In this document: one piece after another, positions 1 through 64,000 of the stretch | How positions within the stretch are numbered: position 1 is the first letter of the stretch | Layout of the letters: every line of letters begins with the position of its first letter | Source of the DNA: an uncultured Bacteroidales bacterium | GTDB lineage: Bacteria > Bacteroidota > Bacteroidia > Bacteroidales > FEN-979 | Direction: 5' to 3' | Assembly (NCBI GenBank): GCA_903837605.1 | Contig: CAILVF010000012.1 | Span: 15,679-79,678 of the forward strand | Length of the DNA stretch: 64,000 nt | Position numbers and translations under genes: made by a program | The notes under the pieces: generated by a model | Told to the model about the DNA's origin: nothing | The model's database searches: none | Seen by the model: the letters and a program-made list of their open reading frames with translations, nothing else

Positions 1-1
1 C

Positions 2-769
2 CAGTGGAATAGCATGCCCAATTCCCTCGAGACGGACAGTACTTCGGCTGAAATTTCTGCTGTTGCCACTTTGATGTATCATTGCGGGGTTTCCTTTGAC
101 ATCCACTACGATTCGAGCGAAACAAGTGGCCGTGCTGCGGCCCGCAACCATGATCCCAATGATACCTGCGCCGAGAATGCCCTGAAAAAATATTTCGGAT
201 ATGATCCCATGCTCCGGTCGGTCGATCGTTCAGATTCAACGTACGAATATTGGATAAAGATTCTCAAAGATGAAATTGATGCCAAACGTCCTGTCTTTTA
301 CTCGGGTTCGAAGTATACAAAGAAAGACACATCGGGCCATAGTTTTATTTGCGACGGGTATAACAGCAGCAACTATTTTCATTTTAACTGGGGATGGGGA
401 ATGAACCAGGGTAACGCATTTTATAAGATCGATACCTCACTGAAATTTCCCGACGCCATGGACGCTATCATCGGGATCCAGAAAAATCCCCTGGGCGTTG
501 ATGACAAGGAAATGGCCGGCATGCTGATGGTCTATCCAAATCCTTCAGCCGGGATAGTTTATCTAAGGGATCCCGGAGCCGAAGGAACAATTTCTGAAAT
601 CGCCGTCAGTAACCTGATTGGCAGGACTGTTTTCCATGAGGCAGGAGCCATACTGTTCTCAGGTCCACACAGCATCGATTTATCAGGACTTGCTCCCGGG
701 ATCTATATCGTAACAGTAAGTGACAACAAGAATAAGCAGAGAAATATAAAGGTATCGATAGCAAGATGA
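2..769 (+). CDS. C10-family (streptopain-like) cysteine peptidase, C-terminal part, with T9SS C-terminal sorting domain; the 5' end lies outside the window
   Basis: The frame is open from base 2, with no stop before the listed Met at 14. GHSFICDGY...FHFNWGWG matches the catalytic-His and Trp-rich region of peptidase family C10. The last ~80 aa (VYPNPSAGIVYL...GIYIVTV...IKVSIAR) resemble a Bacteroidota T9SS CTD. Confidence 0.7.
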   Translation, partial: QWNSMPNSLETDSTSAEISAVATLMYHCGVSFDIHYDSSETSGRAAARNHDPNDTCAENALKKYFGYDPMLRSVDRSDSTYEYWIKILKDEIDAKRPVFYSGSKYTKKDTSGHSFICDGYNSSNYFHFNWGWGMNQGNAFYKIDTSLKFPDAMDAIIGIQKNPLGVDDKEMAGMLMVYPNPSAGIVYLRDPGAEGTISEIAVSNLIGRTVFHEAGAILFSGPHSIDLSGLAPGIYIVTVSDNKNKQRNIKVSIAR

Positions 770-2841
770 AAATTAAAAATGTAACTTTTCTTGCTGCTGC
801 ACTGTTTATCATGCCCTTTACATCGCAGGCCCAGGATACATGGCCCAGAAAGTTCAGCACCGATTGGGCAAAGCTCATCGTATACCAGCCTCAAACGGAT
901 TCAGCGAAGGGAGATCATTTATATTCCAGGGCGGCCATCTCCATCATAACCAAAACAAACAAATCGCCTGCCTTCGGGGCAATCTGGATGGATGCAAAGT
1001 TCGTCACCGATAAAGAAAAGGGGATTTGTACGGTATCTCAGGTGAAACTGATCAATGTGCGTTTCCCGCGCATCGACACCCTTAATGCTGCAGAAGTGAA
1101 GCGGTTTGACAGCCTGGTTGAGAAAGAGGCTTCAAAATGGAAAATGGAGTATTCCCTCGAGGAATTGAAGTCAGCATCTGAAATAGCTCATGCCGCCGGA
1201 GCAGACAGGCCGAAGCTGAAAAATGATCCGCCTGAGATCATCTTCCTGGACCAGCCATCATTCCTGGTCCTTTTCGATGGCGATCCTATATGGAAAGAGA
1301 GTGGCAGCGAAGGGCTGCAAATTGCCGTAAACACCCCATACCTGGTTCTGCGCGACACAAGAGAGAACAGCTGTTACCTTCATGGTGACCAGTTCTGGTA
1401 TTCATCACAGGACCCTGTAAAATCACAGTGGACAAGTGTTCCAAAACCATCAGCCCAGGTGCTTCATTACCTTGATGCACAAAAGAAGGAGGCCTTGAAA
1501 TCGGGCAAGCCGGCACAGCAAATCAAGAAGAAATCAGCAAAAGGCAGAACGGCAAGCCCCCTGGAAATCGTTGTCAGAACCAGGCCTTCCGAGCTGATCC
1601 AGTCTGACGGGGAGCCGCAGTTCGCTCCTATTAAAGGGACACAACTTCTATGCATGACCAACACTGATAACAATATCTTCATGACCATCGACAAGAACCA
1701 GTATTATGTACTGCTTTCCGGAAGATGGTATAGCACCGAAGCCCTGTCGGGCGGGTGGGCCTATATTGCCGCCGATAAACTTCCGGCCGATTTTGCAAAG
1801 ATCCCCAAGGGTTCTGAGAAAGATGTCGTACTGGCGAGTGTAGCCGGCACCGATGTGGCAAAAAAGGCGGTCCTGGATGCACAAATCCCGAAAACAGCGG
1901 CGGTGAACCGTAAAACAGCCAAATGCGAGGTGAAGTGGGACGGCGATCCGAAATTTGAAATGATCAAAGGAACCGAACTGGCCCGCGGAATGAACACTTC
2001 CGGCACGGTATTGCTGTTAAAAGACACTTACTACGTATGCGACAATGCCATATGGTTTACCGGTAAAGGTCCTTCGGGACCCTGGGAAGTCGCCACCTCC
2101 GTACCCGCCGAAGTTCAGAAAATACCTCCCGACGACCCGGCATATAATGTCAGGTATGTGAAAATTTATGATGTAAAACCCGAAGTGGTTTACATAGGCT
2201 ATACACCGGGTTATACAGGTTGTTATGTGGCAGGTCCTACCGTTGTTTATGGAACGGGCTATGCGTATATCCCTTTTTACGGAGCCAATTATTATCCCCG
2301 GCCTGCAACTTTCGGCTTTGCAATGAATTATAATCCCTGGATAGGATGGAGCATAGGCTTTTCGATGGCCATGGTCACCCTGAGCGTCTTCGATGCTATG
2401 TGGTATTCGGGAGGCTGGTGGGGCCCCTCATTCTATACACCTTATTATGGGGGATATTACGGAAATTATTACGGGTACAACTCCTATTCGTATTACAGTG
2501 AATATACATCCGTCAGCATCCAGGAAACCAATATTTATGAAAGCTGGGACAAGGAGGAGATTGAAAATGTAAGTGATGTTGAAGGCCTTGATGAGATGAA
2601 TTACGTTGACAATCTGGAGGACCTTAGTGACCACGATGCTGATGATCCAAACGTTCATGATGCCCAGAATGCACTGGAAGATCAAAATGCAGTGGAAAAT
2701 CAGAATCTACAGGAAAATCAGGATGTTCCGGCTGATCAGGGGGTAACTGAAGACCAGAATGACCAGGGTAATGTCGATGTTCCCGAAACGCCTGAACCTC
2801 CTGATGTCCCGGATACACCTGACCCGCCGGATCCGGATTAA
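766..2841 (+). CDS. secreted hypothetical protein with three internal repeats, a Tyr/Gly-rich low-complexity block and an acidic Pro-rich tail
   Basis: 691-aa ORF whose ATG overlaps the upstream stop (ATGA at 766-769). Signal peptide FLAAALFIMPFTSQAQ. Three copies of a DG[DE]P.F..I.GT.L...NT......YY.....W(Y/F)....GpW unit. C-terminus is YTPYYGGYYGNYYGYNSYSYYSEY, then a D/E/N/Q-rich stretch, then PETPEPPDVPDTPDPPDPD. Confidence 0.6.
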   Translation: MKIKNVTFLAAALFIMPFTSQAQDTWPRKFSTDWAKLIVYQPQTDSAKGDHLYSRAAISIITKTNKSPAFGAIWMDAKFVTDKEKGICTVSQVKLINVRFPRIDTLNAAEVKRFDSLVEKEASKWKMEYSLEELKSASEIAHAAGADRPKLKNDPPEIIFLDQPSFLVLFDGDPIWKESGSEGLQIAVNTPYLVLRDTRENSCYLHGDQFWYSSQDPVKSQWTSVPKPSAQVLHYLDAQKKEALKSGKPAQQIKKKSAKGRTASPLEIVVRTRPSELIQSDGEPQFAPIKGTQLLCMTNTDNNIFMTIDKNQYYVLLSGRWYSTEALSGGWAYIAADKLPADFAKIPKGSEKDVVLASVAGTDVAKKAVLDAQIPKTAAVNRKTAKCEVKWDGDPKFEMIKGTELARGMNTSGTVLLLKDTYYVCDNAIWFTGKGPSGPWEVATSVPAEVQKIPPDDPAYNVRYVKIYDVKPEVVYIGYTPGYTGCYVAGPTVVYGTGYAYIPFYGANYYPRPATFGFAMNYNPWIGWSIGFSMAMVTLSVFDAMWYSGGWWGPSFYTPYYGGYYGNYYGYNSYSYYSEYTSVSIQETNIYESWDKEEIENVSDVEGLDEMNYVDNLEDLSDHDADDPNVHDAQNALEDQNAVENQNLQENQDVPADQGVTEDQNDQGNVDVPETPEPPDVPDTPDPPDPD

Positions 2842-2909
2842 CCCTGTCACTATTGTGAAAACATGAATCAGCAAAAGAATTTAATAGTATCCATTCAAAT
2901 TATCAGCAT

Positions 2910-4538
2910 ATGAAATTAAAAATTTACATGCTTGCAATCATACTGTTCAGTAGCATTGCATCTTTCGGACAAAACTCCGGAAAGACAGACCGGATTATAA
3001 TAAAATTGAAAAATGAAATTGCAGATCCGGGCAATTCATGGAGTAAACAAAATCTAATCGGAAATAATAGAATTGACATTGTAAGTCAAAAATTCCAGGC
3101 GGTAAAAATCAGCAGGCAATCTGCAGGAAAAAAGAGCAACGCACATATTTATGTTATTCAATTTCCGCAAGGAACAGACCTGAAACAGGTCATAGATGAA
3201 TATTGCAAGACTGGTGAAACAGTATATGCAGAGCCTGACTTTACAGGTTCAGGAGGCGGAACACAAGGTATTGTCCCTAATGACCAGTATTATTATTTAC
3301 AATGGGGATTAAAAAACGATGGCACCTTCCCCTTGTCTCCTTCAAAAGCCGGAGCGGATATTGATATGGAAAATGGCTGGAGTCTTGAACAGGGAGACAG
3401 CACTATCATAGTTGGAATAATTGATACCGGAGATAAGCTGGATCATCCGGAATTTGCAGGAAGGATATGGAAGAATTATAAGGAAATACCGAACAATGGA
3501 ATTGACGACGACGGTAACGGGTTTGTCGATGATGTTCAGGGATGGAATTTTGCCGGTTCCAATAATGACCCGACTGATGACCAGGGACACGGGACCAATG
3601 TAGCGGGAATTATAGGTGCAAATGCAAATAATACGATTTTATATGCAGGCGTTGACTGGAAATGCAAACTAATGATTTTAAAAGGACTTAACAATTCAAG
3701 TTTCGGGTATTATTCATGGTGGGCCGATGCTATTTATTACGCTGTAGATAATGGAGCAAAAGTGATCAATATGTCTCTGGGCGGCAAAGGCGTTTCCACC
3801 ACGCTTCAGGATGCTGTTAATTATGCTTTAGATAATAATGTTGTCATTGCAGCTTGTATGATGAACACAAACTCAGATACAATTTACTATCCTGCAAAGT
3901 ATACCGGTGTTATTGCCGTAGGTTCTACAAATCCAAATGATACCAGGTCCAATCCGTTTTTCTGGAGTCCTACCAGCGGAAGTAATTATGGGTCTCATAT
4001 TTCTGTTGTAGCCCCGGGAAATTATATTTATGGACTGAACTACCTGTCAAACACAAATTACAGTAGTTATTGGGGAGGAACTTCACAGGCGACACCTCTT
4101 GTTGCCGGGCTTGCTTCTTTATTATTGGCACAGGATACAAACAGGACACCTGCACAAATAAAATCCATCATTGAATCGACTGCTGAAGACCAGGTAGGAG
4201 ACCCAAGTGAAGATACTCCCGGTTGGGACCAGTATTACGGATTTGGAAGAATAAATGCTTTTTATGCTTTGTCTGTTTTTACTGGTATTAAAACACAGGA
4301 TCCTCAGGATGAAATGGTGACGGTTTTCCCTAATCCTGCTAAAGATAATTTTACTGTATCATTTCCCGCAATGACAAGACAAATAGAGATTTTCAATTTA
4401 CTCGGACAAACGGTCATTCGTAAAAAGGTTGAAGGACTGTCAAAACAAACTTTTCAGCTTGAAAACAATGGGATTTATTTGATACAAGTTACTACGGGAA
4501 AACAAAGAATTTCAAAAAAACTAACGGTGTGTAAGTGA
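2910..4538 (+). CDS. subtilisin-like serine peptidase (family S8) with T9SS C-terminal sorting domain
   Basis: Signal peptide MKLKIYMLAIILFSSIASFGQ. Catalytic-triad motifs are present in order: IIDTGDKLDHPEF (Asp), GHGTNVAGIIGA (His), GGTSQATPLVAG (Ser). The C-terminal VTVFPNPAKDNFTVSF...GIYLIQV...KKLTVCK is CTD-like. Confidence 0.9.
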   Translation: MKLKIYMLAIILFSSIASFGQNSGKTDRIIIKLKNEIADPGNSWSKQNLIGNNRIDIVSQKFQAVKISRQSAGKKSNAHIYVIQFPQGTDLKQVIDEYCKTGETVYAEPDFTGSGGGTQGIVPNDQYYYLQWGLKNDGTFPLSPSKAGADIDMENGWSLEQGDSTIIVGIIDTGDKLDHPEFAGRIWKNYKEIPNNGIDDDGNGFVDDVQGWNFAGSNNDPTDDQGHGTNVAGIIGANANNTILYAGVDWKCKLMILKGLNNSSFGYYSWWADAIYYAVDNGAKVINMSLGGKGVSTTLQDAVNYALDNNVVIAACMMNTNSDTIYYPAKYTGVIAVGSTNPNDTRSNPFFWSPTSGSNYGSHISVVAPGNYIYGLNYLSNTNYSSYWGGTSQATPLVAGLASLLLAQDTNRTPAQIKSIIESTAEDQVGDPSEDTPGWDQYYGFGRINAFYALSVFTGIKTQDPQDEMVTVFPNPAKDNFTVSFPAMTRQIEIFNLLGQTVIRKKVEGLSKQTFQLENNGIYLIQVTTGKQRISKKLTVCK

Positions 4539-4575
4539 CATAAAATACTCTTTTTCATCCTTTAAATTTAAACCT

Positions 4576-6462
4576 ATGAAAACAAAAAAAATAAGTTGCT
4601 GGCTTTCTTCCCTGATAATTCTGCCGGCATTCATCCTGGGGAGTTTATCATTAATGGCACAGAATTCTCCGGTTGTTCATCCAACCGGAGTCGGAGTTTG
4701 TACATATTTGGGGGAGAGCCAGCCGCTTCGCGATATTCCTCCATCAAGCCCGGAGGAACTTTCGAGGCTGAAGAAAAATTTCAAACAGGATTTTCTGAAC
4801 CCTACCCTGAAATATCGTTCTTATCCTAATGCAGATGCAGCTTTATTAAAGGGGGAAGATCCCACTATTCAGAAGCAGATGGGAGGCCTCAGCTTTGATC
4901 AGAGTCAGCAGGTCAATTTCGAAGGTCAAAGCTCCAATTATGTACCTGACGAAAATGGAACTGCCGGCCTCAACCATTACATGCAAACAGTCAACACGAC
5001 CTATGCAATTTATGATAAATCAGGTGTGCTGAAAGCTGGTCCGACAAATGTCAACCTGATCTTCGGAAATGTGCCCGGGGCGAACCGGAACGACGGTGAT
5101 CCCATCGTTATTTATGATGAGCAGGCCAACCGCTACCTGGTGGCGGAATTTTCGGTACCTACCGACGGGACCCAGAATTATATTCTTGTTGCAGTTTCAG
5201 CGACCAGTGATCCTACAGGAGCATGGCACAAATACTCTTTCCCTGCTCCTACAATGCCCGATTATCCTAAATTCGGAGTATGGCGCGACGGCTATTACCT
5301 GGGGGTCAACAATACCAACGGGCTTGATGACATCTTTGTTTTAGAACGCTCAAAAATGTTACTGGGTCAAACGGCGCAATATGTCAAATTCACCAATCCC
5401 AATCGTCCCGGTTCGGGAGGAGAATTTAAAATTACCCCCCCCGTTGATAATGACGGAGCCTTTGCCCCGGAAGGATCTCCTGGTTTGTTTATTGCCATCA
5501 ATGATGCCGGTTGGGGTGGCAGCTGTCAGCTCTGGATCTATCAACTGGCAGTAAACTGGACAACAACTACGGCTTCAACTTTCCAGAGGACGCAGCAAAT
5601 TGATGTGGCGCCATTTTCCAGCAATTTTGGAACCGATTGGTCCAACATCCGTCAGAAAGGAAGCACCCAGAAAGTTGATGCGGTGCCTACAATCATTATG
5701 AATATGCCGCAATACAGGAATTTCGACTCGTACCAGACCCTTGTTTGCTGCCATACGGTCAATATTGACGGCAAAGGGCGGGCAGGGATAAGGTGGTATG
5801 AATTGCGCAAAACAAACGCTGCCTGGACTATACGCCAGCAAGGCACTTATTCTCCGGATACCACAAGCCGCTGGATGGGCAGTATCCTGCTGAACGGGGA
5901 AAACAAGATCGGTTTGGGTTATTCCGTTTCGAGCTTGGGAGAGTACCCCGGGATCAGGTATTGCGGACAGTCTTCAACGGCATATCTTGCAGGAAATTCA
6001 ACACTTGACATAGCAGAATCCACGATATGGTCAGGTACGACATCACAGGAGTTGACAAACCGATGGGGGGATTATTCATCCATGGCAGTAGATCCGGCAG
6101 ATGATAAAACATTTTGGTATACGAACCAATATATAAAGGCCGACATGACCAGGGGTACCAGGATCACATCCATTGTTTTTGAAAGTCCGGTGAGCATAAA
6201 CCCACAGGAAGGCAGCGAGAAACCATGGTTCCGCGTTTTCCCGAATCCTTCGGATGGGATCTTCACCATCCTCCCACAAAACGCAGGGGTGACAAATCTG
6301 AAAGTGCAGGTTGCTGATCTTACGGGCAGGCTTATTTTCGAAAAACAGTTTGGTCAACAAAATGAATATTTCATTGATCTTTCGCAGGCCGAAAGAGGTG
6401 TTTATTCCCTCAGACTGCAAAACTGGAAATCCGTTCAGACCATCAAGCTGATAAAAAAGTAA
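4576..6462 (+). CDS. secreted hypothetical protein with T9SS C-terminal sorting domain
   Basis: 628-aa ORF with signal peptide (LSSLIILPAFILGSLSLMAQ). C-terminal FRVFPNPSDGIFTIL...GVYSLRLQN...IKLIKK is CTD-like. I recognise no catalytic motif. Confidence 0.6.
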   Translation: MKTKKISCWLSSLIILPAFILGSLSLMAQNSPVVHPTGVGVCTYLGESQPLRDIPPSSPEELSRLKKNFKQDFLNPTLKYRSYPNADAALLKGEDPTIQKQMGGLSFDQSQQVNFEGQSSNYVPDENGTAGLNHYMQTVNTTYAIYDKSGVLKAGPTNVNLIFGNVPGANRNDGDPIVIYDEQANRYLVAEFSVPTDGTQNYILVAVSATSDPTGAWHKYSFPAPTMPDYPKFGVWRDGYYLGVNNTNGLDDIFVLERSKMLLGQTAQYVKFTNPNRPGSGGEFKITPPVDNDGAFAPEGSPGLFIAINDAGWGGSCQLWIYQLAVNWTTTTASTFQRTQQIDVAPFSSNFGTDWSNIRQKGSTQKVDAVPTIIMNMPQYRNFDSYQTLVCCHTVNIDGKGRAGIRWYELRKTNAAWTIRQQGTYSPDTTSRWMGSILLNGENKIGLGYSVSSLGEYPGIRYCGQSSTAYLAGNSTLDIAESTIWSGTTSQELTNRWGDYSSMAVDPADDKTFWYTNQYIKADMTRGTRITSIVFESPVSINPQEGSEKPWFRVFPNPSDGIFTILPQNAGVTNLKVQVADLTGRLIFEKQFGQQNEYFIDLSQAERGVYSLRLQNWKSVQTIKLIKK

Positions 6463-6478
6463 GCCAAACATCGTTATT

Positions 6479-7789
6479 ATGAGAACATTTGAAAAAATAA
6501 GCAGTCTGTTATTGTTTGCAGGTTTATTTACGTTTTGCAATAAAACATTTTCTCAGCCGGTTTCTGACCCTTTCTCCAATGGAAGCAATGAGCGGAATAT
6601 GATTGTTGTGATCAGCGACATTCATCTTGGTGCCGACCTCGCCTATGCAGAGACCAATAAAAATCTTAAACCACTCGAGAAATTTCTCGAAAGGATCAGG
6701 CTGTCACCAAATGTAAAGGAACTTGTAATTGCCGGGGATTTGCTTGACGAGTGGTTTGTACCTGCAACAACAGATACTTATCAGGGAAAGGATCAGGCTG
6801 ATTTTGTCAGGCGGATAGGGATCGCCAACAAAGGAGTGATTGCGGCCTTCAACCGTATCATTCAGGATGGAAAAATTTCAGTTACTTATGTACCGGGGAA
6901 CCATGATCTGACAATAAGTGCTGAAAACCTTGCAAGTATACTGCCGGGAATAAAGCAGGCAAGGGATAAGGAGTTGGGTTTAGGCACCTATTCCCCGGCC
7001 GACCATCCGGAAATAGCCATTGAGCATGGACACCGCTATAATTTCTTTTGCGCACCCGACCCGATCTCAAACCAGGATATTGCACCCGGGACAATAATGC
7101 CTCCAGGATACTTTTTTACAAGAATTGCAGCTCTTCACGTGGTGCAAAATTGCCGGACGCCGCATGATTCAGTGCCGCCAGTTACCAAAAATAATTCGGG
7201 AGGCGTAAGCCAGAATTTATTATTCGGATACTGGAAACTGTGGAGAGCGACATTGAATCTGTTCAGAATAACAAACAATTTCGATGAAAAAATAATCTTA
7301 ACAAAAGTGAACGGATTTACCGGAACCTATTCAGTTAAAGACCTGCTTCCATTTCAGGCATCAACCGGAGGCCTCATCGATGTGAAGCTTTATAAGGGAA
7401 TCCAGGATTCATGGGAACAGAGACAAACACTCAACAATGTGGCTGTTAAAATTCCTGTTGCTGAAGCGATGAGATATGTTGCAGAAGCGACTGAAATGGA
7501 CAAGCAGGCTTCGGTTCAATACTTTCTGAACCCTAAGTCAGATAAGAGAATCGTCGTTTTCGGACATACTCATGATGCGAAAATCAATACATCAAACAAC
7601 TATAAAGGGCAGAAATCGATTTATGCGAATTCCGGAACATGGATAGATCATAATCCAAAACTGACAACAATGAATTTTGTTATCATAACGATCCAGAATG
7701 CTGAGGCAACTTCACAAACCTGGGTGAAACTGTATAATTTCGAAAGAGAGGTTATAACGAAAATGGCTGAAAACTCAGTACGATTATAA
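6479..7789 (+). CDS. calcineurin-like metallophosphoesterase (secreted)
   Basis: Ordered metallophosphoesterase motifs: VVISDIHLG, IAGDLLDEW, VPGNHD, EHGHRYN, VFGHTH. N-terminal signal peptide. Confidence 0.8.
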   Translation: MRTFEKISSLLLFAGLFTFCNKTFSQPVSDPFSNGSNERNMIVVISDIHLGADLAYAETNKNLKPLEKFLERIRLSPNVKELVIAGDLLDEWFVPATTDTYQGKDQADFVRRIGIANKGVIAAFNRIIQDGKISVTYVPGNHDLTISAENLASILPGIKQARDKELGLGTYSPADHPEIAIEHGHRYNFFCAPDPISNQDIAPGTIMPPGYFFTRIAALHVVQNCRTPHDSVPPVTKNNSGGVSQNLLFGYWKLWRATLNLFRITNNFDEKIILTKVNGFTGTYSVKDLLPFQASTGGLIDVKLYKGIQDSWEQRQTLNNVAVKIPVAEAMRYVAEATEMDKQASVQYFLNPKSDKRIVVFGHTHDAKINTSNNYKGQKSIYANSGTWIDHNPKLTTMNFVIITIQNAEATSQTWVKLYNFEREVITKMAENSVRL

Positions 7790-7914
7790 TTGAAAAAAGC
7801 TCTTGATTATGGAGTTTATCTGCCGCTTCAAATTAACGACAAGTTCCCCGGTTACTCTATCTAAATCATAATCACATGAAAGAACCGGAATCATTCAACT
7901 TCAGAACAAACGCT

Positions 7915-10900
7915 ATGGAAAGATATACCCAATTCCGTTTGGCCGCGATTTTAATCCTGTCATTCGCCCTCACCTTATTTACCCAGGCTGCCGACCAGGT
8001 TGTTACGAACAATGCCAATTCCGGCGCAGGAAGCTTCAGGCAGGCCATTACTGATGTTACCGCAGGAGGTACAATTACCTTCAACTTATCCGCAGGAAAC
8101 GAAACTATAACAATTGCTTCTGAACTGGTAATAATCAAAGCTATGACCATCAATGGCGCCAATACTTCCGGAAGCGGAACACAGGTAACGGTGCAGGTCA
8201 CCACTCCGGGAACATCGGCGTGGAGGGTTTTCGAAATTTCGGCCTCGGGAAGCACCATTAACCTGCAGAACATGTCGTTAAAAGGTGGGGATATGAGTAT
8301 TGACTATGGGGGCTCCATTCAAATCAATGCAGGGGCAACCGTGAACCTGACCGGCATGATCATATCAGGCAGCAAAGCTTATGACGGGGGAGGAATCAAT
8401 ATAGCCAGCTCCTGGTCAGACCGATCCGTTGTGACAGTTACCTCATCAACTTTCAATGGAAACTCTGCGAATCACAGAGGGGGTGGAATTTGTATATCCT
8501 ATTATGTTAATATAACGATTAACGCTTGTGAATTTACCAATAACTCAGGTAATGGAGGAGCGATTTTAAACGGCGGAGTGGTCACTATCACAAAATCCAC
8601 CTTTAATGGAAATTCAGGATGGGTAGGCGGAACAATTTATAATTTTAACAGTTCAACGGCAACGATTGTCTCCTCCACCATCAGCGGAAATTCAAGCGGT
8701 TGGTACGCAGGGGGAATATACTCAGAGGGGACCTGTTACCTGCTCAATTCCATCCTGATCAATAATACCGGTACAGCCGGACGTGATATCAGCGTAGGCA
8801 GTGGATCAACATATGCCTATTATTGCTGGTACAACTCAACATATGGCACGATCAATACTCAGGCCGGTGCACCTAATGTGACTACATCGTATTCCTCAGG
8901 ATATCTTGGGGCCCTCGCAAACAATGGAGGTCCCACCCAAACGATGGCTGTCACTGCCACATCCCCGGCTCTGAACAATGGAGCTTTTGCTTATTATAAT
9001 GTGACTGACGGATATTATTTCCTCGATAACCAGGCTATACCGGTTTCACATAAACTGGCCGACTGGGCTACCAGTCCTTCTATAATTCCAACTGATAAGA
9101 TTACCACCGACCAGAGGGGTTCAATCATCCTGGGTTCACCTGCCATCGGGGCATACAACCCGGATCCCCCTGCAGTCGTTGTTACGGCTACTGCCGGCAC
9201 AACAACAGGTGGCTACGCCACCCTGCGTGAAGCATTCAATGCCATCAATGCCGGAACCCACCAGGGAACTGTTACGGTGATGATCAACAACAGCACGACC
9301 GAAACGGCAAGCGCCGTCCTTAACGCAAGCGGAAGCGGTAGTGCATTGTACACATCGGTCAACATCTACCCGACGGTCACCGGACTCTCAATTAGCGGTA
9401 ACCTCGCCACACCTCTTATCGACCTGAACGGGGCCGACAATGTAACCATCGATGGCAGGGTAAATGCCGCGGGATCGGCCAAAGACCTGGTCATCACAAA
9501 TACCAGCACATCCTCCGCCGACGGAGTTTCAACTATCCGGTTTATCAATGATGCCTGCAGCAATACCGTTAAGTATTGCGTTATCAAAGGATCAGAACTC
9601 GCATCCGTATCCTGGTCCGGTATTCTTTTTTTCTCCACCGCCGGCAGCAATAACGGCAATGACAACAACCTGATCGATCATAATGACATCACCTGTGCCT
9701 CCGATGTAAATCGCCCCCAAAATGCTGTTTGCTCTTTGGGCACCGCCGGCAAAGAAAACGACGGTAACACAATCAGCAATGACAATATCTTTGATTTTTT
9801 CAGCAGGTCGGTAGCGACCTGTGGCATCTATCTGGACAATAACAACTCTGCCTGGACGATTTCCGGTTGCAGCTTTTATGAGCAGAATGCCTTTGCTCCA
9901 TCCTCTAGTCAATCTTTTTCCGTTGTGAAGATCAATTCTCCCACCGGGAACAATTTTACCATTACCGGCAACTACATTGGAGGCTCTGCAGCTCTGTGCA
10001 GCGGAACATTTACAAAAATCAATTCAGGCAACAACACTTTCTACGGGATAATTGTCATTACAGGGCCTGGAACCGCAAGCAATATTCAGGGAAACACCAT
10101 CCGAAACTTTAATTATGCAAACTCATCCAGTGCATCCTGGTCTGGAATATCTGTTCGTGAAGGTACTGTTAATATCGGAACTGTCACAACCAATACAATT
10201 GGAACTGCAACTGGTAATGGTTCAGTGATTTTAACCAATACTACCAGCGAGGGCTCTTTCACTGGAATAGACGTTGCAGGAACGTGCACAACAAATACCC
10301 AGAATAACACCATTGGGTCGATCACCACGGCCAATATAAATGCAGCCAATGCAACGAATTTCTGTGGTATTAAAACATCTTCGACAGGTACCATCACCAT
10401 CTGTAACAATACGATAGGCAGCCAAACAACAACCGGCAGCATTAATCTGAGTTCGCCGTCTGCCACAGGGGATCAAATAGCCATTGGAATATTGAATGAG
10501 GGGCCAGGAAGTTTGACCATTTCGGGAAACCTCATTGCCAATATGACAAACGGGATTACGAGTTCTGATCCAAACAACCGTGGCTTGATTCATGGTATTT
10601 TAACCCTTGACGGATCAAATACCATTTCAGGCAATACAATCCGTGATCTTAGAATTGCCAATGCAAACACCGCTGCAGACTATATGGCGCCGGTCATTGG
10701 GATTGGACTGATCTACACAACGGATGCAGCCCAGAGCATTACGGGAAACACTATTTATAATTTATCGAACACTTTTACTTCATTCGCAGGAAACGTCATT
10801 GGATTATACTATAACGGATCCACAACAGCCAGCACGGTTTCAGGCAACTTCATTCACAGTTTGTCGATGACGTTACCCACGACGGCTGCAAATATTTACG

Positions 10901-13900
10901 GGATAAAAATTCAGAATGGTAAAACCACCTGGTCAAACAACATCATCAGTGTGGGAAGCAATTTATTCACAAATGTCTATGGCATCTATGAAAGAGGCGA
11001 TGCCGGTAATGACAACAACCTGTATTACAATACGGTTTATATCAGCGGGGATGTGGGGTCAGGAACACCAAAATCTTATGCTTTATACAGTGCCACTTCA
11101 ACAAATACCCGGGATTTCAGGAATAATATTTTTAACAATCAGCGTTTCATTGGTGCTAAAAGTGCGGCCTCCATCTACTTAAATTACGCAGCCTGGTTCA
11201 ACTATGGAGTGAGCACTAATCTTACTCTCGATAACAATGATTATTCTATATCGGGCATGGGCAGCGGCGCTTTGGGATATTTCAACTCTGCGGATGTGAC
11301 CTCCCTTCCCTTAATCAGCGGACAGGATGCAAGCAGCAAGTCGGTGGATCCGGGTTTTGCCAGCGCCGGAGGAACTCTGGCTGTCAATTATCTGCCATCC
11401 AATACCTCACTGATTGCTGCAACAGGCACCGGGATCACTATTGATTATGGAGCAAATGCCAGGAGTGTGACCTCTCCGTCGATGGGAGCCTGGGAATACA
11501 ATGTAACACCATGCATCCCTTCAATAATTAGCCAATCAACCGGTGCTCAAACTCAATGTATCGGTGGAACATTTACCTCTATAAGTGTTACAGCATCAGG
11601 AGGTAATTTAAATTATCAATGGTACAGTAACTCCGATCAGATTACTTCAGGGGGTACAGCCGTTGGAGTAAACTCAAATAGTTATACGCCTTTGGCCACT
11701 ACTGCCGGAACCTTATATTATTATTGTGTTGTTACCAACACTTGCGGAACGGCAACGAGTGCTATATCGGGGGCGTTTGTTGTGAATCCGTTGCCTGCAC
11801 CTACAATATACTCAGCAGGTGGCACCTCTATTTGCCAGGGTAATTCTGTCACCCTTAATGTAAGCGGCAATGCATTGCAGTTTGGTTCAAACAGCAGCGT
11901 AGAAATAAATGATAATCCAATCCTGCGTTTTACCAGCGCTGAAAGTTATACGGTAATGGCATGGGTCTATGTTCAGAGTAATACATATACATGGAGAGGG
12001 ATTGTTACAAAATCGAGGGATCAGGGATCTTTTTATGGTATTTGGATAGATCCTGGTAATCAATGGGTATATGGGACAGGCACATTGCCTTCGGATTTTA
12101 ATAATATTACTGGCTCAATTGTTACTACAGGCTGGCATCATATCGCTATAGTTCAAACAGGAAGTGTCGACAGAAACCTCTTTGTTGATGGAGTTTCCGT
12201 TGGAACTGGAACAGTGCATAACTCTGATGGTACAGGGTTGTTAAGATTTGGTCGGTCGGGAAATAATTTTGAAGTATTTGAAGGTGGCATACTGGATGAA
12301 GTGTCCATTTTTAATACAAATCTGAGTTCCGCAACAATTAACACATGGAAGAATGTATCCATAACCAGTGCACATCCCAATTATGCCAATTTGGTTGGAT
12401 ACTGGAAGCTTGATGAAGGAACAGGAACTACCACTGCTGATGCAAGTGGTCATGGTTTAACAGGCGCCCTGGTAAATTCACCGGTTTGGGTAGCCACAAC
12501 TGCACCGGTCAATCAGTACAGTTCTTATTTATGGTCTCCGGGTTCTGCCACCACTTCAACCCTGAATGTTACTGCTCCAGGAACCTATTCTGTTACTGTT
12601 ACCGATGCAAATGGCTGTTCTAATACAGCTACTGGTGTTACGATAACGGTTGATCCGGTTTCGGTGGGAGGTTCCATCGCAGGAGGCACTACCGTTTGCT
12701 CGGGAACTAATTCAACGACACTCACACTTTCTGGTTATACAGGCAGTATAGTGAAGTGGCAGAAGTCCACCGACAACTGGACCATTCCAATCGATGTTGC
12801 CAACACAACGACAACACTCATTGCAACTGACCTTACTTCGACTACCAAGTACCGCGCTATTGTTCAAAGCGGGGTATGTTCCTTGGTCAACTCTTCCGAT
12901 GCAACAGTAACTGTTAATCCGAAGGGACAGGTTGATCAGCCCGAAAACCAGGTTGTTTTCAATACTGCAAGCACTACAACAGTGATCTTTGAAACTATCA
13001 ATAACGATGGGATCACGACTTATGCCTGGACAAATGATGTAACCAGTATCGGGCTTGCGGCTTCAGGTACCGGCAACATCGCAGCCTTCACCGCAACCAA
13101 TGCGGGCACCACTCCTGTTGTTGCAACCATCACAGTAACTCCGACATATACCAGCGGAGGTGAAAGCTGCACCGGGCCTGCCAAGACCTTCACCATTACG
13201 GTGACCCCGTTGATTTATCCCATAACCGGCACATTCGTTTATAATAATGCAGCCAACACCCCGCTTGATTCCCTGAAGGTTTACCTGAACCAAAACGGGA
13301 TAAAGATAGATTCGACAAAAACCAATCTTGCAGGCGCATTCACTTTCCCGGCTGTGATGAACGGGACGTATACGATTTCTGCAACGACTTCGAAACCCTG
13401 GGCAGGTGTCAACGCCACCGATGCAATTATAGTGCAGCGTCACTTTGCAGCACTTCAACTTCTTACAGAACCGGTGATGTTGCTGGCAGCTGATGTGAAC
13501 CTGAGCAACTCCATCAATGCAACAGACGCGGCCAAGATCAAGCGGAGGTTTTCGGGACTCGATAACTTTTTCGCACGTGGTGACTGGACCTTTGCCAAAC
13601 CAACGACAGGCGGGGATACGATCATTATAGGCGGATCGGCAGTCACCCAGAATTTCTACGGACTTTGTGTAGGTGATGTGAATGGATCAAATATACCCGG
13701 ACCGGGAGCCAAGACTGAAGGATTGCTGGCGCTTGAAGAGAACGGACTGATCAAGGCCTCGCCCGGAGAAGTCATTGAAATACCGCTGAGAGTTACGGGG
13801 GATGTAAACATAGGGGCAATCTCGATGGTAATAGGTTACCCGGGCCATCTGATGCAGGTCAGGGAGATCCGTATTTCCCACGGAACCGCTTTTTATACCG

Positions 13901-14400
13901 CTAACAACGGTGTCTTGCGGATGGCATGGTCGGAAACCAACCCGCTTTCACTCGTCAGGGAGCAAACCATGATCAGCCTTGTTGTGAAGATCTCAGATCA
14001 ATTTACGGTGAATGACAGAATCAGCTTTGCACTTACCGGGGAATCGGAAATCGCAGATGCCCGGGGTCGGGTGTTCGATAACCTCATTCTTTCAGCCCCG
14101 GCTGTCATTTCAAAGAACTCCACCGGGCTTGGCAATGGAGAAGAACAAACCCGGTTTGAGGTATACCCCGTGCCTAATAACGGGCGATTTACTGCTGCCA
14201 TCAGCAGGCCGACCGCAGCTTTGTTCAACATAGCCATCTATAATGGATTCGGAGCGATGATTTTCCAGAAGACCGACATCAGGGTGATTGGCACAACCAC
14301 TGAACTTATCGAGCTCAGATCCACTCCTCCGGGTGTCTATACCGTCGTATTTACAAGCAGCGACTGCAGAGTCATCCGAAAGATTATTATCAGTGATTAA
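7915..14400 (+). CDS. giant T9SS-secreted adhesin-like protein: parallel beta-helix repeats, Ig-like repeats, LamG/concanavalin-like domain, CarboxypepD_reg-like, dockerin-like and cohesin-like modules, and CTD
   Basis: The ORF is open from 7876. The Met at 7915 immediately precedes a signal peptide (MERYTQFRLAAILILSFALTLFTQA). It contains degenerate N/G/T/S-rich beta-helix-like repeats (GNSG..GGAI, N.I.GN.I.N). A LamG-like block reads WHHIAIVQTG...LFVDGV...LDEVSIFN. Ig-like repeats read YQWY...YYYCVVTN.CG. The dockerin-like segment (NATDAIIVQRHF...ADVNLSNSINATDAAKIKRRF) is followed by a cohesin-like segment (GEVIEIPLRVTGDVNIGAISMVIGYP). The C-terminus is FEVYPVPNNGRF...GVYTVVF... Confidence 0.75.
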   Translation: MERYTQFRLAAILILSFALTLFTQAADQVVTNNANSGAGSFRQAITDVTAGGTITFNLSAGNETITIASELVIIKAMTINGANTSGSGTQVTVQVTTPGTSAWRVFEISASGSTINLQNMSLKGGDMSIDYGGSIQINAGATVNLTGMIISGSKAYDGGGINIASSWSDRSVVTVTSSTFNGNSANHRGGGICISYYVNITINACEFTNNSGNGGAILNGGVVTITKSTFNGNSGWVGGTIYNFNSSTATIVSSTISGNSSGWYAGGIYSEGTCYLLNSILINNTGTAGRDISVGSGSTYAYYCWYNSTYGTINTQAGAPNVTTSYSSGYLGALANNGGPTQTMAVTATSPALNNGAFAYYNVTDGYYFLDNQAIPVSHKLADWATSPSIIPTDKITTDQRGSIILGSPAIGAYNPDPPAVVVTATAGTTTGGYATLREAFNAINAGTHQGTVTVMINNSTTETASAVLNASGSGSALYTSVNIYPTVTGLSISGNLATPLIDLNGADNVTIDGRVNAAGSAKDLVITNTSTSSADGVSTIRFINDACSNTVKYCVIKGSELASVSWSGILFFSTAGSNNGNDNNLIDHNDITCASDVNRPQNAVCSLGTAGKENDGNTISNDNIFDFFSRSVATCGIYLDNNNSAWTISGCSFYEQNAFAPSSSQSFSVVKINSPTGNNFTITGNYIGGSAALCSGTFTKINSGNNTFYGIIVITGPGTASNIQGNTIRNFNYANSSSASWSGISVREGTVNIGTVTTNTIGTATGNGSVILTNTTSEGSFTGIDVAGTCTTNTQNNTIGSITTANINAANATNFCGIKTSSTGTITICNNTIGSQTTTGSINLSSPSATGDQIAIGILNEGPGSLTISGNLIANMTNGITSSDPNNRGLIHGILTLDGSNTISGNTIRDLRIANANTAADYMAPVIGIGLIYTTDAAQSITGNTIYNLSNTFTSFAGNVIGLYYNGSTTASTVSGNFIHSLSMTLPTTAANIYGIKIQNGKTTWSNNIISVGSNLFTNVYGIYERGDAGNDNNLYYNTVYISGDVGSGTPKSYALYSATSTNTRDFRNNIFNNQRFIGAKSAASIYLNYAAWFNYGVSTNLTLDNNDYSISGMGSGALGYFNSADVTSLPLISGQDASSKSVDPGFASAGGTLAVNYLPSNTSLIAATGTGITIDYGANARSVTSPSMGAWEYNVTPCIPSIISQSTGAQTQCIGGTFTSISVTASGGNLNYQWYSNSDQITSGGTAVGVNSNSYTPLATTAGTLYYYCVVTNTCGTATSAISGAFVVNPLPAPTIYSAGGTSICQGNSVTLNVSGNALQFGSNSSVEINDNPILRFTSAESYTVMAWVYVQSNTYTWRGIVTKSRDQGSFYGIWIDPGNQWVYGTGTLPSDFNNITGSIVTTGWHHIAIVQTGSVDRNLFVDGVSVGTGTVHNSDGTGLLRFGRSGNNFEVFEGGILDEVSIFNTNLSSATINTWKNVSITSAHPNYANLVGYWKLDEGTGTTTADASGHGLTGALVNSPVWVATTAPVNQYSSYLWSPGSATTSTLNVTAPGTYSVTVTDANGCSNTATGVTITVDPVSVGGSIAGGTTVCSGTNSTTLTLSGYTGSIVKWQKSTDNWTIPIDVANTTTTLIATDLTSTTKYRAIVQSGVCSLVNSSDATVTVNPKGQVDQPENQVVFNTASTTTVIFETINNDGITTYAWTNDVTSIGLAASGTGNIAAFTATNAGTTPVVATITVTPTYTSGGESCTGPAKTFTITVTPLIYPITGTFVYNNAANTPLDSLKVYLNQNGIKIDSTKTNLAGAFTFPAVMNGTYTISATTSKPWAGVNATDAIIVQRHFAALQLLTEPVMLLAADVNLSNSINATDAAKIKRRFSGLDNFFARGDWTFAKPTTGGDTIIIGGSAVTQNFYGLCVGDVNGSNIPGPGAKTEGLLALEENGLIKASPGEVIEIPLRVTGDVNIGAISMVIGYPGHLMQVREIRISHGTAFYTANNGVLRMAWSETNPLSLVREQTMISLVVKISDQFTVNDRISFALTGESEIADARGRVFDNLILSAPAVISKNSTGLGNGEEQTRFEVYPVPNNGRFTAAISRPTAALFNIAIYNGFGAMIFQKTDIRVIGTTTELIELRSTPPGVYTVVFTSSDCRVIRKIIISD

Positions 14401-14437
14401 AAACTTTATAAAAGCAGGCGGAATGAATGTTATCTTT

Positions 14438-14445
14438 TATCTTTG
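14438..14445 (+). promoter_or_regulatory. Bacteroidota -7 promoter motif (TAnnTTTG) upstream of the GDPD gene
   Basis: Exact TATCTTTG lies 25 nt upstream of the ATG at 14470, in the 69-nt intergenic gap. Confidence 0.4.
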
Positions 14446-14469
14446 AATGTGATGTAAATACTGAATCCA

Positions 14470-15531
14470 ATGAAAAAGTCAAAAACTTTTATTATTGTTT
14501 TATCAGGCCTTGGCTTACTGTTTACACTCACTCAACTTGGCTGCAAAAAAAGCAACGAAGAGACCTTTCCGCCTGACACGCGTAAAATGGTCCAGGTTTA
14601 TGCACATCGGGGGGCAAGAAGCTATGCCCCGGAGAATACGATACGGGGTTATACTACCGGGCTTGCTATTGGCACGCATTGGGTTGATATGGACATTGTG
14701 ATGTCAGGTGACGGGGAGGTGATAGTATCACATGACATAAGGCTCAATCCTGATATTGTGAGAGGGGCCGGCGGCAAATTCATAACTGAGAGAAAGCTCG
14801 TGAAATCATTATCCCTGGCAGAGATAAAACAATTTGATGTTGGACGGCTTGATACCGCCAGTGCCTACAGTAAATTTTTTCCCGCTCAAATCGGAATGGA
14901 TGGAATAACAATGCCTACCCTGAGGGAAGTGATACGGTATGTAATCGCAAAAACAAACAATAAGGTGGGTTTCCAGATCGAATTTAAAACTGATCCCGAA
15001 CATCCTGACTGGACATACACACCGGCCGAGTTTGCCGCTGCACTCTACAAAATTCTGAAAGAGGAGAATATCGTCACAAATTGTGAGGTCCAGTCATTCG
15101 ACTGGAGGTGCCTTTATGAACTTCAGAATCTGGATCACAATGTAAAAACCGCATATCTGACCGAATGGGATAATGAACCAGGTACTCCTTACAGTTTCTT
15201 TGATCCCGACCCCGCCAGGGCAGGATTATGGACAGGAGGGGTCCTGGTTAAGGATCATAAGAATTCGATACCACAGATGGTAAAAGATATGGGGGGAACA
15301 TGCTGGGAACCTGAAGATGTTGAACTGACCAGGGCTACCCTGGATGAAGCACACGGGCTCGGACTCAAGGTTGTGGTCTGGACCTGGCCTGAACACAGCC
15401 ACACTGTATTTAATCCTGACCTGGTATCAAACCTGATCAGCTGGGGCGTGGATGGGATTATCACCGACGACCCGGGAATGCTGATTTCCATGCTCGCTGC
15501 ACGCAACTATACTTTGCCGGCGAGGTATTGA
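14470..15531 (+). CDS. glycerophosphodiester phosphodiesterase (GDPD family) lipoprotein
   Basis: Lipoprotein-type N-terminus (LLFTLTQLGCKK). GDPD motifs: VYAHRGARSYAPENT and WVDMDIVMSGDGEVIVSHD. Confidence 0.8.
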   Translation: MKKSKTFIIVLSGLGLLFTLTQLGCKKSNEETFPPDTRKMVQVYAHRGARSYAPENTIRGYTTGLAIGTHWVDMDIVMSGDGEVIVSHDIRLNPDIVRGAGGKFITERKLVKSLSLAEIKQFDVGRLDTASAYSKFFPAQIGMDGITMPTLREVIRYVIAKTNNKVGFQIEFKTDPEHPDWTYTPAEFAAALYKILKEENIVTNCEVQSFDWRCLYELQNLDHNVKTAYLTEWDNEPGTPYSFFDPDPARAGLWTGGVLVKDHKNSIPQMVKDMGGTCWEPEDVELTRATLDEAHGLGLKVVVWTWPEHSHTVFNPDLVSNLISWGVDGIITDDPGMLISMLAARNYTLPARY

Positions 15532-15800
15532 TCAGTTAAAATTGCGTTTGTCAACCGCAACGATTTAACGGGAGAAACCCGGGCAAACCGATCATTTTCT
15601 CAGTGTGCCTTTCTTTGAAGGCCAATGTAGTTCTTTCTATGATATACAATTCAGCTCATTGCCTACAGTTAATGCTAAAAATTATTGGTTTCAGTTTGAT
15701 AAAATTATTAGCTTTACACACAGGAAATAACCAGGATTCAAAACTCTCAAACTTGACTCCTGTATTTGGTTGTCAGCACCGGAACAAAAACAATTTGTTT

Positions 15801-17108
15801 ATGGTCAATTATCGCTTCAAAAAAACGGATAGCCTTAAACTGAAAACCCTGTTTTTTATCCTGTCTTTTTCTTTATTCGCCTGTCAGCTTTCAGGCCAGA
15901 GCAATGATTCTTTAAACCAGGCAATTCCACACCCCGGGGCCAGCATCATTTCACTAAACACATCCGACGATATTGCGAATTCAGTCGTGATAGCCCCTGA
16001 CGGTAATATGTTCGTTTCGGGATACACCAATTCGAGGTTCACCTTGTTCAAGATCACAGCAGGAGGCCGTCTCGTTACTTCATTTGGCTCAAAAGGAATA
16101 GTGAAGACCTCACTAAAGAGCGGTGAAGATCTGCTGTCGTCGATCCTTCTGTTTTCCAACAATAAAATCCTGGTGTCGGGAAGCGCATATAACGGCCAGC
16201 ACAATGACTTCGCCATGTTAAAGTTCCTGCCACAGGGGATTATTGATACCACGTTCGGGACAAACGGGATGTTCCTTATGCATGCCAGGGGCGGCAGCGA
16301 CATTGCCAGTTCAATGGCTCTTCAGCCCGACGGAAAAATAATCGTCGTCGGAAGTTCCAGCGACGGGAATTATGATGCATTCGCCCTTGCAAGGTTCAAG
16401 CCGGAGGGAGTTCCTGACCCTTCTTTCGGGAAAAACGGTATGGTTGTTACCGATGTCAGGTACGGGGATGACAGGATCAATGACGTTGCAATACAGCCCG
16501 ACGGGAAGATCGTGGTAGCGGGAAGTTCCAACACCAAACTCGGAGCTGCCCGGTATCTCGCCAATGGAGAACTTGACCGTTCGTTTGGCAACAACGGAAT
16601 AACACTTACATCGGTTAACGACTGCGAAGATATTGCCTCAGCCATTGTGTTGCAGGGCGATGGTAAAATCGTTGTGGCCGGAAGCTCATTTAACGGGGAA
16701 AGTTTTGATTTTGCCCTGGTCAGGTATACTACCCAGGGCAAGCCCGACGCATCCTTCGGCAAGGGGGGAATAGTTGTCACAAGCCTTGGCAATGGTGACG
16801 ATAAAGTTTCCGACCTGCTTATTCAGCCCGATGGTAAACTTGTGGCAGGAGGAAGCAGTTTCAACGGACAGTCCGATGATTTTGCCCTGGCCAGGTACAA
16901 TCATGACGGAACCCTTGATAAAAGTTTTGGAAATAAAGGAATAGTCATCACTTCAGTCCAGAAAGGAGACGAGCATATCTATAGTCTTGCGCTGCAGGGC
17001 GACGGTAAAATTGTGGCCGCAGGGAATACCAATAACGGATATAACAATGATTTCATCATCCTGAGATTTATGCCCGACGGCAGCCTGGATCCTGATTTCG
17101 GAAAGTAA
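15801..17108 (+). CDS. delta-60-repeat-type secreted repeat protein
   Basis: About eight tandem copies of a ~50-55-aa unit (D.SFG.NGIVVT......D.A.A..LQ.DGKIVVAGSS.NG...DFAL.R(Y/F)...G..D). The ATG at 15801 precedes a signal peptide (LKTLFFILSFSLFACQLSGQ). The listed GTG at 15603 would add 66 non-signal residues. Confidence 0.65.
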   Translation: MVNYRFKKTDSLKLKTLFFILSFSLFACQLSGQSNDSLNQAIPHPGASIISLNTSDDIANSVVIAPDGNMFVSGYTNSRFTLFKITAGGRLVTSFGSKGIVKTSLKSGEDLLSSILLFSNNKILVSGSAYNGQHNDFAMLKFLPQGIIDTTFGTNGMFLMHARGGSDIASSMALQPDGKIIVVGSSSDGNYDAFALARFKPEGVPDPSFGKNGMVVTDVRYGDDRINDVAIQPDGKIVVAGSSNTKLGAARYLANGELDRSFGNNGITLTSVNDCEDIASAIVLQGDGKIVVAGSSFNGESFDFALVRYTTQGKPDASFGKGGIVVTSLGNGDDKVSDLLIQPDGKLVAGGSSFNGQSDDFALARYNHDGTLDKSFGNKGIVITSVQKGDEHIYSLALQGDGKIVAAGNTNNGYNNDFIILRFMPDGSLDPDFGK

Positions 17109-17113
17109 ACAGG

Positions 17114-17758
17114 ATGTTAAAAAAGATATTCAACCGGCGCACGCTTACCGATCTGATCATTTATCTTGGCATTCCCCTGGTAATTTGGAACAGCTGCAGG
17201 GGAATCCTGGGCGATTATCCTGCAATGCTTGCTTCCACGGTTCCGGGCATCGTTTATACCTTTTATACCTTCTTCAAAGAAAAGCAGTATAGCCTCACAG
17301 GCCTGTTTTTTATAACGACCATGCTCATTGGCAGCATCATGGATGTATATTCCAAAACGGCCATTCAGATGCTCTGGAACGATGTTTATATCAATGTGGC
17401 CCTGGTGATCTTCTGGTGTTTTACCATACTCATCCGCAGACCTATGGCAATGTATTTTTTTATTGATTATGCTTACCTGCACGGAATTCCAAAGGAGCGC
17501 TCAAAACCTCTGTATTCAGGGATGCCTTTTTTCAGATATTTCATGCTGCTTACAGGCTACCTGGCACTTCAGGACCTCTCGGATATATTCCTGAGAATTG
17601 GGCTTATACATATTTACGGTGTAAACGGATTTAATACGATCAAAATGATATCCCAGGTCTGGGGCACAGCGACGACAGCCCTTTTTGTTTATTTCATTAT
17701 TTTGATCATTAAAAGGATACAGCATCATTCCGATAATCAGCAAAACCAAAAACAATAG
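17114..17758 (+). CDS. hypothetical integral membrane protein
   Basis: 214-aa ORF with about six hydrophobic helices. No catalytic motif recognised. Confidence 0.5.
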   Translation: MLKKIFNRRTLTDLIIYLGIPLVIWNSCRGILGDYPAMLASTVPGIVYTFYTFFKEKQYSLTGLFFITTMLIGSIMDVYSKTAIQMLWNDVYINVALVIFWCFTILIRRPMAMYFFIDYAYLHGIPKERSKPLYSGMPFFRYFMLLTGYLALQDLSDIFLRIGLIHIYGVNGFNTIKMISQVWGTATTALFVYFIILIIKRIQHHSDNQQNQKQ

Positions 17759-17793
17759 AACCCGCTTTAAATTAATCGAAAAAACGTAACAAA

Positions 17794-18213
17794 ATGGAAA
17801 AGAAAAATTATGCTAATCCCCCATTGCCGCCGGCAACACCTAACACACCTTCAACTCCCGGTTCGCCTGTGAACCCCGAAACGGCTAAGACTGCAGGCAC
17901 GCCCGTCACCCCTGACCTGGCAGCCACACCCGGTGGTTCTTCAGCAATGCCTGCCGCTTCACCTGCCCCGGGAGATGGCAGCAAGCCAGCAGGAAAAATG
18001 CCCCCGATGCCCGGTTTCCCTAATCTTAAGGTATCGACGAATATGCAGAATACGACCAAAATGCCCAACGTCACCATGGAGCAGTTTAAAATGAGCAAGT
18101 TCTTCGAGGAACAGATGGAACATCACAAGCAGCATCACCTGCTGCCTAACGGAGACTGCAAGCCTCACATCAAGGAAGCGGGTTGGAAATATTTCAAGAA
18201 ATTCAGGGGATAA
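17794..18213 (+). CDS. hypothetical Pro/Thr/Ala-rich protein with a His-rich C-terminal region
   Basis: 139-aa ORF. The first ~75 aa are low complexity (PPLPPATPNTPSTPGSPVNPE...). The C-terminus reads EEQMEHHKQHHLLPNGDCKPH. No signal peptide is evident. An antisense ORF of similar length reflects the low complexity. Confidence 0.4.
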   Translation: MEKKNYANPPLPPATPNTPSTPGSPVNPETAKTAGTPVTPDLAATPGGSSAMPAASPAPGDGSKPAGKMPPMPGFPNLKVSTNMQNTTKMPNVTMEQFKMSKFFEEQMEHHKQHHLLPNGDCKPHIKEAGWKYFKKFRG

Positions 18214-18237
18214 TACCCCAATATTTTAATTGGCTGG

Positions 18238-18270
18238 GGGCTTTTCATAAAGCCCGCCTTCTCTGTTTTT
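18238..18270 (+). terminator. possible intrinsic terminator after the Pro-rich ORF
   Basis: GGGCTTT-tcat-AAAGCCC hairpin (7-bp stem, 18238-18255), followed 10 nt later by TTTTT (18266-18270). Confidence 0.3.
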
Positions 18271-18291
18271 AATTAATCAGTATTTTTCGTC

Positions 18292-19542
18292 ATGGATAAG
18301 ACAGAAAAAGCAAAATCATCGCCTTCGGGAGGGAATCCTGAGGAAATGAACCGGATGTTGAAGATCACACGTCCGCGCTACTGGATCTCACTTTCCGCCC
18401 TCGGGCTTCTTACCCTGATCGCCATTTTCTGGGGATTCTTCGGAAGTATCCCGCAGAGGATAGACGGTCTTGGCGAGATCATCAGCGGCAAAGGGCTTCA
18501 TGGAATCATAGCGCTTTATCCCGGAGGAGTGGAGGAAGTTAATTTTGAACTGGGAGAAAAGGTGGAGTCAGGAGATATCCTGCTTCATCTTTTACAACCG
18601 CAGCTCCGGCACCAGCTGGTTGAATTCAATGCCCAGCTTGATGTGCTCAGGCTGCAGGATTCACTCCTCTCGAACAGGGATGCCATGGATTATCCTAACA
18701 AGATGAGGTTTTACGACCTGGAGGAAGTGAGGCTGAAAAAGGAACTGGCCCAGCTGGAGGATCAGATAAGCTTCCTGCAGCTGAAGATGAACCAGCAGCA
18801 GGATCTCTGGGATAAAGGCCTTGCCACAAGAGAGAATTATGTGGATGCGAAAAACCAGCTTTCCGATACCCGAAACAAGCGCACACAAACGGAACAGTCT
18901 GTTAAAACCAACCAGCTCGACCAGCAGTCCTGGGAATATGACAGGCAATACAAGCAGGAAGATTACAGGGGTCAGATACAGATCATGAAGAAAAAAATGC
19001 AGGACCTGCAGGACGATTATGACCAGCAGACGATCATCCGCAGCCCTGTAAAAGGGATAATAGTGGATAAATCGGTAAGCAGCGGCGACTTTGTGAATGC
19101 AGGCACCCGGATGATGGTCGTTGAGGACCTGGGAAATGAAAAGAACCATCTGCTTGACCTGTTCATTCCATTTAATTCCAATGCCGTTGTCGAACCCGGG
19201 ATGGAAGTCATGATCGAGCCTTTCACCGTGAATCACAATCTATACGGCTGGCTTATGGGAGTCGTTGTTGAGGTCAACCATTTCGTTTCAAATACCAATT
19301 CAATAATTGACGAATTGAACAATCCCGACCTGGTGGCATTGATACAGCAGCAGGGGCCTACGTATCGGGTCAAGATATACCTTCTCCCCGACGCACAAAC
19401 CAAAAGCGGGTTCATGTGGTCAAACAAAAAGGGACCTCCCTACACCATTAATACCGGTACTCTTTGCCGTGCTTCGGTACTTGTGAAGCAAAAACCACCG
19501 ATCGACTATATTATTCCGGTGCTTAAATCCTATTTTGAATAG
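18292..19542 (+). CDS. HlyD-family periplasmic adaptor / membrane fusion protein (bacteriocin/NHLM-type secretion adaptor)
   Basis: It has one N-terminal TM helix (YWISLSALGLLTLIAIFWGFFG) and a long coiled-coil region rich in Q/L/E/K. A lipoyl-like hairpin (IIRSPVKGIIVDKSV..GDFV..G) and a beta-barrel tail follow. It sits directly upstream of two ABC transporters. Confidence 0.8.
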   Translation: MDKTEKAKSSPSGGNPEEMNRMLKITRPRYWISLSALGLLTLIAIFWGFFGSIPQRIDGLGEIISGKGLHGIIALYPGGVEEVNFELGEKVESGDILLHLLQPQLRHQLVEFNAQLDVLRLQDSLLSNRDAMDYPNKMRFYDLEEVRLKKELAQLEDQISFLQLKMNQQQDLWDKGLATRENYVDAKNQLSDTRNKRTQTEQSVKTNQLDQQSWEYDRQYKQEDYRGQIQIMKKKMQDLQDDYDQQTIIRSPVKGIIVDKSVSSGDFVNAGTRMMVVEDLGNEKNHLLDLFIPFNSNAVVEPGMEVMIEPFTVNHNLYGWLMGVVVEVNHFVSNTNSIIDELNNPDLVALIQQQGPTYRVKIYLLPDAQTKSGFMWSNKKGPPYTINTGTLCRASVLVKQKPPIDYIIPVLKSYFE

Positions 19543-19571
19543 TTTCCAGAATACCCAATCGAAACTTTGTC

Positions 19572-21746
19572 ATGAGCAGCGATCATGTGAAAAAAAAGGT
19601 ACCGGTCATACTTCAGATCGGGGAAAACGAATCGGGCCCGGTAGCCCTGAACATGGTTTTCTCCTACTTCCGTTGCTGGCCGGCAAAAGATACGCTTAAT
19701 CAGGAATGCGGTGTTTCCGACAATTCCAAAATTCCTGTTGAACGGCTTATGAAAGTCGCCAGGGCCCATCACTTCATTTCGGATGTGCGGCAACCGGGCA
19801 TTGACGGATTAAAATCGTTGCGGCTGCCTGCAATTATCGGCATAAGGGGAGGGTATTTCAGCGTTCTTACAGGATATACGGGGGATTTTTTCCTTGTCAA
19901 CAGCACCAGGGAAGGGCAGCAGAAGATCACTGCTTCTGACCTTGAAAGCGTTTTCGACGGCAATGTGCTTACTCTTGAACCGGGGCCCGACTTCAAACCC
20001 GACAAGAAACAGTTCGGGTTTGCCGATAAAATATGGAGCCGGATAAAACCAAGCCGCTATGACCTGCTCTTCGTATTGATCTGCGGGGCAATTCTTGTGA
20101 TCCCTGCAGTGATCATGGCCGGTTTGAACAAGTTGTTTTTCGACGATATTATTAATCTTAACCAGCCGAGGTATTTCAGGCCCATGTTGCTGCTTATTGC
20201 CGGATTATTCTTCTTTAACGGCATCCTCACTTTCCTGCAGCAAAAGGTGCTGGTCAAAATCGAACTTCGCCTTGCGATCGTTGAATCTTCAAAACTTTTA
20301 CTCCATATCCTGAAGCTGCCCATCCGTTTCTTCATGACAAGGCAGCCTGGCGAGATATTTAAAAGGGTGCAGCTAAACGATGACCTGGCTGCACTTTTAT
20401 CCACAGAACTGACTTCTACCATTTCGAATATGATCACTGTTATCCTTTACGCGGTGGTCATGATACAATACAACTTTCTTCTGACCGTCATCGGGGTGAC
20501 CGTCATTCTTGTGAATCTTTTCGTTTTAAGGATAATTTCCGAAAAGAGATCTACTCTCAACCAGCTTCTTTTTGAAAGGAACCAGCGGACGTTCAGTACT
20601 GCAGGGGTGGGACTGGAGCAGATCGAAACGATCAAAGCCACAGGTTCCGAGAATGACTTTTACGGACTGTGGTCGGGAAGCCTTTCCAATGCCGTGGTTT
20701 ACGATCAGAGGCTTAATGTGACCTCCAACCTGCTGGATGCTCTTCCCGATTTTCTTTCTAATCTCAACAATATTATCCTGCTGACCCTTGGGGGATTGCT
20801 TGTGATATATGGCGATATGACCATTGGTATTTTCATCGCATTCCAGAGCCTGATGTCGAATTTCACAGGGCCTGTAAAATCGGTTGTATCAATGGGAAGT
20901 GATCTTCAGGTTGCAAAAAGCAACCTGAACACCATTCAGGACGCCTTATCTACAGGGGAGGACGTTTATTTCAACACCACGGTCAGTGATGACCCCGCAT
21001 CACTCAGCCCCGGGTCTTCCAAACTTCACGGTTTTCTGGATTTCACAAATGTGACCTTCGGGTACGACCGTTTTGCCGAACCCCTGATATCAGGGTTCTC
21101 CCTTCATGTTGAACCGGGAAAGAGGATTGCCCTGGTTGGCGGATCCGGTTCCGGCAAGTCAACCCTGGCCAAGCTTGTCGCAGGGCTTTACCATCCCTGG
21201 GAAGGGGATATACTGTTCGACGGCAGGAAAAGGACTGCTTATCCCCAGGACGTCATCAGGAATTCCATCTCCCTGGTCGACCAGGAAATTTTCATTTTCA
21301 AGGGTACTGTAAATGAGAATATCACCATGTGGAATAATACCATTCCCACCCCCGATATTATCCAGTCGACAAGGGATGCATGCATTCACGACATTATCTC
21401 ATCCAGGCCGGGCGGATATAACGGGATCCTGATCAATGCAGGGAATAACCTGAGCGGTGGTCAGAGGCAACGTATCGAGATTGCGAGGGCTCTCGTGGTG
21501 AATCCGACCATCCTGGTTATGGACGAGGCAACAAGCGCCCTGGATGCCAATACCGAGAAGATCATCGACAACAACATCCGCCGGCGCGGATGCACGACCC
21601 TGATCATCGCACACCGGCTCAGCACCATCCGCGACTGTGACGAGATCATAGTCCTGGACCGGGGAAAAGTGGTTCAGCGTGGCACTCACGATGAAATGAT
21701 CAAAGATCAGCAAGGGCTTTATTTCAAACTCGTAAATCTCAACTGA
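19572..21746 (+). CDS. ABC exporter (C39-like domain + permease + ATPase), bacteriocin/NHLM-exporter type, with a degenerate peptidase triad
   Basis: The N-terminal 135 aa align colinearly to C39 domains (VPVILQ.....G......M......). Six TM helices follow. Walker A is GGSGSGKST, the signature is LSGGQRQR, Walker B is LVMDEATSALD, and the H-loop is IAHRLST. The catalytic Cys, His and Asp positions read Ser21, Tyr95 and Asn110. Confidence 0.85.
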   Translation: MSSDHVKKKVPVILQIGENESGPVALNMVFSYFRCWPAKDTLNQECGVSDNSKIPVERLMKVARAHHFISDVRQPGIDGLKSLRLPAIIGIRGGYFSVLTGYTGDFFLVNSTREGQQKITASDLESVFDGNVLTLEPGPDFKPDKKQFGFADKIWSRIKPSRYDLLFVLICGAILVIPAVIMAGLNKLFFDDIINLNQPRYFRPMLLLIAGLFFFNGILTFLQQKVLVKIELRLAIVESSKLLLHILKLPIRFFMTRQPGEIFKRVQLNDDLAALLSTELTSTISNMITVILYAVVMIQYNFLLTVIGVTVILVNLFVLRIISEKRSTLNQLLFERNQRTFSTAGVGLEQIETIKATGSENDFYGLWSGSLSNAVVYDQRLNVTSNLLDALPDFLSNLNNIILLTLGGLLVIYGDMTIGIFIAFQSLMSNFTGPVKSVVSMGSDLQVAKSNLNTIQDALSTGEDVYFNTTVSDDPASLSPGSSKLHGFLDFTNVTFGYDRFAEPLISGFSLHVEPGKRIALVGGSGSGKSTLAKLVAGLYHPWEGDILFDGRKRTAYPQDVIRNSISLVDQEIFIFKGTVNENITMWNNTIPTPDIIQSTRDACIHDIISSRPGGYNGILINAGNNLSGGQRQRIEIARALVVNPTILVMDEATSALDANTEKIIDNNIRRRGCTTLIIAHRLSTIRDCDEIIVLDRGKVVQRGTHDEMIKDQQGLYFKLVNLN

Positions 21747-21747
21747 T

Positions 21748-24672
21748 ATGGACCCACAGGATATTACCTCATATTATACCCAGACCGTCCAGCTTTCCGG
21801 CAACAAGGTTCTTGCCCTTTTGAGTGAGAAAATGCAGGCCTGGTATCTTGAAGAAGGGGATGCTGATATTTTTTATGTCGAAAACCTGCCTTCGGGTCCC
21901 GGCCGCAGGCTTTTCCTTTTCAGGATTTCGTCACCCTTCCTCATCCCTGCGTTCAGCAGCAATGATGCATTCTCAATAGTGATCAGCGCGCTTCTTCCAT
22001 GCAAAGTCGGCATCTTGGGAGAGGAATCCCTGTCAGGGCTTTTTGCCGGCAAACCCGATTATTCCACTTATCTGACCGAACTCTGGTTCCTCAGGTTAAG
22101 CAGCGCTCTGAACCATTTCGGCGCAATGCCCCTGCTTAACGGAATAAGTTGCGAGAAGGGATTCGTTGCCGAACCTTCGAAGAATTACGGAGCCGCGAAC
22201 TCCATGGAAGTACTTTGGATCAGATCGTCGGGCCTCAAACCGGTCTATTTCAATTTCCTGGACCCTGGTCCTGACAGCCTCCCCCTGCTGCCTGTCACTT
22301 CCAACCTCTGGCTGAGCCTGGGTTCGGCCTTGCCGAAAGATGTCCTGGGAACCAGGGATGTCATTACGGATCCTGGGTTTTTAACATCACTGTTCGGATT
22401 CAACAGCATGGTCATACCCGTGCTTAAAAAACTGTATGCCGAAAACAGCAAAACGGAGCTAACGCATGTCAAGGATACTTACGCATTCAGGCATAACGCA
22501 ATCTTTGGCGCCATTACCAGGTTCAAAACTATCATCTCCGGAAAATCAACAGACACTCTTTTTACAGCAGGGGACAGGGAATCCGGCCCTTTGGCTTCGG
22601 TCACACCGAACATGCTTCTGCTCCAGACCTGCCAGCTGGTAGGGAAAACCGAACGTATTGAGTTCGTCGATCCCGGTAACCGCGTCAGCGGGAAGCATGA
22701 TTTTGTCTGGAACATCCTCAGGGCCTCCAATATCAGGTCAAGGCAGGTAGCGCTTGAGCCGGACTGGTGGACCAATAATGCAGGCTCCATGCTGGGTTTC
22801 CTGAAAGCCGACCATACCCCTGTAGGCCTTGTTGCGAAAGGCAATACAGGATACTGGATGATAGACCTTAAGAACAGGACGAAAGAATTAGTAAATGCAC
22901 AAGTGAGCAGCCGGCTCGAAAGCAGGGCAACCAGTTTTTTCACCCCCTTCCCTAAAGGAAAGCTGGTGGGGAAGGACCTTGTTAAGTTTGCCCTGCAGTT
23001 CACCTATCGTGACATCGCCAGTTTCCTCATCATCGGAGTTATCGGCGCCCTTCTGGCCCTTGTCATTCCGGTTGTGGGAGGATATGTGTTCAACACAGTA
23101 ATCCCCGGGGGAAACACCAGGGAACTCTGGCAGATAGGGGCCATAATGGTCATTTGCGTAATCACCATTGGCCTCTTGAATTTTGCAAAATCCATAGCAG
23201 TGTTAAGGATGGCAGGAAAAGCCGGGTACAAGCTGCAGTCGGCCCTCTGGGACAGGATACTTTCCCTGAAAGTGGATTTCTTCAGGAATTACAGTCCCGG
23301 CAACCTTGCCGAAAGGAGCATGGGCATCGAAAGGATACGCGATACCCTGTCCACCACGGTGCTGGGCGCCATCATTTCAGGCATCTTCTCGGTGTTCTAC
23401 CTGGCCCTACTGTTCTTTTACGACCTGAAACTTGCATTGCTTGCACTGGTCCTGGGTCTTGTTGTGGCAGGGTTTACCCTCACAATCAGCCTGCTGGCAT
23501 ACAAACACGTCGTCTTCATGCGCAGGATGGATGCGATGATCTCGGGTTTCCTGCTGATGGCTATCCGGGGCATCAATAAGATAAGGGTTACAGGCAGCAA
23601 GGAAAAGGTCTTTTCGCTTTGGGGTGAAAGGTATTCCCAGCAGAAAGACCATTATCGCCAGAAACGCAACCTCCTGATGGTAGCCAGCATTTTCACGGTC
23701 ACTTTCCCCGTAATGGCTTCCATGTTTATATTTATAAGGGTTTACAATATCTTTACCTCAGGCCTGCCGGGCTTCGGCATTGGTGACTTTGTAGCTTTCA
23801 ACAGCGCCTACCTGAGTTTTCAGGGGGCACTCATACAAACTTTCATGGTGACTGTCCCGTTGCTGAACATTAAGCCTACCTACCAGCTCTTCCAGCCTAT
23901 ACTTGAAGCTGAAACGGAAGACATGAACGAGAAGCTGGATCCGGGTGAACTTACCGGGGGCATAGAGATTTCGAACCTGAGTTTCAGGTATGCCGATGCT
24001 CCTGACTGGAGCCTCAAAGACATTACTCTTAATATTCATCCCGGCCAGTTTGTCGCGCTCACAGGGAGTTCGGGGTCAGGCAAATCAACTCTTATCAGGC
24101 TTCTCCTGGGCTTTGAATATTATGATGTTGGCAGCATACTGTTTGACAAGAAAGAACTTAAGGGACTTGACATCCGGAATGTGAGGGACCAGCTGGGAGT
24201 GGTACTTCAGAATTCCAAGATCATGCAGGGTACTGTACTGTATAATATCACAGGCTCTTCGTCTTACACAGAGGAGGAAGCCTGGAATGCTGCGGAAATG
24301 GCCGGCTGTGCCAGGGAAATTGAAGCACTTCCGAATAAAATGTACACCATACTTCCACCGGGGGGTGACATCCTTTCTGGCGGCCAGCAACAAAGGATCA
24401 TTATAGCCCGGGCGCTCATCAGGAACCCTAGGATATTGATCTTCGACGAGGCGACATCCGCCCTCGACAATGAAACCCAGCAGATTGTCAGCTCGAGCAT
24501 TGACAAACTGAACGCAACAAGGATAGTGATTGCGCACCGCCTCAGCACCATCATCCATGCCGACAGGATCTTTGTTTTGGATAAAGGCCGGCTCATTGAG
24601 GAAGGGAATTATACAGAGCTGGTAGCAAAGAACGGGTTCTTTGCCGAACTCACCAGGAGACAGCTTGCCTGA
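21748..24672 (+). CDS. second ABC exporter subunit (permease + ATPase) with an N-terminal extension of about 420 aa and unknown function
   Basis: It starts 1 nt after the upstream stop. The TM region begins near aa 425. Walker A is GSSGSGKST, the signature is LSGGQQQR, Walker B is LIFDEATSALD, and the H-loop is IAHRLST. The N-terminal domain has no peptidase motifs. Confidence 0.8.
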   Translation: MDPQDITSYYTQTVQLSGNKVLALLSEKMQAWYLEEGDADIFYVENLPSGPGRRLFLFRISSPFLIPAFSSNDAFSIVISALLPCKVGILGEESLSGLFAGKPDYSTYLTELWFLRLSSALNHFGAMPLLNGISCEKGFVAEPSKNYGAANSMEVLWIRSSGLKPVYFNFLDPGPDSLPLLPVTSNLWLSLGSALPKDVLGTRDVITDPGFLTSLFGFNSMVIPVLKKLYAENSKTELTHVKDTYAFRHNAIFGAITRFKTIISGKSTDTLFTAGDRESGPLASVTPNMLLLQTCQLVGKTERIEFVDPGNRVSGKHDFVWNILRASNIRSRQVALEPDWWTNNAGSMLGFLKADHTPVGLVAKGNTGYWMIDLKNRTKELVNAQVSSRLESRATSFFTPFPKGKLVGKDLVKFALQFTYRDIASFLIIGVIGALLALVIPVVGGYVFNTVIPGGNTRELWQIGAIMVICVITIGLLNFAKSIAVLRMAGKAGYKLQSALWDRILSLKVDFFRNYSPGNLAERSMGIERIRDTLSTTVLGAIISGIFSVFYLALLFFYDLKLALLALVLGLVVAGFTLTISLLAYKHVVFMRRMDAMISGFLLMAIRGINKIRVTGSKEKVFSLWGERYSQQKDHYRQKRNLLMVASIFTVTFPVMASMFIFIRVYNIFTSGLPGFGIGDFVAFNSAYLSFQGALIQTFMVTVPLLNIKPTYQLFQPILEAETEDMNEKLDPGELTGGIEISNLSFRYADAPDWSLKDITLNIHPGQFVALTGSSGSGKSTLIRLLLGFEYYDVGSILFDKKELKGLDIRNVRDQLGVVLQNSKIMQGTVLYNITGSSSYTEEEAWNAAEMAGCAREIEALPNKMYTILPPGGDILSGGQQQRIIIARALIRNPRILIFDEATSALDNETQQIVSSSIDKLNATRIVIAHRLSTIIHADRIFVLDKGRLIEEGNYTELVAKNGFFAELTRRQLA

Positions 24673-24725
24673 GAGACAAATGAAAATAGAAAAGGGGAAG
24701 GTATAGAAATAACAATGCAACCGAG

Positions 24726-26255
24726 ATGAAAAAGACCATGTTCCTCCTTGCCCTGCTTGCTGCAGGCATCATGCCTGCTGCGGGGCAGGAGGCTTTTAAT
24801 TATGATTCACTGTCGATGCTGCGCCTTTTGGAATACGGCCTGCAGGCTAACTTTGACATCCGAATAAAAAGACAAATAGTAGGGGAAAGCCAGGGCCAGA
24901 AACAGAGCATGAAAGGTGCTTTCAACCCATCGCTGACCCTTACGGGTTACGGATATTACGGAACCGACCCAACCGTGACCTTTCTCAATTCCTATTACCT
25001 CAACGGACAGTTCCTCCTGCCGACACGTTTCGGGGCCAAATTCTATACAGGTTTCAAGCTGTCGACCATGACCCAGATCATCTCAGGGGTCCCCGATTTT
25101 TATCCAAGCACCAATATGGCAATTAACGCATCGGGCATGTGGGCCGGGGTCAATATGCCTCTTCTGCGTGACTTTGGAAGGTATAATACCAACAATGTAA
25201 ATTACCAGACAAGCATTATTATGAACCAGGCCCAGGACGTAGCGTTCTCTGATGAGGTATGCGTTTTTATAAGGAATACGCTCAATTCCTATTACGCCGT
25301 TTACCAGCGCCTTAAAATTTACAAGATCCTCGGTGATGCTGAAAAAGACGCCCAGGAATATTTGCGAGATATAGGGTACATGATTGATGCCGAACAGATA
25401 CCCAAATCGGAGATATACCGTGCAAAAGCATACGAGTCGAATATTAACCAGCAGTTCGCCGAGTCGAAGAACATGATCCATAATTCCCTGTATGACCTGG
25501 TCACGAGTTTAGGAGGGAAAGCTACGCTCAAACACAGGGGGTACCCGGTAATACTGGATTCCCTGCCCGATCCGGCCGAGTTCCCCTGGGGACCTTATGC
25601 CGCATATGTCTTCAAGAACACCGACACCCTGGTAGCAAAGACCCATTACCTCAAGAGCCAGGAACTTGCCACGACCGCCAGCATGATCCAGATGAAGGCA
25701 GCCAGGTATAACAAACGCAATGAACTCGACCTCGATCTCCGCTATTATTATTTCGGGACCACCGCATACCAGCCCTTTTCTGATTTCAGCCAGACTTTTT
25801 CAAGCGGTAGCCCCGGCTCATCTGTCAATCTTACTCTCTCTTACAAGCTGCCATTCTCAAATGATCAGCAAAAAGGTGATTATGTGAGCAAACTTTCGGC
25901 ATATGAACTGAATAAGACCCAGCTTGAAAAGGTGAGGTTCGATGCAAAGATGCAGGTTTACCAGCTGCTGAGCGACCTGGGGAACCTGATCAGCCTGTAT
26001 AAGAAACAGATTGAACTGGTTTCACTGGAGAAAAAAACTTTTGAAAATGAAGCCCAGAAGTTCAAAATGGGAAACTCCACCCAGATCAATGTGATCAATA
26101 CCTACATGGATTATAACACATCGCTGCTGAACCAGGAAAACGGCAGGCAGGCGATACTTTCAAAGGTGATCCTTCTTAAATACCTGATCGGTGAATTCCC
26201 CACTACCCCGGAACTGCTGTTAAAATACAATCCCTGGGACTTTTCGGTAAAATAA
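24726..26255 (+). CDS. TolC-family outer membrane efflux protein
   Basis: Signal peptide MKKTMFLLALLAAGIMPAAGQ. 509 aa with two-fold repeated helical/beta composition typical of outer membrane factor proteins. It sits directly after the adaptor and ABC genes. Confidence 0.7.
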   Translation: MKKTMFLLALLAAGIMPAAGQEAFNYDSLSMLRLLEYGLQANFDIRIKRQIVGESQGQKQSMKGAFNPSLTLTGYGYYGTDPTVTFLNSYYLNGQFLLPTRFGAKFYTGFKLSTMTQIISGVPDFYPSTNMAINASGMWAGVNMPLLRDFGRYNTNNVNYQTSIIMNQAQDVAFSDEVCVFIRNTLNSYYAVYQRLKIYKILGDAEKDAQEYLRDIGYMIDAEQIPKSEIYRAKAYESNINQQFAESKNMIHNSLYDLVTSLGGKATLKHRGYPVILDSLPDPAEFPWGPYAAYVFKNTDTLVAKTHYLKSQELATTASMIQMKAARYNKRNELDLDLRYYYFGTTAYQPFSDFSQTFSSGSPGSSVNLTLSYKLPFSNDQQKGDYVSKLSAYELNKTQLEKVRFDAKMQVYQLLSDLGNLISLYKKQIELVSLEKKTFENEAQKFKMGNSTQINVINTYMDYNTSLLNQENGRQAILSKVILLKYLIGEFPTTPELLLKYNPWDFSVK

Positions 26256-26284
26256 ATTTAAACGGGAAGCAGAGGTTGTAAACA

Positions 26285-29200
26285 GTGAACAGATTCACAC
26301 CCATACATGAGGAAATTTTTTCAATTGCGGCGACAAAGCCTGCTGATGCTGCAGTTATTCAGGGCGGGGAGATCCTGACATACGGGGACCTTGAATCCTT
26401 TTCATCGACCCTTGCCGCCTTGCTCCGGGACCTTGGGTCGGGCCCTGGTAAATGCGTGGGAATTTACCTGGAACCCTCACTGCGGATGGCAGTCTGCCTT
26501 TTGGCTGTCCTGAAGTCGGGAGCAGCCTATATCCCTGTTTCACCAGCTTTCCCGGCGGAAAGGATAAAATTTATCCTTGACGATGCAGGAGCCTGCCTGC
26601 TTATTTCAGATCCTTTGCTTCCGCAGCCTTACGGACTGGAAAAAACGAAAATTTTCTTTCCCGACTGGGACCTTGTAACAGATCCTCAAAGGCAGAGAAA
26701 GTGCGAAGCCCTTCACCCTGAACCCGCTGACCTTGCCTACATTCTTTATACTTCAGGATCCACGGGCAATCCCAAAGGCGTAATGATAGAACACCGGAAC
26801 CTGTCCTATTACGTTCACTGGTTCTGCGAAAAGGTCATGCCCCAAACCCGCGTCGCATTGCCTCTTACTTCCTCTTTTATTTTTGCGGCAGCAGTTACCC
26901 AGTTCTATTCCACCCTTCTCGACGGGAGGGCCCTGCACATCCTGGATCCCATGCTCATCAGGCAGCCTGCTGCATTAATGGAATGGTACACTCATCATCC
27001 CGGTCACGGCATCTACTGTGTTCCGACATTATGGTCGGGGATCCTCGGTTTTTTAAGGTCTGCGGATGGCCGTGTACCCGGTCTCACTCCGCCTCCCGTT
27101 GTATATCTTTCGGGGGAGGCCGTTCCCGATGAAATGATTGAAACGACCTTCGAAAGCCTTCCGCAGTCACAATTATGGAACCTGTACGGCCCAACCGAGG
27201 CCACGGCCAATATAACAGCCTGCAGGCTGTACCCGGGAGACAAATCGCATATCGGGAACCCCCTCGACGGCACCAGGGTGTTTATAGTGGATGAGAACCT
27301 TGAACCTGTAAAACAGGGGGAAATTGGGGAACTCCTTGCCTCAGGGGAAGGAATTGCAAGGGGATATGTCAATCTTCCTGAACTTACAGCCTCCACATTC
27401 ATTTACCGGGGAATGAACGGGGAAGAGAACCTGAAGCTATACAGGTCGGGCGACCTGGTGAGGGAGGAAGCTCCGGGCAAACTGAAATTTATCGGCCGTA
27501 AGGACCAGCAGGTCAAGATCCGGGGATACCGGGTCGAACTGTCCGAGATCGAGCATGCCCTTTCAGCTGTTCCTTCAGTAAAACATGCAGCAGTCAGGGC
27601 TCTTGAAAACGGAGGTGAATCGAAAACACTGGTCGCCTGGCTCATGTTCCGCGAGAACGGGTCGATGAGCATTCCCCAGCTGCGTTCCATCCTGGGAAGG
27701 ACCCTGCCCGATTTCATGCTTCCCGAAAGGTTTATCATCCTTGACCGTTTTCCCCTTCTCCCGAACGGGAAAACCGACCGCAGGTCACTTCCCCTGCCCG
27801 GATCGGAAAGACCTGAATTGGGCTATCCTGCAGCCGTTGCTGTCTCGGCCGGGGAAAAGGCCATGGTAAGGATATGGGAAGAGGTCCTTGGCATGGAAGG
27901 GATAGGGACGGATGACAATTTTTTCGATCTCGGGGGAAATTCACTTAAAGCCAACGCCCTGTCAATAGAGACCAGGTTGAGGATGGAAGGACAGGTTTCA
28001 CTCAGGGATATATTCGAGAACCCTACGCCTGCGGGGCTGCTGCGGATTGCAGTTGCCCGGAAGGGAACCGTTGAGGAGAATAAGGTAATACCGGCTTTGG
28101 AAAGCCCTGTATCTGATATAAGGGAACGGTCAGTGAAAGATGCTTCAGAAAACCAGAAGGCACTTTGGTTCCTGCAGCATGCCGAACCCCAATTATGCGC
28201 TTACAATATCTTTTATTCCGTTTGCCTTGACGGACCGCTTGATGTGAATCACCTGGGCGGGGCGCTGGAGAGGATCCTCGAAGTCAACCCGGGCCTAACC
28301 TCTGCTTTTCTTCCCGGTGCCGATTCACCTGTTGAGAAATCCATCCCCGGGCAGGGAAATAGTACCCGGGAGATTATGACAGTCATAACAGGCCAGTCAG
28401 TTAGCCGGGAAGATGCCCTGGGGCTGGCCAGGCTGGAAGCCTCAAAACCGTTTGAACTCGGTAAAGGCAGTCCCTTCAGATTTATCCTTTACAGCACAGG
28501 ACATGACTCTCATATATTGGCTGTGATTATTCACCACATTGTCTTTGACGGCCTGTCGTTCGGCAACTTTCTCCTGCAGCTCAGGGATTTTTATGATGAG
28601 GCGAAAGCCGGCTTACGCCCGGCAGGATCGCGCCGCATGGACAGGATCAGCAGCTTTGCCGCAGAAGAAAGGGCCTACCTTGAAAGCGCAGCTTACCAGT
28701 CCGACAGGGCATACTGGAAAAACCTTCTCGGCGGGGTTTCCACATTTTACGAGCTTCCAACCGATTTCGTGCGTCCTGAAGGAATGTCACAGGCTGGCGG
28801 GCAGGTCAGGACGAAGATTGACCCGGCGTTGATGGAACGATTAAAAGCCTTCAGCGACAGTTCGGGGGCCAGCATGTTCATGACCTGCCTGGCGGCATTC
28901 TCGGTCCTTCTCTACAGGCATTCAGGGCGCCTCGATTTCCTTATTGCCACTCCCGTGGCGAACAGGAACAGCAGGGATTTACTGGGTTCTTTGGGGTATT
29001 ATGTCAATACCATGCTGTTCAGGACAGGTATAGACCCTGCCCTGCCCTTCGCTGGCTGGCTTGGCAGGCTTAAGGAGCAAACCCTTGAAAGCCTTTCGCA
29101 CTCCCGCTTTCCCCTCAATCACCTTACAGGCCTTATCCTCACCGACAGGATACCCGGTATCAATCCTTTCTTTCAGGTCATGTTCGCCTACCACGAAACA

Positions 29201-31366
29201 GCATGGGATTTCATTGCATCAGGTCCCCTGAAAATCAAAGGCAGGGAGGAATTTAACGGGTTCTCAAAATTCGACCTCTATACTGAATTTTTCTGCAGCC
29301 CGTCGGAAACGCAACTTGTCTTCACTTATTCAGCCGCACTTTACCGCCGGGAGACCATGGAAGCGCTTGCCGCTCACCTGGTACAGATTTTATCCTCGGT
29401 ATGCGGGGCTCCCGGGGATCCCTTGTATGGACTCAGCATGATGTCTAGGTCAGAGTACGAAAAAGTGGTTTATGGCTGGAACAATACCCTGCACCCACTG
29501 CCCCCGGGAAAAACATTGCCGGGGATGATCCTGGAGCAGGTCTGCCTCACACCCGGCAATACAGCCCTTGTTTCGAGGACCACCAGCTATACGTACAGTG
29601 AAATGGGTGAAAAAGCCTCCATGCTTGCCGATGCCCTGAGGAAGCTTGGAATTAAAAAATCGGATCCCGTGGGGATACATCTTGAGAACTCACCCGACAT
29701 GGTCCTTTGCATCCTGGCCGTATTCCTGGCAGGAGCCGTATACATACCCCTGGATCCTTATTATCCCGAAGAGCGCCTGCGCTATGTAATTGAAAAGACC
29801 GGCACGAAACTCCTGGTCACCGATGAAGAAAGGAGAGACGGGAGGGAACACTTCCCGGCAAGGCTTGTGTCGCCCGGCGAACTCATGAATTTATCGGCTC
29901 CCGGCGGGGAGCCCAATTGCAGATGCAATGCGCAGGATGTTGCCTACATCATGTTCACCTCGGGCTCCACGGGAAATCCAAAAGGTGTAGTAATCAGGCA
30001 TGACAGCCTTCTCAACTTCCTTCTCTGGATGAAAGACGAACTGGCATTTGGCCCGGGCGATTCGTTTCTTTCCACGACATCGATCAATTTCGACATTTCG
30101 TTCCTGGAGCTGTTCACGCCCCTTATCAGCGGAGCCAGGCTGGTGATTGAAAAAAGGAGCGAGCTGCAGGCGCCCGAGAAAGTAGAAGCCATATTGAACG
30201 GGATGAAGGTGAATACGGTGCAGTTCGTCCCCTCGGGATGGAAAGCCCTTTGCGATGCGGGGGTGCCTTCCAGGGTCAAATCTCTTAAAACAATGATATC
30301 CGGCGGGGAGAAGCTCTCAAAGAACCTGCAGGAACAACTCTTTGCCCAGTCGGCTGCATCCCTGCTAAATCTTTACGGCCCTACCGAAGCCACGGTATAC
30401 ATGGCTTTCTGGCGTTGTGTAAGGGACAGCAGGCTTAGGATGGTTCCCATCGGGAGGCCTATATACAACGCAGCATTTTATATCCTTGACGGAGAGCTGA
30501 AGCCGGTCCCGGTGGGAGTGACAGGAGAAGCCTGGCTTGGGGGCAACATTCTTGCCGAAGGGTATTTTGATGATGATCTGCAGACGGCATCCCGTTTCCT
30601 GCCCGATCCTTTTTCAGGGGTGCCCGGGGCGAAGATGTACAGGGCAGGGGATCTTTGCCGTTTCCTTGCCGACGGAGCCATCGAGTTTCTCGGGCGCATC
30701 GACCACCAGGTCAAGGTCAGGGGTTTCAGGATAGAACCGGGTGAGGTCGAATCGACCATACTTCGTTTCAAAGGAGTTTCCAGGGCTATTGTCCATGCAC
30801 AGGAGCATGGGGAGGATGACATCCGCCTTACAGCCTTCCTTGTGCCTTCAGGCCCTGAAGGAGTCGATGAATACGCACTCAGGGAGTTCCTGAGGCTGCA
30901 TTTGCCTGCATATATGATACCCGGCCATTTCATTACGGCTCCCGCAATCCCGGCACTTCCCAACGGGAAAACTGATTACAAGTCGCTTCTGAAGATGAGG
31001 CCGGCAGCCCCTGTGCTCCCAAAGTTCATCAGGGAAAAGATGAATGAAACGGAGGAACAGCTCAAGAACATATGGAAAGATCTCCTGGGGCACGAATCCT
31101 TTACGGTGACCGACAATTTTTTTGAAGTCGGCGGGCACTCCCTTCTGCTGGTAAGGATGAAAGACCAGATTGCCGAAAAGATGAAAGAGGAAGTGAGCAT
31201 TGTCGATCTGTTTCATTATCCTACCATCAGGAGCATCTCTGTTTTCCTTAGGAAGGAGATTAAAGGCCACGACCATTCCGACATTGAAAGAAGGGTGGCA
31301 TCAAGGAATAAAAGTATCAGGCAACAAGTAAGCAAACGATTATTTCGCGGTAATAATGAACACTAA
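26285..31366 (+). CDS. nonribosomal peptide synthetase, two modules (A-T-C-A-T)
   Basis: GTG start. Module 1 motifs: YILYTSGSTGNPKGV, NLYGPTE, GRKDQQVKIRGYRVE, PNGKTDR, FFDLGGNSL. The condensation motif is HHIVFDGLS. Module 2 motifs: YIMFTSGSTGNPKGV, NLYGPTE, GRIDHQVKVRGFRIE, PNGKTDY, FFEVGGHSL. Confidence 0.95.
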   Translation: MNRFTPIHEEIFSIAATKPADAAVIQGGEILTYGDLESFSSTLAALLRDLGSGPGKCVGIYLEPSLRMAVCLLAVLKSGAAYIPVSPAFPAERIKFILDDAGACLLISDPLLPQPYGLEKTKIFFPDWDLVTDPQRQRKCEALHPEPADLAYILYTSGSTGNPKGVMIEHRNLSYYVHWFCEKVMPQTRVALPLTSSFIFAAAVTQFYSTLLDGRALHILDPMLIRQPAALMEWYTHHPGHGIYCVPTLWSGILGFLRSADGRVPGLTPPPVVYLSGEAVPDEMIETTFESLPQSQLWNLYGPTEATANITACRLYPGDKSHIGNPLDGTRVFIVDENLEPVKQGEIGELLASGEGIARGYVNLPELTASTFIYRGMNGEENLKLYRSGDLVREEAPGKLKFIGRKDQQVKIRGYRVELSEIEHALSAVPSVKHAAVRALENGGESKTLVAWLMFRENGSMSIPQLRSILGRTLPDFMLPERFIILDRFPLLPNGKTDRRSLPLPGSERPELGYPAAVAVSAGEKAMVRIWEEVLGMEGIGTDDNFFDLGGNSLKANALSIETRLRMEGQVSLRDIFENPTPAGLLRIAVARKGTVEENKVIPALESPVSDIRERSVKDASENQKALWFLQHAEPQLCAYNIFYSVCLDGPLDVNHLGGALERILEVNPGLTSAFLPGADSPVEKSIPGQGNSTREIMTVITGQSVSREDALGLARLEASKPFELGKGSPFRFILYSTGHDSHILAVIIHHIVFDGLSFGNFLLQLRDFYDEAKAGLRPAGSRRMDRISSFAAEERAYLESAAYQSDRAYWKNLLGGVSTFYELPTDFVRPEGMSQAGGQVRTKIDPALMERLKAFSDSSGASMFMTCLAAFSVLLYRHSGRLDFLIATPVANRNSRDLLGSLGYYVNTMLFRTGIDPALPFAGWLGRLKEQTLESLSHSRFPLNHLTGLILTDRIPGINPFFQVMFAYHETAWDFIASGPLKIKGREEFNGFSKFDLYTEFFCSPSETQLVFTYSAALYRRETMEALAAHLVQILSSVCGAPGDPLYGLSMMSRSEYEKVVYGWNNTLHPLPPGKTLPGMILEQVCLTPGNTALVSRTTSYTYSEMGEKASMLADALRKLGIKKSDPVGIHLENSPDMVLCILAVFLAGAVYIPLDPYYPEERLRYVIEKTGTKLLVTDEERRDGREHFPARLVSPGELMNLSAPGGEPNCRCNAQDVAYIMFTSGSTGNPKGVVIRHDSLLNFLLWMKDELAFGPGDSFLSTTSINFDISFLELFTPLISGARLVIEKRSELQAPEKVEAILNGMKVNTVQFVPSGWKALCDAGVPSRVKSLKTMISGGEKLSKNLQEQLFAQSAASLLNLYGPTEATVYMAFWRCVRDSRLRMVPIGRPIYNAAFYILDGELKPVPVGVTGEAWLGGNILAEGYFDDDLQTASRFLPDPFSGVPGAKMYRAGDLCRFLADGAIEFLGRIDHQVKVRGFRIEPGEVESTILRFKGVSRAIVHAQEHGEDDIRLTAFLVPSGPEGVDEYALREFLRLHLPAYMIPGHFITAPAIPALPNGKTDYKSLLKMRPAAPVLPKFIREKMNETEEQLKNIWKDLLGHESFTVTDNFFEVGGHSLLLVRMKDQIAEKMKEEVSIVDLFHYPTIRSISVFLRKEIKGHDHSDIERRVASRNKSIRQQVSKRLFRGNNEH
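26297..27784 (+). other. NRPS1 adenylation domain A1 (starter; lacks Asp235)
   Basis: Core motifs A3-A10 are intact. The A4 region reads SSFIFAAAVTQFYSTLLDG, where FDxS is normally found. Confidence 0.85.
27842..28054 (+). other. NRPS1 thiolation (PCP) domain T1
   Basis: FFDLGGNSLKA; the phosphopantetheine Ser is at aa 553. Confidence 0.85.
28136..29434 (+). other. NRPS1 condensation domain
   Basis: HHIVFDGLS (HHxxxDG) at aa 750-758, plus the flanking C-domain architecture. Confidence 0.85.
29507..30979 (+). other. NRPS1 adenylation domain A2 (hand-read code DILQIGLVYK, Gly-like)
   Basis: Code residues come from INFDISFLE, TVQFVPS, MISGGE, LNLYGPTEATVY and the Lys of PNGKTDY. Compare the published Gly code DILQLGLIWK. 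Confidence 0.7.
31037..31249 (+). other. NRPS1 thiolation domain T2
   Basis: FFEVGGHSLLL; Ser at aa 1619 (nt 31139-31141, TCC). Confidence 0.85.
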
Positions 31367-34300
31367 TATGAGCACGATGAGCGAAAGCGGATCAAATAAT
31401 ATGGAAGGCAAAATAGCTATCATTGGAATGGACTGCCGTTTGCCGGGAGCCGGTAATGTTGGTGAATACTGGAAGAACCTGGTCAACGGGCTGGAAACCC
31501 TGAGCACTTTTACCGACGAGGAACTGATCGCATCGGGAGTAGATCCTGCGGTGTTCCGGCAGCCGAACTACATCAGGAACCGCGGGATCATCGGCGGTGC
31601 CGAGTTTTTTGATGCTGAATTTTTCGGCTTCACCCCCCGCGACGCCGAATTGCTGGATCCCCAGCAGAGGATATTTCTCGAATGCGCATGGCATGCGCTG
31701 GAAGACGCAGGGGTTGATCCGTATAATACCCGGGAAAGGATAGGTGTTTTCGGAGGCACGGGCACCCCGCTTCATCTTATTGAGACCATGGAGAACCCCT
31801 GGGTTAGGAAGAACGCCAGCGGTGCTTCTATTGTAACCAGCAACGACAAGGACTATGTGACGACGAGAGTGTCGTACAAACTCAATCTCACCGGGCCCAG
31901 CGTGAACGTGCAGAGCGCGTGTTCGACTTCGCTGGTGGCCGTGGTCACGGGGATCAACAGCCTCATCAGTTACCAGAGCGACCTGATCATTGCCGGCGGG
32001 GCAACCATTGAACTACCCGAAAGGCATGGCTATTTATACCAGGCAGGCGGAATGGAATCGGCCGACGGCCATTGCAGGACATTCGACAAGGATGCCAACG
32101 GCACTGTCTTCAGCAGGGGCTGCGGAGTGGTGGTCCTGAAACGACTGGAAGATGCAGTGAGGGACAGGAATAATATTTATGCCGTCATCCTGGGGGGTGC
32201 CATCAACAATGACGGGAATAAAAAAGCGGGATTCACGGCTCCCTCCGTTGAGGGACAGGTGGAGGTGATCACCGAAGCCCTGGCCATTTCGGATGTGTCG
32301 GCCGACACTATCACCTATGTGGAAGCCCATGGGACGGCCACGCCTGTGGGAGATCCCATCGAAGTCACTTCTCTTTCGGAATCGTTCAGGAAGCATTCCC
32401 GGCGCAAGCAATACTGTGCCATTGGTTCCGTGAAGTCCAACATAGGCCATACCGATATCGCCTCCGGGGCGGCAAGCCTGATCAAAACGGCCCTTTGCCT
32501 TAAAAATCGAAAGATACCGGCCAGCCTGCATTTTAATGAACCAAACCCGAAGATCGATTTCCCCAACAGCCCTTTCTTTGTAAATACAGAGTTAAGGGAA
32601 TGGCAGGCCGTGGACGGGACCCCTCTCAGGGCCCTGGTAAACGCTTTCGGAGTAGGAGGGACGAACGCCTGCCTGATCCTGGAAGAAGCACCGCCACCTG
32701 AACCGGTCAAAGCTGATCTTCCCTGCGACCTGCTGCTGGTCTCGGGCCGGAGCTCAAATGCCGTATCGGAAGCCCAGCGTGCGATCAGGGCTTTCCTTGA
32801 GTCGGATCCCGCAGCCGACCCTCATGCAATTGCCTTCACCTCACGTTATGGCCGCCATCATTTTCTCAACCGGGCAGCCATCCCTTTCAGGAGCAGGGAA
32901 GAATTGATTTCACAACTGGGGAGCCGCGTACCTGTCCCCATTAAAAATGACAGCCGCAAGCCTGTCGTCTTTATGTTCCCAGGCCAGGGGAACCAGTATA
33001 TCCGCATGGGCCTGCCCCTGTATGAGTCCAATGAGGTCTTCAGAAACACCATTGACCAGTGCTCAGAGATCCTTAAGCAGGAACTCGGGTTCGATATCCG
33101 CACGGTCTTGTTCCCGTCCCCCTCTGATGAGCTTGACGCGGCTCAAAGGATCAATGAAACCTGGATCACCCAGCCGGCCCTGTTCTTGGTAAGCTATGCC
33201 CAGGCGAAGCTGCTGATGTCGCTCGGTATAGAACCCGACATGCTCATCGGCCACAGCGTTGGGGAATATGTTGCCGCCGCGATCTCGGGAGTGTTTTCAC
33301 TGCAGGATGCCCTGAAAGCCGTTGCCAGGAGGGGCAGGCTGATCCAGGACCTGCCCGGGGGTTCCATGCTGGCCGTCCTGATGACCGAAGAACAGCTCAA
33401 CCCCATTCTTCCCGAAGGCCTTGAAATAGCCGTTGTGAACAGCCCGGGATTATGCGTAGCCTCAGGGCCTGCCGAACTCATCGACCGTTTTTCGGAAGAG
33501 CTGAACAAAACCAGGACATTCAATAAAAAAATCCCTACCTCCCACGCCTTTCATTCAGCCATGATGGATCCCGTGCTGCCGGTGTTTGCTGAGTTTTTCA
33601 AACAGGTGAAGCTTTCGCCCCCGACCATCCCCATCGCTTCTACGGTGACCGGCCAGTGGATGGAGCCGGAACAGGCCACCAATCCCGATTTCTGGGTGAA
33701 GCATGTTAGGAAAACCGTCAGGTTCGGCAATGCCGCCAGGCTATGCCTGGAAGGCAAACCGGCTGTCTTCATTGAGTCGGGCCCGGGCCAGAGCCTTGAG
33801 TCGGCGGTCAAACGGCAACTCACAAAAGAAACTGAACATGCCGTGTTAAGCACCATCCCGTCGGTTGACAACAAGGCCGACGGCCTCCTCTTCCAGTATG
33901 CCGCCATCGGGCAGGTGTGGGCCTCGGGAGGACCATTAAGCTGGGAGCTCTTTGACAGGCGGGAAGGCAGGCTGGTTTCCTACCCTCTCTATCCTTATGA
34001 GCGCAAGCCATACATGATCGATTTCAGCAGGAAAGAAGGGGCAAAAATCAAATCGGAAAACAAAAAGAAGCCCGACCCTGGGCATTGGTTCTATATACCG
34101 GGATGGAAACGTACTGCCCCCGCCGGCCTCATCCCGTCCAACGGGATGGCCGATCACCGGGCAGACCGGGAGAAGGCTTGCTGGCTGCTGTTTGTTGATA
34201 CAGGGGACTTATGCAATGAAGTTGCGGCTCAGCTCATAAAGGCAGGTGAAAAGATTTTTTACGTGAACAGGGGTGCCGCCTTTGAGAGGAAAGGAAATGT

Positions 34301-36956
34301 TTTCACAATCGATGCCGCGTTGCCGGAACATTATTCCCGCCTGGTATCAGGATTGAAGTCAGAGGGACTTGAGCCATTACATATCGTCCATGCCTGGAGT
34401 TATGGGCAGGCGCCGGGTGAAGGGCATCTTCAGCCGGAACAGTCCGGGAAGATCGCCCTTGATCATTTTTACGGCCCCATGTACCTGGAGCAGGCCCTCA
34501 TCGGTGGCGGACTTGTCAAGGATGTGTTCCTTCTGTTCGTTACAAGCCATCTTTATGATGTAACAGGTGAAGATGTCGTTGCCCCTGAAAAGGCCCTTCT
34601 TGCAGGACCCGCGAAGGTCATAGGGCAGGAGCACCCGGGCATCATCAGCAGGCTGGCCGACCTCCCTCCCCCGGGCGGCAGGGAAAGCACTGCAGAACTA
34701 GCCAAAGCCGTGATAGACGAATGCCGGCTCCCGGCCGATGAAACCATCGTCGCATACAGGAACGGGATCAGGTGGACTGAAGACTACTGTATGTTCACTC
34801 CTCCGGAAGAAGGGAAGGCGGGGATGAACCTCGTTGAAAACGGGGTTTACCTGGTTACAGGCGGTGTGAGCGGAGTCGGGATGGAACTTGCAAAATATAT
34901 CGCAGGTACTGTGAAGTGCACCCTGGTGCTCACCCACCGTTCACCGCTCCCTCCAAGGAGCATGTGGGAGAAGATATCAGGCTCCGATGCTGATGATACC
35001 ACCTCGGCAAGGATAAGGAACATACTGGCACTGGAATCCCAGGGCGCAAACGTAGTCCTGGGTTGCTTCGATGCAGCTGATGAAAAGTCAAGCAGGGCGC
35101 TTGTAGAGGAAGTTGAAAAAAAATACGGAGCCGTAAAAGGGGTCCTTCATTCGGCAGGCATGCCGGGGGCGGGGGTTATCGCATTAAAGGATAAGGAACA
35201 GGCCGACCTTGTATTGAAATCAAAACTGGATGGAACTCTCATCCTTCATGATATCTTCAGGGAGAGGAAACTGGATTTCTTTTTCCTGTTTTCTTCCGTA
35301 TCGGCTATTTTCGGGGAAGCCGCAAGAATAGATTACACTGCAGCCAACTCCTTCATGGATTCCTTTGCCCAATACAGGAAAAAGACAAACGGCGACGGTA
35401 CCGTCTCCATCAACTGGGGGCAATGGGGTGTGATCGGTATGGCCGCCAACTGGGAAAAGGTGAAGGCTGAGAAGAAACAGCAGCTTCAATCGGGCATAGG
35501 CTTTTCCTCCAAAGAACCAAGGAACGGGATAAGGATTGAGTTCCAGTCGGAAGAAAACGGGCAGGAAACCTGGAAGGTAGATCTTGACCCGGAAACGGAC
35601 TGGGTGCTTGGTTCGCACCGTTTATCGGGGAAGCCTGCCTTCATTGGGATCTCCACTCTAGAGATCCTTCACCTTTACTGTAAAGCAAAACTCCCTTCGG
35701 CACACGTGGAGATACCGACTCTGTCGTTTGTCACCCCGCTGATCTATGAACCCGGTGTGAAACGAAAGATACGCCTCCTTGTAAAGCCTTCGGGCGATGC
35801 ACTTGCCTTCAGGATCAGCAGTACGGAAGATAAGATTAAACAGGGCCGTGAGATGTGGATGGACCATGTGAAAGGTGAATTCCTGCTCTCGACTGAACTG
35901 CCATCCGCAGTCCTTGATATAAATGAACTTAAAGCAAGGATAGGTTTGCAGAAAGACGAAGGCTCCCATTTCCTAGAATTGATCGATGACGAAGGCAGGC
36001 CGGTACTGAAGTACGACGAGCGATGGGACTGCAAAAGGAACAATTATCATAACGGGAAAGAATTCCTTATCGAGATCGGGCTCAGGGAGGAGTTTCACCA
36101 CGACCTGGAACATTTCTCCTTTCACCCGGCTATGATAGATGTAGCCACCTCCTGCTCAATTCCCCTGGTCAATCCGGCACTTTCCCTCCCATTCTCCTAC
36201 CGCGACATCAGGGCTTACCGCCCGTTGCCGGCTCATTTCTGGTGCCATTCGGTACTCGATGGGAACTGGAAAAAAGAAGATGAGGAAATGAAATTCCGCA
36301 TCGGGCTGTACGATACTGAAGGAAGACTGCTGGCATCCATTGCACAGGTCTCCTTCAAACTGCTTGTGAAGAATGCCGGAAAGGCAAGCCAGGAAACCAG
36401 ACCTGAAAATGAAACCAGGCCTCCGGCCGATCTCAGCGCTTATGCAGGCAAGAACGACATACTTCCTGAAGAAGGGGTGGATGTGTTCAGGCGCCTTCTT
36501 GCCTTTACCGGCTTCCCCCAGGTTGTGATCAACACCACCGACCTGGTCCAGGACATCCTCGAAGAAAGGCCTTCATACAAAAAGAAAGAAAAAAAGGAAA
36601 AAGAAGAAGTGAAACAGGAAAGCGGCTCCACTTATGAACGCCCGCAGCTTTCCACTCCATACGAGGCGCCTTCCAATGAAGTGGAGACGGCGGTTTCCGC
36701 CATCTGGCAGGGGATACTCGGCATTGACAAGATCGGTGTCAATGACACTTTCATGGAACTCGGGGGCAATTCGCTCCTGGCCATTCAGACCATTTCCAAT
36801 GTCGCCGATGAATTCGACCTGGAACTTCAGCCGGCCGTGTTTTTCGAAAACCCCACGGTCAGGGGGCTTTCAAACAGGATAGTGGAGATGATCATTGCCA
36901 TGAAAGGCGCCGACGAACTAGAAGCCATGTTAAACGACATTGAAAATGAATCATGA
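31356..36956 (+). CDS. type I polyketide synthase module (KS-AT-KR-DH-ACP)
   Basis: The start overlaps the NRPS1 stop by 11 nt. KS motifs: IIGMDCRLPG, VQSACSTSL, EAHGTATPVGDP, KSNIGHT. AT motifs: FPGQGNQ, GHSVGEY, HAFHS. KR motifs: VYLVTGGVSGVG, SSVSAIFG..IDYTAAN. DH-like motifs: GSHRLSGKPAFIG, HPAMIDVATS. ACP motif: ELGGNSLLA. Confidence 0.95.
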   Translation: MNTNMSTMSESGSNNMEGKIAIIGMDCRLPGAGNVGEYWKNLVNGLETLSTFTDEELIASGVDPAVFRQPNYIRNRGIIGGAEFFDAEFFGFTPRDAELLDPQQRIFLECAWHALEDAGVDPYNTRERIGVFGGTGTPLHLIETMENPWVRKNASGASIVTSNDKDYVTTRVSYKLNLTGPSVNVQSACSTSLVAVVTGINSLISYQSDLIIAGGATIELPERHGYLYQAGGMESADGHCRTFDKDANGTVFSRGCGVVVLKRLEDAVRDRNNIYAVILGGAINNDGNKKAGFTAPSVEGQVEVITEALAISDVSADTITYVEAHGTATPVGDPIEVTSLSESFRKHSRRKQYCAIGSVKSNIGHTDIASGAASLIKTALCLKNRKIPASLHFNEPNPKIDFPNSPFFVNTELREWQAVDGTPLRALVNAFGVGGTNACLILEEAPPPEPVKADLPCDLLLVSGRSSNAVSEAQRAIRAFLESDPAADPHAIAFTSRYGRHHFLNRAAIPFRSREELISQLGSRVPVPIKNDSRKPVVFMFPGQGNQYIRMGLPLYESNEVFRNTIDQCSEILKQELGFDIRTVLFPSPSDELDAAQRINETWITQPALFLVSYAQAKLLMSLGIEPDMLIGHSVGEYVAAAISGVFSLQDALKAVARRGRLIQDLPGGSMLAVLMTEEQLNPILPEGLEIAVVNSPGLCVASGPAELIDRFSEELNKTRTFNKKIPTSHAFHSAMMDPVLPVFAEFFKQVKLSPPTIPIASTVTGQWMEPEQATNPDFWVKHVRKTVRFGNAARLCLEGKPAVFIESGPGQSLESAVKRQLTKETEHAVLSTIPSVDNKADGLLFQYAAIGQVWASGGPLSWELFDRREGRLVSYPLYPYERKPYMIDFSRKEGAKIKSENKKKPDPGHWFYIPGWKRTAPAGLIPSNGMADHRADREKACWLLFVDTGDLCNEVAAQLIKAGEKIFYVNRGAAFERKGNVFTIDAALPEHYSRLVSGLKSEGLEPLHIVHAWSYGQAPGEGHLQPEQSGKIALDHFYGPMYLEQALIGGGLVKDVFLLFVTSHLYDVTGEDVVAPEKALLAGPAKVIGQEHPGIISRLADLPPPGGRESTAELAKAVIDECRLPADETIVAYRNGIRWTEDYCMFTPPEEGKAGMNLVENGVYLVTGGVSGVGMELAKYIAGTVKCTLVLTHRSPLPPRSMWEKISGSDADDTTSARIRNILALESQGANVVLGCFDAADEKSSRALVEEVEKKYGAVKGVLHSAGMPGAGVIALKDKEQADLVLKSKLDGTLILHDIFRERKLDFFFLFSSVSAIFGEAARIDYTAANSFMDSFAQYRKKTNGDGTVSINWGQWGVIGMAANWEKVKAEKKQQLQSGIGFSSKEPRNGIRIEFQSEENGQETWKVDLDPETDWVLGSHRLSGKPAFIGISTLEILHLYCKAKLPSAHVEIPTLSFVTPLIYEPGVKRKIRLLVKPSGDALAFRISSTEDKIKQGREMWMDHVKGEFLLSTELPSAVLDINELKARIGLQKDEGSHFLELIDDEGRPVLKYDERWDCKRNNYHNGKEFLIEIGLREEFHHDLEHFSFHPAMIDVATSCSIPLVNPALSLPFSYRDIRAYRPLPAHFWCHSVLDGNWKKEDEEMKFRIGLYDTEGRLLASIAQVSFKLLVKNAGKASQETRPENETRPPADLSAYAGKNDILPEEGVDVFRRLLAFTGFPQVVINTTDLVQDILEERPSYKKKEKKEKEEVKQESGSTYERPQLSTPYEAPSNEVETAVSAIWQGILGIDKIGVNDTFMELGGNSLLAIQTISNVADEFDLELQPAVFFENPTVRGLSNRIVEMIIAMKGADELEAMLNDIENES
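31404..32690 (+). other. PKS ketosynthase domain
   Basis: Cys189 (SACSTS), His325 (HGTAT) and His365 (NIGHT) are all present. Confidence 0.9.
32958..33905 (+). other. PKS acyltransferase domain, malonyl-CoA type
   Basis: GHSVGEY active site, and HAFHS rather than YASH. Confidence 0.8.
34068..35450 (+). other. PKS ketoreductase domain (structural + catalytic subdomains)
   Basis: Rossmann motif TGGVSGVGMELA. The catalytic Tyr is in IDYTAAN (aa 1327). Confidence 0.8.
35538..36365 (+). other. PKS dehydratase-like (PS-DH hot-dog) domain located after the KR
   Basis: The HxxxGxxxx(P->I) motif is at aa 1421-1430 (HRLSGKPAFI). An HPALLD-like FHPAMIDVATS contains Asp1595. Confidence 0.6.
36663..36890 (+). 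other. PKS acyl carrier protein domain
   Basis: FMELGGNSLLAIQ with Ser1806, preceded by the K/E-rich linker YKKKEKKEKEEVKQE. Confidence 0.85.
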
Positions 36957-38091
36957 CGATCTACTGAAAAAGATTGCCGGGCTGAGCCCGGTCCAGAAGG
37001 AAGCCCTGCTGAAAAAGCTGGGGATTTCTTCAATTAAATCCTCTGCGGATGAGTGCGCGGGTGAGAAGGAAAAGCTTCCCGGCTGTGCTTGTTTTGCCTG
37101 CGATTTCGGATTGCCCGGATCGCTGAACATCAGTTTCAGGGAAGCCGCAACCGGGCCCCCGCCTCCGGGTTATGTCCAGGTTAAAGCAAAGGCCGCCAGC
37201 CTGAACTACCGCGACCTGATGATCGCCATGGGGCATTACCCCGCTGCTCCGGGCGTGCCATCCAACATGGGTTCCGATTTTGCCGGGATTGTAACGTCAG
37301 TGGGGGAAGGAGTAAGTGAGTTCAGGGAGGGGGACGAGGTGATCGCCCTTTCGGCAGGAACATTCCTGGAAGGGGCGGTTCAGCCGGGCAGCCATTTTAT
37401 AAACGTGTTCAATGTAAACCGTCTGCAGCTGGCTCCCAAGCCGAAAACCCTGGATTTTGAGCAGGCGGCAGCGATCCCCACGGTATATCTCACGGCTTTT
37501 TCGGCCTTGCTCAGGCTTGGCCGTCTCAGCGAAAATGAAACCGTTTTGATCCATACCGCCACCGGGGGCGTTGGATTGGCAGCACTGGGGATTGCCCGCT
37601 GGAAAAAAGCAGTGGTCTATGCGACGGCAGGCACCCCCGAAAAAAGGGATTTTCTTAAAAGCAAAGGGATTGCCGAACCCATGGATTCCCGTTCTGAAGC
37701 TTTTGCCGGCAGGATCATGGAACTTACAGGGGGCCGGGGAGTGGATATTGTCATGAACACCCTCTCGGGAAATGCCATGATGAAAGGCCTTGAAATACTT
37801 TCACCATTCGGGCGCTTCATCCAGATCGATAAAAAAGATATTGCTATGAACACCCCCCTGCCCATGGGCTTGTTCAGGAAGGGGATAACGTTCAGCGCAC
37901 TTGACATATCACTTTATCTTCTGCAACCCGCCATGCTCAGGGAGCAGATGCATGAGATCATTACGCTGCACGATGAGAAAATATTCGAACCGCTGCCGCT
38001 TCAGGCATGGCCCGTAAGCCGACTGAAAGAGGCTCTAACCGTAATGTCGCGTTCGAAACATATCGGTAAACTCATACTTACCTATCCTTAG
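36946..38091 (+). CDS. stand-alone MDR-family enoyl reductase (PKS_ER / quinone-oxidoreductase-like) with an N-terminal docking-like peptide
   Basis: The ATG at 36946 overlaps the PKS stop by 11 nt; the listed 36940 is a TTG. MDR motifs: VQVKAKAASLNYRDLMIAMGHYP, GDEVIAL, VLIHTATGGVGLAAL. The N-terminal ~60 aa are not part of the MDR fold and carry LSPVQKEALLKKLG. Confidence 0.8.
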   Translation: MNHDDLLKKIAGLSPVQKEALLKKLGISSIKSSADECAGEKEKLPGCACFACDFGLPGSLNISFREAATGPPPPGYVQVKAKAASLNYRDLMIAMGHYPAAPGVPSNMGSDFAGIVTSVGEGVSEFREGDEVIALSAGTFLEGAVQPGSHFINVFNVNRLQLAPKPKTLDFEQAAAIPTVYLTAFSALLRLGRLSENETVLIHTATGGVGLAALGIARWKKAVVYATAGTPEKRDFLKSKGIAEPMDSRSEAFAGRIMELTGGRGVDIVMNTLSGNAMMKGLEILSPFGRFIQIDKKDIAMNTPLPMGLFRKGITFSALDISLYLLQPAMLREQMHEIITLHDEKIFEPLPLQAWPVSRLKEALTVMSRSKHIGKLILTYP

Positions 38092-38100
38092 GAAAAAGCC

Positions 38101-41100
38101 ATGGCGAACGACGAACGCCCCTTGAACGAACGCCTCTCAGGTCTGAGCCCTGCACAGCTCAAAGCTCTGCTCAGGAAAGGTATTGAGGGCTCCGCCCCAA
38201 GGCCCGGAAAGCCCGGGCTTATGCCGCGCATGCCCGGGGGCACATACCCTCTCTCAAAAGCCCAGGAGAGGATGTGGTTCCTGAACATGCTCTCGGGAGG
38301 AGAGGCAATTTACAATAACCCTGCTGCCTTGCGTGTCAAAGGCTTATCCCCCCTGAATATTTCCACCCTCACCGCCAGCCTTGAAATGCTGATGGCCAGG
38401 CACGAAATCCTCAGGACCACCTTCATGATTGAAAACGGTTCACCGGTCCAGGTTATCCACCCCGAAGGCAAAGCCTTCATCCGGTACGTCGATCTTCGCG
38501 GGATGCCATCAGCAGAAAGGGAAAAAAAGGCAACGGAAGAAGCGCTTGCACACGGAAAAACATTCATCCCCCTCGACAGCCTGCCGCTGTTGCGTTTTAC
38601 GGTGCTGCATCTGCAGGACCTTGAATACATGCTGCTCATCAACCCCCACCACATCATTTCCGACGGATGGTCGAACGCCCTGTTCGCGAAGGAACTCAGC
38701 ATGACTTATGCCAGCCTTGAATCCGGTGAAGCACCACCCTTTCCCGTGCCGGAATACCAATACGTCGATTTTGTAAAATGGGAGAAGGAATGGATGGCCT
38801 CCGAAGCAAGCAGGGGGCAGATGGATTTCTGGAAGGCCCAGCTTTCCGGCCTGCCGGAGCCTCTGAAGCTTCCGCTTGACTTTCCCCGCCCCCCGGTCAT
38901 GAGCTACAGGGGAAGCAGGGAGTTCAGCCTCATCGGCAGCGTGGAAGCCGACCTGCTCAGGAATTTCTGCCAGAAGAACAATATCACGATGTTTCACCTG
39001 CTTTTCGGGGCGTTCTCATTGCTGATGTCAAAATACAGCGGACAAGATGATATCATCTTGGGCATGCCCGTGGCCAGGCGAAACCAGCTCTGGTTCCAGA
39101 ATGCCATGGGCCTGTTCATCAACACCCTTCCGCTGAGGGTCAGGATAGATGAAACCATCCCTGCAATGGAATTCCTGCAATACATCAAATCCTATTCCCA
39201 GCAGGCCATGCTGAGGCAGGAGCTTCCCTTTGAGAAGCTGATCGAAGAAGTTAACCCTGACCGCAACCTGGGCAGCAACCCGGTGTTCCAGGTCCATTTC
39301 GTCTACCAGAACATCCCTTCCCTATACAGTGTGAAGGGGATGGAGGTTAAGCCTGAGAATATCGACTATTCCTTCTCGAAGTTTGACCTGAACTTCTGGG
39401 TCGAGGAGGCCAACCGGGAATTGATACTGTCGGCTACATATCCTTCCGACATTTTCCTGCCGGAGACCGTATCGCAGATCATAAGCAATTACTGGCGGCT
39501 GCTTGGATCCATTACTTCCGCCCCGGGAGAATGCTGCGGGAAGCTAAGTGTTTTCCACGAAGACCAGCTTTCGTCCTTTGAAGGCCCGCACAGGGATTTC
39601 GGCTTCAGCGGGGGCAATCCCTGGCTCACGGCTTTTGATTCATGCGTAAAGAAATTCCCGGGGAACATGGCTGTAAGGGATGTTTCAGGATCCCTGACCT
39701 ATGCCGGGCTTGATGAGGAATCCGGTCTTCTGGCCCATCAGCTCAGGGAAGCAGGTGTAAGGAAGGGTGACCTTGTAGGGCTGCTCATGCCCCGAGACCT
39801 TTCCCTGGTGACAGCCATCATCTCCATATTCAAATGCGGGGCTGCCTACGTCCCCATGGATTCCGCATTTCCGGCTGAAAGGCTGGAATTCATGGCAAGG
39901 GACGCGGGTTTAAAAGGGATACTGAAGAAGGATGGTTTCCAGCGGCGTAAATATCTTCCGGAAACACGGGCCATCCTGCGCCCTGATGACCTGGCTTATC
40001 TCATTTATACTTCGGGCACCACGGGGGTCCCTAAAGGCGTTTGCGTGGGCAATGAACAGCTCTATAATTACTCCATGGCGGTATGGGAAAGAATGAAACT
40101 CGGTCCGGGAGATTCCTGCGCCACCATTTCTTCCATCGCCTTCGACCTGGGCAACACTTCCATTTTCCCGCCCCTGCTTCATGGAGCCGGGGTCGTGGTA
40201 GTGCCCGAAGAATATTCCACTGATGCTTCCCTGCTTGCAGGCTGGTTTGCAGTACATCCCGTCGACTGCCTCAAGATCGTTCCTTCTCATCTTTTAAGTT
40301 TGCTTTCTTCATTGAAGGCGGATGACATCCTCCCGAAAAAACTTCTGGTTACCGGCGGTGAGAAATGCACAGATTCTCTTGCCGCCAGGGTAAGGTCCCT
40401 TTCTCCGGCACTGAGGATCATCAACCATTACGGCCCCACCGAGGCAACCGTGGGAGCACTTACCTGGGAGCTGCCTTCCGGGACTGCGCCTGCATCTCCG
40501 GCAAACAGGGATGCTTTCCCCATAGGCTTTCCACTACCCAATACCAGGGTATATATCACAGACCGCGGGATGAACCTTCTTCCCAAAGGAGCGGAAGGGG
40601 AGATCATACTGGGAGGCAGGCAGATCGCATACGGTTACCTTGACCGGCCGGATCTGAGCCGCGAGAAATTTACCGAAGACCCACGGCACCCGGGGGAGAC
40701 GCTGTACCATACGGGCGACCTCGGGAAGATGGCCGGTGACGGATCTGTCATATTCCTCGGCAGGAAAGACGACCAGGTCAAAGTAAGAGGCTACAGGGTT
40801 GAAATGAGGGAGGTGGAGCAAACCATGGAACAGCATCCTTCAATCAGCAGGGCGGTCGTTGTTTTGCCTGACGGACAGGACCTGCTGAGCACCCTGAATG
40901 CTGCGGTCATACTTGCGGATGATGTTTCTTTTGACGAATCCGCCTACCGGAACTGGCTGGCACAGCGGCTGCCGTCATACATGATCCCTTCTTCGATACG
41001 TGTGGTCAGAAGCCTGCCCCTTACCCCGAACGGGAAGACCGACCTGAAGCAGCTCAGGGCCTTGTTCAGGGGGGAAGCCGGTAGCGGATCCGCATCCATG

Positions 41101-42210
41101 GCTCCAAGGGATATCACCGAACTAAAGCTGCTGCAGATATTCGGAGAAGTGCTGGGAAAGGGTTCTTTCGGGATCACCGATTCTTTCTTCGACCTGGGGG
41201 GGCATTCACTGCTTGCCATCCGTTTGTTTTCGGGAATAGAAAAGGAATTCGGGATCCATCTACCTCTTGCCGCCCTGTTCAGCAGGAGCAGCGTCAAAGC
41301 CCTGGCGGAGGCTGTCAGGAACGAGGGATTAACCTTGAAGGAAAGTTCGCTGGTAAACATCAGGCCGGGGGAGGGAGTGAAAAAACTGTACCTCGTGCAT
41401 CCTGCGGGGGGCAATGTGCTTTGTTATTTTGAGCTGGCGAAGCAGCTCCCCGCATGGATCTCCGTTTACGGTTTGCAGGCCTCGGGACTCGCAGGAAAGA
41501 CCGTCGACAGCGTGTCGGACATGGCACGTATATACCTGGAAGAAATTGGGCAGGGCGTCGAAGCAGCTGACATGATTTTCGGGGGCTGGTCCATGGGGGC
41601 GCTGGTTGCCTTTGAAATGGCCAGGCAGGTGAAACAGAACACAGGCATCAGCCCTGGCCTGATGATCATCGACCAGCTTGCTCCTTCAGATACGTCGCTC
41701 TCCATTCCAATGGAAAAAGCCGATCCGGTCAGCAGGATGCTTGCCTTTGCCGGAAAAGTGGCCCACCTCGTCGGCAAGCCGCTCGGGATCACCGAAGCCG
41801 ACCTGAGAGGAAAAGATCCCATGGAACAATCAGGGGTTTTTCTCGAAACTTTTATCCGGGTTGGCCTGGTCCCTGAAGACATGAAAGTTTCACAGTTCCA
41901 CGGTTACCTGGATACCATGATCCACCATAATGAGATAACATCCGAATGCAGGCCCGGTATTTTCGAAGGGCCGGCTCTCCTGCTCAGGGCCATAGACAGC
42001 CTCGAGCTGCCGGGCACTTCCAGTGATCATACAGTACGCGCCCCCGACCTGGGCTGGGGGAGATACATACCCGGGAACCTCCTTGTCAGGAACATCCCCG
42101 GGAATCATGTTTCGGTAATGGCCCGGCCCTGGGTAAAGGCTGTGGCCGGTTGCCTTGAAGAATGGCTGGGAACGGAGAACGGACATCCGCAAACAAAAAA
42201 AGAAGTATGA
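38101..42210 (+). CDS. nonribosomal peptide synthetase termination module (C-A-T-TE)
   Basis: C: HHIISDGWS. A: YLIYTSGTTGVPKGV, NHYGPTE, GRKDDQVKVRGYRVE, PNGKTDL. T: FFDLGGHSLLA. TE: GGWSMGA with downstream Asp (IIDQ) and His (PGNHVSVM). Confidence 0.95.
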   Translation: MANDERPLNERLSGLSPAQLKALLRKGIEGSAPRPGKPGLMPRMPGGTYPLSKAQERMWFLNMLSGGEAIYNNPAALRVKGLSPLNISTLTASLEMLMARHEILRTTFMIENGSPVQVIHPEGKAFIRYVDLRGMPSAEREKKATEEALAHGKTFIPLDSLPLLRFTVLHLQDLEYMLLINPHHIISDGWSNALFAKELSMTYASLESGEAPPFPVPEYQYVDFVKWEKEWMASEASRGQMDFWKAQLSGLPEPLKLPLDFPRPPVMSYRGSREFSLIGSVEADLLRNFCQKNNITMFHLLFGAFSLLMSKYSGQDDIILGMPVARRNQLWFQNAMGLFINTLPLRVRIDETIPAMEFLQYIKSYSQQAMLRQELPFEKLIEEVNPDRNLGSNPVFQVHFVYQNIPSLYSVKGMEVKPENIDYSFSKFDLNFWVEEANRELILSATYPSDIFLPETVSQIISNYWRLLGSITSAPGECCGKLSVFHEDQLSSFEGPHRDFGFSGGNPWLTAFDSCVKKFPGNMAVRDVSGSLTYAGLDEESGLLAHQLREAGVRKGDLVGLLMPRDLSLVTAIISIFKCGAAYVPMDSAFPAERLEFMARDAGLKGILKKDGFQRRKYLPETRAILRPDDLAYLIYTSGTTGVPKGVCVGNEQLYNYSMAVWERMKLGPGDSCATISSIAFDLGNTSIFPPLLHGAGVVVVPEEYSTDASLLAGWFAVHPVDCLKIVPSHLLSLLSSLKADDILPKKLLVTGGEKCTDSLAARVRSLSPALRIINHYGPTEATVGALTWELPSGTAPASPANRDAFPIGFPLPNTRVYITDRGMNLLPKGAEGEIILGGRQIAYGYLDRPDLSREKFTEDPRHPGETLYHTGDLGKMAGDGSVIFLGRKDDQVKVRGYRVEMREVEQTMEQHPSISRAVVVLPDGQDLLSTLNAAVILADDVSFDESAYRNWLAQRLPSYMIPSSIRVVRSLPLTPNGKTDLKQLRALFRGEAGSGSASMAPRDITELKLLQIFGEVLGKGSFGITDSFFDLGGHSLLAIRLFSGIEKEFGIHLPLAALFSRSSVKALAEAVRNEGLTLKESSLVNIRPGEGVKKLYLVHPAGGNVLCYFELAKQLPAWISVYGLQASGLAGKTVDSVSDMARIYLEEIGQGVEAADMIFGGWSMGALVAFEMARQVKQNTGISPGLMIIDQLAPSDTSLSIPMEKADPVSRMLAFAGKVAHLVGKPLGITEADLRGKDPMEQSGVFLETFIRVGLVPEDMKVSQFHGYLDTMIHHNEITSECRPGIFEGPALLLRAIDSLELPGTSSDHTVRAPDLGWGRYIPGNLLVRNIPGNHVSVMARPWVKAVAGCLEEWLGTENGHPQTKKEV
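38233..39540 (+). other. NRPS2 condensation domain
   Basis: HHIISDGWS at aa 183-191. Confidence 0.85.
39613..41055 (+). other. NRPS2 adenylation domain A3 (hand-read code DLTKVGHVGK, Asp-like)
   Basis: Code residues come from IAFDLGNTS, CLKIVPS, LLVTGGE, INHYGPTEATVG and the Lys of PNGKTDL. Compare the published Asp code DLTKVGHIGK. Confidence 0.7.
41098..41316 (+). other. NRPS2 thiolation domain
   Basis: FFDLGGHSLLAI; Ser1036. Confidence 0.85.
41368..42165 (+). other. NRPS2 thioesterase domain
   Basis: GxSxG (GWSMG, Ser1164), Asp1191 and His1336, spaced as in alpha/beta-hydrolase TE domains. Confidence 0.8.
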
Positions 42211-42980
42211 AATTGCCGCAGGGTTCATTCCTTTCATCGGCCCGTATCGGGACCAGTGATGAACTGCAGTTTGCAGGGATGGCAATTTTGCCCATCATGC
42301 AGGGCATGCCGGCAGGCGAGGAATTGACCGAACTCCTTCACACTGAGGAAAAGGAAAGGGCTGCCGCTTTCGCCTCGGAATCGCGCAGGACTTCCTTTAT
42401 TTATGGCAGGATAGCGGCAAAGCTGGCTATTCTGGAGGTATTCCCCGAAGCTGTTGCTCAGGAGATCAATATAGTGAACGGCGCTATAGGAGAGCCTGTC
42501 ATTGAATGGCCCGGGCATGAATATTCCGTTTCCGTTTCTCATTCAGAACATCATAGTGCCGGCCTGGTGTTTCCCACCGGCTTGCTGATGGGGATCGACA
42601 TTGAAACGCCGGAAGAAAAGAACCGCAGCATAATACCATCCATTTTAAGCCCGGATGAAATGGAACTGGTAAAAGCTGCTAATAATTCGATTGAGTTCCT
42701 GCATCTGCTCTGGACGGCAAAAGAGGCAGCCGGAAAGGCAAACGGGTTTGGATTCAGGCTCCCGGCAGAGAAGTATGAAATTGAAACTGAAGTTTCAGTT
42801 AACCACGATGGCGTTCGCTATTTTCTGAGCCGTTTCAAACATTTAAACGGAGTGGATGCCATTACACGAAATCTCGGCGGGGCTGTTCTGTCGGTTGCTT
42901 TTCCAACTGGGCACTATTTCCAGGATCAGGTTATAAGGCTTTTAAGTATACAACCAATGGAAAAGGACCCGGTTTTTTAA
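42207..42980 (+). CDS. Sfp-type 4'-phosphopantetheinyl transferase
   Basis: The ATG at 42207 overlaps the NRPS2 stop (ATGA). Motifs: SVSHSEHH, GIDIE, WTAKEAAGKA. The listed upstream start at 42162 lies inside the NRPS2 gene. Confidence 0.8.
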   Translation: MKLPQGSFLSSARIGTSDELQFAGMAILPIMQGMPAGEELTELLHTEEKERAAAFASESRRTSFIYGRIAAKLAILEVFPEAVAQEINIVNGAIGEPVIEWPGHEYSVSVSHSEHHSAGLVFPTGLLMGIDIETPEEKNRSIIPSILSPDEMELVKAANNSIEFLHLLWTAKEAAGKANGFGFRLPAEKYEIETEVSVNHDGVRYFLSRFKHLNGVDAITRNLGGAVLSVAFPTGHYFQDQVIRLLSIQPMEKDPVF

Positions 42981-42992
42981 CCATTAAAAGGA

Positions 42993-43826
42993 ATGTCTAT
43001 GAAACTGGAAGATTTGATTAAACCGGCTTCCTCCTGCGACAGTGCGGGCATTATGCCATTACTCTTTGTAGGGCACGGCAGCCCGATGAATGCGATAGAG
43101 GACAATGTCTTCTCCCGGAAGTGGACCGAAATCGGCAAAACGCTTCCAAAGCCTAAAGCGATTTTATCCGTTTCTGCTCATTGGGAGACGAAAGGGGTGC
43201 ATGTAACAGCTATGAAACATCCGAAAACCATCCATGATTTTGGGGGATTTCCAAAGGAATTATATGAAGTTGAGTATCCTGCGGAAGGAAGCCCGGAGCT
43301 GGCTTCCGAAACCGCGGATCTTCTTCGCCCTGCAGAGGTGTTGTCCGACCAAAACTGGGGGCTTGACCATGGCAGCTGGAGTGTGCTTAAACGGATGTAC
43401 CCCATGGCCGATGTCCCGGTATTCCAGCTGAGCCTGGATTATTCGCGTTCCCCTGAATCGCATTACCTGCTTGCAAAGGAACTGGCGCCCCTTCGCGAAA
43501 AAGGGGTGCTGATCCTCGGAAGCGGGAACCTGGTTCATAACCTCAGGATGGTTGCATGGGACAAGCTAAACGAACCAGGGTATGGTTACGACTGGGCGCT
43601 GGAGGCCGATGGGAAAATGAAACAACTTATTCTTGCAGGCAACCATAAGGCCCTGATCGATTTTCGTTCACAGGGCAGGGCTTTCGATCTGGCCATCCCG
43701 ACTCCGGAACATTTTCTACCCCTGCTGTATATCCTGGGGCTGAAGAAAGACCATGAGCAGATCGAATTCTTCAATGAGCAGGCAGTTGCTGGGTCGCTTA
43801 CCATGACCTCGCTGAGGATAGGCTGA
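42993..43826 (+). CDS. class III (LigB-type) extradiol dioxygenase, YgiD / DOPA 4,5-dioxygenase-like
   Basis: LFVGHGSPMNA, SVSAHWET and NWGLDHGSW(S)VL are characteristic of the YgiD/DODA-like LigB subfamily. It lies 12 nt after the PPTase gene. Confidence 0.75.
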   Translation: MSMKLEDLIKPASSCDSAGIMPLLFVGHGSPMNAIEDNVFSRKWTEIGKTLPKPKAILSVSAHWETKGVHVTAMKHPKTIHDFGGFPKELYEVEYPAEGSPELASETADLLRPAEVLSDQNWGLDHGSWSVLKRMYPMADVPVFQLSLDYSRSPESHYLLAKELAPLREKGVLILGSGNLVHNLRMVAWDKLNEPGYGYDWALEADGKMKQLILAGNHKALIDFRSQGRAFDLAIPTPEHFLPLLYILGLKKDHEQIEFFNEQAVAGSLTMTSLRIG

Positions 43827-43984
43827 ACTGAACAGTCCTTCGGGCAGGAGGTTGTTTGTATTTGCCCGGTCCGGTACATTGAGTGTATCTTACCCCTCTT
43901 ATTAGGGTTTACCCTAACTCATTTATAGACCTATCCGACACCATTTTAAGAGTTTACCCTCTAGTAATTCGAATTTTTTGAAGC

Positions 43985-43992
43985 TACATTTG
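43985..43992 (+). promoter_or_regulatory. Bacteroidota -7 promoter motif (TAnnTTTG) upstream of the second beta-helix adhesin gene
   Basis: Exact TACATTTG lies about 78 nt upstream of the signal-peptide-encoding ATG at 44070. Confidence 0.4.
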
Positions 43993-44069
43993 TTACTGGC
44001 GTAAAAATGTTGAATTACTCATATGATGCGTATGGTCCCTCCAACTCAGGCCATTTAAATTCAGAAAAT

Positions 44070-47000
44070 ATGAAACATAGAATTTTACTCTCTCTGCTGG
44101 TCCTGCTGAGCGGAAGCATGTTGCTGAATGCACAGGTCACAGTAAGCGGAGCACATGCTTCTTCCAATGGAACTTATACTAAGTTAAGTCTGGCTTTTAC
44201 AGCTATCAACAATTACTCACAAACTGGGAATAATATTGTTATTACTATCACCAGTTCTCCAACTGCAGAAACGGGACCAGCAACCCTCAATGCTGGCGCA
44301 TGGACTTCCGTGAGTATTTATCCAAAAAGTGCAGATTTATCCATCAGCGGAAATATTTCTAGCAACCCGCTTATCGATCTCAACGGAGCCGATAATGTGA
44401 CTATTGATGGACGGGAAAATGCAACAGGATTCAAAGTCAGTCTTGTAATCTCCAATTCAAGCACTTCCTCAGGGAATAATACATCTACAATCAGGTTCAA
44501 CAATGATGCCACTTATAACACCATCAAATACTGTAAAATCCAGGGGTCTACAACAACCGGAGACCAGGGAATACTATCCTTTAAAAATACAGCCACTACT
44601 ACCGGAAACAGCAACAACACCATCGATCATAACGAAATTACCAATGCAGCAGGAAACAGGCCCCGGAACGCGCTGTTTTCCTGTGGCAAAAGTGAGGCTG
44701 TCCCGAACAGTTCAAACACTGTAAGTAACAACAATATTTATGATGTGTTAAATCTCAGCCAGAATTATACCAAAGCGATCGCCCTTTACACTTCAAATGA
44801 TGCGGCTCCTAACAACAGTTATAATACGGTCTGGACGATAAGCGGAAACAGTTTTTATGAAACACAAGACATCACCACCTCTGGTTCTAACGGAGACGTT
44901 AAGCTTATCTTTGTTTGGGCCGATCAGGGCAGCGGTTTCACCATTTCAAATAATTATATAGGGGGAAGCGGCCCGCTATGCAGTGGAACATGGACCAAGG
45001 CAAACGGAAATAGCAGCTTTATTGTAATGTGGCTTAACGCCAAGCAGGCCGGATTAACGAATTCTATCCAGGGAAATACTATCAAAAATTTTAACCTTAC
45101 CAATTCGGGAGCCGCTTCCTTGTCTGGAATTTACGCTAATGGTGGTGACAATAATGTTTCAAACAACTGCATTGGTGCATCTACAGGCACTGGTTCCATT
45201 ATTTTGACAAATGGCTCAACCGGTGGATCGTTTGTAGGAATCAATCAAGGAGTTTATTGTTCCTCAACCTGCAGCAATAATACGATTGGATCCATTACTG
45301 TTGCAAACAGCAACTCTGCATATGCAACAAATTTTATAGGTATTGATATTGGGTCGTCCTGCGGTACAGGTTCTGCCAGTAATAACCTTATCGGAAGCAC
45401 TATGACGACAAACAGCATCAATGCGACTTCTGCCTCCAATTCAAATGCACAGACGGTGATAGGAATTAGAAGTTATGGCAGTGCAACTGTTAACATCTCA
45501 AATAACAATATAGCCAATCTGACCAATGGAACCACAAATACTACAACTACGACACAAGGTTATATTTACGGAATCTATCCTTTTCAGGGAGTCAACATCA
45601 TAACGGGAAACAGCATTCACGACCTGACCATTGCGAATGCGAATGATGGATCCGGTCCTGTCATTTCAACTGGCTTTCCAAACACATCGCTTTCTGTCGG
45701 AGGAATTGTTGCTCCGATATACAATGGGAATAACCAAACTATTTCAAACAACACAATTTATAACATATCCAATTCATATTCCTCTTTTACCGGACATTTA
45801 GCCGGGATATATCATTATGGACAATCCTCGGCCAGTTCTGTGAACGGCAATTTAATTTATGGGCTAAGTGTCAGTTCAAGCAGTACCTCTGCCAGTGTCC
45901 ATGGAATCAAGATCGGCCAGGGTGGTACGACCTATTCAAACAACATTATTATTCTGGGAGGCAATACCACAACCAATCTGTATGGAATTTATGAATCAGG
46001 GGCTGCAAGTACGACGAGTTATATTTACTTTAATACCGTTTATCTAAGTGGTTCACCAACTTCAGGTTCCCTGAATAGCGCCTGTCTTTATAATGCGTCG
46101 ACTTCCAGTACAAGGAATTTCAGGAATAATATTTTTCATAATGCTCGATCGAATAGTGGGGCTTCAGGTAAGCATTATGCAATGTATATTCAAAATACTG
46201 GTGGAGGTCTAACTTGCGACTACAATGACTACTATGTCACCGGTACAGGCGGTACGCTTGGATATTATGGGGCAGATAAATCAACATCTGTTATCGTGAC
46301 CGGACAAGACACCTACAGTCTGAACCTGAATCCTTCTTTTGCGAATGCCGGAGGGAATAATGGAGTAGACTACATTCCTTCAACACCAATACCTGCCGCA
46401 ACCGAAACAGGGATCATAACAGACTATGGCGGAAGTACGCGTTCGCTCTTGTCTCCTGAAATGGGTGCCTGGGAAAAGAACAATACTCTTACATGGACTG
46501 GATCTTCTTCCACTGATTGGTCCGTTGCAGGGAACTGGGACCTGGGTTCTGCACCTCTGGCCTCATCTATCGTCAGCATCCCTTCGGCTCCTGCCAATCA
46601 ACCACATATTACTTCATCAGTCAGCAGTCCTGCCACGTGCAATAACCTGACCATTGCATCCGGTGCGGTATTGACGATCGATCCAGGCAAAGCCCTCACG
46701 GTCAACGGTACCCTTACGAACAGTGCAGGGAACAGCGGACTGGTAATAAAAAGTGATGTTCCCGGCACTGGCTCTCTAATACAGAGTTCGTCTTCAGTTG
46801 ACGCAACAATTGAAAGGTACATCTCAGGAAGCTCAACATTAACGGCCAATATGTATCATATGGTCTCCATCCCAGTCTACTATGGCAGTCCGACTTCAAA
46901 CCTTTTCCTTGGCTCCTATCTGTATAAACTGGACGCCACACAGGTCGATCCTACTAATAGTAATTACTATGGATTATGGGTCAATATGGGAACTTCGACA

Positions 47001-48050
47001 TCAAACCCTCTTTTGTGCAACACGGGTTATATGATCTATTACCCGAATACTTCAAACACTTATACATTCACCGGCACCCTGAATACTGGTTCATATTCTC
47101 TCGCTGTCTCAAACGGGGGAACCTACACCTTCAACCTGGTCCCCAATCCTTACCCCTCAGCCATTAACTGGGGCTCTTCGGGAGGATGGGTGAAAAACAA
47201 TATCGGTGCTACCGCTTATATCTGGCCTGCAGGTGCAGGGAACTATACAACAATAACAGCCAGCAGCAATTATAATATACCTGCCGGACAGTCCTTTATG
47301 GTGATGACCAGCGGATCACCCACTCTCACTGTCAACAATAGTGCTTGCGTTCACAGTACCCAGGCCTTCTATAAATCCGCTGAGGCCAGCACCTTAAAGA
47401 TCTCCGCTCAATCCAATAATTACTACGACGAGACCTTTGTGGGATTTAACAGTTCGGCAAGCCCTGATTTCGATCCTCAACTCGACGGCTTCAAGCTCTG
47501 GGGGCTCAAAGATGCTCCCCAGCTATGGACCGAAAAAGGGGAATCAAGGCTGAGTGTTAACGAATTGCCTCCGCCCTCAGGGGCCCTGGTCGTTCCCCTG
47601 GACTTTAAAACGAGCTATGCGGGGCAGGTAACCCTTAATGTTACTGGTGTTGAAACTTTCGACCCTTCTCTTCCTGTAAGGCTTCAGGACCATCTCAACG
47701 GATCAATGACCGACCTGAGGCAAAACAACAGCTATGTGTTTAACCATGATACTTCAAACACTGAAAAGAGGTTCAGCCTTGTGTTCGGTTATCCCGACGG
47801 GATCAATACAAACCTTTCCAATATCGGCAAAGCTTTTATCAGCAATGGCAGGATCTACCTGGACGTTCCCACAATGCAGGGCCATCTTGCCAAAATCACC
47901 CTGTATGATATGCTGGGGCAGGTCATCCGCAGTCAGGAAAAAACAATGGACGGGATCATCAGCATTGAAGCGCCCCTTGCTCAGGGTATTTACATTGTAA
48001 GTGTTTCTTCCGGGGGCAGGAATTTTGTCACTAAAGTCGTCAACAAGTAA
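44070..48050 (+). CDS. large T9SS-secreted beta-helix adhesin-like protein, paralog of 7915..14400
   Basis: The Met at 44070 starts a signal peptide (MKHRILLSLLVLLSGSMLLNAQ). There is colinear similarity to the giant protein, for example LSISGNISSNPLIDLNGADNVTIDGRENA versus LSISGNLATPLIDLNGADNVTIDGRVNA. The C-terminus (ITLYDMLGQVI...GIYIVSVSSGGRNFVTKVVNK) is CTD-like. Confidence 0.75.
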   Translation: MKHRILLSLLVLLSGSMLLNAQVTVSGAHASSNGTYTKLSLAFTAINNYSQTGNNIVITITSSPTAETGPATLNAGAWTSVSIYPKSADLSISGNISSNPLIDLNGADNVTIDGRENATGFKVSLVISNSSTSSGNNTSTIRFNNDATYNTIKYCKIQGSTTTGDQGILSFKNTATTTGNSNNTIDHNEITNAAGNRPRNALFSCGKSEAVPNSSNTVSNNNIYDVLNLSQNYTKAIALYTSNDAAPNNSYNTVWTISGNSFYETQDITTSGSNGDVKLIFVWADQGSGFTISNNYIGGSGPLCSGTWTKANGNSSFIVMWLNAKQAGLTNSIQGNTIKNFNLTNSGAASLSGIYANGGDNNVSNNCIGASTGTGSIILTNGSTGGSFVGINQGVYCSSTCSNNTIGSITVANSNSAYATNFIGIDIGSSCGTGSASNNLIGSTMTTNSINATSASNSNAQTVIGIRSYGSATVNISNNNIANLTNGTTNTTTTTQGYIYGIYPFQGVNIITGNSIHDLTIANANDGSGPVISTGFPNTSLSVGGIVAPIYNGNNQTISNNTIYNISNSYSSFTGHLAGIYHYGQSSASSVNGNLIYGLSVSSSSTSASVHGIKIGQGGTTYSNNIIILGGNTTTNLYGIYESGAASTTSYIYFNTVYLSGSPTSGSLNSACLYNASTSSTRNFRNNIFHNARSNSGASGKHYAMYIQNTGGGLTCDYNDYYVTGTGGTLGYYGADKSTSVIVTGQDTYSLNLNPSFANAGGNNGVDYIPSTPIPAATETGIITDYGGSTRSLLSPEMGAWEKNNTLTWTGSSSTDWSVAGNWDLGSAPLASSIVSIPSAPANQPHITSSVSSPATCNNLTIASGAVLTIDPGKALTVNGTLTNSAGNSGLVIKSDVPGTGSLIQSSSSVDATIERYISGSSTLTANMYHMVSIPVYYGSPTSNLFLGSYLYKLDATQVDPTNSNYYGLWVNMGTSTSNPLLCNTGYMIYYPNTSNTYTFTGTLNTGSYSLAVSNGGTYTFNLVPNPYPSAINWGSSGGWVKNNIGATAYIWPAGAGNYTTITASSNYNIPAGQSFMVMTSGSPTLTVNNSACVHSTQAFYKSAEASTLKISAQSNNYYDETFVGFNSSASPDFDPQLDGFKLWGLKDAPQLWTEKGESRLSVNELPPPSGALVVPLDFKTSYAGQVTLNVTGVETFDPSLPVRLQDHLNGSMTDLRQNNSYVFNHDTSNTEKRFSLVFGYPDGINTNLSNIGKAFISNGRIYLDVPTMQGHLAKITLYDMLGQVIRSQEKTMDGIISIEAPLAQGIYIVSVSSGGRNFVTKVVNK

Positions 48051-48062
48051 AACATACATTCT

Positions 48063-48332
48063 ATGAAAAAGCAGGCATATTTCTTACTGATCGCAGTTTT
48101 CGTATGTTTAAGCATGGTCGTAACAGCCGACCCTCCTCCTCCACCGGGCGACCCAAGCACTGGAGGCGGCGGTTCCGGCGGCCCTGTTGGCGCCCCGATA
48201 GATGGAGGACTTGGCATACTGCTGGCCATGGGCGTTGCATATGGTGGGCGGAAGTATTTCCAGGCCCGGAAATCAAAGAAAAAGGAAGGGGAAGAAGCGA
48301 AAGCCACTGAAATTCCGTATGAGGTCCTTTAA
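48063..48332 (+). CDS. mini-protein: signal peptide + Pro/Gly linker + PID-motif / TM helix / basic cluster (PID-CTERM-like sorting tag)
   Basis: 89 aa: MKKQAYFLLIAVFVCLSMVVTA | DPPPPPGDPSTGGGGSGGPVGA | PIDGG LGILLAMGVAYGG RKYFQARKSKKK + acidic tail. It starts 12 nt after the adhesin stop. Confidence 0.5.
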   Translation: MKKQAYFLLIAVFVCLSMVVTADPPPPPGDPSTGGGGSGGPVGAPIDGGLGILLAMGVAYGGRKYFQARKSKKKEGEEAKATEIPYEVL

Positions 48333-48355
48333 CTGGAAAAGCCCCGGGCACTTCA

Positions 48356-48835
48356 ATGAAAAAAATAATCCTGTTATTCTTTCTTTTCCTGACCATTAGT
48401 TCTTTGGTTGCACCTCAGGTTAAGGTTTATAAAGGGACTTCAGCCTATAGTTCTGATATAATCTGCACGGTTGAAGATGGGAAAGTATATAAGAAAACCT
48501 CTTCCTATACCAGCGACATTCTCTGTCATGTTGCAAAAAACCGTATTTACAAAGGGACTTCCAGCTATACCAGCGATGTGATCTATACCATTACAGATGG
48601 TAAGGTTTACAAAGGGACCTCTTCCTATTCCTCGGATATAGAATTTACCATCAAAGACAGCAGGATTTATAAGGGAACTTCTTCCTATACCAGCGATATT
48701 CTGGCGACAATAAAAGACAACAAGGTATATAGCGGAACTTCTTCCTACACTTCCGACACAGAGTTCACAATCAACGGGAACCTTACCGTAGAAGAGTTTG
48801 TTGCGGTTTGGTATGCTGTAAAATACTGTTACTGA
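48356..48835 (+). CDS. secreted tandem-repeat protein (6 x 20 aa [KR][VI]YKGTSSYTSD....T...)
   Basis: Signal peptide MKKIILLFFLFLTISSLVAPQ, six perfect-period 20-aa repeats, and a hydrophobic/aromatic tail LTVEEFVAVWYAVKYCY. Confidence 0.6.
   Translation: MKKIILLFFLFLTISSLVAPQVKVYKGTSAYSSDIICTVEDGKVYKKTSSYTSDILCHVAKNRIYKGTSSYTSDVIYTITDGKVYKGTSSYSSDIEFTIKDSRIYKGTSSYTSDILATIKDNKVYSGTSSYTSDTEFTINGNLTVEEFVAVWYAVKYCY
48422..48781 (+). repeat. six tandem 60-nt coding repeats
   Basis: Repeat units by amino acids: KVYKGTSAYSSDIICTVEDG, KVYKKTSSYTSDILCHVAKN, RIYKGTSSYTSDVIYTITDG, KVYKGTSSYSSDIEFTIKDS, RIYKGTSSYTSDILATIKDN, KVYSGTSSYTSDTEFTINGN. Confidence 0.9.
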
Positions 48836-49109
48836 CATGTCCTTGTGTTTATTCCCTGTCCTGATCTTTATCCTCAGAATTAGGCGGGAGTATCAGAATA
48901 AAATTGACCAACTGATTTATTTCCCCTTTCGAATTTTTTTATTCCATAGGATATGGATTTCGATTTTTTTTTCATCTTTGCCTGACAATACCATAGGAAA
49001 GTAGATCCGTAAATTCCTGTTAAGTAGTATGATGAGGCACCGCCAGGTGAAAAACAGCATGACAAATACAATGCAGAAATTTTAATAAGCAACCCCAAAC
49101 CCTTATATT

Positions 49110-49892
49110 ATGAAGCTCAAACATTTTCCCATCGTCTTGTTAGCAGGCTTGTTCCTGTTGTTTTCCTCCTGTAAAAAGAAGGATGACCAAACAACATCAA
49201 CCACGCCTACTACGACCCTTAATGCAGCCGTCACAGGAGGCACACTGATTTACACTCATATGGAGACTTTTATGACAGCTGCCATCAAAGTTGCTGCCGA
49301 CTCCGGCCATATCTTCTTTTTTCCGAATAATGACACTAATACACTAAAACTAAAATCAGCAAATGACATTCCCGGATGGACCGGCCCGGATGCCCTGGGA
49401 TATTTTACCCGCTACTATACCAGTTCAGGTTATACATTCACCGAAAGGATACACGTCGGCGATACGATCGATTATTTAATTACGATGGCGTATTCAGGGG
49501 CGGATGGAAATTTTGAAATGAAAACAACAACCAAGTACATAAGGAAAACGACAGGAGGCAAAACCACATGGGACGGATACAGCATTTGGGATGTAAGTAA
49601 TTTCGGAGATAATCAAATTTCCCGCTGGCAGTGGAAAATGGTATTCGCAGACTGGGATCCCGCGACATCTGCAGGAACGTATGACTGGTTCTGGGGTGTA
49701 TCTGAAAACCTGGGAGGGAACACAGTGCCGTTCCATCGTTTCCAGCATATAGTTGCAACCCAGACTACACCTTCCGGCTGGTTACATTGCAATGTTATTT
49801 TTTATGATCAAGCAGGAGTCCAGGTTTGGAATTTCTCATACGATACCCCCTGGCTCCCTGTTGAAATGCCAGTGATTCCAAACTGGCCCTAG
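49110..49892 (+). CDS. hypothetical lipoprotein
   Basis: Lipobox-like LLFSSCKKKDD followed by a Thr-rich linker. Trp-rich 260-aa body with no recognised motif. Confidence 0.55.
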   Translation: MKLKHFPIVLLAGLFLLFSSCKKKDDQTTSTTPTTTLNAAVTGGTLIYTHMETFMTAAIKVAADSGHIFFFPNNDTNTLKLKSANDIPGWTGPDALGYFTRYYTSSGYTFTERIHVGDTIDYLITMAYSGADGNFEMKTTTKYIRKTTGGKTTWDGYSIWDVSNFGDNQISRWQWKMVFADWDPATSAGTYDWFWGVSENLGGNTVPFHRFQHIVATQTTPSGWLHCNVIFYDQAGVQVWNFSYDTPWLPVEMPVIPNWP

Positions 49893-49959
49893 TCAGGGTT
49901 TTTGCTTGTATTTGTGCTTGAGGTGGCCAGGAATTTTTATGGTTACCTGGAATTATAAT

Positions 49960-49995
49960 CGAAGCTGCCCCAAAAGGGTGGCTTCGTTTATTTTA
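49960..49995 (+). terminator. intrinsic terminator
   Basis: CGAAGCTGCCCC-aaaa-GGGTGGCTTCG forms an 11-bp stem, two of the pairs G-U, followed by TTTATTTTA. It lies 68 nt after the stop at 49892. Confidence 0.6.
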
Positions 49996-50227
49996 TGAAT
50001 TTCCTTCTCGCCATTTTCTCAATTTTCTGCGTAATGACCATTATCAGAAATATCCATTAGAAATATTCTTACATTTATTGTGAGATGGTTACTTTATAAC
50101 GAGCCCGTAACCGAAACAAACCAAGGATATGTTGCCTGGCAATGGCACTGCCTGTGCTGCATTTAGCGAAGGGGATTTGGCGGCAAGGTAAAAAAATGAC
50201 ACAGTAATATGAAGTAAATTAAGAATT

Positions 50228-51337
50228 ATGAGGAACAGATTATTAGTAACAACTGGATTTTTGCTGATACTATCAACAGCATACTCTGAAGCAGATAAAT
50301 TTAAAACCTATGAAGCAGAAACAAAAGGAATAAAAATCGAGATTAATACTAAACTTGAATTATTTCATATAATGGCTTACCTGGGTAATTCAAATCATCT
50401 GAACAATTTTGATTTCGGTTATAAATCTGATATAAACACATTCTTTGCTGGAAATAAAAATGATTATTCAGTTCAATTCATAAAAAAGGTTTTGCAGAAT
50501 TATAATGCTCATTTATCAATAGATGGACAATTCTTTGATGAAAATTTTAAAAAAGATACTTCATTTTTAAAATTTCTACAATTAGATAATTTTGGATTGC
50601 TCAACACATTGGCCAATAAATCCATTATAATTGATAGTCTTAATGAAGCAGTTGAGTCATTTGCGAAAGTTAGCCAATTTGAGAAATTCATTGAAAGTCA
50701 CAAGGGATATTATCAACAGAAAATTGACCAGGTAGCAAAAGAGATTTCAGGCCTTGATATGATTAATGATTTTGAGACATTTTGGGGAGCAAAAAAGGAC
50801 TGCTATATTATAGTAATTACTATGCTTGAACAGGATTTACATGCATATTGGTTTACAAACAATAATAAATCAACTTGCGTATTTTTCTTATCACCGAAAT
50901 TCGTTGTTGATAATGATGCAAAATTTGGAAACAGCGATATAACTGATCTCAGAGAAGGTAAAATGGCTGCCAGGGATTATTTATATTATGGGGCCACACA
51001 TGAGATCGGACATTCTTTTCTGAATCCCATTATGGATAATTACAGTAAACAAATAGACCGGATTGCATTTCAATATTCTACAGCAGACCCATCAAAGATT
51101 ACTTTTTTATGTGAATCATACCTTCGTAGCTTAACAGCATACTTTTTGATTAAAAACAAACATGATGAGTTCGCACAGATGGTTATACAAGGTGAAAAAC
51201 AACAAGGATATGTCTATAACGAAATTATAGTTGAATTAATTAAGGAATATGAGAATAGTCGTAATAATTATAAAAGCTTCAATGATTATGTTCCTGTTTT
51301 CTTAAACAAATTAAAACATAAAGTCGAAAATAACTAA
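50228..51337 (+). CDS. putative secreted zinc metallopeptidase-like protein (HEXXH; DUF4932-like)
   Basis: Signal peptide, then GATHEIGHSFLNP (HEXXH). The gene is markedly more AT-rich than its neighbours. Confidence 0.5.
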   Translation: MRNRLLVTTGFLLILSTAYSEADKFKTYEAETKGIKIEINTKLELFHIMAYLGNSNHLNNFDFGYKSDINTFFAGNKNDYSVQFIKKVLQNYNAHLSIDGQFFDENFKKDTSFLKFLQLDNFGLLNTLANKSIIIDSLNEAVESFAKVSQFEKFIESHKGYYQQKIDQVAKEISGLDMINDFETFWGAKKDCYIIVITMLEQDLHAYWFTNNNKSTCVFFLSPKFVVDNDAKFGNSDITDLREGKMAARDYLYYGATHEIGHSFLNPIMDNYSKQIDRIAFQYSTADPSKITFLCESYLRSLTAYFLIKNKHDEFAQMVIQGEKQQGYVYNEIIVELIKEYENSRNNYKSFNDYVPVFLNKLKHKVENN

Positions 51338-51478
51338 AACACTATCAACCGCAACAATATTAACAGGGTATATTTTGTGAAACCTGTTGCCTTTCCTGGG
51401 CCTGATACCGGAGATCACCCGGATTTCTTACTTTTGGCAAATAGATCTCTTGTTAATTTTCATGATAAAAACCCTCTT

Positions 51479-52582
51479 ATGAAAAAGATTGCTGTTTATT
51501 TCTTGTTTCTCCTTGCCGGATCCTGGCTCCTGATAGTATTCCCATCTTGTAAAAAAAGTTCGAATGATTCCGGTTCCTCGGTGATATCCTATTCCAAAAT
51601 TACCTACCTGGGTACTACAAACCTGTCGGTTGCACGAACTCTGATGGTTGGAGCCTCTGCCGGTAATAAGATTGTGTTTGCCGGCGGTTACAACACTACT
51701 TCTGATTTCAATACTGTCGACATTTACGATGTTGCGACAGGTACCTGGACCGCTTCACAATTGTCGGAAAGCAAATACGGCCTGAGCGCTGGCACATATG
51801 ACAACCTGATCTATTTTGGCGGAGGATGGACGCCAGGCGGGGTGGTGTCAAAGGTCGTCGATATCTACAATACCAAGTCGCAGTCGTGGACATCCTCTTT
51901 GCTCAGCCAGCCAAGGGGAGACCTGGCCGGAACATCAATCGGACAATATGTTATGTTTGCAGGAGGATGGGGTTTAGGTGGTGAATCCAATGTAGTCGAC
52001 ATCCTGAATGCAGGAACTGAAACCTGGACGACTGGTTTCCTGAGTGAGGCCAGGGAATATCCTGCTGCAACATCCTGCGGCACAAAAATGTTCATTGCCG
52101 GCGGTGAGACAGGTGTCTCAATTTACTCGGATGCAGTGGATATTTTTGATTACCAGACAGGTCTGTGGACTTATGATCACCTTTCCTTTGGCAGAGGCCA
52201 GATGGTGGCCGCCACATCAGGCAGCAAAGTTTTTTTCGCCGGGGGGCATAACAACGATTCGTTGTTCAGCAGGGTTGACATCTACGATATCAACACCAAA
52301 AACTGGGCAGTAACTTTCCTGAGCAAGGCAAGAAACTATATTACAGCGGCATCGGCGGGTAATCTCGTCATTTTTGCAGGTGGACTCACGCCCGCAGGAT
52401 CAGTTGGTACCATCGATGTTTACAATGTTTCAACCGGCAAATGGACAACTGCAAGCCTCAGCATCCCAAGATTTGAGTTAACGGCGGTTGCCTGCGGAAA
52501 CAAGATCCTGATCGCGGGTGGAACAACTAATATAAGTACAGGTGCCGTGTCAGCGGCTGTCGATGTATTTCAGGCAGAGTGA
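51479..52582 (+). CDS. Kelch-repeat lipoprotein (beta-propeller)
   Basis: The ATG at 51479 gives MKKIAVYFLFLLAGSWLLIVFPSCKK. About six to seven repeats of (V/F)FAGG......(V)DI(Y/F)(D/N)..T..W(T). The listed GTG at 51377 would add non-signal residues. Confidence 0.7.
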   Translation: MKKIAVYFLFLLAGSWLLIVFPSCKKSSNDSGSSVISYSKITYLGTTNLSVARTLMVGASAGNKIVFAGGYNTTSDFNTVDIYDVATGTWTASQLSESKYGLSAGTYDNLIYFGGGWTPGGVVSKVVDIYNTKSQSWTSSLLSQPRGDLAGTSIGQYVMFAGGWGLGGESNVVDILNAGTETWTTGFLSEAREYPAATSCGTKMFIAGGETGVSIYSDAVDIFDYQTGLWTYDHLSFGRGQMVAATSGSKVFFAGGHNNDSLFSRVDIYDINTKNWAVTFLSKARNYITAASAGNLVIFAGGLTPAGSVGTIDVYNVSTGKWTTASLSIPRFELTAVACGNKILIAGGTTNISTGAVSAAVDVFQAE

Positions 52583-52617
52583 TCAAACTCTCCTTGCCGT
52601 TTTATAATCACCACCCT

Positions 52618-53892
52618 ATGATCCCAATGAACGAGAAATTGCGTATCACCAGTAAGAACCTCCTTCTACTCACGGTAACATACCTGCTTGTTGCTGTTAC
52701 AATCAGTTCCTGCAGAAAAGAGAGCCCTGTCCCGGTTGTCCCGGGAGTTACCTGGCAGTATATCGAAACCTACGATCTGCCGAAGCTCAATCACATCCTG
52801 AATGCGGAACTTGAGGAATTCCTGGCGGGTTCGACCATGCATCTGGCCGATTTCCGGGGTCAGTTTGCTGTACCGGCCTACCCTGTAAAATTATACCGGG
52901 TAACTTATCCTACTATGGTTCCTGAACTCGGCATACACACGGTGGCCTCGGGACTGGTGGCCGTCCCCGACAACGGACTGGATTCCATGCCGGTCATATC
53001 ATATCAGCACGGAACGGTTATGCTAAAAAGTGCCTGCCCTTCAAATCCCGATTCATCGCTCGAAACAAGGCTGATGATAGCGCAGTTTGCCTCCCGGGGC
53101 TATATCGTGATCGGACCCGATTTTATCGGCCTCGGTTTATCAGATCAGCCCCATGCAGATTTCGTCAGACTTAGTACGGAACAAGCCTGCGTTGACATGC
53201 TGAATGCTGCCAATAAAGTTCTTAAAGATCAGAAAATCAGGAAGGGGCCATTGTTCCTGCATGGATGGTCGCAGGGGGGATGGGCAACTATGACCTTTCT
53301 GAGGAAGCTGGAATCCATGAACATCCATGTGACGGCTGCATCAACGGCCTGCGCTACTGCCGACTTTTTCGCCATAATGGAGAGCTGGATCAACAATCCC
53401 CAGCCCGGAGATTCTCCGGTTCTGACGGCCATTGTATCCAACTGCCTCTTTTCATACCAGTATTACCACCGGGTGAATGGCCTTTCTTCCTCGGCAATCA
53501 GGCCCGAATTTTTCCAGTTTTCCAAAGATCTTTACGGATGGAATATGGATTACATAACTTTCCTCACAAAAACAACAATCCATGTCAGGGATTTTCTGCG
53601 GCCTGATTTCATGTTGTCAGGAAATATTGGAAGTTCCCCGTTCTGGCAGATCCTCGAGCAGGCCCAGGCTTACCGCTGGCGCTGCCAGACCCCGCTGAGG
53701 ATGTATTATGGAGAGACCGATTCATTCATCCCGCTTTATCTCTCCACTCTGCCGGCAACTTATCAAAATCAATTGGGCTGCAATACCATTGCCATATCGG
53801 CAGGAGCCATAGCTGACCACGCCGCCGCCTATGTTTATTCACTTATTCATGTAAAGCCCTGGTTTGATGGCTTTGTGAAAAAAACCAATTGA
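52618..53892 (+). CDS. alpha/beta-hydrolase (lipase/esterase-like) lipoprotein
   Basis: GxSxG nucleophile elbow LHGWSQGGW. N-terminal TM/lipobox (LLLLTVTYLLVAVTISSC). The start could be 52618 or 52627; the listed GTG at 52579 overlaps the upstream stop. Confidence 0.65.
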   Translation: MIPMNEKLRITSKNLLLLTVTYLLVAVTISSCRKESPVPVVPGVTWQYIETYDLPKLNHILNAELEEFLAGSTMHLADFRGQFAVPAYPVKLYRVTYPTMVPELGIHTVASGLVAVPDNGLDSMPVISYQHGTVMLKSACPSNPDSSLETRLMIAQFASRGYIVIGPDFIGLGLSDQPHADFVRLSTEQACVDMLNAANKVLKDQKIRKGPLFLHGWSQGGWATMTFLRKLESMNIHVTAASTACATADFFAIMESWINNPQPGDSPVLTAIVSNCLFSYQYYHRVNGLSSSAIRPEFFQFSKDLYGWNMDYITFLTKTTIHVRDFLRPDFMLSGNIGSSPFWQILEQAQAYRWRCQTPLRMYYGETDSFIPLYLSTLPATYQNQLGCNTIAISAGAIADHAAAYVYSLIHVKPWFDGFVKKTN

Positions 53893-54010
53893 CAATATTA
53901 TTTCAAATGTTCAATCTTTTCAAGGCACTCCTGTTCCCCGCTTCCGAAAAGGTTCTCCCGAAAATCACTTACCCGTATTCCGATATCCGCAGTAAGATCT
54001 TTTACCCAGA

Positions 54011-55024
54011 TTAAAAAGCCCGAATTGCACGCACATAGCCGGAATAATTCTTAACGGCCCAAATGTTGAATGCGACGGGTTGAAAGCCAAGGCTCCAGGC
54101 GGAGGCTGCATCGTACTCGGAGGAACTCCAATAATAATCAAAAGCAAAACCGCCAACAACACTTCTTTGAAGGTACAACTGGTAAAGCTCGTCTTTAGAT
54201 GGTAAGAACCAGTCGTTGTAACCGTTGAAAACAAGGTCGTCGCAAATACGGGCTGCAATGCCCACCGTACTGCAGCTGTTTACAATTGCGGTCGTATTTG
54301 CCTGCCCCGTGCCGGTAACAGTAGATGTGCCGCCAAGATAGGTCCCGGCACAACCCCAGGGCGCCCCGGAACTCTGGTCGCTGGCAGCTGAAATCAATCC
54401 GTGTGTCTTTCCGGCAATATAACCTGAATCCCCGGGTTGATATATGTAAAAAACTATTCCCCCCTCGTAATTCAATCCTACGTAAACCAGCAACTGTGTT
54501 ACAGTGGTTACCGGGGATAATCCACAGGAATTATAAGCCCATATATACCGTCTGTAACTATTGCCCACAATAAGTCCCGTTTCGGTATACGATGTGTTTG
54601 TTCCCATATCTGTTGCCGTATTATAATCGCTGGTGTTGCTCCATTTATATCCGATGGCATTCGGAACGATACTCCAGCTCCATATGATCTGGGTTCCTGA
54701 AGCGACAGGAAGACCCGGGACCGGTGCCTGCGGATTGCAAAGGGAAACGGTTATCCAGCTGCCTGAAAGAAAAATGCATAATGCTCCCGACGTATTGCAG
54801 TCGGTGCAAAGGACCATCAGGCCAATAGCCGGATTGGGAATGGCATTCCGTTCCTGTAGCGTCATGCGTGGAGGCAGGAAACCTTTATTGGTAAATTTCA
54901 CATCCAGGCCAGCCGATGGATCGGCGGGGCTGTTGTCGGAGTTAATCCCAACCTGGGCATAGGTTTGGATGGTTATAAATATCAAAATTCCGATCAGGGA
55001 AAAAAGTATAATTTTCTTTTTCAT
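54011..55024 (-). CDS. secreted Fn3 + DUF1566 (Lcl C-terminal-like) protein, tandem paralog 1 of 3
   Basis: The Met at 55024 gives MKKKIILFSLIGILIFITIQTYAQ. Conserved N-module: VGINSDNSPADPSAGLDVKFTNKGFLPPRMT. One Fn3-like unit (IIWSW..VPNAIGYKW). C-terminal GYNDWFLPSKDEL...YWSSSEY...VRAIRAF. Confidence 0.7.
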   Translation of the reverse strand: MKKKIILFSLIGILIFITIQTYAQVGINSDNSPADPSAGLDVKFTNKGFLPPRMTLQERNAIPNPAIGLMVLCTDCNTSGALCIFLSGSWITVSLCNPQAPVPGLPVASGTQIIWSWSIVPNAIGYKWSNTSDYNTATDMGTNTSYTETGLIVGNSYRRYIWAYNSCGLSPVTTVTQLLVYVGLNYEGGIVFYIYQPGDSGYIAGKTHGLISAASDQSSGAPWGCAGTYLGGTSTVTGTGQANTTAIVNSCSTVGIAARICDDLVFNGYNDWFLPSKDELYQLYLQRSVVGGFAFDYYWSSSEYDAASAWSLGFQPVAFNIWAVKNYSGYVRAIRAF

Positions 55025-55079
55025 AGTCATTTTGGTTAACCAATGTCCAATCATTGTTTTTTTATTGCAGGCGGTCACG

Positions 55080-56390
55080 TTAAAAAGCCCGGATAGCCCG
55101 AACTGCGTAGGGATAGTACTTTTGCCAGTAAGATGTTATTCCGTTGACCATGTCTACGGCAAGAGCGTAACCTTCTCCCCCTATCTCAGTGTATTCAGAG
55201 GAACTCCAGTACCAGTATGTATTGATTTGGGTAAAACCTTGAACAGCATATCTTTTGTCGAATAATTTTAAAAGTTCTTCGGCGGTTGGTAAAAACCAGT
55301 CGTTATATCCGTTTAAATAAAGATCATAGCAAACACCGGCTGCAATTCCCGGTTCGCTGCATCCGCTCACGATCGCATTGGTACTTGAACGCCCATAGCC
55401 GATGGATTCGCTTGTGCCGCCAATCCACTGGATTGCAGGACAACCCCAATCAGTCAGATTTTCCTGATCTGTATAGGAGGCAATCAGGCCGTGAGTCTCT
55501 CCCGCTACATAACCATTATCGCCGGGTTGATAGATGTAAAAAATAATTCCACCCTGGTATGGCATCCCCGGATAAAACATGGATTGGTTCAGGGTGGTCG
55601 CCGGGGATACGTCGCAGGTATTATAGGCCCACACATACCGGGTATAGGTATTCGTATTGCTTAGTCCTGTTTCAGTATATGATGTATTATTTCCCACGTC
55701 AATTGCAGTAGAGTCCGTCGAGAAATTATTAGTAGTATTCCATTTGTACCCGGTTGCGCCTTCCACGGCCTGCCAGTTCCATACGATCTGGTTTGCTGAA
55801 GGGACATTGGTTCCTGCGACAGGCGAATTAACCTGAATCAAGGAAGTGGCTTGATTGAGGGTTGTTACAGCTGAGGTCCCGCAGGCAAAATATGCCCATA
55901 TGTACCTGAAATATTCGGTATTGCATACAAGTCCTGTTTCAGTCCTGGTGATGACTGTTCCAATGTCTGTTGCCGTGCTGTAGTTATTGGTGTCATTCCA
56001 TTTGTAGCCAACAGCGTTGGCCACGGAATTCCAGTTCCATATGATCTGGTTCCCTGAAGGTACAGGAGTGCCTGCAACCGGTGCAGGTGTACTGCAAGGG
56101 GTAAAGGTAATCCAGCCGCTGCCTGAAAAGAAGATGGATAATTCCCCGACAGTACTGCAGTCGGTGCAGATGACTATCAGGCCGTTTGCAGGACTGGCAA
56201 TGGCATTCCGTTCCTGCATTGTCATGCGTGGCGGAAGAAAACCCTTATCGGTAAATTTCACATCCAGTCCGGCCGATGGATCGGGCGGGCTGTTGTCAGT
56301 GTTAATTCCAACCTGGGCAGAGGTTTGGATGGTCATGAACAGCAAAATTCCGATCAGGTAAAAAAGTATGGTTTTCGTTTTCATAATCAT
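55080..56390 (-). CDS. secreted 2 x Fn3 + DUF1566-like protein, tandem paralog 2 of 3
   Basis: It has the same N-module and C-terminal GYNDWFLPTAEEL...YWSSSEY...VRAIRAF. It carries two Fn3-like units (IIWNWNSVANAVGYKW and IVWNWQAVEGATGYKW). Confidence 0.7.
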   Translation of the reverse strand: MIMKTKTILFYLIGILLFMTIQTSAQVGINTDNSPPDPSAGLDVKFTDKGFLPPRMTMQERNAIASPANGLIVICTDCSTVGELSIFFSGSGWITFTPCSTPAPVAGTPVPSGNQIIWNWNSVANAVGYKWNDTNNYSTATDIGTVITRTETGLVCNTEYFRYIWAYFACGTSAVTTLNQATSLIQVNSPVAGTNVPSANQIVWNWQAVEGATGYKWNTTNNFSTDSTAIDVGNNTSYTETGLSNTNTYTRYVWAYNTCDVSPATTLNQSMFYPGMPYQGGIIFYIYQPGDNGYVAGETHGLIASYTDQENLTDWGCPAIQWIGGTSESIGYGRSSTNAIVSGCSEPGIAAGVCYDLYLNGYNDWFLPTAEELLKLFDKRYAVQGFTQINTYWYWSSSEYTEIGGEGYALAVDMVNGITSYWQKYYPYAVRAIRAF

Positions 56391-56438
56391 TCTGGTTTAT
56401 CCATTGTCAGATCACTATTTTTTCTTCAGAGGATCATC

Positions 56439-57476
56439 TTAAAATGCACGTATAGCCCTGGTATTATTAATAGTCATATATGGAATGCGCATCTTATTGG
56501 TAATGTCCCACTCTCCATTGTACATGAATACCGACCATGCATTCTTAGCATCGTATTCAGAAGAACTCCAGTATTCCTTATCATGAAAACCCCCGACAGC
56601 GCCTTTTTGCAGGAACAACTGGTTAAGTTCTTCTTTAGAGGGTAAATACCAATCGCTGTAACCGTTCAAAACAAGGCTGGCGCATACCTGGGCAGCATGC
56701 GGGTTCTCAGTATAGCTGCAGCCGTTTACGATCAGGGTTGTATTTGCCAGCCCTTTGCCAATGGCGGTTGATGTGCCGCCTAGAAAGCTCGCATCACAAC
56801 CCCAACCTGCCGAATTACTCTGGTCGAAGGGAGCAGCTACCAATCCGTGCAATTCCCCCGCAACATAGCCTGAATCACCGGGTTTATACAAGTAGAAAAA
56901 TATTCCCCCCTGGTAACTCATTCCCGGGTAGAGCAATGCCTGGTTGAGGGTAGTGGCCGAAGAAACTCCGCAATTGTTGTATGCCCAGACGTACCTGGTA
57001 TAGGTACTGCCTGCGATAAGTCCGGTGTCGATTTTTGAGGTTTTTATTCCCATGTCGACAGCCGTATTGTAGTCATTGGTGGTATTCCATTTATACCCGG
57101 TTGCATTCGGAGCTGCATTCCAGTTCCATATGATCTGGGTTCCCGTTGGATCTTGTGTGCCGGCCTGGGGGGCGGGCGGATTGCAGAGAGTCACGTTCAC
57201 CCAGTTCCCAGAAAGAAACACGCACATTGCCCCGATGGTCCCGCAGTCGGTGCAGATAACCATCAGCCCGTTTGCGGGGTTGGCAATGGCACTAAGTTCC
57301 TGCATTGTCATGCGCGGCATGAGAAAACCTTTATTTGTAAATCTCACATCCAATCCTGCCGAAGGATCGGCTGGGCCGTTATTGGAGTTAATCCCGATCT
57401 GGGCAAAGTTTTGAATGGTCATGAACATCAAAATTCCAATCAGGTAAAAAAGTATAATTTTCTTTTTCATAATCAT
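56439..57476 (-). CDS. secreted Fn3 + DUF1566-like protein, tandem paralog 3 of 3
   Basis: It has the same N-module (IGINSNNGPADPSAGLDVRFTNKGFLMPRMT) and one Fn3-like unit. C-terminal GYSDWYLPSKEEL...YWSSSEY...TRAIRAF. Confidence 0.7.
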   Translation of the reverse strand: MIMKKKIILFYLIGILMFMTIQNFAQIGINSNNGPADPSAGLDVRFTNKGFLMPRMTMQELSAIANPANGLMVICTDCGTIGAMCVFLSGNWVNVTLCNPPAPQAGTQDPTGTQIIWNWNAAPNATGYKWNTTNDYNTAVDMGIKTSKIDTGLIAGSTYTRYVWAYNNCGVSSATTLNQALLYPGMSYQGGIFFYLYKPGDSGYVAGELHGLVAAPFDQSNSAGWGCDASFLGGTSTAIGKGLANTTLIVNGCSYTENPHAAQVCASLVLNGYSDWYLPSKEELNQLFLQKGAVGGFHDKEYWSSSEYDAKNAWSVFMYNGEWDITNKMRIPYMTINNTRAIRAF

Positions 57477-57612
57477 TTTGGTTTATCCATTGTCCAGTCA
57501 TTATTTATTTGCGGGCTGTTATTTAAAAAAAAAAATTCCGAGCGGCTTTACAAACCTTAAATATAGTGTAAATTTCAGTAATCTGTTCACTTGACTTTCC
57601 CTATAATTGTTG

Positions 57613-57620
57613 TATATTTG
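57613..57620 (+). promoter_or_regulatory. Bacteroidota -7 promoter motif (TAnnTTTG), with an upstream TTG at 57591
   Basis: Exact TATATTTG lies 66 nt upstream of the ATG at 57686. TTGAC begins 22 nt upstream of the motif. Confidence 0.4.
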
Positions 57621-57685
57621 GTAAAATCACAATTGAATTCGTAATCTGTTCGGGAGAGAATATAAACACGGTAAAACATGATCTT

Positions 57686-59755
57686 ATGAACATGCAAAAA
57701 TCACCACACGGCATTTCATACAAATCTCTGCTCATTCTGGCAGGCATGCTCATTGTTTCAGGGGTTCAGCCTTTTCAGGTATCTGCACAGGAAGTCAATA
57801 TCGGAAGCGGAGCCTGCCTGGTCAACAGCGGAACAATGGTCGTGGTGAATAATGCCGGAATTGTAAACACCGGCACAATCACAAACATTGCCACGGGAGC
57901 TATCAGTCTATCCGGCAACTGGCAAAACGATGGCGTGTATTCCGGGGCAGCTGGCAGCACTGTGGCGCTCGAAGGCGATTCGGCCCAAACCATTGGAGGG
58001 GCCAATGCCACTACCTTCAGCAATCTCACCCTGAACAACAGCAGCGGGTTCACTCTCCTGAATAACATCGGTGTAAACGGGATCCTTGATTTCCAGGGCG
58101 GACTGCTTACTACCGGGAACTTTCTTGTTACCATAGGTTCGGCAGGCAGCATCAGCGGTGCAGGAGCCAGCCAGTATGTTAATGGCAAACTGGCCGTGAC
58201 CTATGGAGCTCCGGCTTCAAAATTTTTCCCTGTCGGCAAAGGAGGTAACTATCATCCGCTAACGCTGCAATATACCAGTATAACCGGAACCAGCGTGGTG
58301 ACAGCCGAACAGTTTGAGACACCCCTGACAGGCGCTCTGCCTTCAGGAATTACCTTGCTCACCACCAACCGCTCCTGGACTATCACTCAAACGGGAGGCA
58401 GCAGCCTTCAGTATTTCTTAACACTCGATCCGATAGGGCTGACCCCCACTCATTCGGTTATGATGCTTAAACAAGATGCCGGCACTATCGCCTCTTTTGC
58501 CACAAACTCTCCTTACTATACCAACACCGGAGCTCTGACCACCTTCAGCGAATTCGGTCTTGGCGAAGGCCAGGGGTATAATTTGATGGGGTCATTCAGA
58601 TACCCCAATTCAGCCCACACCCCGCTTGATTCAACCGGGGTCATCATTAAACAAAACAACATCCCGCTTGATGCCACACTCACAGGCCAGGCAGGTTCAT
58701 TTGCTTTCTCCAATAAAACAAACGGGACTTATACAATCAGCGCGTCGACTACCAGACCCTGGTCGGGCGTCAACGCTACGGATGCCCTTAAAGTGCGACG
58801 GCATTATACAGGTATTGAAACTCTGACAGAACCGGTCAGGCTGCAGGCAGCCGATGTGGACAATAATAATCTGATCAATGACAAGGATGAGATCAAGATC
58901 AAACGGAGGTTCGCGGGACTCGATAACTACTTCGAACACGGCGACTGGACCTTTGCCAAACCTACGGGAGGGGATACCGTGATTATCAGCGGTTCACATG
59001 TCAACCAGAATTTTTACGGCCTTTGTGTCGGCGATGTAACCGGGTCCAACATTCCTGGAACAGGATCAACAGGCTCAGGATTCCTGGCCCTTGTATACAA
59101 CGATACAATCAAAGCATCTCCGGGTGAGGTGATAGAAATTCCGCTGAAGGTTACAAGTGAAGCCATTATCGGGGCCATTTCGATAGTTGCAGCTTATCCC
59201 GGTAACCTGATGCAGGTCAACGATGTTAAGATCCAGGAGGGGACACCGTATTATACGGGCAATAATGGACTGCGGATGGCATGGTCGGAAGCCAGTCCGC
59301 TGTCACTCAGCAAGGATCAAACAATGATTACTCTGGTTGTGAAAATATCAGAACAATTTTCAAAAAACGACCAGATCAGACTTACGCTCGACAAGGAATC
59401 CGAAATAGCCAATTCCGAAGGCGTTGCATTTGACACCCTGATACTGAATTTCCCAATGATAATTTACAAATACGGTGAAGGCATGGAAGATAATAAGCCG
59501 GCGACGAAGTTTGAAGTTTACCCTGTCCCAAACAACGGAGAGTTCAACGCTGAAATCACATCCGCAGACCAAAAAATATTTTCAATCCGTATCTATAACC
59601 AGCTGGGACAGGTCATCCGCGAAGTAAAAGACATCATTGTTAAAGGAAAGAAAATCCAGCGATTCGAACAGGGCAATCTGCCAAACGGAATTTACACGGT
59701 GGTCCTGCGAAACGAAACAGGCTCTGAAACCAGGAAGATAGTGATCAAACATTAA
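57686..59755 (+). CDS. T9SS-secreted protein carrying the same CarboxypepD_reg / dockerin-like / cohesin-like / CTD module as the giant adhesin
   Basis: Signal peptide. Gly/Asn-rich N-terminal half. The C-terminal ~390 aa are colinear with 13200..14400, for example GDWTFAKPT.GGDT(V/I)II.GS.V.QNFYGLCVGDV.GSNIPG and SPGEVIEIPL(K/R)VT. It ends FEVYPVPNNGEF...GIYTVVL. Confidence 0.75.
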   Translation: MNMQKSPHGISYKSLLILAGMLIVSGVQPFQVSAQEVNIGSGACLVNSGTMVVVNNAGIVNTGTITNIATGAISLSGNWQNDGVYSGAAGSTVALEGDSAQTIGGANATTFSNLTLNNSSGFTLLNNIGVNGILDFQGGLLTTGNFLVTIGSAGSISGAGASQYVNGKLAVTYGAPASKFFPVGKGGNYHPLTLQYTSITGTSVVTAEQFETPLTGALPSGITLLTTNRSWTITQTGGSSLQYFLTLDPIGLTPTHSVMMLKQDAGTIASFATNSPYYTNTGALTTFSEFGLGEGQGYNLMGSFRYPNSAHTPLDSTGVIIKQNNIPLDATLTGQAGSFAFSNKTNGTYTISASTTRPWSGVNATDALKVRRHYTGIETLTEPVRLQAADVDNNNLINDKDEIKIKRRFAGLDNYFEHGDWTFAKPTGGDTVIISGSHVNQNFYGLCVGDVTGSNIPGTGSTGSGFLALVYNDTIKASPGEVIEIPLKVTSEAIIGAISIVAAYPGNLMQVNDVKIQEGTPYYTGNNGLRMAWSEASPLSLSKDQTMITLVVKISEQFSKNDQIRLTLDKESEIANSEGVAFDTLILNFPMIIYKYGEGMEDNKPATKFEVYPVPNNGEFNAEITSADQKIFSIRIYNQLGQVIREVKDIIVKGKKIQRFEQGNLPNGIYTVVLRNETGSETRKIVIKH

Positions 59756-59786
59756 GCGGGTCAGGGCACAATTTCTTTGCGCGTTC

Positions 59787-60878
59787 TCACCTGTTAATGG
59801 TGAAGGTATCGAACACGATATAAGCCCCGGTGTTGCCCTTGTAACTGTTGACCGTTACGGTGCTGCCCGAGATGTCAATAACGCTGAAGTAATAGGTCAG
59901 GCTGTCGTTGTGCACATTCCAGGAGGCTCTGATGGCCGGATCGATGGAAGTAGTCTCAACGTGAGTGCCGCAGGTGCCATTCAGAAGCTGAACAACATTG
60001 TTCTGCCACGATGGAGTCGGTGGTATGGTCTGCGGATTAGGGGCCACGCTGCTGTCGATGGTCTTCCGGGAATAGAGATGCGAATGTCCGCAGGCGTATA
60101 AGTCGAACTTGTTGGCGTCAAGGAATGCCCAGAGCTCTGTATAGGTCTTGTTGGCCGCGGATGGCTCTTCAGGGTCGTGGTTTACATAGTAATAGGGTGA
60201 ATGGATGAACAGGAATTTATGCGTTGCCCTGGTTTGGGCCACCTGTGTTTTTAACCATGACATCTGGGTGGAATCGATGTTGCCCCCCACTGTCGAGTCT
60301 TTGTAGGTGTGGGTCAGGTAATAGGCGTCCAGTACGGCGAAAAAGGAGTTGCCGCCCGGGGAAGTGAAGGAATAAGTCAGGTGCTGGTAGCCTGGAGGCC
60401 CGTTGGAAGGGTTTTCCGAAAACACTTGCTGGAACTCCTGCTGGTTCCCGAGATTGAAACCCGAATCAGAGCTTGATAAATAAAGCTCATGATTGCCAAG
60501 GGCGGTATACAAGGGTATTCCATTTGAAGTCAGGGGTGCGAACAGGTCTTTCCATGCCTGGAAGGTATATGTGGAATTGATATAGCCGCTGTAAGACATA
60601 TCTCCGCCGAACATAACGAAGGACGGCTTGGGCGACAAGGCACCGACCTGGCCGATGATGGCATTCAGTACCGGTGTGTTCACCTGATCCAGAGTCGATG
60701 TGCCGCGGCAATCGGCCATGAATACGAAACGAAGCGTTTCTCCTGTTCCTGACTGTTGCTCCGACTTGTGTGTGCAGCCTCCGCCCAGCGTCACCACAAT
60801 AAAAAAAAGTACCGTCACTGCTGTTATCCTGAGGTGGCTTTTCACGATCCGGGATGTGACCTTTAATAGATTTGTCAT
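59787..60878 (-). CDS. calcineurin-like metallophosphoesterase (secreted or lipoprotein)
   Basis: Motifs FVFMADCRG, FGGDMSY, LGNHE, FIHSP and CGHSHLY appear in canonical order. The N-terminal hydrophobic segment ends GGGC. Confidence 0.8.
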   Translation of the reverse strand: MTNLLKVTSRIVKSHLRITAVTVLFFIVVTLGGGCTHKSEQQSGTGETLRFVFMADCRGTSTLDQVNTPVLNAIIGQVGALSPKPSFVMFGGDMSYSGYINSTYTFQAWKDLFAPLTSNGIPLYTALGNHELYLSSSDSGFNLGNQQEFQQVFSENPSNGPPGYQHLTYSFTSPGGNSFFAVLDAYYLTHTYKDSTVGGNIDSTQMSWLKTQVAQTRATHKFLFIHSPYYYVNHDPEEPSAANKTYTELWAFLDANKFDLYACGHSHLYSRKTIDSSVAPNPQTIPPTPSWQNNVVQLLNGTCGTHVETTSIDPAIRASWNVHNDSLTYYFSVIDISGSTVTVNSYKGNTGAYIVFDTFTINR

Positions 60879-61184
60879 AGCTTTCTTCCTTTCTTCAGTT
60901 TGAAACCTTTAACCTTAAGTTTGAATCTTAAGGATATCCTTAACGGGTATGTTTATCTCAGTCCCTAACAAATGTATGAATAATGGCCGCGCCATTTTCA
61001 GGAAAAAGAAAATACTGTCTCAGCACTGTACGGATAGAAAAAAATTTTGGAGATTGGTTTTACCCTGGATAGTAAACTTCATCGGCCTGTCCGGTTTCTC
61101 AAAGGTTTATTCCATACATTCAAATCATTATTAAACGAACAAAAAATTAAGTATTTTTACTATAAATATCAAAACCTCAACCCA

Positions 61185-62096
61185 ATGAAAAAACCTGTCA
61201 GAATTATTTCTTTTGTGTTACTCATGGGAGTAATTGCATTAAATTCCTGTAAAGCCCCAGGGCCCGGGAACGACGAGAAAGATAAAGCAGCTGTTGCCGA
61301 TACAATTTCCAGGCTGATGACGGAAGTAACCAATTATGCAAATCAGCTGAATGCCGATTCTACGTTTAAATACCTGAGTTCCGATAGTTCTTCGATATTT
61401 ATGTCGGCAGGCATGCATTATTCGCATGGCAACCTTTACAGCGTGTTCAGAAACCTTTACAGCAGGCTTAAAAGTCAGCAGATATCAGTCGTTTCTTCAA
61501 TAGTCAAAGTTCCTGCGCCGGATGTCGCAGTCTGGATAGGTTTTCTGAAGAACAGCTATATCACCAGGGCAGATCAGGTGTTCGACGGCTGGCTCTGCGA
61601 AACCTGGATATGGCAGCGTAAAACGGATGGCTGGAAGGTGATCCATTACCATGAATCTATCCTGAGTGCCCCTTCACCCGATCAGAAAAAACTGGTGGAA
61701 ACCGCCCTGGGTAAGCTGGCAGGAGAACTTGCAGTGAAATCATTAAAACCTGAAGACATGATGCCTTTGCTTACTGAATACCTGAAGAAATATCCTTTGG
61801 TGTATGGAACCACCTTGGCCTTTGCACCTTTCGAATCAAATGGGAAGAGCATTAAAAGAGCTCCTTATTTCTATCGTTCCGGCAGTGAATTCAAACAGGT
61901 TAACCTGCCTGAAGCATATGATTACACTGCAAGCGAATGGTATGCCGTCCCGGTCCGTACCAAAGCGCCCTTCTGGAGTAGTCCATATTATGACGACGGA
62001 GGCGGTGGTGTTGTGATGATCACATATTCCATCCCGTTGTACGGTAAAGACAATGTCCTGACAGGAGTGCTGACCAGCGACCTGGAATTAAAATAA
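61185..62096 (+). CDS. lipoprotein with an NTF2/SnoaL-like N-domain and a Cache-like C-domain
   Basis: The ATG at 61185 gives MKKPVRIISFVLLMGVIALNSCK. W..E.WIWQRK.DGWKVIHYHES is NTF2/DUF4440-like. The C-terminal W(Y)A.P......W(S)SPYYD.....VMITYSIPLY......GVLTSDLEL is Cache-like. Confidence 0.45.
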   Translation: MKKPVRIISFVLLMGVIALNSCKAPGPGNDEKDKAAVADTISRLMTEVTNYANQLNADSTFKYLSSDSSSIFMSAGMHYSHGNLYSVFRNLYSRLKSQQISVVSSIVKVPAPDVAVWIGFLKNSYITRADQVFDGWLCETWIWQRKTDGWKVIHYHESILSAPSPDQKKLVETALGKLAGELAVKSLKPEDMMPLLTEYLKKYPLVYGTTLAFAPFESNGKSIKRAPYFYRSGSEFKQVNLPEAYDYTASEWYAVPVRTKAPFWSSPYYDDGGGGVVMITYSIPLYGKDNVLTGVLTSDLELK

Positions 62097-62226
62097 TAAG
62101 GAATGACCTGCTTATCCTGAATTAGAAAATTGATTATTAAACCAGGAGATAGACAGAGATACGTAAAAATCAAGGCATTTCTTCCAGATGAAATCCTTAA
62201 TTGTCCGGGCCGGTAAAATTAGTACT

Positions 62227-63873
62227 ATGAGACATTTTTGCTTTATATTTCTTTTTCTTTTTTCTCTTGCTTGTTTTTCGCAGGATACGATAACAATAAA
62301 TCTTTATCCGGGAGATACATTTAAAACTATCCCTTCCGATTTTGCCGGTTTGTCGTTCGAGAAGAACAGCCTGAACAAAGGTTTTTTTAGTCCTCACCGT
62401 GATACCTTGATCCGGCTGTTTCAGACATGTGGGATTAAGTCGCTGCGTATCGGAGGAAATTCAGTAGATAGAGACACACTAACCAATGATACAATAAGCA
62501 CGGATACTACATACACACGAGCAGAATTAGACAGTTTATTTCTTTTTGCGCAGAAAGCCGGTTGCAAAATTTTAATGGGTTTAAATTTAAAAGATTCTAA
62601 TTCTTCACTTGCCGATACCGAAGCAAGTTATGTTATGCAATATCAAAATAGTGTGCTGTTTGGATTTGAATTGGGCAACGAGCCCGACCTTTACCGTAAA
62701 TCAACATACACGTATATCGATTATATACAGGATTACATGTCTTATTATAATGCAATCCAGCAATCTAACCCAGCGGCTGTTTTCACCGGACCTGCTTGTG
62801 CCAGTCATCACTATGAATTCACGGAGCCATTCTGCAGGCATATGGATACCATAATATCAATGCTTACGCAACATTATTATGGAGGAGTAAAAAATGCAGC
62901 AACAATTTCTGAGCAGATAGAAACTTTGATGGATACGGGAAAACTTAATTATGTATCAGCTGTGGTAAGGAGTTTGGTTAAGTGTACCGATAACAGCGGG
63001 ATCCCTTTTCGAATGAGTGAATGCAATTCACTTGATGATGGAGGCCAACTGGGCGTGAGTAATTCTTTTGCTTCAGCCCTGTGGGCTTTGGACTTCATGT
63101 ATAAGTTGGCTGAGGATAGTTGTGCAGGAGTTAATTTTCATGGAGCCCTTGATGGATGGTATACTGTTTTTTCAAGGTATGGTAATATTTATCATGCACG
63201 TCCGATTGCCTATGGAATTCTTGCTTTCCAAATTGGGAGCAAAGGCAGGTTCATTGCTGATACGGTAAAGAACAATAATAGAAACCTTAATAGTTATAGT
63301 GTTATTGACAGCTCGAACAATATATATACCACTATCATTAACAAAGAAACAGATACATTGAAAAGTGCGGTGATAAATTTAGCAGTGACAGATACCGCAA
63401 ACGTTAACTATCTAAGTGCAGAATACGTGCAGCTAAGTTCACATTCTTTGAAAGATACAACCAAAGTTATGCTTGGCGGACAGGTGGTAGATTCATTGGG
63501 AACAATTCCTGCTTATACCTGGCTGCCGTTGACAGTTACCTCTCATACGATAAAAATCCCTGTTCCTGCCGGATCAGCTGTTGTGGTAAAATTCAATTAC
63601 CAGAACGTAACTTCGATAATTGATTATTCCGAAAAAAATAAGCACTTTCTCAATCTATATCCCAATCCGGCATCAGATAAAGTAAGCATTATCACTGACA
63701 CGACTGAGCCTTCTGTTATTTTCATTTATAATCTGCAGGGACAAATCCTTTTGCAACAGCAGAAACAACCAGGTAAAACAGACATTGACATAAGTAAACT
63801 TGCAAAAGGAGTTTATATAGTGAGATTATACAGCAACGCCAGGGCAGAAGCAGGCAAGATAATCAAAGAATGA
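62227..63873 (+). CDS. glycoside hydrolase, clan GH-A (GH79/GH30-like), with T9SS C-terminal sorting domain
   Basis: The Met at 62227 starts the signal peptide MRHFCFIFLFLFSLACFSQ. Motifs: LRIGGNSVD, FELGNEPDLY (acid/base Glu in NEP), RMSECNS (candidate nucleophile Glu). C-terminus: LNLYPNPASDKVSII...GVYIVRLYS. Confidence 0.55.
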   Translation: MRHFCFIFLFLFSLACFSQDTITINLYPGDTFKTIPSDFAGLSFEKNSLNKGFFSPHRDTLIRLFQTCGIKSLRIGGNSVDRDTLTNDTISTDTTYTRAELDSLFLFAQKAGCKILMGLNLKDSNSSLADTEASYVMQYQNSVLFGFELGNEPDLYRKSTYTYIDYIQDYMSYYNAIQQSNPAAVFTGPACASHHYEFTEPFCRHMDTIISMLTQHYYGGVKNAATISEQIETLMDTGKLNYVSAVVRSLVKCTDNSGIPFRMSECNSLDDGGQLGVSNSFASALWALDFMYKLAEDSCAGVNFHGALDGWYTVFSRYGNIYHARPIAYGILAFQIGSKGRFIADTVKNNNRNLNSYSVIDSSNNIYTTIINKETDTLKSAVINLAVTDTANVNYLSAEYVQLSSHSLKDTTKVMLGGQVVDSLGTIPAYTWLPLTVTSHTIKIPVPAGSAVVVKFNYQNVTSIIDYSEKNKHFLNLYPNPASDKVSIITDTTEPSVIFIYNLQGQILLQQQKQPGKTDIDISKLAKGVYIVRLYSNARAEAGKIIKE

Positions 63874-64000
63874 AATATTAAATAGGTAAGTTTTATTGTA
63901 ATTTTATTCAATCAATCTTTTGCGCCGATAACCCGCATAGATGTTTACAATTTTAAAAAAAGTCGCATTTCGTAACCTAATCTAAAGCTTTGGTCAATGA

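What the first reader, a model, noticed from the sequence alone, without database searches (positions are those of the whole stretch)
18292..43826. A bacteriocin/NHLM-style tripartite exporter is packed in one gene train with a hybrid NRPS-PKS-NRPS assembly line
Eleven + strand genes are packed with gaps of at most 53 nt or with overlaps:
- 21746/21748: 1-nt gap
- 31356-31366: 11-nt overlap
- 36946-36956: 11-nt overlap
- 42207-42210: ATGA overlap
- 42980/42993: 12-nt gap

Gene order is HlyD adaptor, C39-type ABC, long-N-terminus ABC, TolC-like OMF, NRPS (A-T-C-A-T), PKS (KS-AT-KR-DH-ACP), stand-alone ER, NRPS (C-A-T-TE), Sfp-type PPTase, LigB-type dioxygenase.

The adaptor plus peptidase-ABC plus second-ABC trio is the architecture known from exporters of ribosomal (NHLP/Nif11-leader, double-glycine) peptides. 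I see no precursor peptide and no RiPP maturase in the window. The cargo genes are instead thiotemplate megasynthases. That suggests a leader-peptide-type exporter recruited to secrete a small nonribosomal product across both membranes. Hand counts on sampled 60-nt lines also suggest the megasynthase genes are more GC-rich than the flanks (about 52-65% versus about 47%), consistent with acquisition as a block.
Basis: partly seen in the sequence, partly recalled or inferred. Interest (0 to 1): 0.85.

Follow-up and report, generated by a model that had tools for sequence, protein, structure and literature searches.

The report
Protease-dead bacteriocin-type exporter in NRPS-PKS cluster
A secretion pump of the kind that normally cuts and exports ribosomal bacteriocins has lost its cutting residues and, across many Bacteroidota, is hard-wired to a nonribosomal peptide-polyketide assembly line and an orphan small protein, so it has probably been repurposed for a new cargo.

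Summary
The gene train is real. The window comes from a Bacteroidota MAG (ELA351).

**What holds up**
- The HlyD adaptor and the long ABC pass NCBI's NHLM-specific models, TIGR03794 and TIGR03797.
- The C39 ABC hits TIGR03796 best but scores below its cutoff.
- Exporter, TolC-like OMF, NRPS and PKS stay syntenic in every Bacteroidota relative with enough DNA, down to 44-47% ABC1 identity, while the flanks differ.

1. The C39 catalytic Cys is Ser in all 30 Bacteroidota loci, and the His is lost in nearly all. Firmicutes relatives keep Cys/His and sit beside Nif11-type GG precursors.
2. An orphan proline-rich small protein gene (17794-18213) sits exactly where a precursor would. In Bacteroidales a conserved terminator-like hairpin follows it.
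3. The LigB/DOPA dioxygenase is not a conserved member. The cluster ends at the PPTase.
4. The long ABC N-terminus has a CRP/cNMP-like fold.

**Best reading (about 0.5):** a dedicated, non-cleaving, envelope-spanning exporter for the predicted small acyl-GABA-Asp-type product.

**Main rival:** the small protein is the cargo or a co-cargo.

This is a new variant of known kinds. No experiment exists.

The parts
17114..17758 (+). VC0807-family multi-pass membrane protein. It is the first gene of the block conserved in the Bacteroidales-type loci and is absent from the Flavobacteriaceae versions.
   Evidence: NCBIfam NF041646 scores 92.3 bits against a cutoff of 65. It is 59-86% identical in relatives, while the genes further upstream differ.
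17794..18213 (+). Orphan small protein of 139 aa. It has a conserved N-terminal M..K.(Y/F).(I/V/N)P.PP motif, a variable Pro/Thr/Ala/Gly linker and a conserved C-terminal HHKxHHL..NG.CKP.LKE.G.K..KKF module. It has no signal peptide. It occupies the position of a bacteriocin precursor gene.
   Evidence: It lies directly upstream of HlyD in every NRPS-PKS-NRPS-linked locus with upstream DNA. In L006 a Pro-rich ORF sits there that lacks the C-terminal motif and was not found by the HMM. An HMM of Bacteroidales members finds the Flavobacteriaceae ORFs at 4e-6 and 1e-5. It has no Pfam, NCBIfam, PHROG or PDB relative. The only GG-like motif (VTPDLAATPGG) lies in an indel that the 93-aa homologues lack.
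18236..18270 (+). GC-rich hairpin (18236-18258) plus a T-rich tail, between the small ORF and HlyD. It looks like a terminator or attenuator.
   Evidence: RNAfold on 17 loci. RNAalifold on 12 Bacteroidales loci gives a 10-bp consensus stem in which 6 pairs show compensatory changes. The sequence was read. The simple terminator scan did not flag it.
18292..19542 (+). NHLM-type HlyD periplasmic adaptor.
   Evidence: TIGR03794 scores 246.8 bits against a cutoff of 156.2. Pfam HlyD_3.
19572..21746 (+). ABC1: a C39-fold N-terminal domain with the catalytic Cys replaced by Ser and the His by Tyr, followed by a type-IV exporter TMD and an intact NBD.
   Evidence: Pfam Peptidase_C39 at 1.4e-13, ABC_membrane and ABC_tran. 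TIGR03796 scores 801 bits against a cutoff of 853.3. Alignment to LahT150 (6MPZ) shows ESG for ECG and GGYF for FNHF. The same change is present in all 30 Bacteroidota loci. Walker A/B, signature and H-loop motifs are intact.
21748..24672 (+). ABC2: NHLM ABC without a peptidase, carrying an extra N-terminal extension of about 290 aa with a CRP/cNMP-binding-like beta-barrel fold.
   Evidence: TIGR03797 scores 778.6 bits against a cutoff of 709.4, over residues 291-973. AF2 model of residues 1-421 has pLDDT 81.6. Foldseek matches CprK, CRP and PKA regulatory subunits at E 4e-6 to 6e-5. NBD motifs are intact.
24726..26255 (+). TolC-like outer membrane factor with a signal peptide.
   Evidence: Pfam OEP at 3.2e-15, two stretches. 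N-terminus reads MKKTMFLLALLAAGIMPAAGQ. It is conserved after ABC2 in all Bacteroidota loci and absent from the Firmicutes relatives.
26285..31366 (+). NRPS1, A1-T1-C-A2-T2. A1 lacks Asp235, so its substrate is a non-alpha-amino acid. A2 is Gly-like.
   Evidence: Pfam. Active-site motifs. Specificity residues were read by hand: A1 is A-A-T-Y-Y-S-L-A-N and A2 is DILQIGLVY. The A1 code is conserved in all clades.
31356..36956 (+). PKS module, KS-AT-KR-DH-ACP. The AT is malonyl-specific.
   Evidence: Pfam. GHSVG/HAFH, the KS Cys and His residues, the DH His and the ACP Ser are present.
36946..38091 (+). Stand-alone MDR-type enoylreductase (trans-ER).
   Evidence: Pfam ADH_N and ADH_zinc_N. Best NCBIfam hits are the ER region of a PKS and PIG3-type quinone oxidoreductases. 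Conserved in L136-L138.
38101..42210 (+). NRPS2, C-A3-T-TE. A3 is Asp-like.
   Evidence: Pfam. Code DLTKVGHVG read. HHxxxDG, the T-domain Ser and the TE GWSMG motif are present.
42207..42980 (+). Sfp-type PPTase, the last conserved gene of the cluster.
   Evidence: Pfam ACPS and 4PPT_N. In L136, L137 and L138 the cluster ends here and unrelated opposite-strand genes follow.
42993..43826 (+). YgiD-type 4,5-DOPA extradiol dioxygenase. It is a neighbour in this genome only, not a conserved cluster member.
   Evidence: NF007914 scores 316 bits against a cutoff of 233. It is absent after the PPTase in three relatives. Its 94%-identical metagenomic homologue L056 has no NRPS nearby.

Best explanation
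Window 17.1-43.0 kb is one conserved Bacteroidota biosynthetic gene cluster. Its assembly line and exporter work as follows.

**Assembly line.** A hybrid NRPS-PKS-NRPS line, primed by its own PPTase, is predicted to make a small acidic pseudo-tripeptide:
1. A1 activates an unknown carboxylic acid that is not an alpha-amino acid.
2. This is condensed with Gly.
3. The chain is extended with malonate and fully reduced (KR, DH and the trans ER), which gives a GABA unit.
4. Asp is added and the TE releases the product.

**Exporter.** The product leaves the cell through a dedicated four-part, envelope-spanning exporter: the HlyD adaptor, two ABC half-transporters and an in-cluster TolC-like channel. 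This exporter descends from the NHLM/PCAT bacteriocin exporters. Its C39 domain has lost the catalytic Cys and His, so it no longer removes a leader peptide. The second ABC carries a CRP/cNMP-like ligand-binding domain that may gate or regulate transport.

**Shown here:** gene content, family assignment, loss of the catalytic residues, clade-wide synteny with thiotemplate genes, and intact assembly-line motifs.

**Inferred:** that the nonribosomal product is the cargo, the product structure, and that ABC1 and ABC2 form a heterodimer.
For: - NHLM-specific model hits.
- The order HlyD-ABC1-ABC2-OMF-NRPS1-PKS is kept in every Bacteroidota locus with enough downstream DNA, from 95% down to 44% ABC1 identity. 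This covers Bacteroidales-type MAGs and cultured Flavobacteriaceae (Asprobacillus argus S356, Pseudotenacibaculum sp.), with differing flanks.
- The same Ser-type exporter plus OMF sits next to other thiotemplate-type genes and without the small ORF: a different PKS/glycosyltransferase/PPTase set in L027 and an AT-DH protein in L029.
- Cys to Ser is found in 30 of 30 Bacteroidota loci, and His is lost in all but L007/L008.
- In an NJ tree the Ser-type sequences form one group of 31 terminals: 30 with Ser plus one N-terminally truncated sequence. The first Cys/His sequence lies just outside it.
- The nearest Cys/His relatives (Firmicutes, 33-37% identity) pass the TIGR03796 cutoff, lack an OMF and NRPS, and sit beside GG-motif precursor-like ORFs. 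In L038 these are weak Nif11-leader hits below cutoff, with radical-SAM-like genes nearby.
- Both NBDs are intact.
- Gaps are tight or overlapping, and no terminator-like site separates the exporter from the NRPS.
- GC3 is raised in common across the exporter and megasynthase genes.
Against: - There are no expression or metabolite data.
- A conserved small protein gene lies exactly where a peptide cargo gene would be, and C39-like domains in other type I systems bind protein cargo.
- A Pseudomonadota Ser/His variant (L140) sits beside a giant repeat protein and has no NRPS.
- Precursors of NHLM systems can be encoded far from the exporter (Haft 2010, PMC2887384), and the rest of the MAG could not be scanned.
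- The A-domain codes were read by hand and the A1 substrate is unknown.
- ABC1 is below the TIGR03796 cutoff, so equivalence of function with NHLM exporters is not assured in either direction.
Confidence: 0.5

Rival explanations
1. The exporter's cargo is the orphan small proline-rich protein. It would be secreted uncleaved, as type I secretion substrates handled by C39-like domains are. The NRPS-PKS product would be a functionally linked partner, for example a cofactor, a co-secreted ligand or a covalent modification of the protein.
For: - The small ORF lies directly upstream of HlyD in all NRPS-linked loci with upstream DNA, in both Bacteroidales-type and Flavobacteriaceae loci.
- It has no signal peptide yet carries a Pro/Thr-rich linker typical of extracellular proteins.
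- A conserved hairpin plus T-run follows it. This matches the structural-gene/leaky-terminator layout of bacteriocin operons.
- The exporter family ancestrally moves peptides.
- L140 shows a Ser-variant exporter next to a protein-type candidate cargo.
Against: - The small ORF is absent from the PKS-linked Ser-type exporter loci L027 and L029. It therefore tracks the NRPS-PKS-NRPS genes rather than the exporter.
- It has no conserved GG site or recognisable leader.
- It has no RTX-like or other known secretion signal.
- The Flavobacteriaceae loci lack the hairpin.
Confidence: 0.27
2. This is still a classical RiPP exporter. Its NHLP/Nif11-type precursors and maturases are encoded elsewhere in the genome, and the adjacency to the NRPS-PKS genes has no functional meaning.
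For: Haft et al. 2010 note that precursors may lie far from the export genes. HlyD and ABC2 pass the NHLM equivalog cutoffs.
Against: - The catalytic Cys and His needed for double-glycine cleavage are gone across the clade.
- Linkage to thiotemplate genes persists over deep divergence and through changing flanks.
- ABC1 is below the TIGR03796 cutoff, while a Cys/His relative passes it.
Confidence: 0.06
3. The pump acts mainly in self-protection or signalling. It would expel or sense the compound, with the CRP-like domain as sensor, and would not be the primary secretion route.
For: Transporters embedded in biosynthetic clusters often act as resistance determinants (general knowledge). A ligand-binding CRP/cNMP-like domain is fused to ABC2.
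Against: A full envelope-spanning set with its own OMF, placed first in the operon and conserved clade-wide, is more than a resistance pump usually needs. This reading is not clearly separable from export with the data in hand.
Confidence: 0.1

Closest known systems
NHLM/NHLP bacteriocin export system (TIGR03794, TIGR03796, TIGR03797; Haft et al. 2010, PMC2887384)
   Same: It has the same three-gene core in the same family: an HlyD adaptor, a C39-domain ABC and a second ABC without a peptidase. HlyD and ABC2 pass the equivalog cutoffs.
   Different: - ABC1 is below its cutoff, and its catalytic Cys and His are replaced.
- No NHLP/Nif11 precursor or maturase is nearby.
- An OMF gene is in the cluster.
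- The neighbours are NRPS/PKS genes.
- ABC2 has an extra CRP-like N-terminal extension.
Peptidase-containing ABC transporters (PCAT1, LahT, ComA)
   Same: It has a C39-fold N-terminal domain on a type-IV ABC exporter. The domain aligns to LahT150 (6MPZ) at E 2.6e-11, and PCAT1 (4RY2) is a full-length match.
   Different: Ser replaces the nucleophilic Cys, and Tyr, Asn, Lys or Glu replaces the His. No double-glycine cargo was found.
HlyB/HlyD/TolC-type type I secretion with a C39-like domain (CLD)
   Same: It has a non-catalytic C39-like appendix on the ABC, plus a membrane fusion protein and a TolC-like channel (my knowledge of the HlyB CLD).
   Different: It has two different ABC genes. It has no RTX or C-terminal-signal cargo. 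TIGR01846 scores 373.6 against a cutoff of 725.55.
Tripartite ABC exporters attached to secondary-metabolite loci (PvdRT-OpmQ for pyoverdine, Pseudomonas lipopeptide MacAB-like PleABC, DevBCA-HgdD for heterocyst glycolipids)
   Same: The functional logic is the same: an adaptor, an ABC and an OMF encoded with an NRPS or PKS cluster to carry its product across the Gram-negative envelope (my knowledge).
   Different: Those systems use MacB/DevC-type ABC transporters. The two ABCs here have the ABC_membrane (HlyB/MsbA-type) fold and bacteriocin-exporter ancestry.
Cyanobacterial 'long-type' bacteriocin ABC transporters with an N-terminal CAP_ED domain (PMC4558948)
   Same: A CRP/cNMP-type effector domain is fused to a bacteriocin-family ABC exporter.
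   Different: In those transporters the domain sits on the C39-bearing transporter of RiPP clusters. Here it sits on the peptidase-less ABC2 of an NRPS-PKS cluster, and no Pfam cNMP_binding hit is detectable by sequence.

Membership tests
NHLM/NHLP bacteriocin export system | HlyD-like adaptor scoring above the TIGR03794 cutoff | tested here: met
   246.8 bits against a cutoff of 156.2. L026 scores 219.9.
NHLM/NHLP bacteriocin export system | Peptidase-less ABC scoring above the TIGR03797 cutoff | tested here: met
   778.6 bits against a cutoff of 709.4. L026 scores 748.4.
NHLM/NHLP bacteriocin export system | Peptidase-bearing ABC scoring above the TIGR03796 cutoff | tested here: not met
   801 bits against a cutoff of 853.3, although it is the best hit by more than 400 bits. 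L026 scores 756.9 and L027 740.2. The Cys/His relative L035 scores 890.2 and passes.
NHLM/NHLP bacteriocin export system | Co-occurrence with NHLP (TIGR03793) or Nif11-type (TIGR03798) precursors that carry a Gly-Gly site | tested here: not met
   None was found in the 64-kb window or upstream of HlyD in the relatives. The rest of the genome could not be tested. The Firmicutes relative L038 does have weak Nif11-type hits.
PCAT / AMS transporters | N-terminal C39-fold domain on an ABC exporter | tested here: met
   PF03412 at 1.4e-13. LahT150 at 2.6e-11.
PCAT / AMS transporters | Catalytic Cys and His of the C39 protease | tested here: not met
   ESG replaces ECG and GGYF replaces FNHF. Ser is present in 30 of 30 Bacteroidota loci. 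Of 151 C39-domain hits (the 150 best representatives plus two reference sequences), 131 keep Cys and His.
CLD-type type I secretion (HlyB-like) | Non-catalytic C39-like domain, adaptor and TolC-like OMF | tested here: met
CLD-type type I secretion (HlyB-like) | ABC belongs to the HlyB subfamily (TIGR01846), with an RTX-type cargo that carries a C-terminal signal | tested here: not met
   TIGR01846 scores 373.6 against a cutoff of 725.55. No RTX-like gene is in the window.
Hybrid NRPS-PKS assembly line | Complete, motif-intact A, T, C, KS, AT, KR, DH, ACP, ER and TE domains plus a PPTase | tested here: met
   Pfam. Active-site motifs.
A characterised (MIBiG) cluster | Match of the whole locus to a cluster with a known product | not testable with these tools
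   antiSMASH and MIBiG are not available. Full-text searches found no description.
MacB-type tripartite exporters of NRPS products (PvdRT-OpmQ, PleABC) | MacB/FtsX-type permease | tested here: not met
   Both ABCs carry PF00664 ABC_membrane.

The most novel reading that the evidence does not exclude
The orphan proline-rich small protein and the nonribosomal product form one system. The ribosomal protein would be a new kind of leader-independent cargo or carrier, recognised by the protease-dead C39 domain, that leaves the cell bound to or covalently joined with the NRPS-PKS product. That would make this a ribosomal/nonribosomal hybrid secreted by a repurposed bacteriocin exporter.
Probability: 0.12. 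Interest if true: 0.85.

Novelty: new variant of a known kind. Interest (0 to 1): 0.6.

Why it matters
If the inference holds, a whole Bacteroidota clade has converted a leader-cleaving RiPP exporter into a non-cleaving secretion machine for thiotemplate products. That would extend PCAT/NHLM-type transporters beyond ribosomal peptides.

It also gives genome miners a simple marker for this switch: Ser in place of the C39 Cys, plus an in-cluster OMF.

It defines an uncharacterised cluster family with a predictable small product and an orphan small protein. Both occur in cultured marine Flavobacteriaceae (Asprobacillus argus S356, Pseudotenacibaculum sp.), so the question of cargo is directly testable.

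It also warns that automatic 'NHLP bacteriocin export' annotations in Bacteroidota MAGs do not imply a bacteriocin.

Tried and rejected
- **Double-glycine leader in the small ORF.** A loose regex hit only VTPDLAATPGG in the 139-aa ORF. This motif lies in a linker segment that the 93-aa homologues lack, so it is not a conserved cleavage site.
- **LigB/DOPA dioxygenase as supplier of the A1 starter unit.** Rejected as a conserved feature. Three relatives end the cluster at the PPTase, and the 94%-identical homologue L056 has no NRPS nearby.
- **Exact look-up of the window's ABC2.** Not on record.
- **Homologue search with the small protein.** It returned only one near-identical fragment.
- **Family searches for the small protein.** Pfam, NCBIfam, PHROGs and a PDB profile gave nothing.
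- **Sequence search for the ABC2 N-terminus.** Pfam gave nothing even at E=10. Only the fold comparison was informative.
- **Sigma-70 promoter scan.** Not informative, because Bacteroidota promoters differ.
- **Literature searches.** Searches for NHLM/C39-like-domain exporters in NRPS clusters, and for these organisms, found no precedent.
- **Context of Ser-variant ABC1 outside the clade.** L139 was too short to be informative. L140 showed a protein-type neighbour, not an NRPS.

Full report

Pfam and NCBIfam confirm the domain calls:
- 18292-19542: HlyD adaptor
- 19572-21746: C39 + ABC_membrane + ABC_tran
- 21748-24672: ABC with about 420 aa ahead of its membrane domain
- 24726-26255: OEP-type outer membrane factor with a signal peptide
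- A-T-C-A-T NRPS
- KS-AT-KR-DH-ACP PKS
- stand-alone MDR-type enoylreductase
- C-A-T-TE NRPS
- Sfp-type PPTase
- LigB-fold protein that is an equivalog-level 4,5-DOPA extradiol dioxygenase (NF007914, 316 bits)

There are ten genes in the stated span, not eleven.

GC in 2-kb windows is 0.51-0.56 over the megasynthases against 0.36-0.49 in the flanks. GC3 is 0.56-0.645 from the small ORF through NRPS2, including the exporter genes. PPTase is 0.50 and VC0807 0.52. Flanking genes are mostly 0.33-0.54.

**Organism.** The flanks are full of T9SS C-terminal sorting domains. The window is 100% identical at ABC1 to contig JBAXIO010000021.1 of 'MAG: Bacteroidota bacterium isolate ELA351' (L011).

**Is the exporter really the bacteriocin/NHLM kind?** Largely yes.
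- TIGR03794 scores 246.8 bits (cutoff 156.2).
- TIGR03797 scores 778.6 bits (cutoff 709.4).
- TIGR03796 is the top hit for the C39 ABC at 801 bits, far above HlyB-type (373.6) or MsbA-type models. It is still below its equivalog cutoff of 853.3.

The family was defined by Haft et al. 2010 through phylogenetic profiling with NHLP precursors. The same paper warns that precursors can lie far from the export genes (PMC2887384).

**Synteny.** Homologues of ABC2 at 52-98% identity are common in metagenomes. Look-ups of six of them and a scan of one genome per GTDB species with an ABC1 alignment, mapped by tblastn with the window proteins, gave three results.
- Every Bacteroidota locus with enough downstream DNA has HlyD-ABC1-ABC2-OMF-NRPS1-PKS in the same order. 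This covers Bacteroidales-type lake MAGs (76-95% ABC1 identity), more distant MAGs (53%), and Flavobacteriaceae at 44-47%. The Flavobacteriaceae include the cultured Asprobacillus argus S356 (L026) and Pseudotenacibaculum sp. MALMAid0570 (L028).
- The genes further upstream differ between loci: an AraC regulator, an ornithine decarboxylase, a Usp protein, or GDPD.
- Look-ups anchored on PPTase homologues at 76%, 59% and 38% identity show PKS-ER-NRPS2-PPTase followed directly by unrelated opposite-strand genes.

The DOPA dioxygenase is therefore a neighbour only in this genome. Its 94%-identical metagenomic homologue (L056) has no NRPS nearby.

Three Flavobacteriales loci carry the exporter and OMF without NRPS1 downstream.
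- L027 lies next to an AT-ACP-KR PKS, a PhyH dioxygenase, two glycosyltransferases, a PPTase and a methyltransferase.
- L029 lies next to an AT-DH protein.
- L030 is too short to judge.

This exporter clade is thus repeatedly linked to thiotemplate genes, not only to one cluster.

**The protease domain is dead.** The N-terminal 150 aa of ABC1 align to the double-glycine protease LahT150 (6MPZ, E 2.6e-11). The nucleophile motif ECG reads ESG, and the His motif FNHF reads GGYF.
- All 30 Bacteroidota loci have Ser at the Cys position.
- The His is Tyr, Asn, Lys or Glu everywhere except L007/L008.
- The next relatives are from Firmicutes (33-37% identity). They keep Cys and His, and L035 passes the TIGR03796 cutoff at 890.2 bits. 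They lack both an OMF and an NRPS.
- These Firmicutes loci sit beside GG-motif precursor-like ORFs. In L038 these are weak TIGR03798 Nif11-leader hits, E about 3e-5 to 6e-5 and below cutoff, with SPASM/radical-SAM-like genes nearby. In L035 they are a family of 160-180-aa precursors ending in AAGG.
- A full HMMER search of 1.84 billion cluster representatives gave 151 C39-domain hits, from the 150 best proteins plus the two reference sequences I added. Of these, 131 have Cys and His, and about a dozen have Ser or another residue at the Cys position.
- In a neighbour-joining tree of 152 sequences, the Bacteroidota loci plus four representatives form one group of 31 terminals without a single Cys. 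Thirty have Ser and one is N-terminally truncated. The first Cys/His sequence lies just outside the group. The tree has no support values.

From established knowledge of C39 proteases, loss of both the Cys and the His should abolish double-glycine cleavage. The domain then resembles the C39-like domains of HlyB-type systems. Both nucleotide-binding domains keep the Walker A/B, signature and H-loop motifs.

**The long N-terminus of ABC2.** TIGR03797 covers only residues 291-973, and Pfam finds nothing in residues 1-421 even at E=10.
- An AlphaFold2 model built on a 23-sequence alignment has mean pLDDT 81.6.
- It matches CRP/FNR-type effector domains and cNMP-binding domains (CprK, CRP, CooA, PKA regulatory subunits) at Foldseek E 4e-6 to 6e-5.
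- CAP_ED domains fused to bacteriocin ABC transporters are already known from cyanobacteria (PMC4558948). This feature is therefore a variant, not a novelty.
- The Flavobacteriaceae ABC2 proteins (about 750 aa) lack most of this extension.

The 139-aa ORF at 17794-18213 lies 78 nt upstream of HlyD.
- Homologous ORFs of 67-171 aa occupy the same place in every NRPS-PKS-NRPS-linked locus whose upstream DNA is available. In L006 the ORF there is Pro-rich but lacks the C-terminal motif, and the HMM did not find it.
- They share three parts. The N-terminus reads M(E/K)NQKK(R)F(I)P(S/T)PPKGP. The linker is variable and rich in Pro, Thr, Ala and Gly. The C-terminal module reads HHKK(F/H)HLD(A/E)NG(D/N)(W/C/F)KPxLKEKG..KKF, and in Flavobacteriaceae it reads DIDQYRDANGKITCPVSQEERDALKAKG.
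- An HMM of the Bacteroidales members recovers the Flavobacteriaceae ORFs as the two top hits (4e-6 and 1e-5) among 1,676 six-frame ORFs.
- The family has no signal peptide and no relative in Pfam, NCBIfam, PHROGs or the PDB.
- It has no conserved Gly-Gly site. The one GG-like motif lies in an indel.
- It is absent from the PKS-only loci L027 and L029.

In the Bacteroidales-type loci, the 80-160-nt spacer before HlyD holds a GC-rich hairpin followed by a T-run. RNAalifold gives a 10-bp consensus stem in which six pairs show compensatory changes. Only about 35-45 nt remain before the HlyD start codon, so transcription of the exporter and NRPS genes probably depends on read-through. This is the layout of bacteriocin structural genes. 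The Flavobacteriaceae spacers (about 30 nt) have no hairpin.

A VC0807-family membrane protein gene (17114-17758; NF041646, 92 bits) precedes the small ORF in the Bacteroidales-type loci only.

**Assembly line and product (inferred).** All catalytic motifs are intact.

| Domain | Residues read | Inference |
|---|---|---|
| A1 | A-A-T-Y-Y-S-L-A-N; no Asp235; conserved in every clade | a carboxylic acid that is not an alpha-amino acid |
| A2 | DILQIGLVY | close to the Gly code DILQLGLIWK |
| A3 | DLTKVGHVG | close to the Asp code DLTKVGHIGK |
| AT | HAFH | malonyl |

With KR, DH and the trans ER, the Gly unit becomes a 4-aminobutyryl unit. The predicted product is acyl-GABA-Asp, released by the TE. 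The reference codes come from my knowledge, so the prediction is provisional.

**Explanations.**

1. *Main model (confidence about 0.5).* This is a conserved biosynthetic cluster whose own exporter has been repurposed for the thiotemplate product. The exporter derives from bacteriocin exporters, does not cleave, and spans the envelope.
   - For: clade-wide linkage to NRPS/PKS genes, including different thiotemplate neighbours that lack the small ORF; the single-origin loss of the protease residues; the in-cluster OMF; and the tight operon structure.
   - Against: no experimental data exist.

2. *Main rival (about 0.27).* The small protein is the cargo or a co-cargo.
   - For: its position, the hairpin, its extracellular-looking composition, and a Pseudomonadota Ser/His variant that sits beside a giant repeat protein with no NRPS (L140).
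   - Against: the small ORF tracks the NRPS-PKS-NRPS genes rather than the exporter.

3. *Classical RiPP exporter with distant precursors (about 0.06).* The dead protease and the persistent synteny make this unlikely. It cannot be excluded without the whole genome.

4. *Resistance or sensing role (about 0.1).* The data in hand cannot separate this from export.

**Comparison with known systems.** By sequence, this belongs to the NHLM exporter lineage. It fails two defining features: the TIGR03796 cutoff with its catalytic dyad, and association with an NHLP/Nif11 precursor. I therefore file it as a divergent subfamily rather than a member.
- It works like a CLD-type type I secretion system in architecture.
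- It works like PvdRT-OpmQ, PleABC or DevBCA-HgdD in logic, but it is built from a different ABC class.
- Full-text searches found no description of such an exporter in an NRPS/PKS cluster.
- A MIBiG comparison could not be run.

**Verdict.** Novelty is a new variant of a known kind. Interest is 0.6. It is a clade-wide evolutionary repurposing that can be tested in cultured strains, and it carries an unexplained orphan protein. It rests on genomic inference only.

Noticed in passing
window 48063-48332 (+): An 89-aa ORF in a 305-nt intergenic gap. It has a signal-peptide-like N-terminus, a PPPPPG/GGGGSGG stretch, then a hydrophobic helix and a Lys/Arg-rich tail that resembles a C-terminal sorting signal.
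   Followed up: no
window 50228-51337 (+): The DUF4932 gene has GC 0.295 and GC3 0.246, far below all its neighbours. This suggests separate foreign origin.
   Followed up: no
window 54011-57476 (-), and both flanks: Three tandem paralogues with Lcl_C domains lie here. Both flanks hold many T9SS Por_Secre_tail cargo genes, including proteins of 2174 aa and 1347 aa that flank the cluster.
   Followed up: no
window 42993-43826 (+): An equivalog-level 4,5-DOPA extradiol dioxygenase lies only 12 nt after the PPTase, yet it is not conserved with the cluster in relatives. Whether this genome co-transcribes it with the cluster is open.
   Followed up: partly
L035 9959-21425 (Ruminococcaceae bacterium FB2012): Canonical Cys/His NHLM ABC1 and ABC2 are followed by five paralogous 160-180-aa precursors with ...ELD.AAGGAK, then an ACP, two KS-like genes and a GNAT-like gene. 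It looks like a fatty-acylated RiPP locus.
   Followed up: no
L140 1-11636 (Pseudomonadota MAG): A Ser/His-variant ABC1 with a 969-aa ABC2 lies next to a giant adhesin-like repeat protein (YDG..GNGVSY.GFVNGE repeats) and a Bestrophin-like gene, with no NRPS. C39 variants outside the Bacteroidota clade may serve protein cargo.
   Followed up: partly
L027 80-8522 (Mesohalobacter MAG): The same Ser-type exporter and OMF sit beside an AT-ACP-KR PKS, a PhyH dioxygenase, an MBL hydrolase, two glycosyltransferases, a PPTase and a methyltransferase. This is a glycolipid-like cluster without the small ORF.
   Followed up: partly
window 15603-17108 (+): A DUF5122 beta-propeller protein gene ends 5 nt before the VC0807-family gene. 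It recurs upstream of the cluster in many, but not all, Bacteroidales-type loci at 44-82% identity. Its link to the cluster is unclear.
   Followed up: no

Follow-up and report, generated by a model that had tools for sequence, protein, structure and literature searches.

A C39-like domain with substituted catalytic residues on a candidate NRPS-PKS exporter from Bacteroidales

What does a peptidase domain do on an ABC exporter once its catalytic residues have been replaced, and what might such an exporter carry when its neighbours are NRPS and PKS genes? The question is raised by a gene (ABC1, 19572–21746, forward strand, as are all features below) in a 64,000-nucleotide stretch of DNA from an uncultured Bacteroidales bacterium, here called the window. 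ABC1 encodes a protein of 724 residues of the NHLM_micro_ABC1 type, comprising a C39-like domain, an ABC permease and an ATPase (Pfam Peptidase_C39, ABC_membrane and ABC_tran). It scores below the equivalog cutoff of TIGR03796 (801 vs. 853.3 bits), yet this model is its best match by far (E = 8.7e-241), and the Walker A, signature, Walker B-Glu and H-loop elements of the ATPase are all present and intact. Our preferred reading, to which we assign a probability of roughly 0.6, is that ABC1 carries an N-terminal pseudo-peptidase, non-catalytic but of C39 fold, and is part of a RiPP-type exporter that was recruited to export an NRPS-PKS product.

The C39-like domain occupies ABC1 residues 10–139 (19599–19988) and scores 51.3 bits against PF03412 (cutoff 22). 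Its residues were mapped by a phmmer alignment to LahT (PDB code 6mpz), for which Gln21, Cys27, His101 and Asp117 are the published residues (PMC6363468). The numbering offset is a constant +6, and each sequence has one single-residue gap, which makes the ungapped N-terminal alignment of the first-pass annotation nearly right. Gln15 (CAG, 19614–19616) aligns with LahT Gln21, and the oxyanion-hole glutamine is therefore kept, as had been claimed. Ser21 (TCG, 19632–19634) takes the position of the nucleophile Cys27, and Tyr95 (TAT, 19854–19856) that of the catalytic His101. The first-pass annotation had reported these two substitutions correctly, and had placed the third one residue too early: the equivalent of Asp117 is Ser111 (AGC, 19902–19904), and Asn110 (AAC, 19899–19901) matches LahT Asn116, the conserved asparagine of the “NDP” motif. 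The codon positions of all five residues were verified directly on the DNA. The register is the same in alignments of about 100 homologues, where the canonical “ECG...NHF...NDP” pattern reads “ESG...GYF...NST” in the window; relative to canonical members, the Bacteroidales clade has a one-residue insertion at “SDNSKIP”. Because dozens of independent assemblies show these substitutions too, they are due neither to chance nor to sequencing error.

The fold itself is confidently predicted to be intact. An AF2 model of the domain (pLDDT 91, pTM 0.86) matches LahT in Foldseek with a TM score of 0.85–0.89 and an rmsd of 1.3 Å, and the superposition on the PCAT1 peptidase domain, which had been suggested as a check, likewise returns a C39 fold (TMq 0.85). 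Together with the PF03412 match and Ser/Tyr/Ser at the triad positions, these models uphold the earlier proposal of a C39 fold that lacks the thiol-protease triad. Besides the catalytic residues, several conserved groove-lining residues have been lost; the changed positions include E17, A18, A24, V37, L39, R43, G52, S53, A56 and W91. We infer that the window domain is devoid of hydrolytic activity.

Loss of the cysteine extends to the relatives of ABC1. It is gone in 55/55 of those at ≥45% identity, with serine in its place in all but one. A neighbour-joining tree of the TMD and NBD, with the C39 domain left out, groups these 55 proteins in one clade with no Cys-containing member inside, and the clade sits within the canonical NHLM ABC1 members. 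Y, N, K, R, G, S, D and E all occur at the His position across the clade; histidine itself survives only in P0033 and P0034, which carry a complete Ser-His-Asp set. The aspartate is mostly kept and has been lost in a few lineages. Serine at this position is confined to the lineage of the window (≥95% identity), and relatives at 77–90% identity mostly retain “NDT”. We read this distribution as a single Cys-to-Ser change at the base of the clade, followed by decay of the histidine and later of the aspartate. A separate degenerate lineage, P0109, has Gly/Gln/His at the triad positions and comes from a contig of insufficient length to reveal its gene neighbours.

The domain evolves under constraint, though less strictly than the rest of the protein. 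Its dN/dS is about 0.15, compared with 0.04 for the TMD and NBD, values that are rough since dS is saturated. The ratio of identity in the domain to identity in the transporter core is 0.55–0.79 in the clade and 1.0–1.3 in canonical members. The domain is thus kept under relaxed purifying selection, being less constrained than the core and not neutral. No clade member has a truncated domain: all 55, including those at only 45% identity, carry it at full length, and each subclade has strongly conserved motifs of its own in the domain. Within the Bacteroidales, conservation in the domain is highest in VPVILQIGENESGPVAL, which surrounds the former active site. Neither the strong conservation there nor the fact that Ser21 hardly ever varies is accounted for by a purely structural role.

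The genes on either side of ABC1 suggest what the exporter may carry. A VC0807-family membrane protein (17114–17758; NF041646, 92 bits), syntenic in Bacteroidales loci, is followed by a small Pro-rich protein of 139 residues (17794–18213) that has no Pfam or NCBIfam match and lies directly upstream of an NHLM-cassette membrane-fusion protein of the HlyD type (18292–19542; TIGR03794, 246.8 bits). Downstream of ABC1 is ABC2 (21748–24672; TIGR03797, 778.6 bits), a second permease/ATPase of 974 residues with a long N-terminal extension; both HlyD and ABC2 pass the cutoffs of their families (156.2 and 709.4 bits, respectively). A TolC-like outer-membrane factor (OMF; 24726–26255; Pfam OEP, 56.9 bits) comes next, and is found in the same place in all related loci. 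Only 29 nucleotides past the end of the OMF gene begins an NRPS of A-T-C-A-T architecture (26285–31366; first A domain TIGR01733, 346 bits), which precedes a type I PKS module with KS-AT-KR, DH-like and ACP domains (31356–36956). As first described, HlyD, ABC1 and ABC2 form an NHLM-type cassette that directly precedes NRPS/PKS genes, which the Pfam domains of these enzymes and the three TIGRFAM matches confirm. The run continues with an enoyl-reductase-like protein of the zinc-binding alcohol dehydrogenase family (ADH_zinc_N; 36940–38091), a C-A-T-TE NRPS that would act as the release module (38101–42210), a 4'-phosphopantetheinyl transferase (42162–42980), and a 4,5-DOPA extradiol dioxygenase of the LigB family (42993–43826; NF007914, 316 bits vs. 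a cutoff of 233), with which the same-strand run ends. The gaps along the cassette into the first NRPS gene are 29, 1, 53 and 29 nucleotides, and these intergenic stretches contain no terminator-like site.

ABC1 and ABC2 presumably form a heterodimer, and this is supported by a natural fusion protein, P0310, in which both are part of one polypeptide. The pre-TMD module of ABC2 (residues 284–412) was considered as a possible second C39-like domain. Profile comparison (hhalign) gave this module probabilities of only 11% and 1.8%, and a PDB sequence search returned no match. In a model of the ABC2 N-terminus, residues ~10–125 adopt a CRP/cNMP-binding-like fold, and Foldseek matches are dominated by this CRP-like domain.

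The association with NRPS or PKS genes holds across the clade. An HlyD-ABC1-ABC2-OMP cassette lies beside such genes in 23/23 species-level Bacteroidota genome loci and in 6/6 metagenome look-ups. In 20 of the 23 genome loci, the OMF gene is immediately followed, in the same orientation, by the gene for an A-T-C-A-T NRPS. Cultivable carriers include Asprobacillus argus S356 (L026) and Pseudotenacibaculum sp. MALMAid0570 (L029). Three relatives with the canonical Cys/His/Asp triad adjoin RiPP genes instead: one lies alongside a LanM (L033), one has a Nif11 precursor (L034), and one has four “LEDxxGG” precursors with rSAM/SPASM and PqqD proteins (L035). A regular-expression search for double-glycine-leader precursors and tblastn with real precursors from these control loci, run on the window and the clade loci, turned up nothing convincing, and no NHLP or Nif11 precursor was found there either.

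Based on gene adjacency, the most likely cargo of the exporter is the product of the downstream NRPS-PKS genes. The HlyD adaptor, the presumed ABC1/ABC2 heterodimer and the TolC-like channel would together constitute a trans-envelope exporter, descended from NHLM exporters that cleave double-glycine leaders off ribosomal peptides, and recruited into an NRPS-PKS operon in a Bacteroidota lineage. Its cargo would be a non-ribosomal peptide-polyketide made by an A-T-C-A-T / KS-AT-KR-ACP(+ER) / C-A-T-TE assembly line, a compound with no leader to remove. Besides cutting leaders, the peptidase domain of PCAT-type transporters is docked to the core of transmembrane and ATPase parts, and it places cargo at the lateral entrance on the cytoplasmic side. 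By analogy, the present role of the window domain is probably structural, gating or binding. Recognition of a substrate or a carrier protein, as proposed in the first-pass annotation, is a hypothetical role; the data themselves show a domain maintained by relaxed purifying selection. A further-reaching version, which we put forward as a tentative possibility, is that the Bacteroidota lineage turned a leader-cleaving RiPP exporter into a dedicated two-membrane exporter for NRPS-PKS or PKS products, with the dead domain re-tooled to bind a new, clade-specific ligand: either the product itself, or the small Pro-rich protein as a new export partner or co-cargo.

The small protein could instead be the cargo of the exporter or the ligand of the domain. 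It has neither a signal peptide nor a TM helix, and in about 20 related loci, which range from Bacteroidales to Flavobacteriaceae, the gene just before HlyD encodes a relative of 67–171 residues. These proteins share a layout in which a start rich in lysine leads, through a Pro/Thr-rich linker that varies in length, to a conserved C-terminal segment of ~35 residues with a “D-x-N-G” motif. [quoted passage not shown] The constant position and layout, the lack of a signal peptide, of a TM helix and of any known family, and a surface near the old active site whose conservation wants explaining, all agree with such a scheme. CLDs are also known to bind cargo that is unfolded and has its signal at the C-terminus (PMC8277102). 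Still, we regard it as unlikely. The gene is missing from the PKS + glycosyltransferase loci (L005, L028 and L031) and from L007/L032 although the Ser-type domain is kept there, the Bacteroidales and Flavobacteriaceae versions are only weakly homologous, and the protein, whose secretion and binding are purely putative, might just as well have a regulatory or accessory function.

Less probable again is that the domain is a functionless relic, carried along only through its fusion to an essential transporter. Such a relic would be in line with a dN about three times that of the TMD and NBD, with conservation relative to the core that falls much below that of canonical members, and with the loss of catalytic and groove-lining residues. 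A dN/dS far from neutral, a full-length domain in every clade member, a confidently predicted fold and motifs particular to each subclade all argue against it. Finally, a hydrolase in which Ser21 acts as the nucleophile, for instance to deprotect the NRPS-PKS product during export, is highly improbable, as the first-pass annotation had also leaned: the nearly invariant serine, the retained Gln15 and the full Ser-His-Asp set of P0033 and P0034 speak for it, but Tyr and Ser replace the His and the Asp in the window protein, which leaves no general base, at least eight different residues occupy the His position in the clade, unlike a catalytic residue, and the first NRPS opens with an A domain and lacks a starter C domain such as those that acylate lipopeptide N-termini. 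Known acyl-D-Asn prodrug modules start with such a C domain. Given the two Ser-His-Asp members, residual hydrolytic activity may nevertheless exist somewhere in the clade.

If an NRPS-PKS product is indeed what the pseudo-peptidase exporter carries, the locus represents a candidate export route for non-ribosomal products across both Bacteroidota membranes, and a natural system for probing the non-proteolytic job of the peptidase domain in PCAT-type transporters. Non-catalytic C39-like domains have arisen more than once, and are not limited to RTX toxin exporters. Current annotation labels all such exporters “bacteriocin export ... peptidase”, which could mislead genome mining into calling RiPP clusters. 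NRPS/PKS-linked NHLM exporters can be told from true RiPP exporters by a signature of three elements: “ESG” where “ECG” is canonical, a lost “W-x-x-x-H”, and NRPS/PKS genes in the neighbourhood. A full-text literature search found no paper on dead-peptidase NHLM exporters adjoining NRPS/PKS genes, or in Bacteroidota.

Among known systems, the closest in gene organization is the three-gene NHLM (NHLP/Nif11) export cassette defined by TIGR03794, TIGR03796 and TIGR03797, for which Haft et al. (2010, PMC2887384) describe co-occurrence with precursors of the NHLP or Nif11 families. The window has all three genes in identical order, and its ABC1 nests in the family. It differs in that ABC1 falls just under the cutoff and has a dead peptidase, and in that an OMF gene and an NRPS-PKS operon come after the cassette, in place of accompanying NHLP/Nif11 precursors and RiPP-modifying enzymes. 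At the level of the domain, the active C39 domains of the PCAT/AMS transporters LahT, PCAT1 and ComA share the fold, the N-terminal place on an ABC exporter and the oxyanion glutamine with the window domain, and LahT is its best match in both sequence and structure. A profile built from the domain scores 182 bits against LahT, 84 against ComA and 77 against PCAT1. Unlike these enzymes, the window domain has Ser, Tyr and Ser where they carry Cys, His and Asp, several conserved leader-groove residues on helices α1–α3 are changed, and no double-glycine precursor lies near its gene.

The first-pass annotation had likened the domain to the kind of CLD known from RTX toxin exporters. The resemblance to the HlyB-type CLD of RTX type I secretion consists of a C39 fold without the catalytic Cys, presumably non-proteolytic, in a system with an HlyD adaptor and a TolC-like channel. 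The hallmark of the HlyB CLD is that it has kept the His, which stacks on a conserved Trp (PMC8277102), whereas the corresponding strand in the window, “PAIIGIRGGYF”, has neither residue. HlyB systems also have a single ABC gene, and the window has two different ones. A six-frame scan of the whole window for RTX cargo repeats gave one isolated GGxGxD and no RTX repeats. With 41 bits in the profile comparison and a TMq of 0.70 to the HlyB CLD (PDB code 3zua), and with the His/Trp pair and the repeats both missing, membership of the RTX-type CLDs was rejected. Since the window domain is far nearer to LahT, PCAT1 and ComA than to the HlyB CLD, it is an independent loss of catalysis nested in the NHLM ABC1 family.

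ABC1, the first ABC transporter of the window, is an ORF of 724 aa (19572–21746, + strand) in which Pfam recognizes a Peptidase_C39 domain (residues 10–139, 51.3 bits) together with ABC_membrane and ABC_tran. The top NCBIfam model is NHLM_micro_ABC1 (TIGR03796), at 801 bits slightly below the 853.3 cutoff. The triad codons were checked directly on the DNA, and residues were mapped onto the peptidase domain of LahT (6mpz) in a phmmer alignment. Based on the constant +6 offset in this alignment and the published LahT active-site residues (Gln21, Cys27, His101, and Asp117; PMC6363468), the equivalents in ABC1 are Gln15, Ser21, Tyr95, and Ser111. Alignment of about 100 homologues gives the same register, with the canonical ECG/NHF/NDP reading ESG/GYF/NST in the window. 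The first-pass annotation had described a triad lost as Ser21/Tyr95/Asn110 with the oxyanion Gln kept. Loss at all three positions and retention of Gln15 hold, but the substituted set is Ser/Tyr/Ser, since Asn110 is the conserved Asn of NDP and the Asp position is Ser111. In canonical (Cys/His/Asp) NHLM ABC1 proteins, the linker immediately C-terminal to the peptidase domain carries a conserved F-x-x-G-G, a double-glycine motif inside the transporter; it is absent from Bacteroidales relatives with the Ser-type domain, and the window reads FKPDKKQFGF (19992–20021, + strand, residues 141–150).

With all three catalytic positions substituted and a C39 fold predicted (AF2 model of residues 1–150, pLDDT 91, pTM 0.86), the earlier reading as a probably non-catalytic C39-like domain (CLD) is retained. 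Its assignment to the RTX kind is not. The closest structural match in Foldseek is LahT (TM 0.85–0.89, rmsd 1.3 Å), followed by PCAT1 (TMq 0.85) and ComA (about 0.78), with the HlyB CLD below these (TMq 0.70), and the domain profile scores LahT at 182 bits, ComA at 84, PCAT1 at 77, and the HlyB CLD at 41. The hallmark of the HlyB CLD, a retained His stacked on Trp (PMC8277102), is impossible in the ABC1 domain, and a search of the window for RTX repeats found none. Because of this ranking, the missing hallmark, and the lack of RTX repeats, an RTX-type CLD is ruled out, and the domain is an independent catalytic loss inside the NHLM family.

As the first-pass annotation had it, the setting is an NHLM-type two-ABC cassette beside NRPS/PKS genes. 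HlyD (18292–19542, TIGR03794) and ABC2 (21748–24672, TIGR03797), both above their own cutoffs, flank ABC1, and a TolC-like outer-membrane factor (OMF) gene follows (24726–26255). Downstream on the same strand lie, in order, an A-T-C-A-T NRPS, a KS-AT-KR-ACP PKS, an enoyl-reductase-like protein, a C-A-T-TE NRPS, and a PPTase, and the run ends with a 4,5-DOPA extradiol dioxygenase (equivalog; 42993–43826, + strand), a hint that a building block may derive from ring-cleaved DOPA. From the OMF gene through this run, genes overlap or are separated by at most 30 nt, and no terminator-like site was detected in the OMF–NRPS gap. Contig JBAXIO010000021.1 from a Bacteroidota MAG is identical to the window. 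Several large proteins flanking the cluster (14–14400 and 44007–48050, + strand) carry T9SS C-terminal sorting domains, among them a C10 peptidase, an S8 subtilase, a 2174-aa beta-helix/LamG protein, and a 1347-aa protein. 5′ of the exporter (15603–17108, + strand) lies a delta-60-repeat beta-propeller protein whose synteny extends to many Bacteroidales loci.

The association extends across the ABC1 relatives with a Ser-type domain (the Ser clade), where the cassette adjoins NRPS or PKS genes in all 23 species-level genomes, sampled from Bacteroidales, Lentimicrobiaceae, Flavobacteriaceae, Saprospiraceae, and one bin labelled Hyphomicrobiales, and in 6/6 metagenome look-ups. In 20 of the genome loci, the OMF gene is directly followed by a same-strand A-T-C-A-T NRPS, and in one other, a C-A-T-TE NRPS accompanied by a PPTase lies in convergent orientation. 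The remaining two (L028, 2–7779, and L031, 15–5322), like metagenome locus L005 (1–8151), form a Flavobacteriaceae subgroup with PKS (AT, KR, DH), PhyH, several glycosyltransferase, and PPTase genes and no NRPS, which suggests a glycolipid-like polyketide as exported product. The four transport genes would form a HlyD/ABC/TolC-type trans-envelope exporter, and its probable cargo, judging from operon structure and from synteny across the clade, is the NRPS-PKS product. Such a cargo would lack a leader, so that proteolysis could have become dispensable while the domain persisted as a putative non-catalytic machine part. By analogy, it may dock on the core and shape the cytoplasmic entrance, as in PCAT1, or bind cargo, as the HlyB CLD does.

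Alternatively, the cargo or ligand of the domain may be a small Pro-rich protein of no known family encoded directly upstream of HlyD (17794–18213, + strand). It recurs in about 20 related loci, including most NRPS-linked ones (e.g., L001 8355–8636, L008 8412–8726, L003 8158–8535, and L026 8410–8703), at 67–171 aa, with a Lys-rich start, a Pro/Thr-rich linker of greatly varying length, and a C-terminal segment with conserved D-x-N-G (HHKKxHLDxNGxxKP in Bacteroidales, QYRDANGKITCPV in Flavobacteriaceae). Neither signal peptide nor TM helix was found in it. However, the gene is missing from the PKS and glycosyltransferase loci, which keep the same C39-like domain.

Among full-length homologues of at least 45% identity, none has Cys and all but one have Ser; the Cys/His/Asp state is seen from about 46% identity downward. 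In an NJ tree based on TMD and NBD alone, and hence independent of the domain, all 55 Ser-type proteins form one clade without any Cys-bearing member. Since Ser is nearly invariant there, His variable (Y, N, K, R, G, S, D, or E, and kept only in P0033 and P0034), and Asp mostly retained (replaced by Ser solely in the lineage of the window, at least 95% identity), the pattern fits one founding Cys-to-Ser change followed by decay of now useless partners. The missing His and Asp of the window protein, and the variable His position in the clade, contradict a Ser hydrolase, which the first-pass annotation had likewise considered less likely. P0033 and P0034 (locus L003, 10001–12166) have a full Ser-His-Asp set and may represent either an intermediate or a hydrolase that depends on Ser. 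The domain's 150 nearest cluster representatives at 50% identity comprise 131 with Cys/His/Asp and about 19 degenerate ones. The Gly/Gln/His proteins P0106 and P0109 (the latter at L036, 8419–10578) occupy a separate branch and show a second, independent triad loss in the NHLM ABC1 family.

Among 16 Bacteroidales orthologues, mean amino-acid identity is 67% in the domain, 87% in the TMD, and 88% in the NBD, with dN/dS of about 0.15, 0.04, and 0.04, respectively, values that are rough because dS is saturated. The domain/core identity ratio is 0.55–0.79 in the Ser clade versus 1.0–1.3 in canonical members. Constraint on the domain is thus relaxed but clearly present, and this, with retention at full length, contradicts a functionless relic. 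The best conserved stretch within Bacteroidales is the former active-site helix region, VPVILQIGENESGPVAL. Canonical-conserved residues that are lost include E17, A18, A24, V37, L39, R43, G52, S53, A56, W91, and A113, many of them on helices equivalent to those forming the leader-binding groove in LahT (PMC6363468).

Motifs are intact in both ATPase domains, and P0310 (1485 aa), in which a canonical ABC1 and an ABC2 are naturally fused, supports a heterodimer. The ABC2 N-terminus (residues about 10–125; 21775–22122, + strand) is predicted to form a CRP/cNMP-binding-like beta-roll, its model matching CprK, CRP, and PKA-R in Foldseek, which suggests a possible small-molecule sensing domain on the transporter; Flavobacteriaceae ABC2 proteins (roughly 750 aa) lack it. 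Directly before the TMD, an alpha/beta module (residues about 287–400; 22606–22947, + strand) is kept in all NHLM ABC2 proteins, canonical ones included. Its secondary-structure order parallels the C39 fold, and hhalign pairs the module with the C39 beta-sheet in the same register, at probabilities (11% and 1.8%) that are not significant; the module is possibly a second pseudo-peptidase domain of ancient origin.

In contrast to the Ser clade, all three canonical Cys/His/Asp controls have RiPP genes nearby: LanM in L033, a Nif11-leader precursor in L034, and in L035 four precursors with LEDxxGG leaders, two rSAM/SPASM enzymes, and PqqD. Precursors of these kinds were not detectable in the window or the Ser-clade loci. 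No earlier description appears to exist of this change, across the whole clade, from RiPP to NRPS/PKS neighbours. What defined the three-gene cassette in Haft et al. (PMC2887384) was co-occurrence with precursors of the NHLP and Nif11 types, together with leader cleavage plus export, and the Ser clade differs in both respects.
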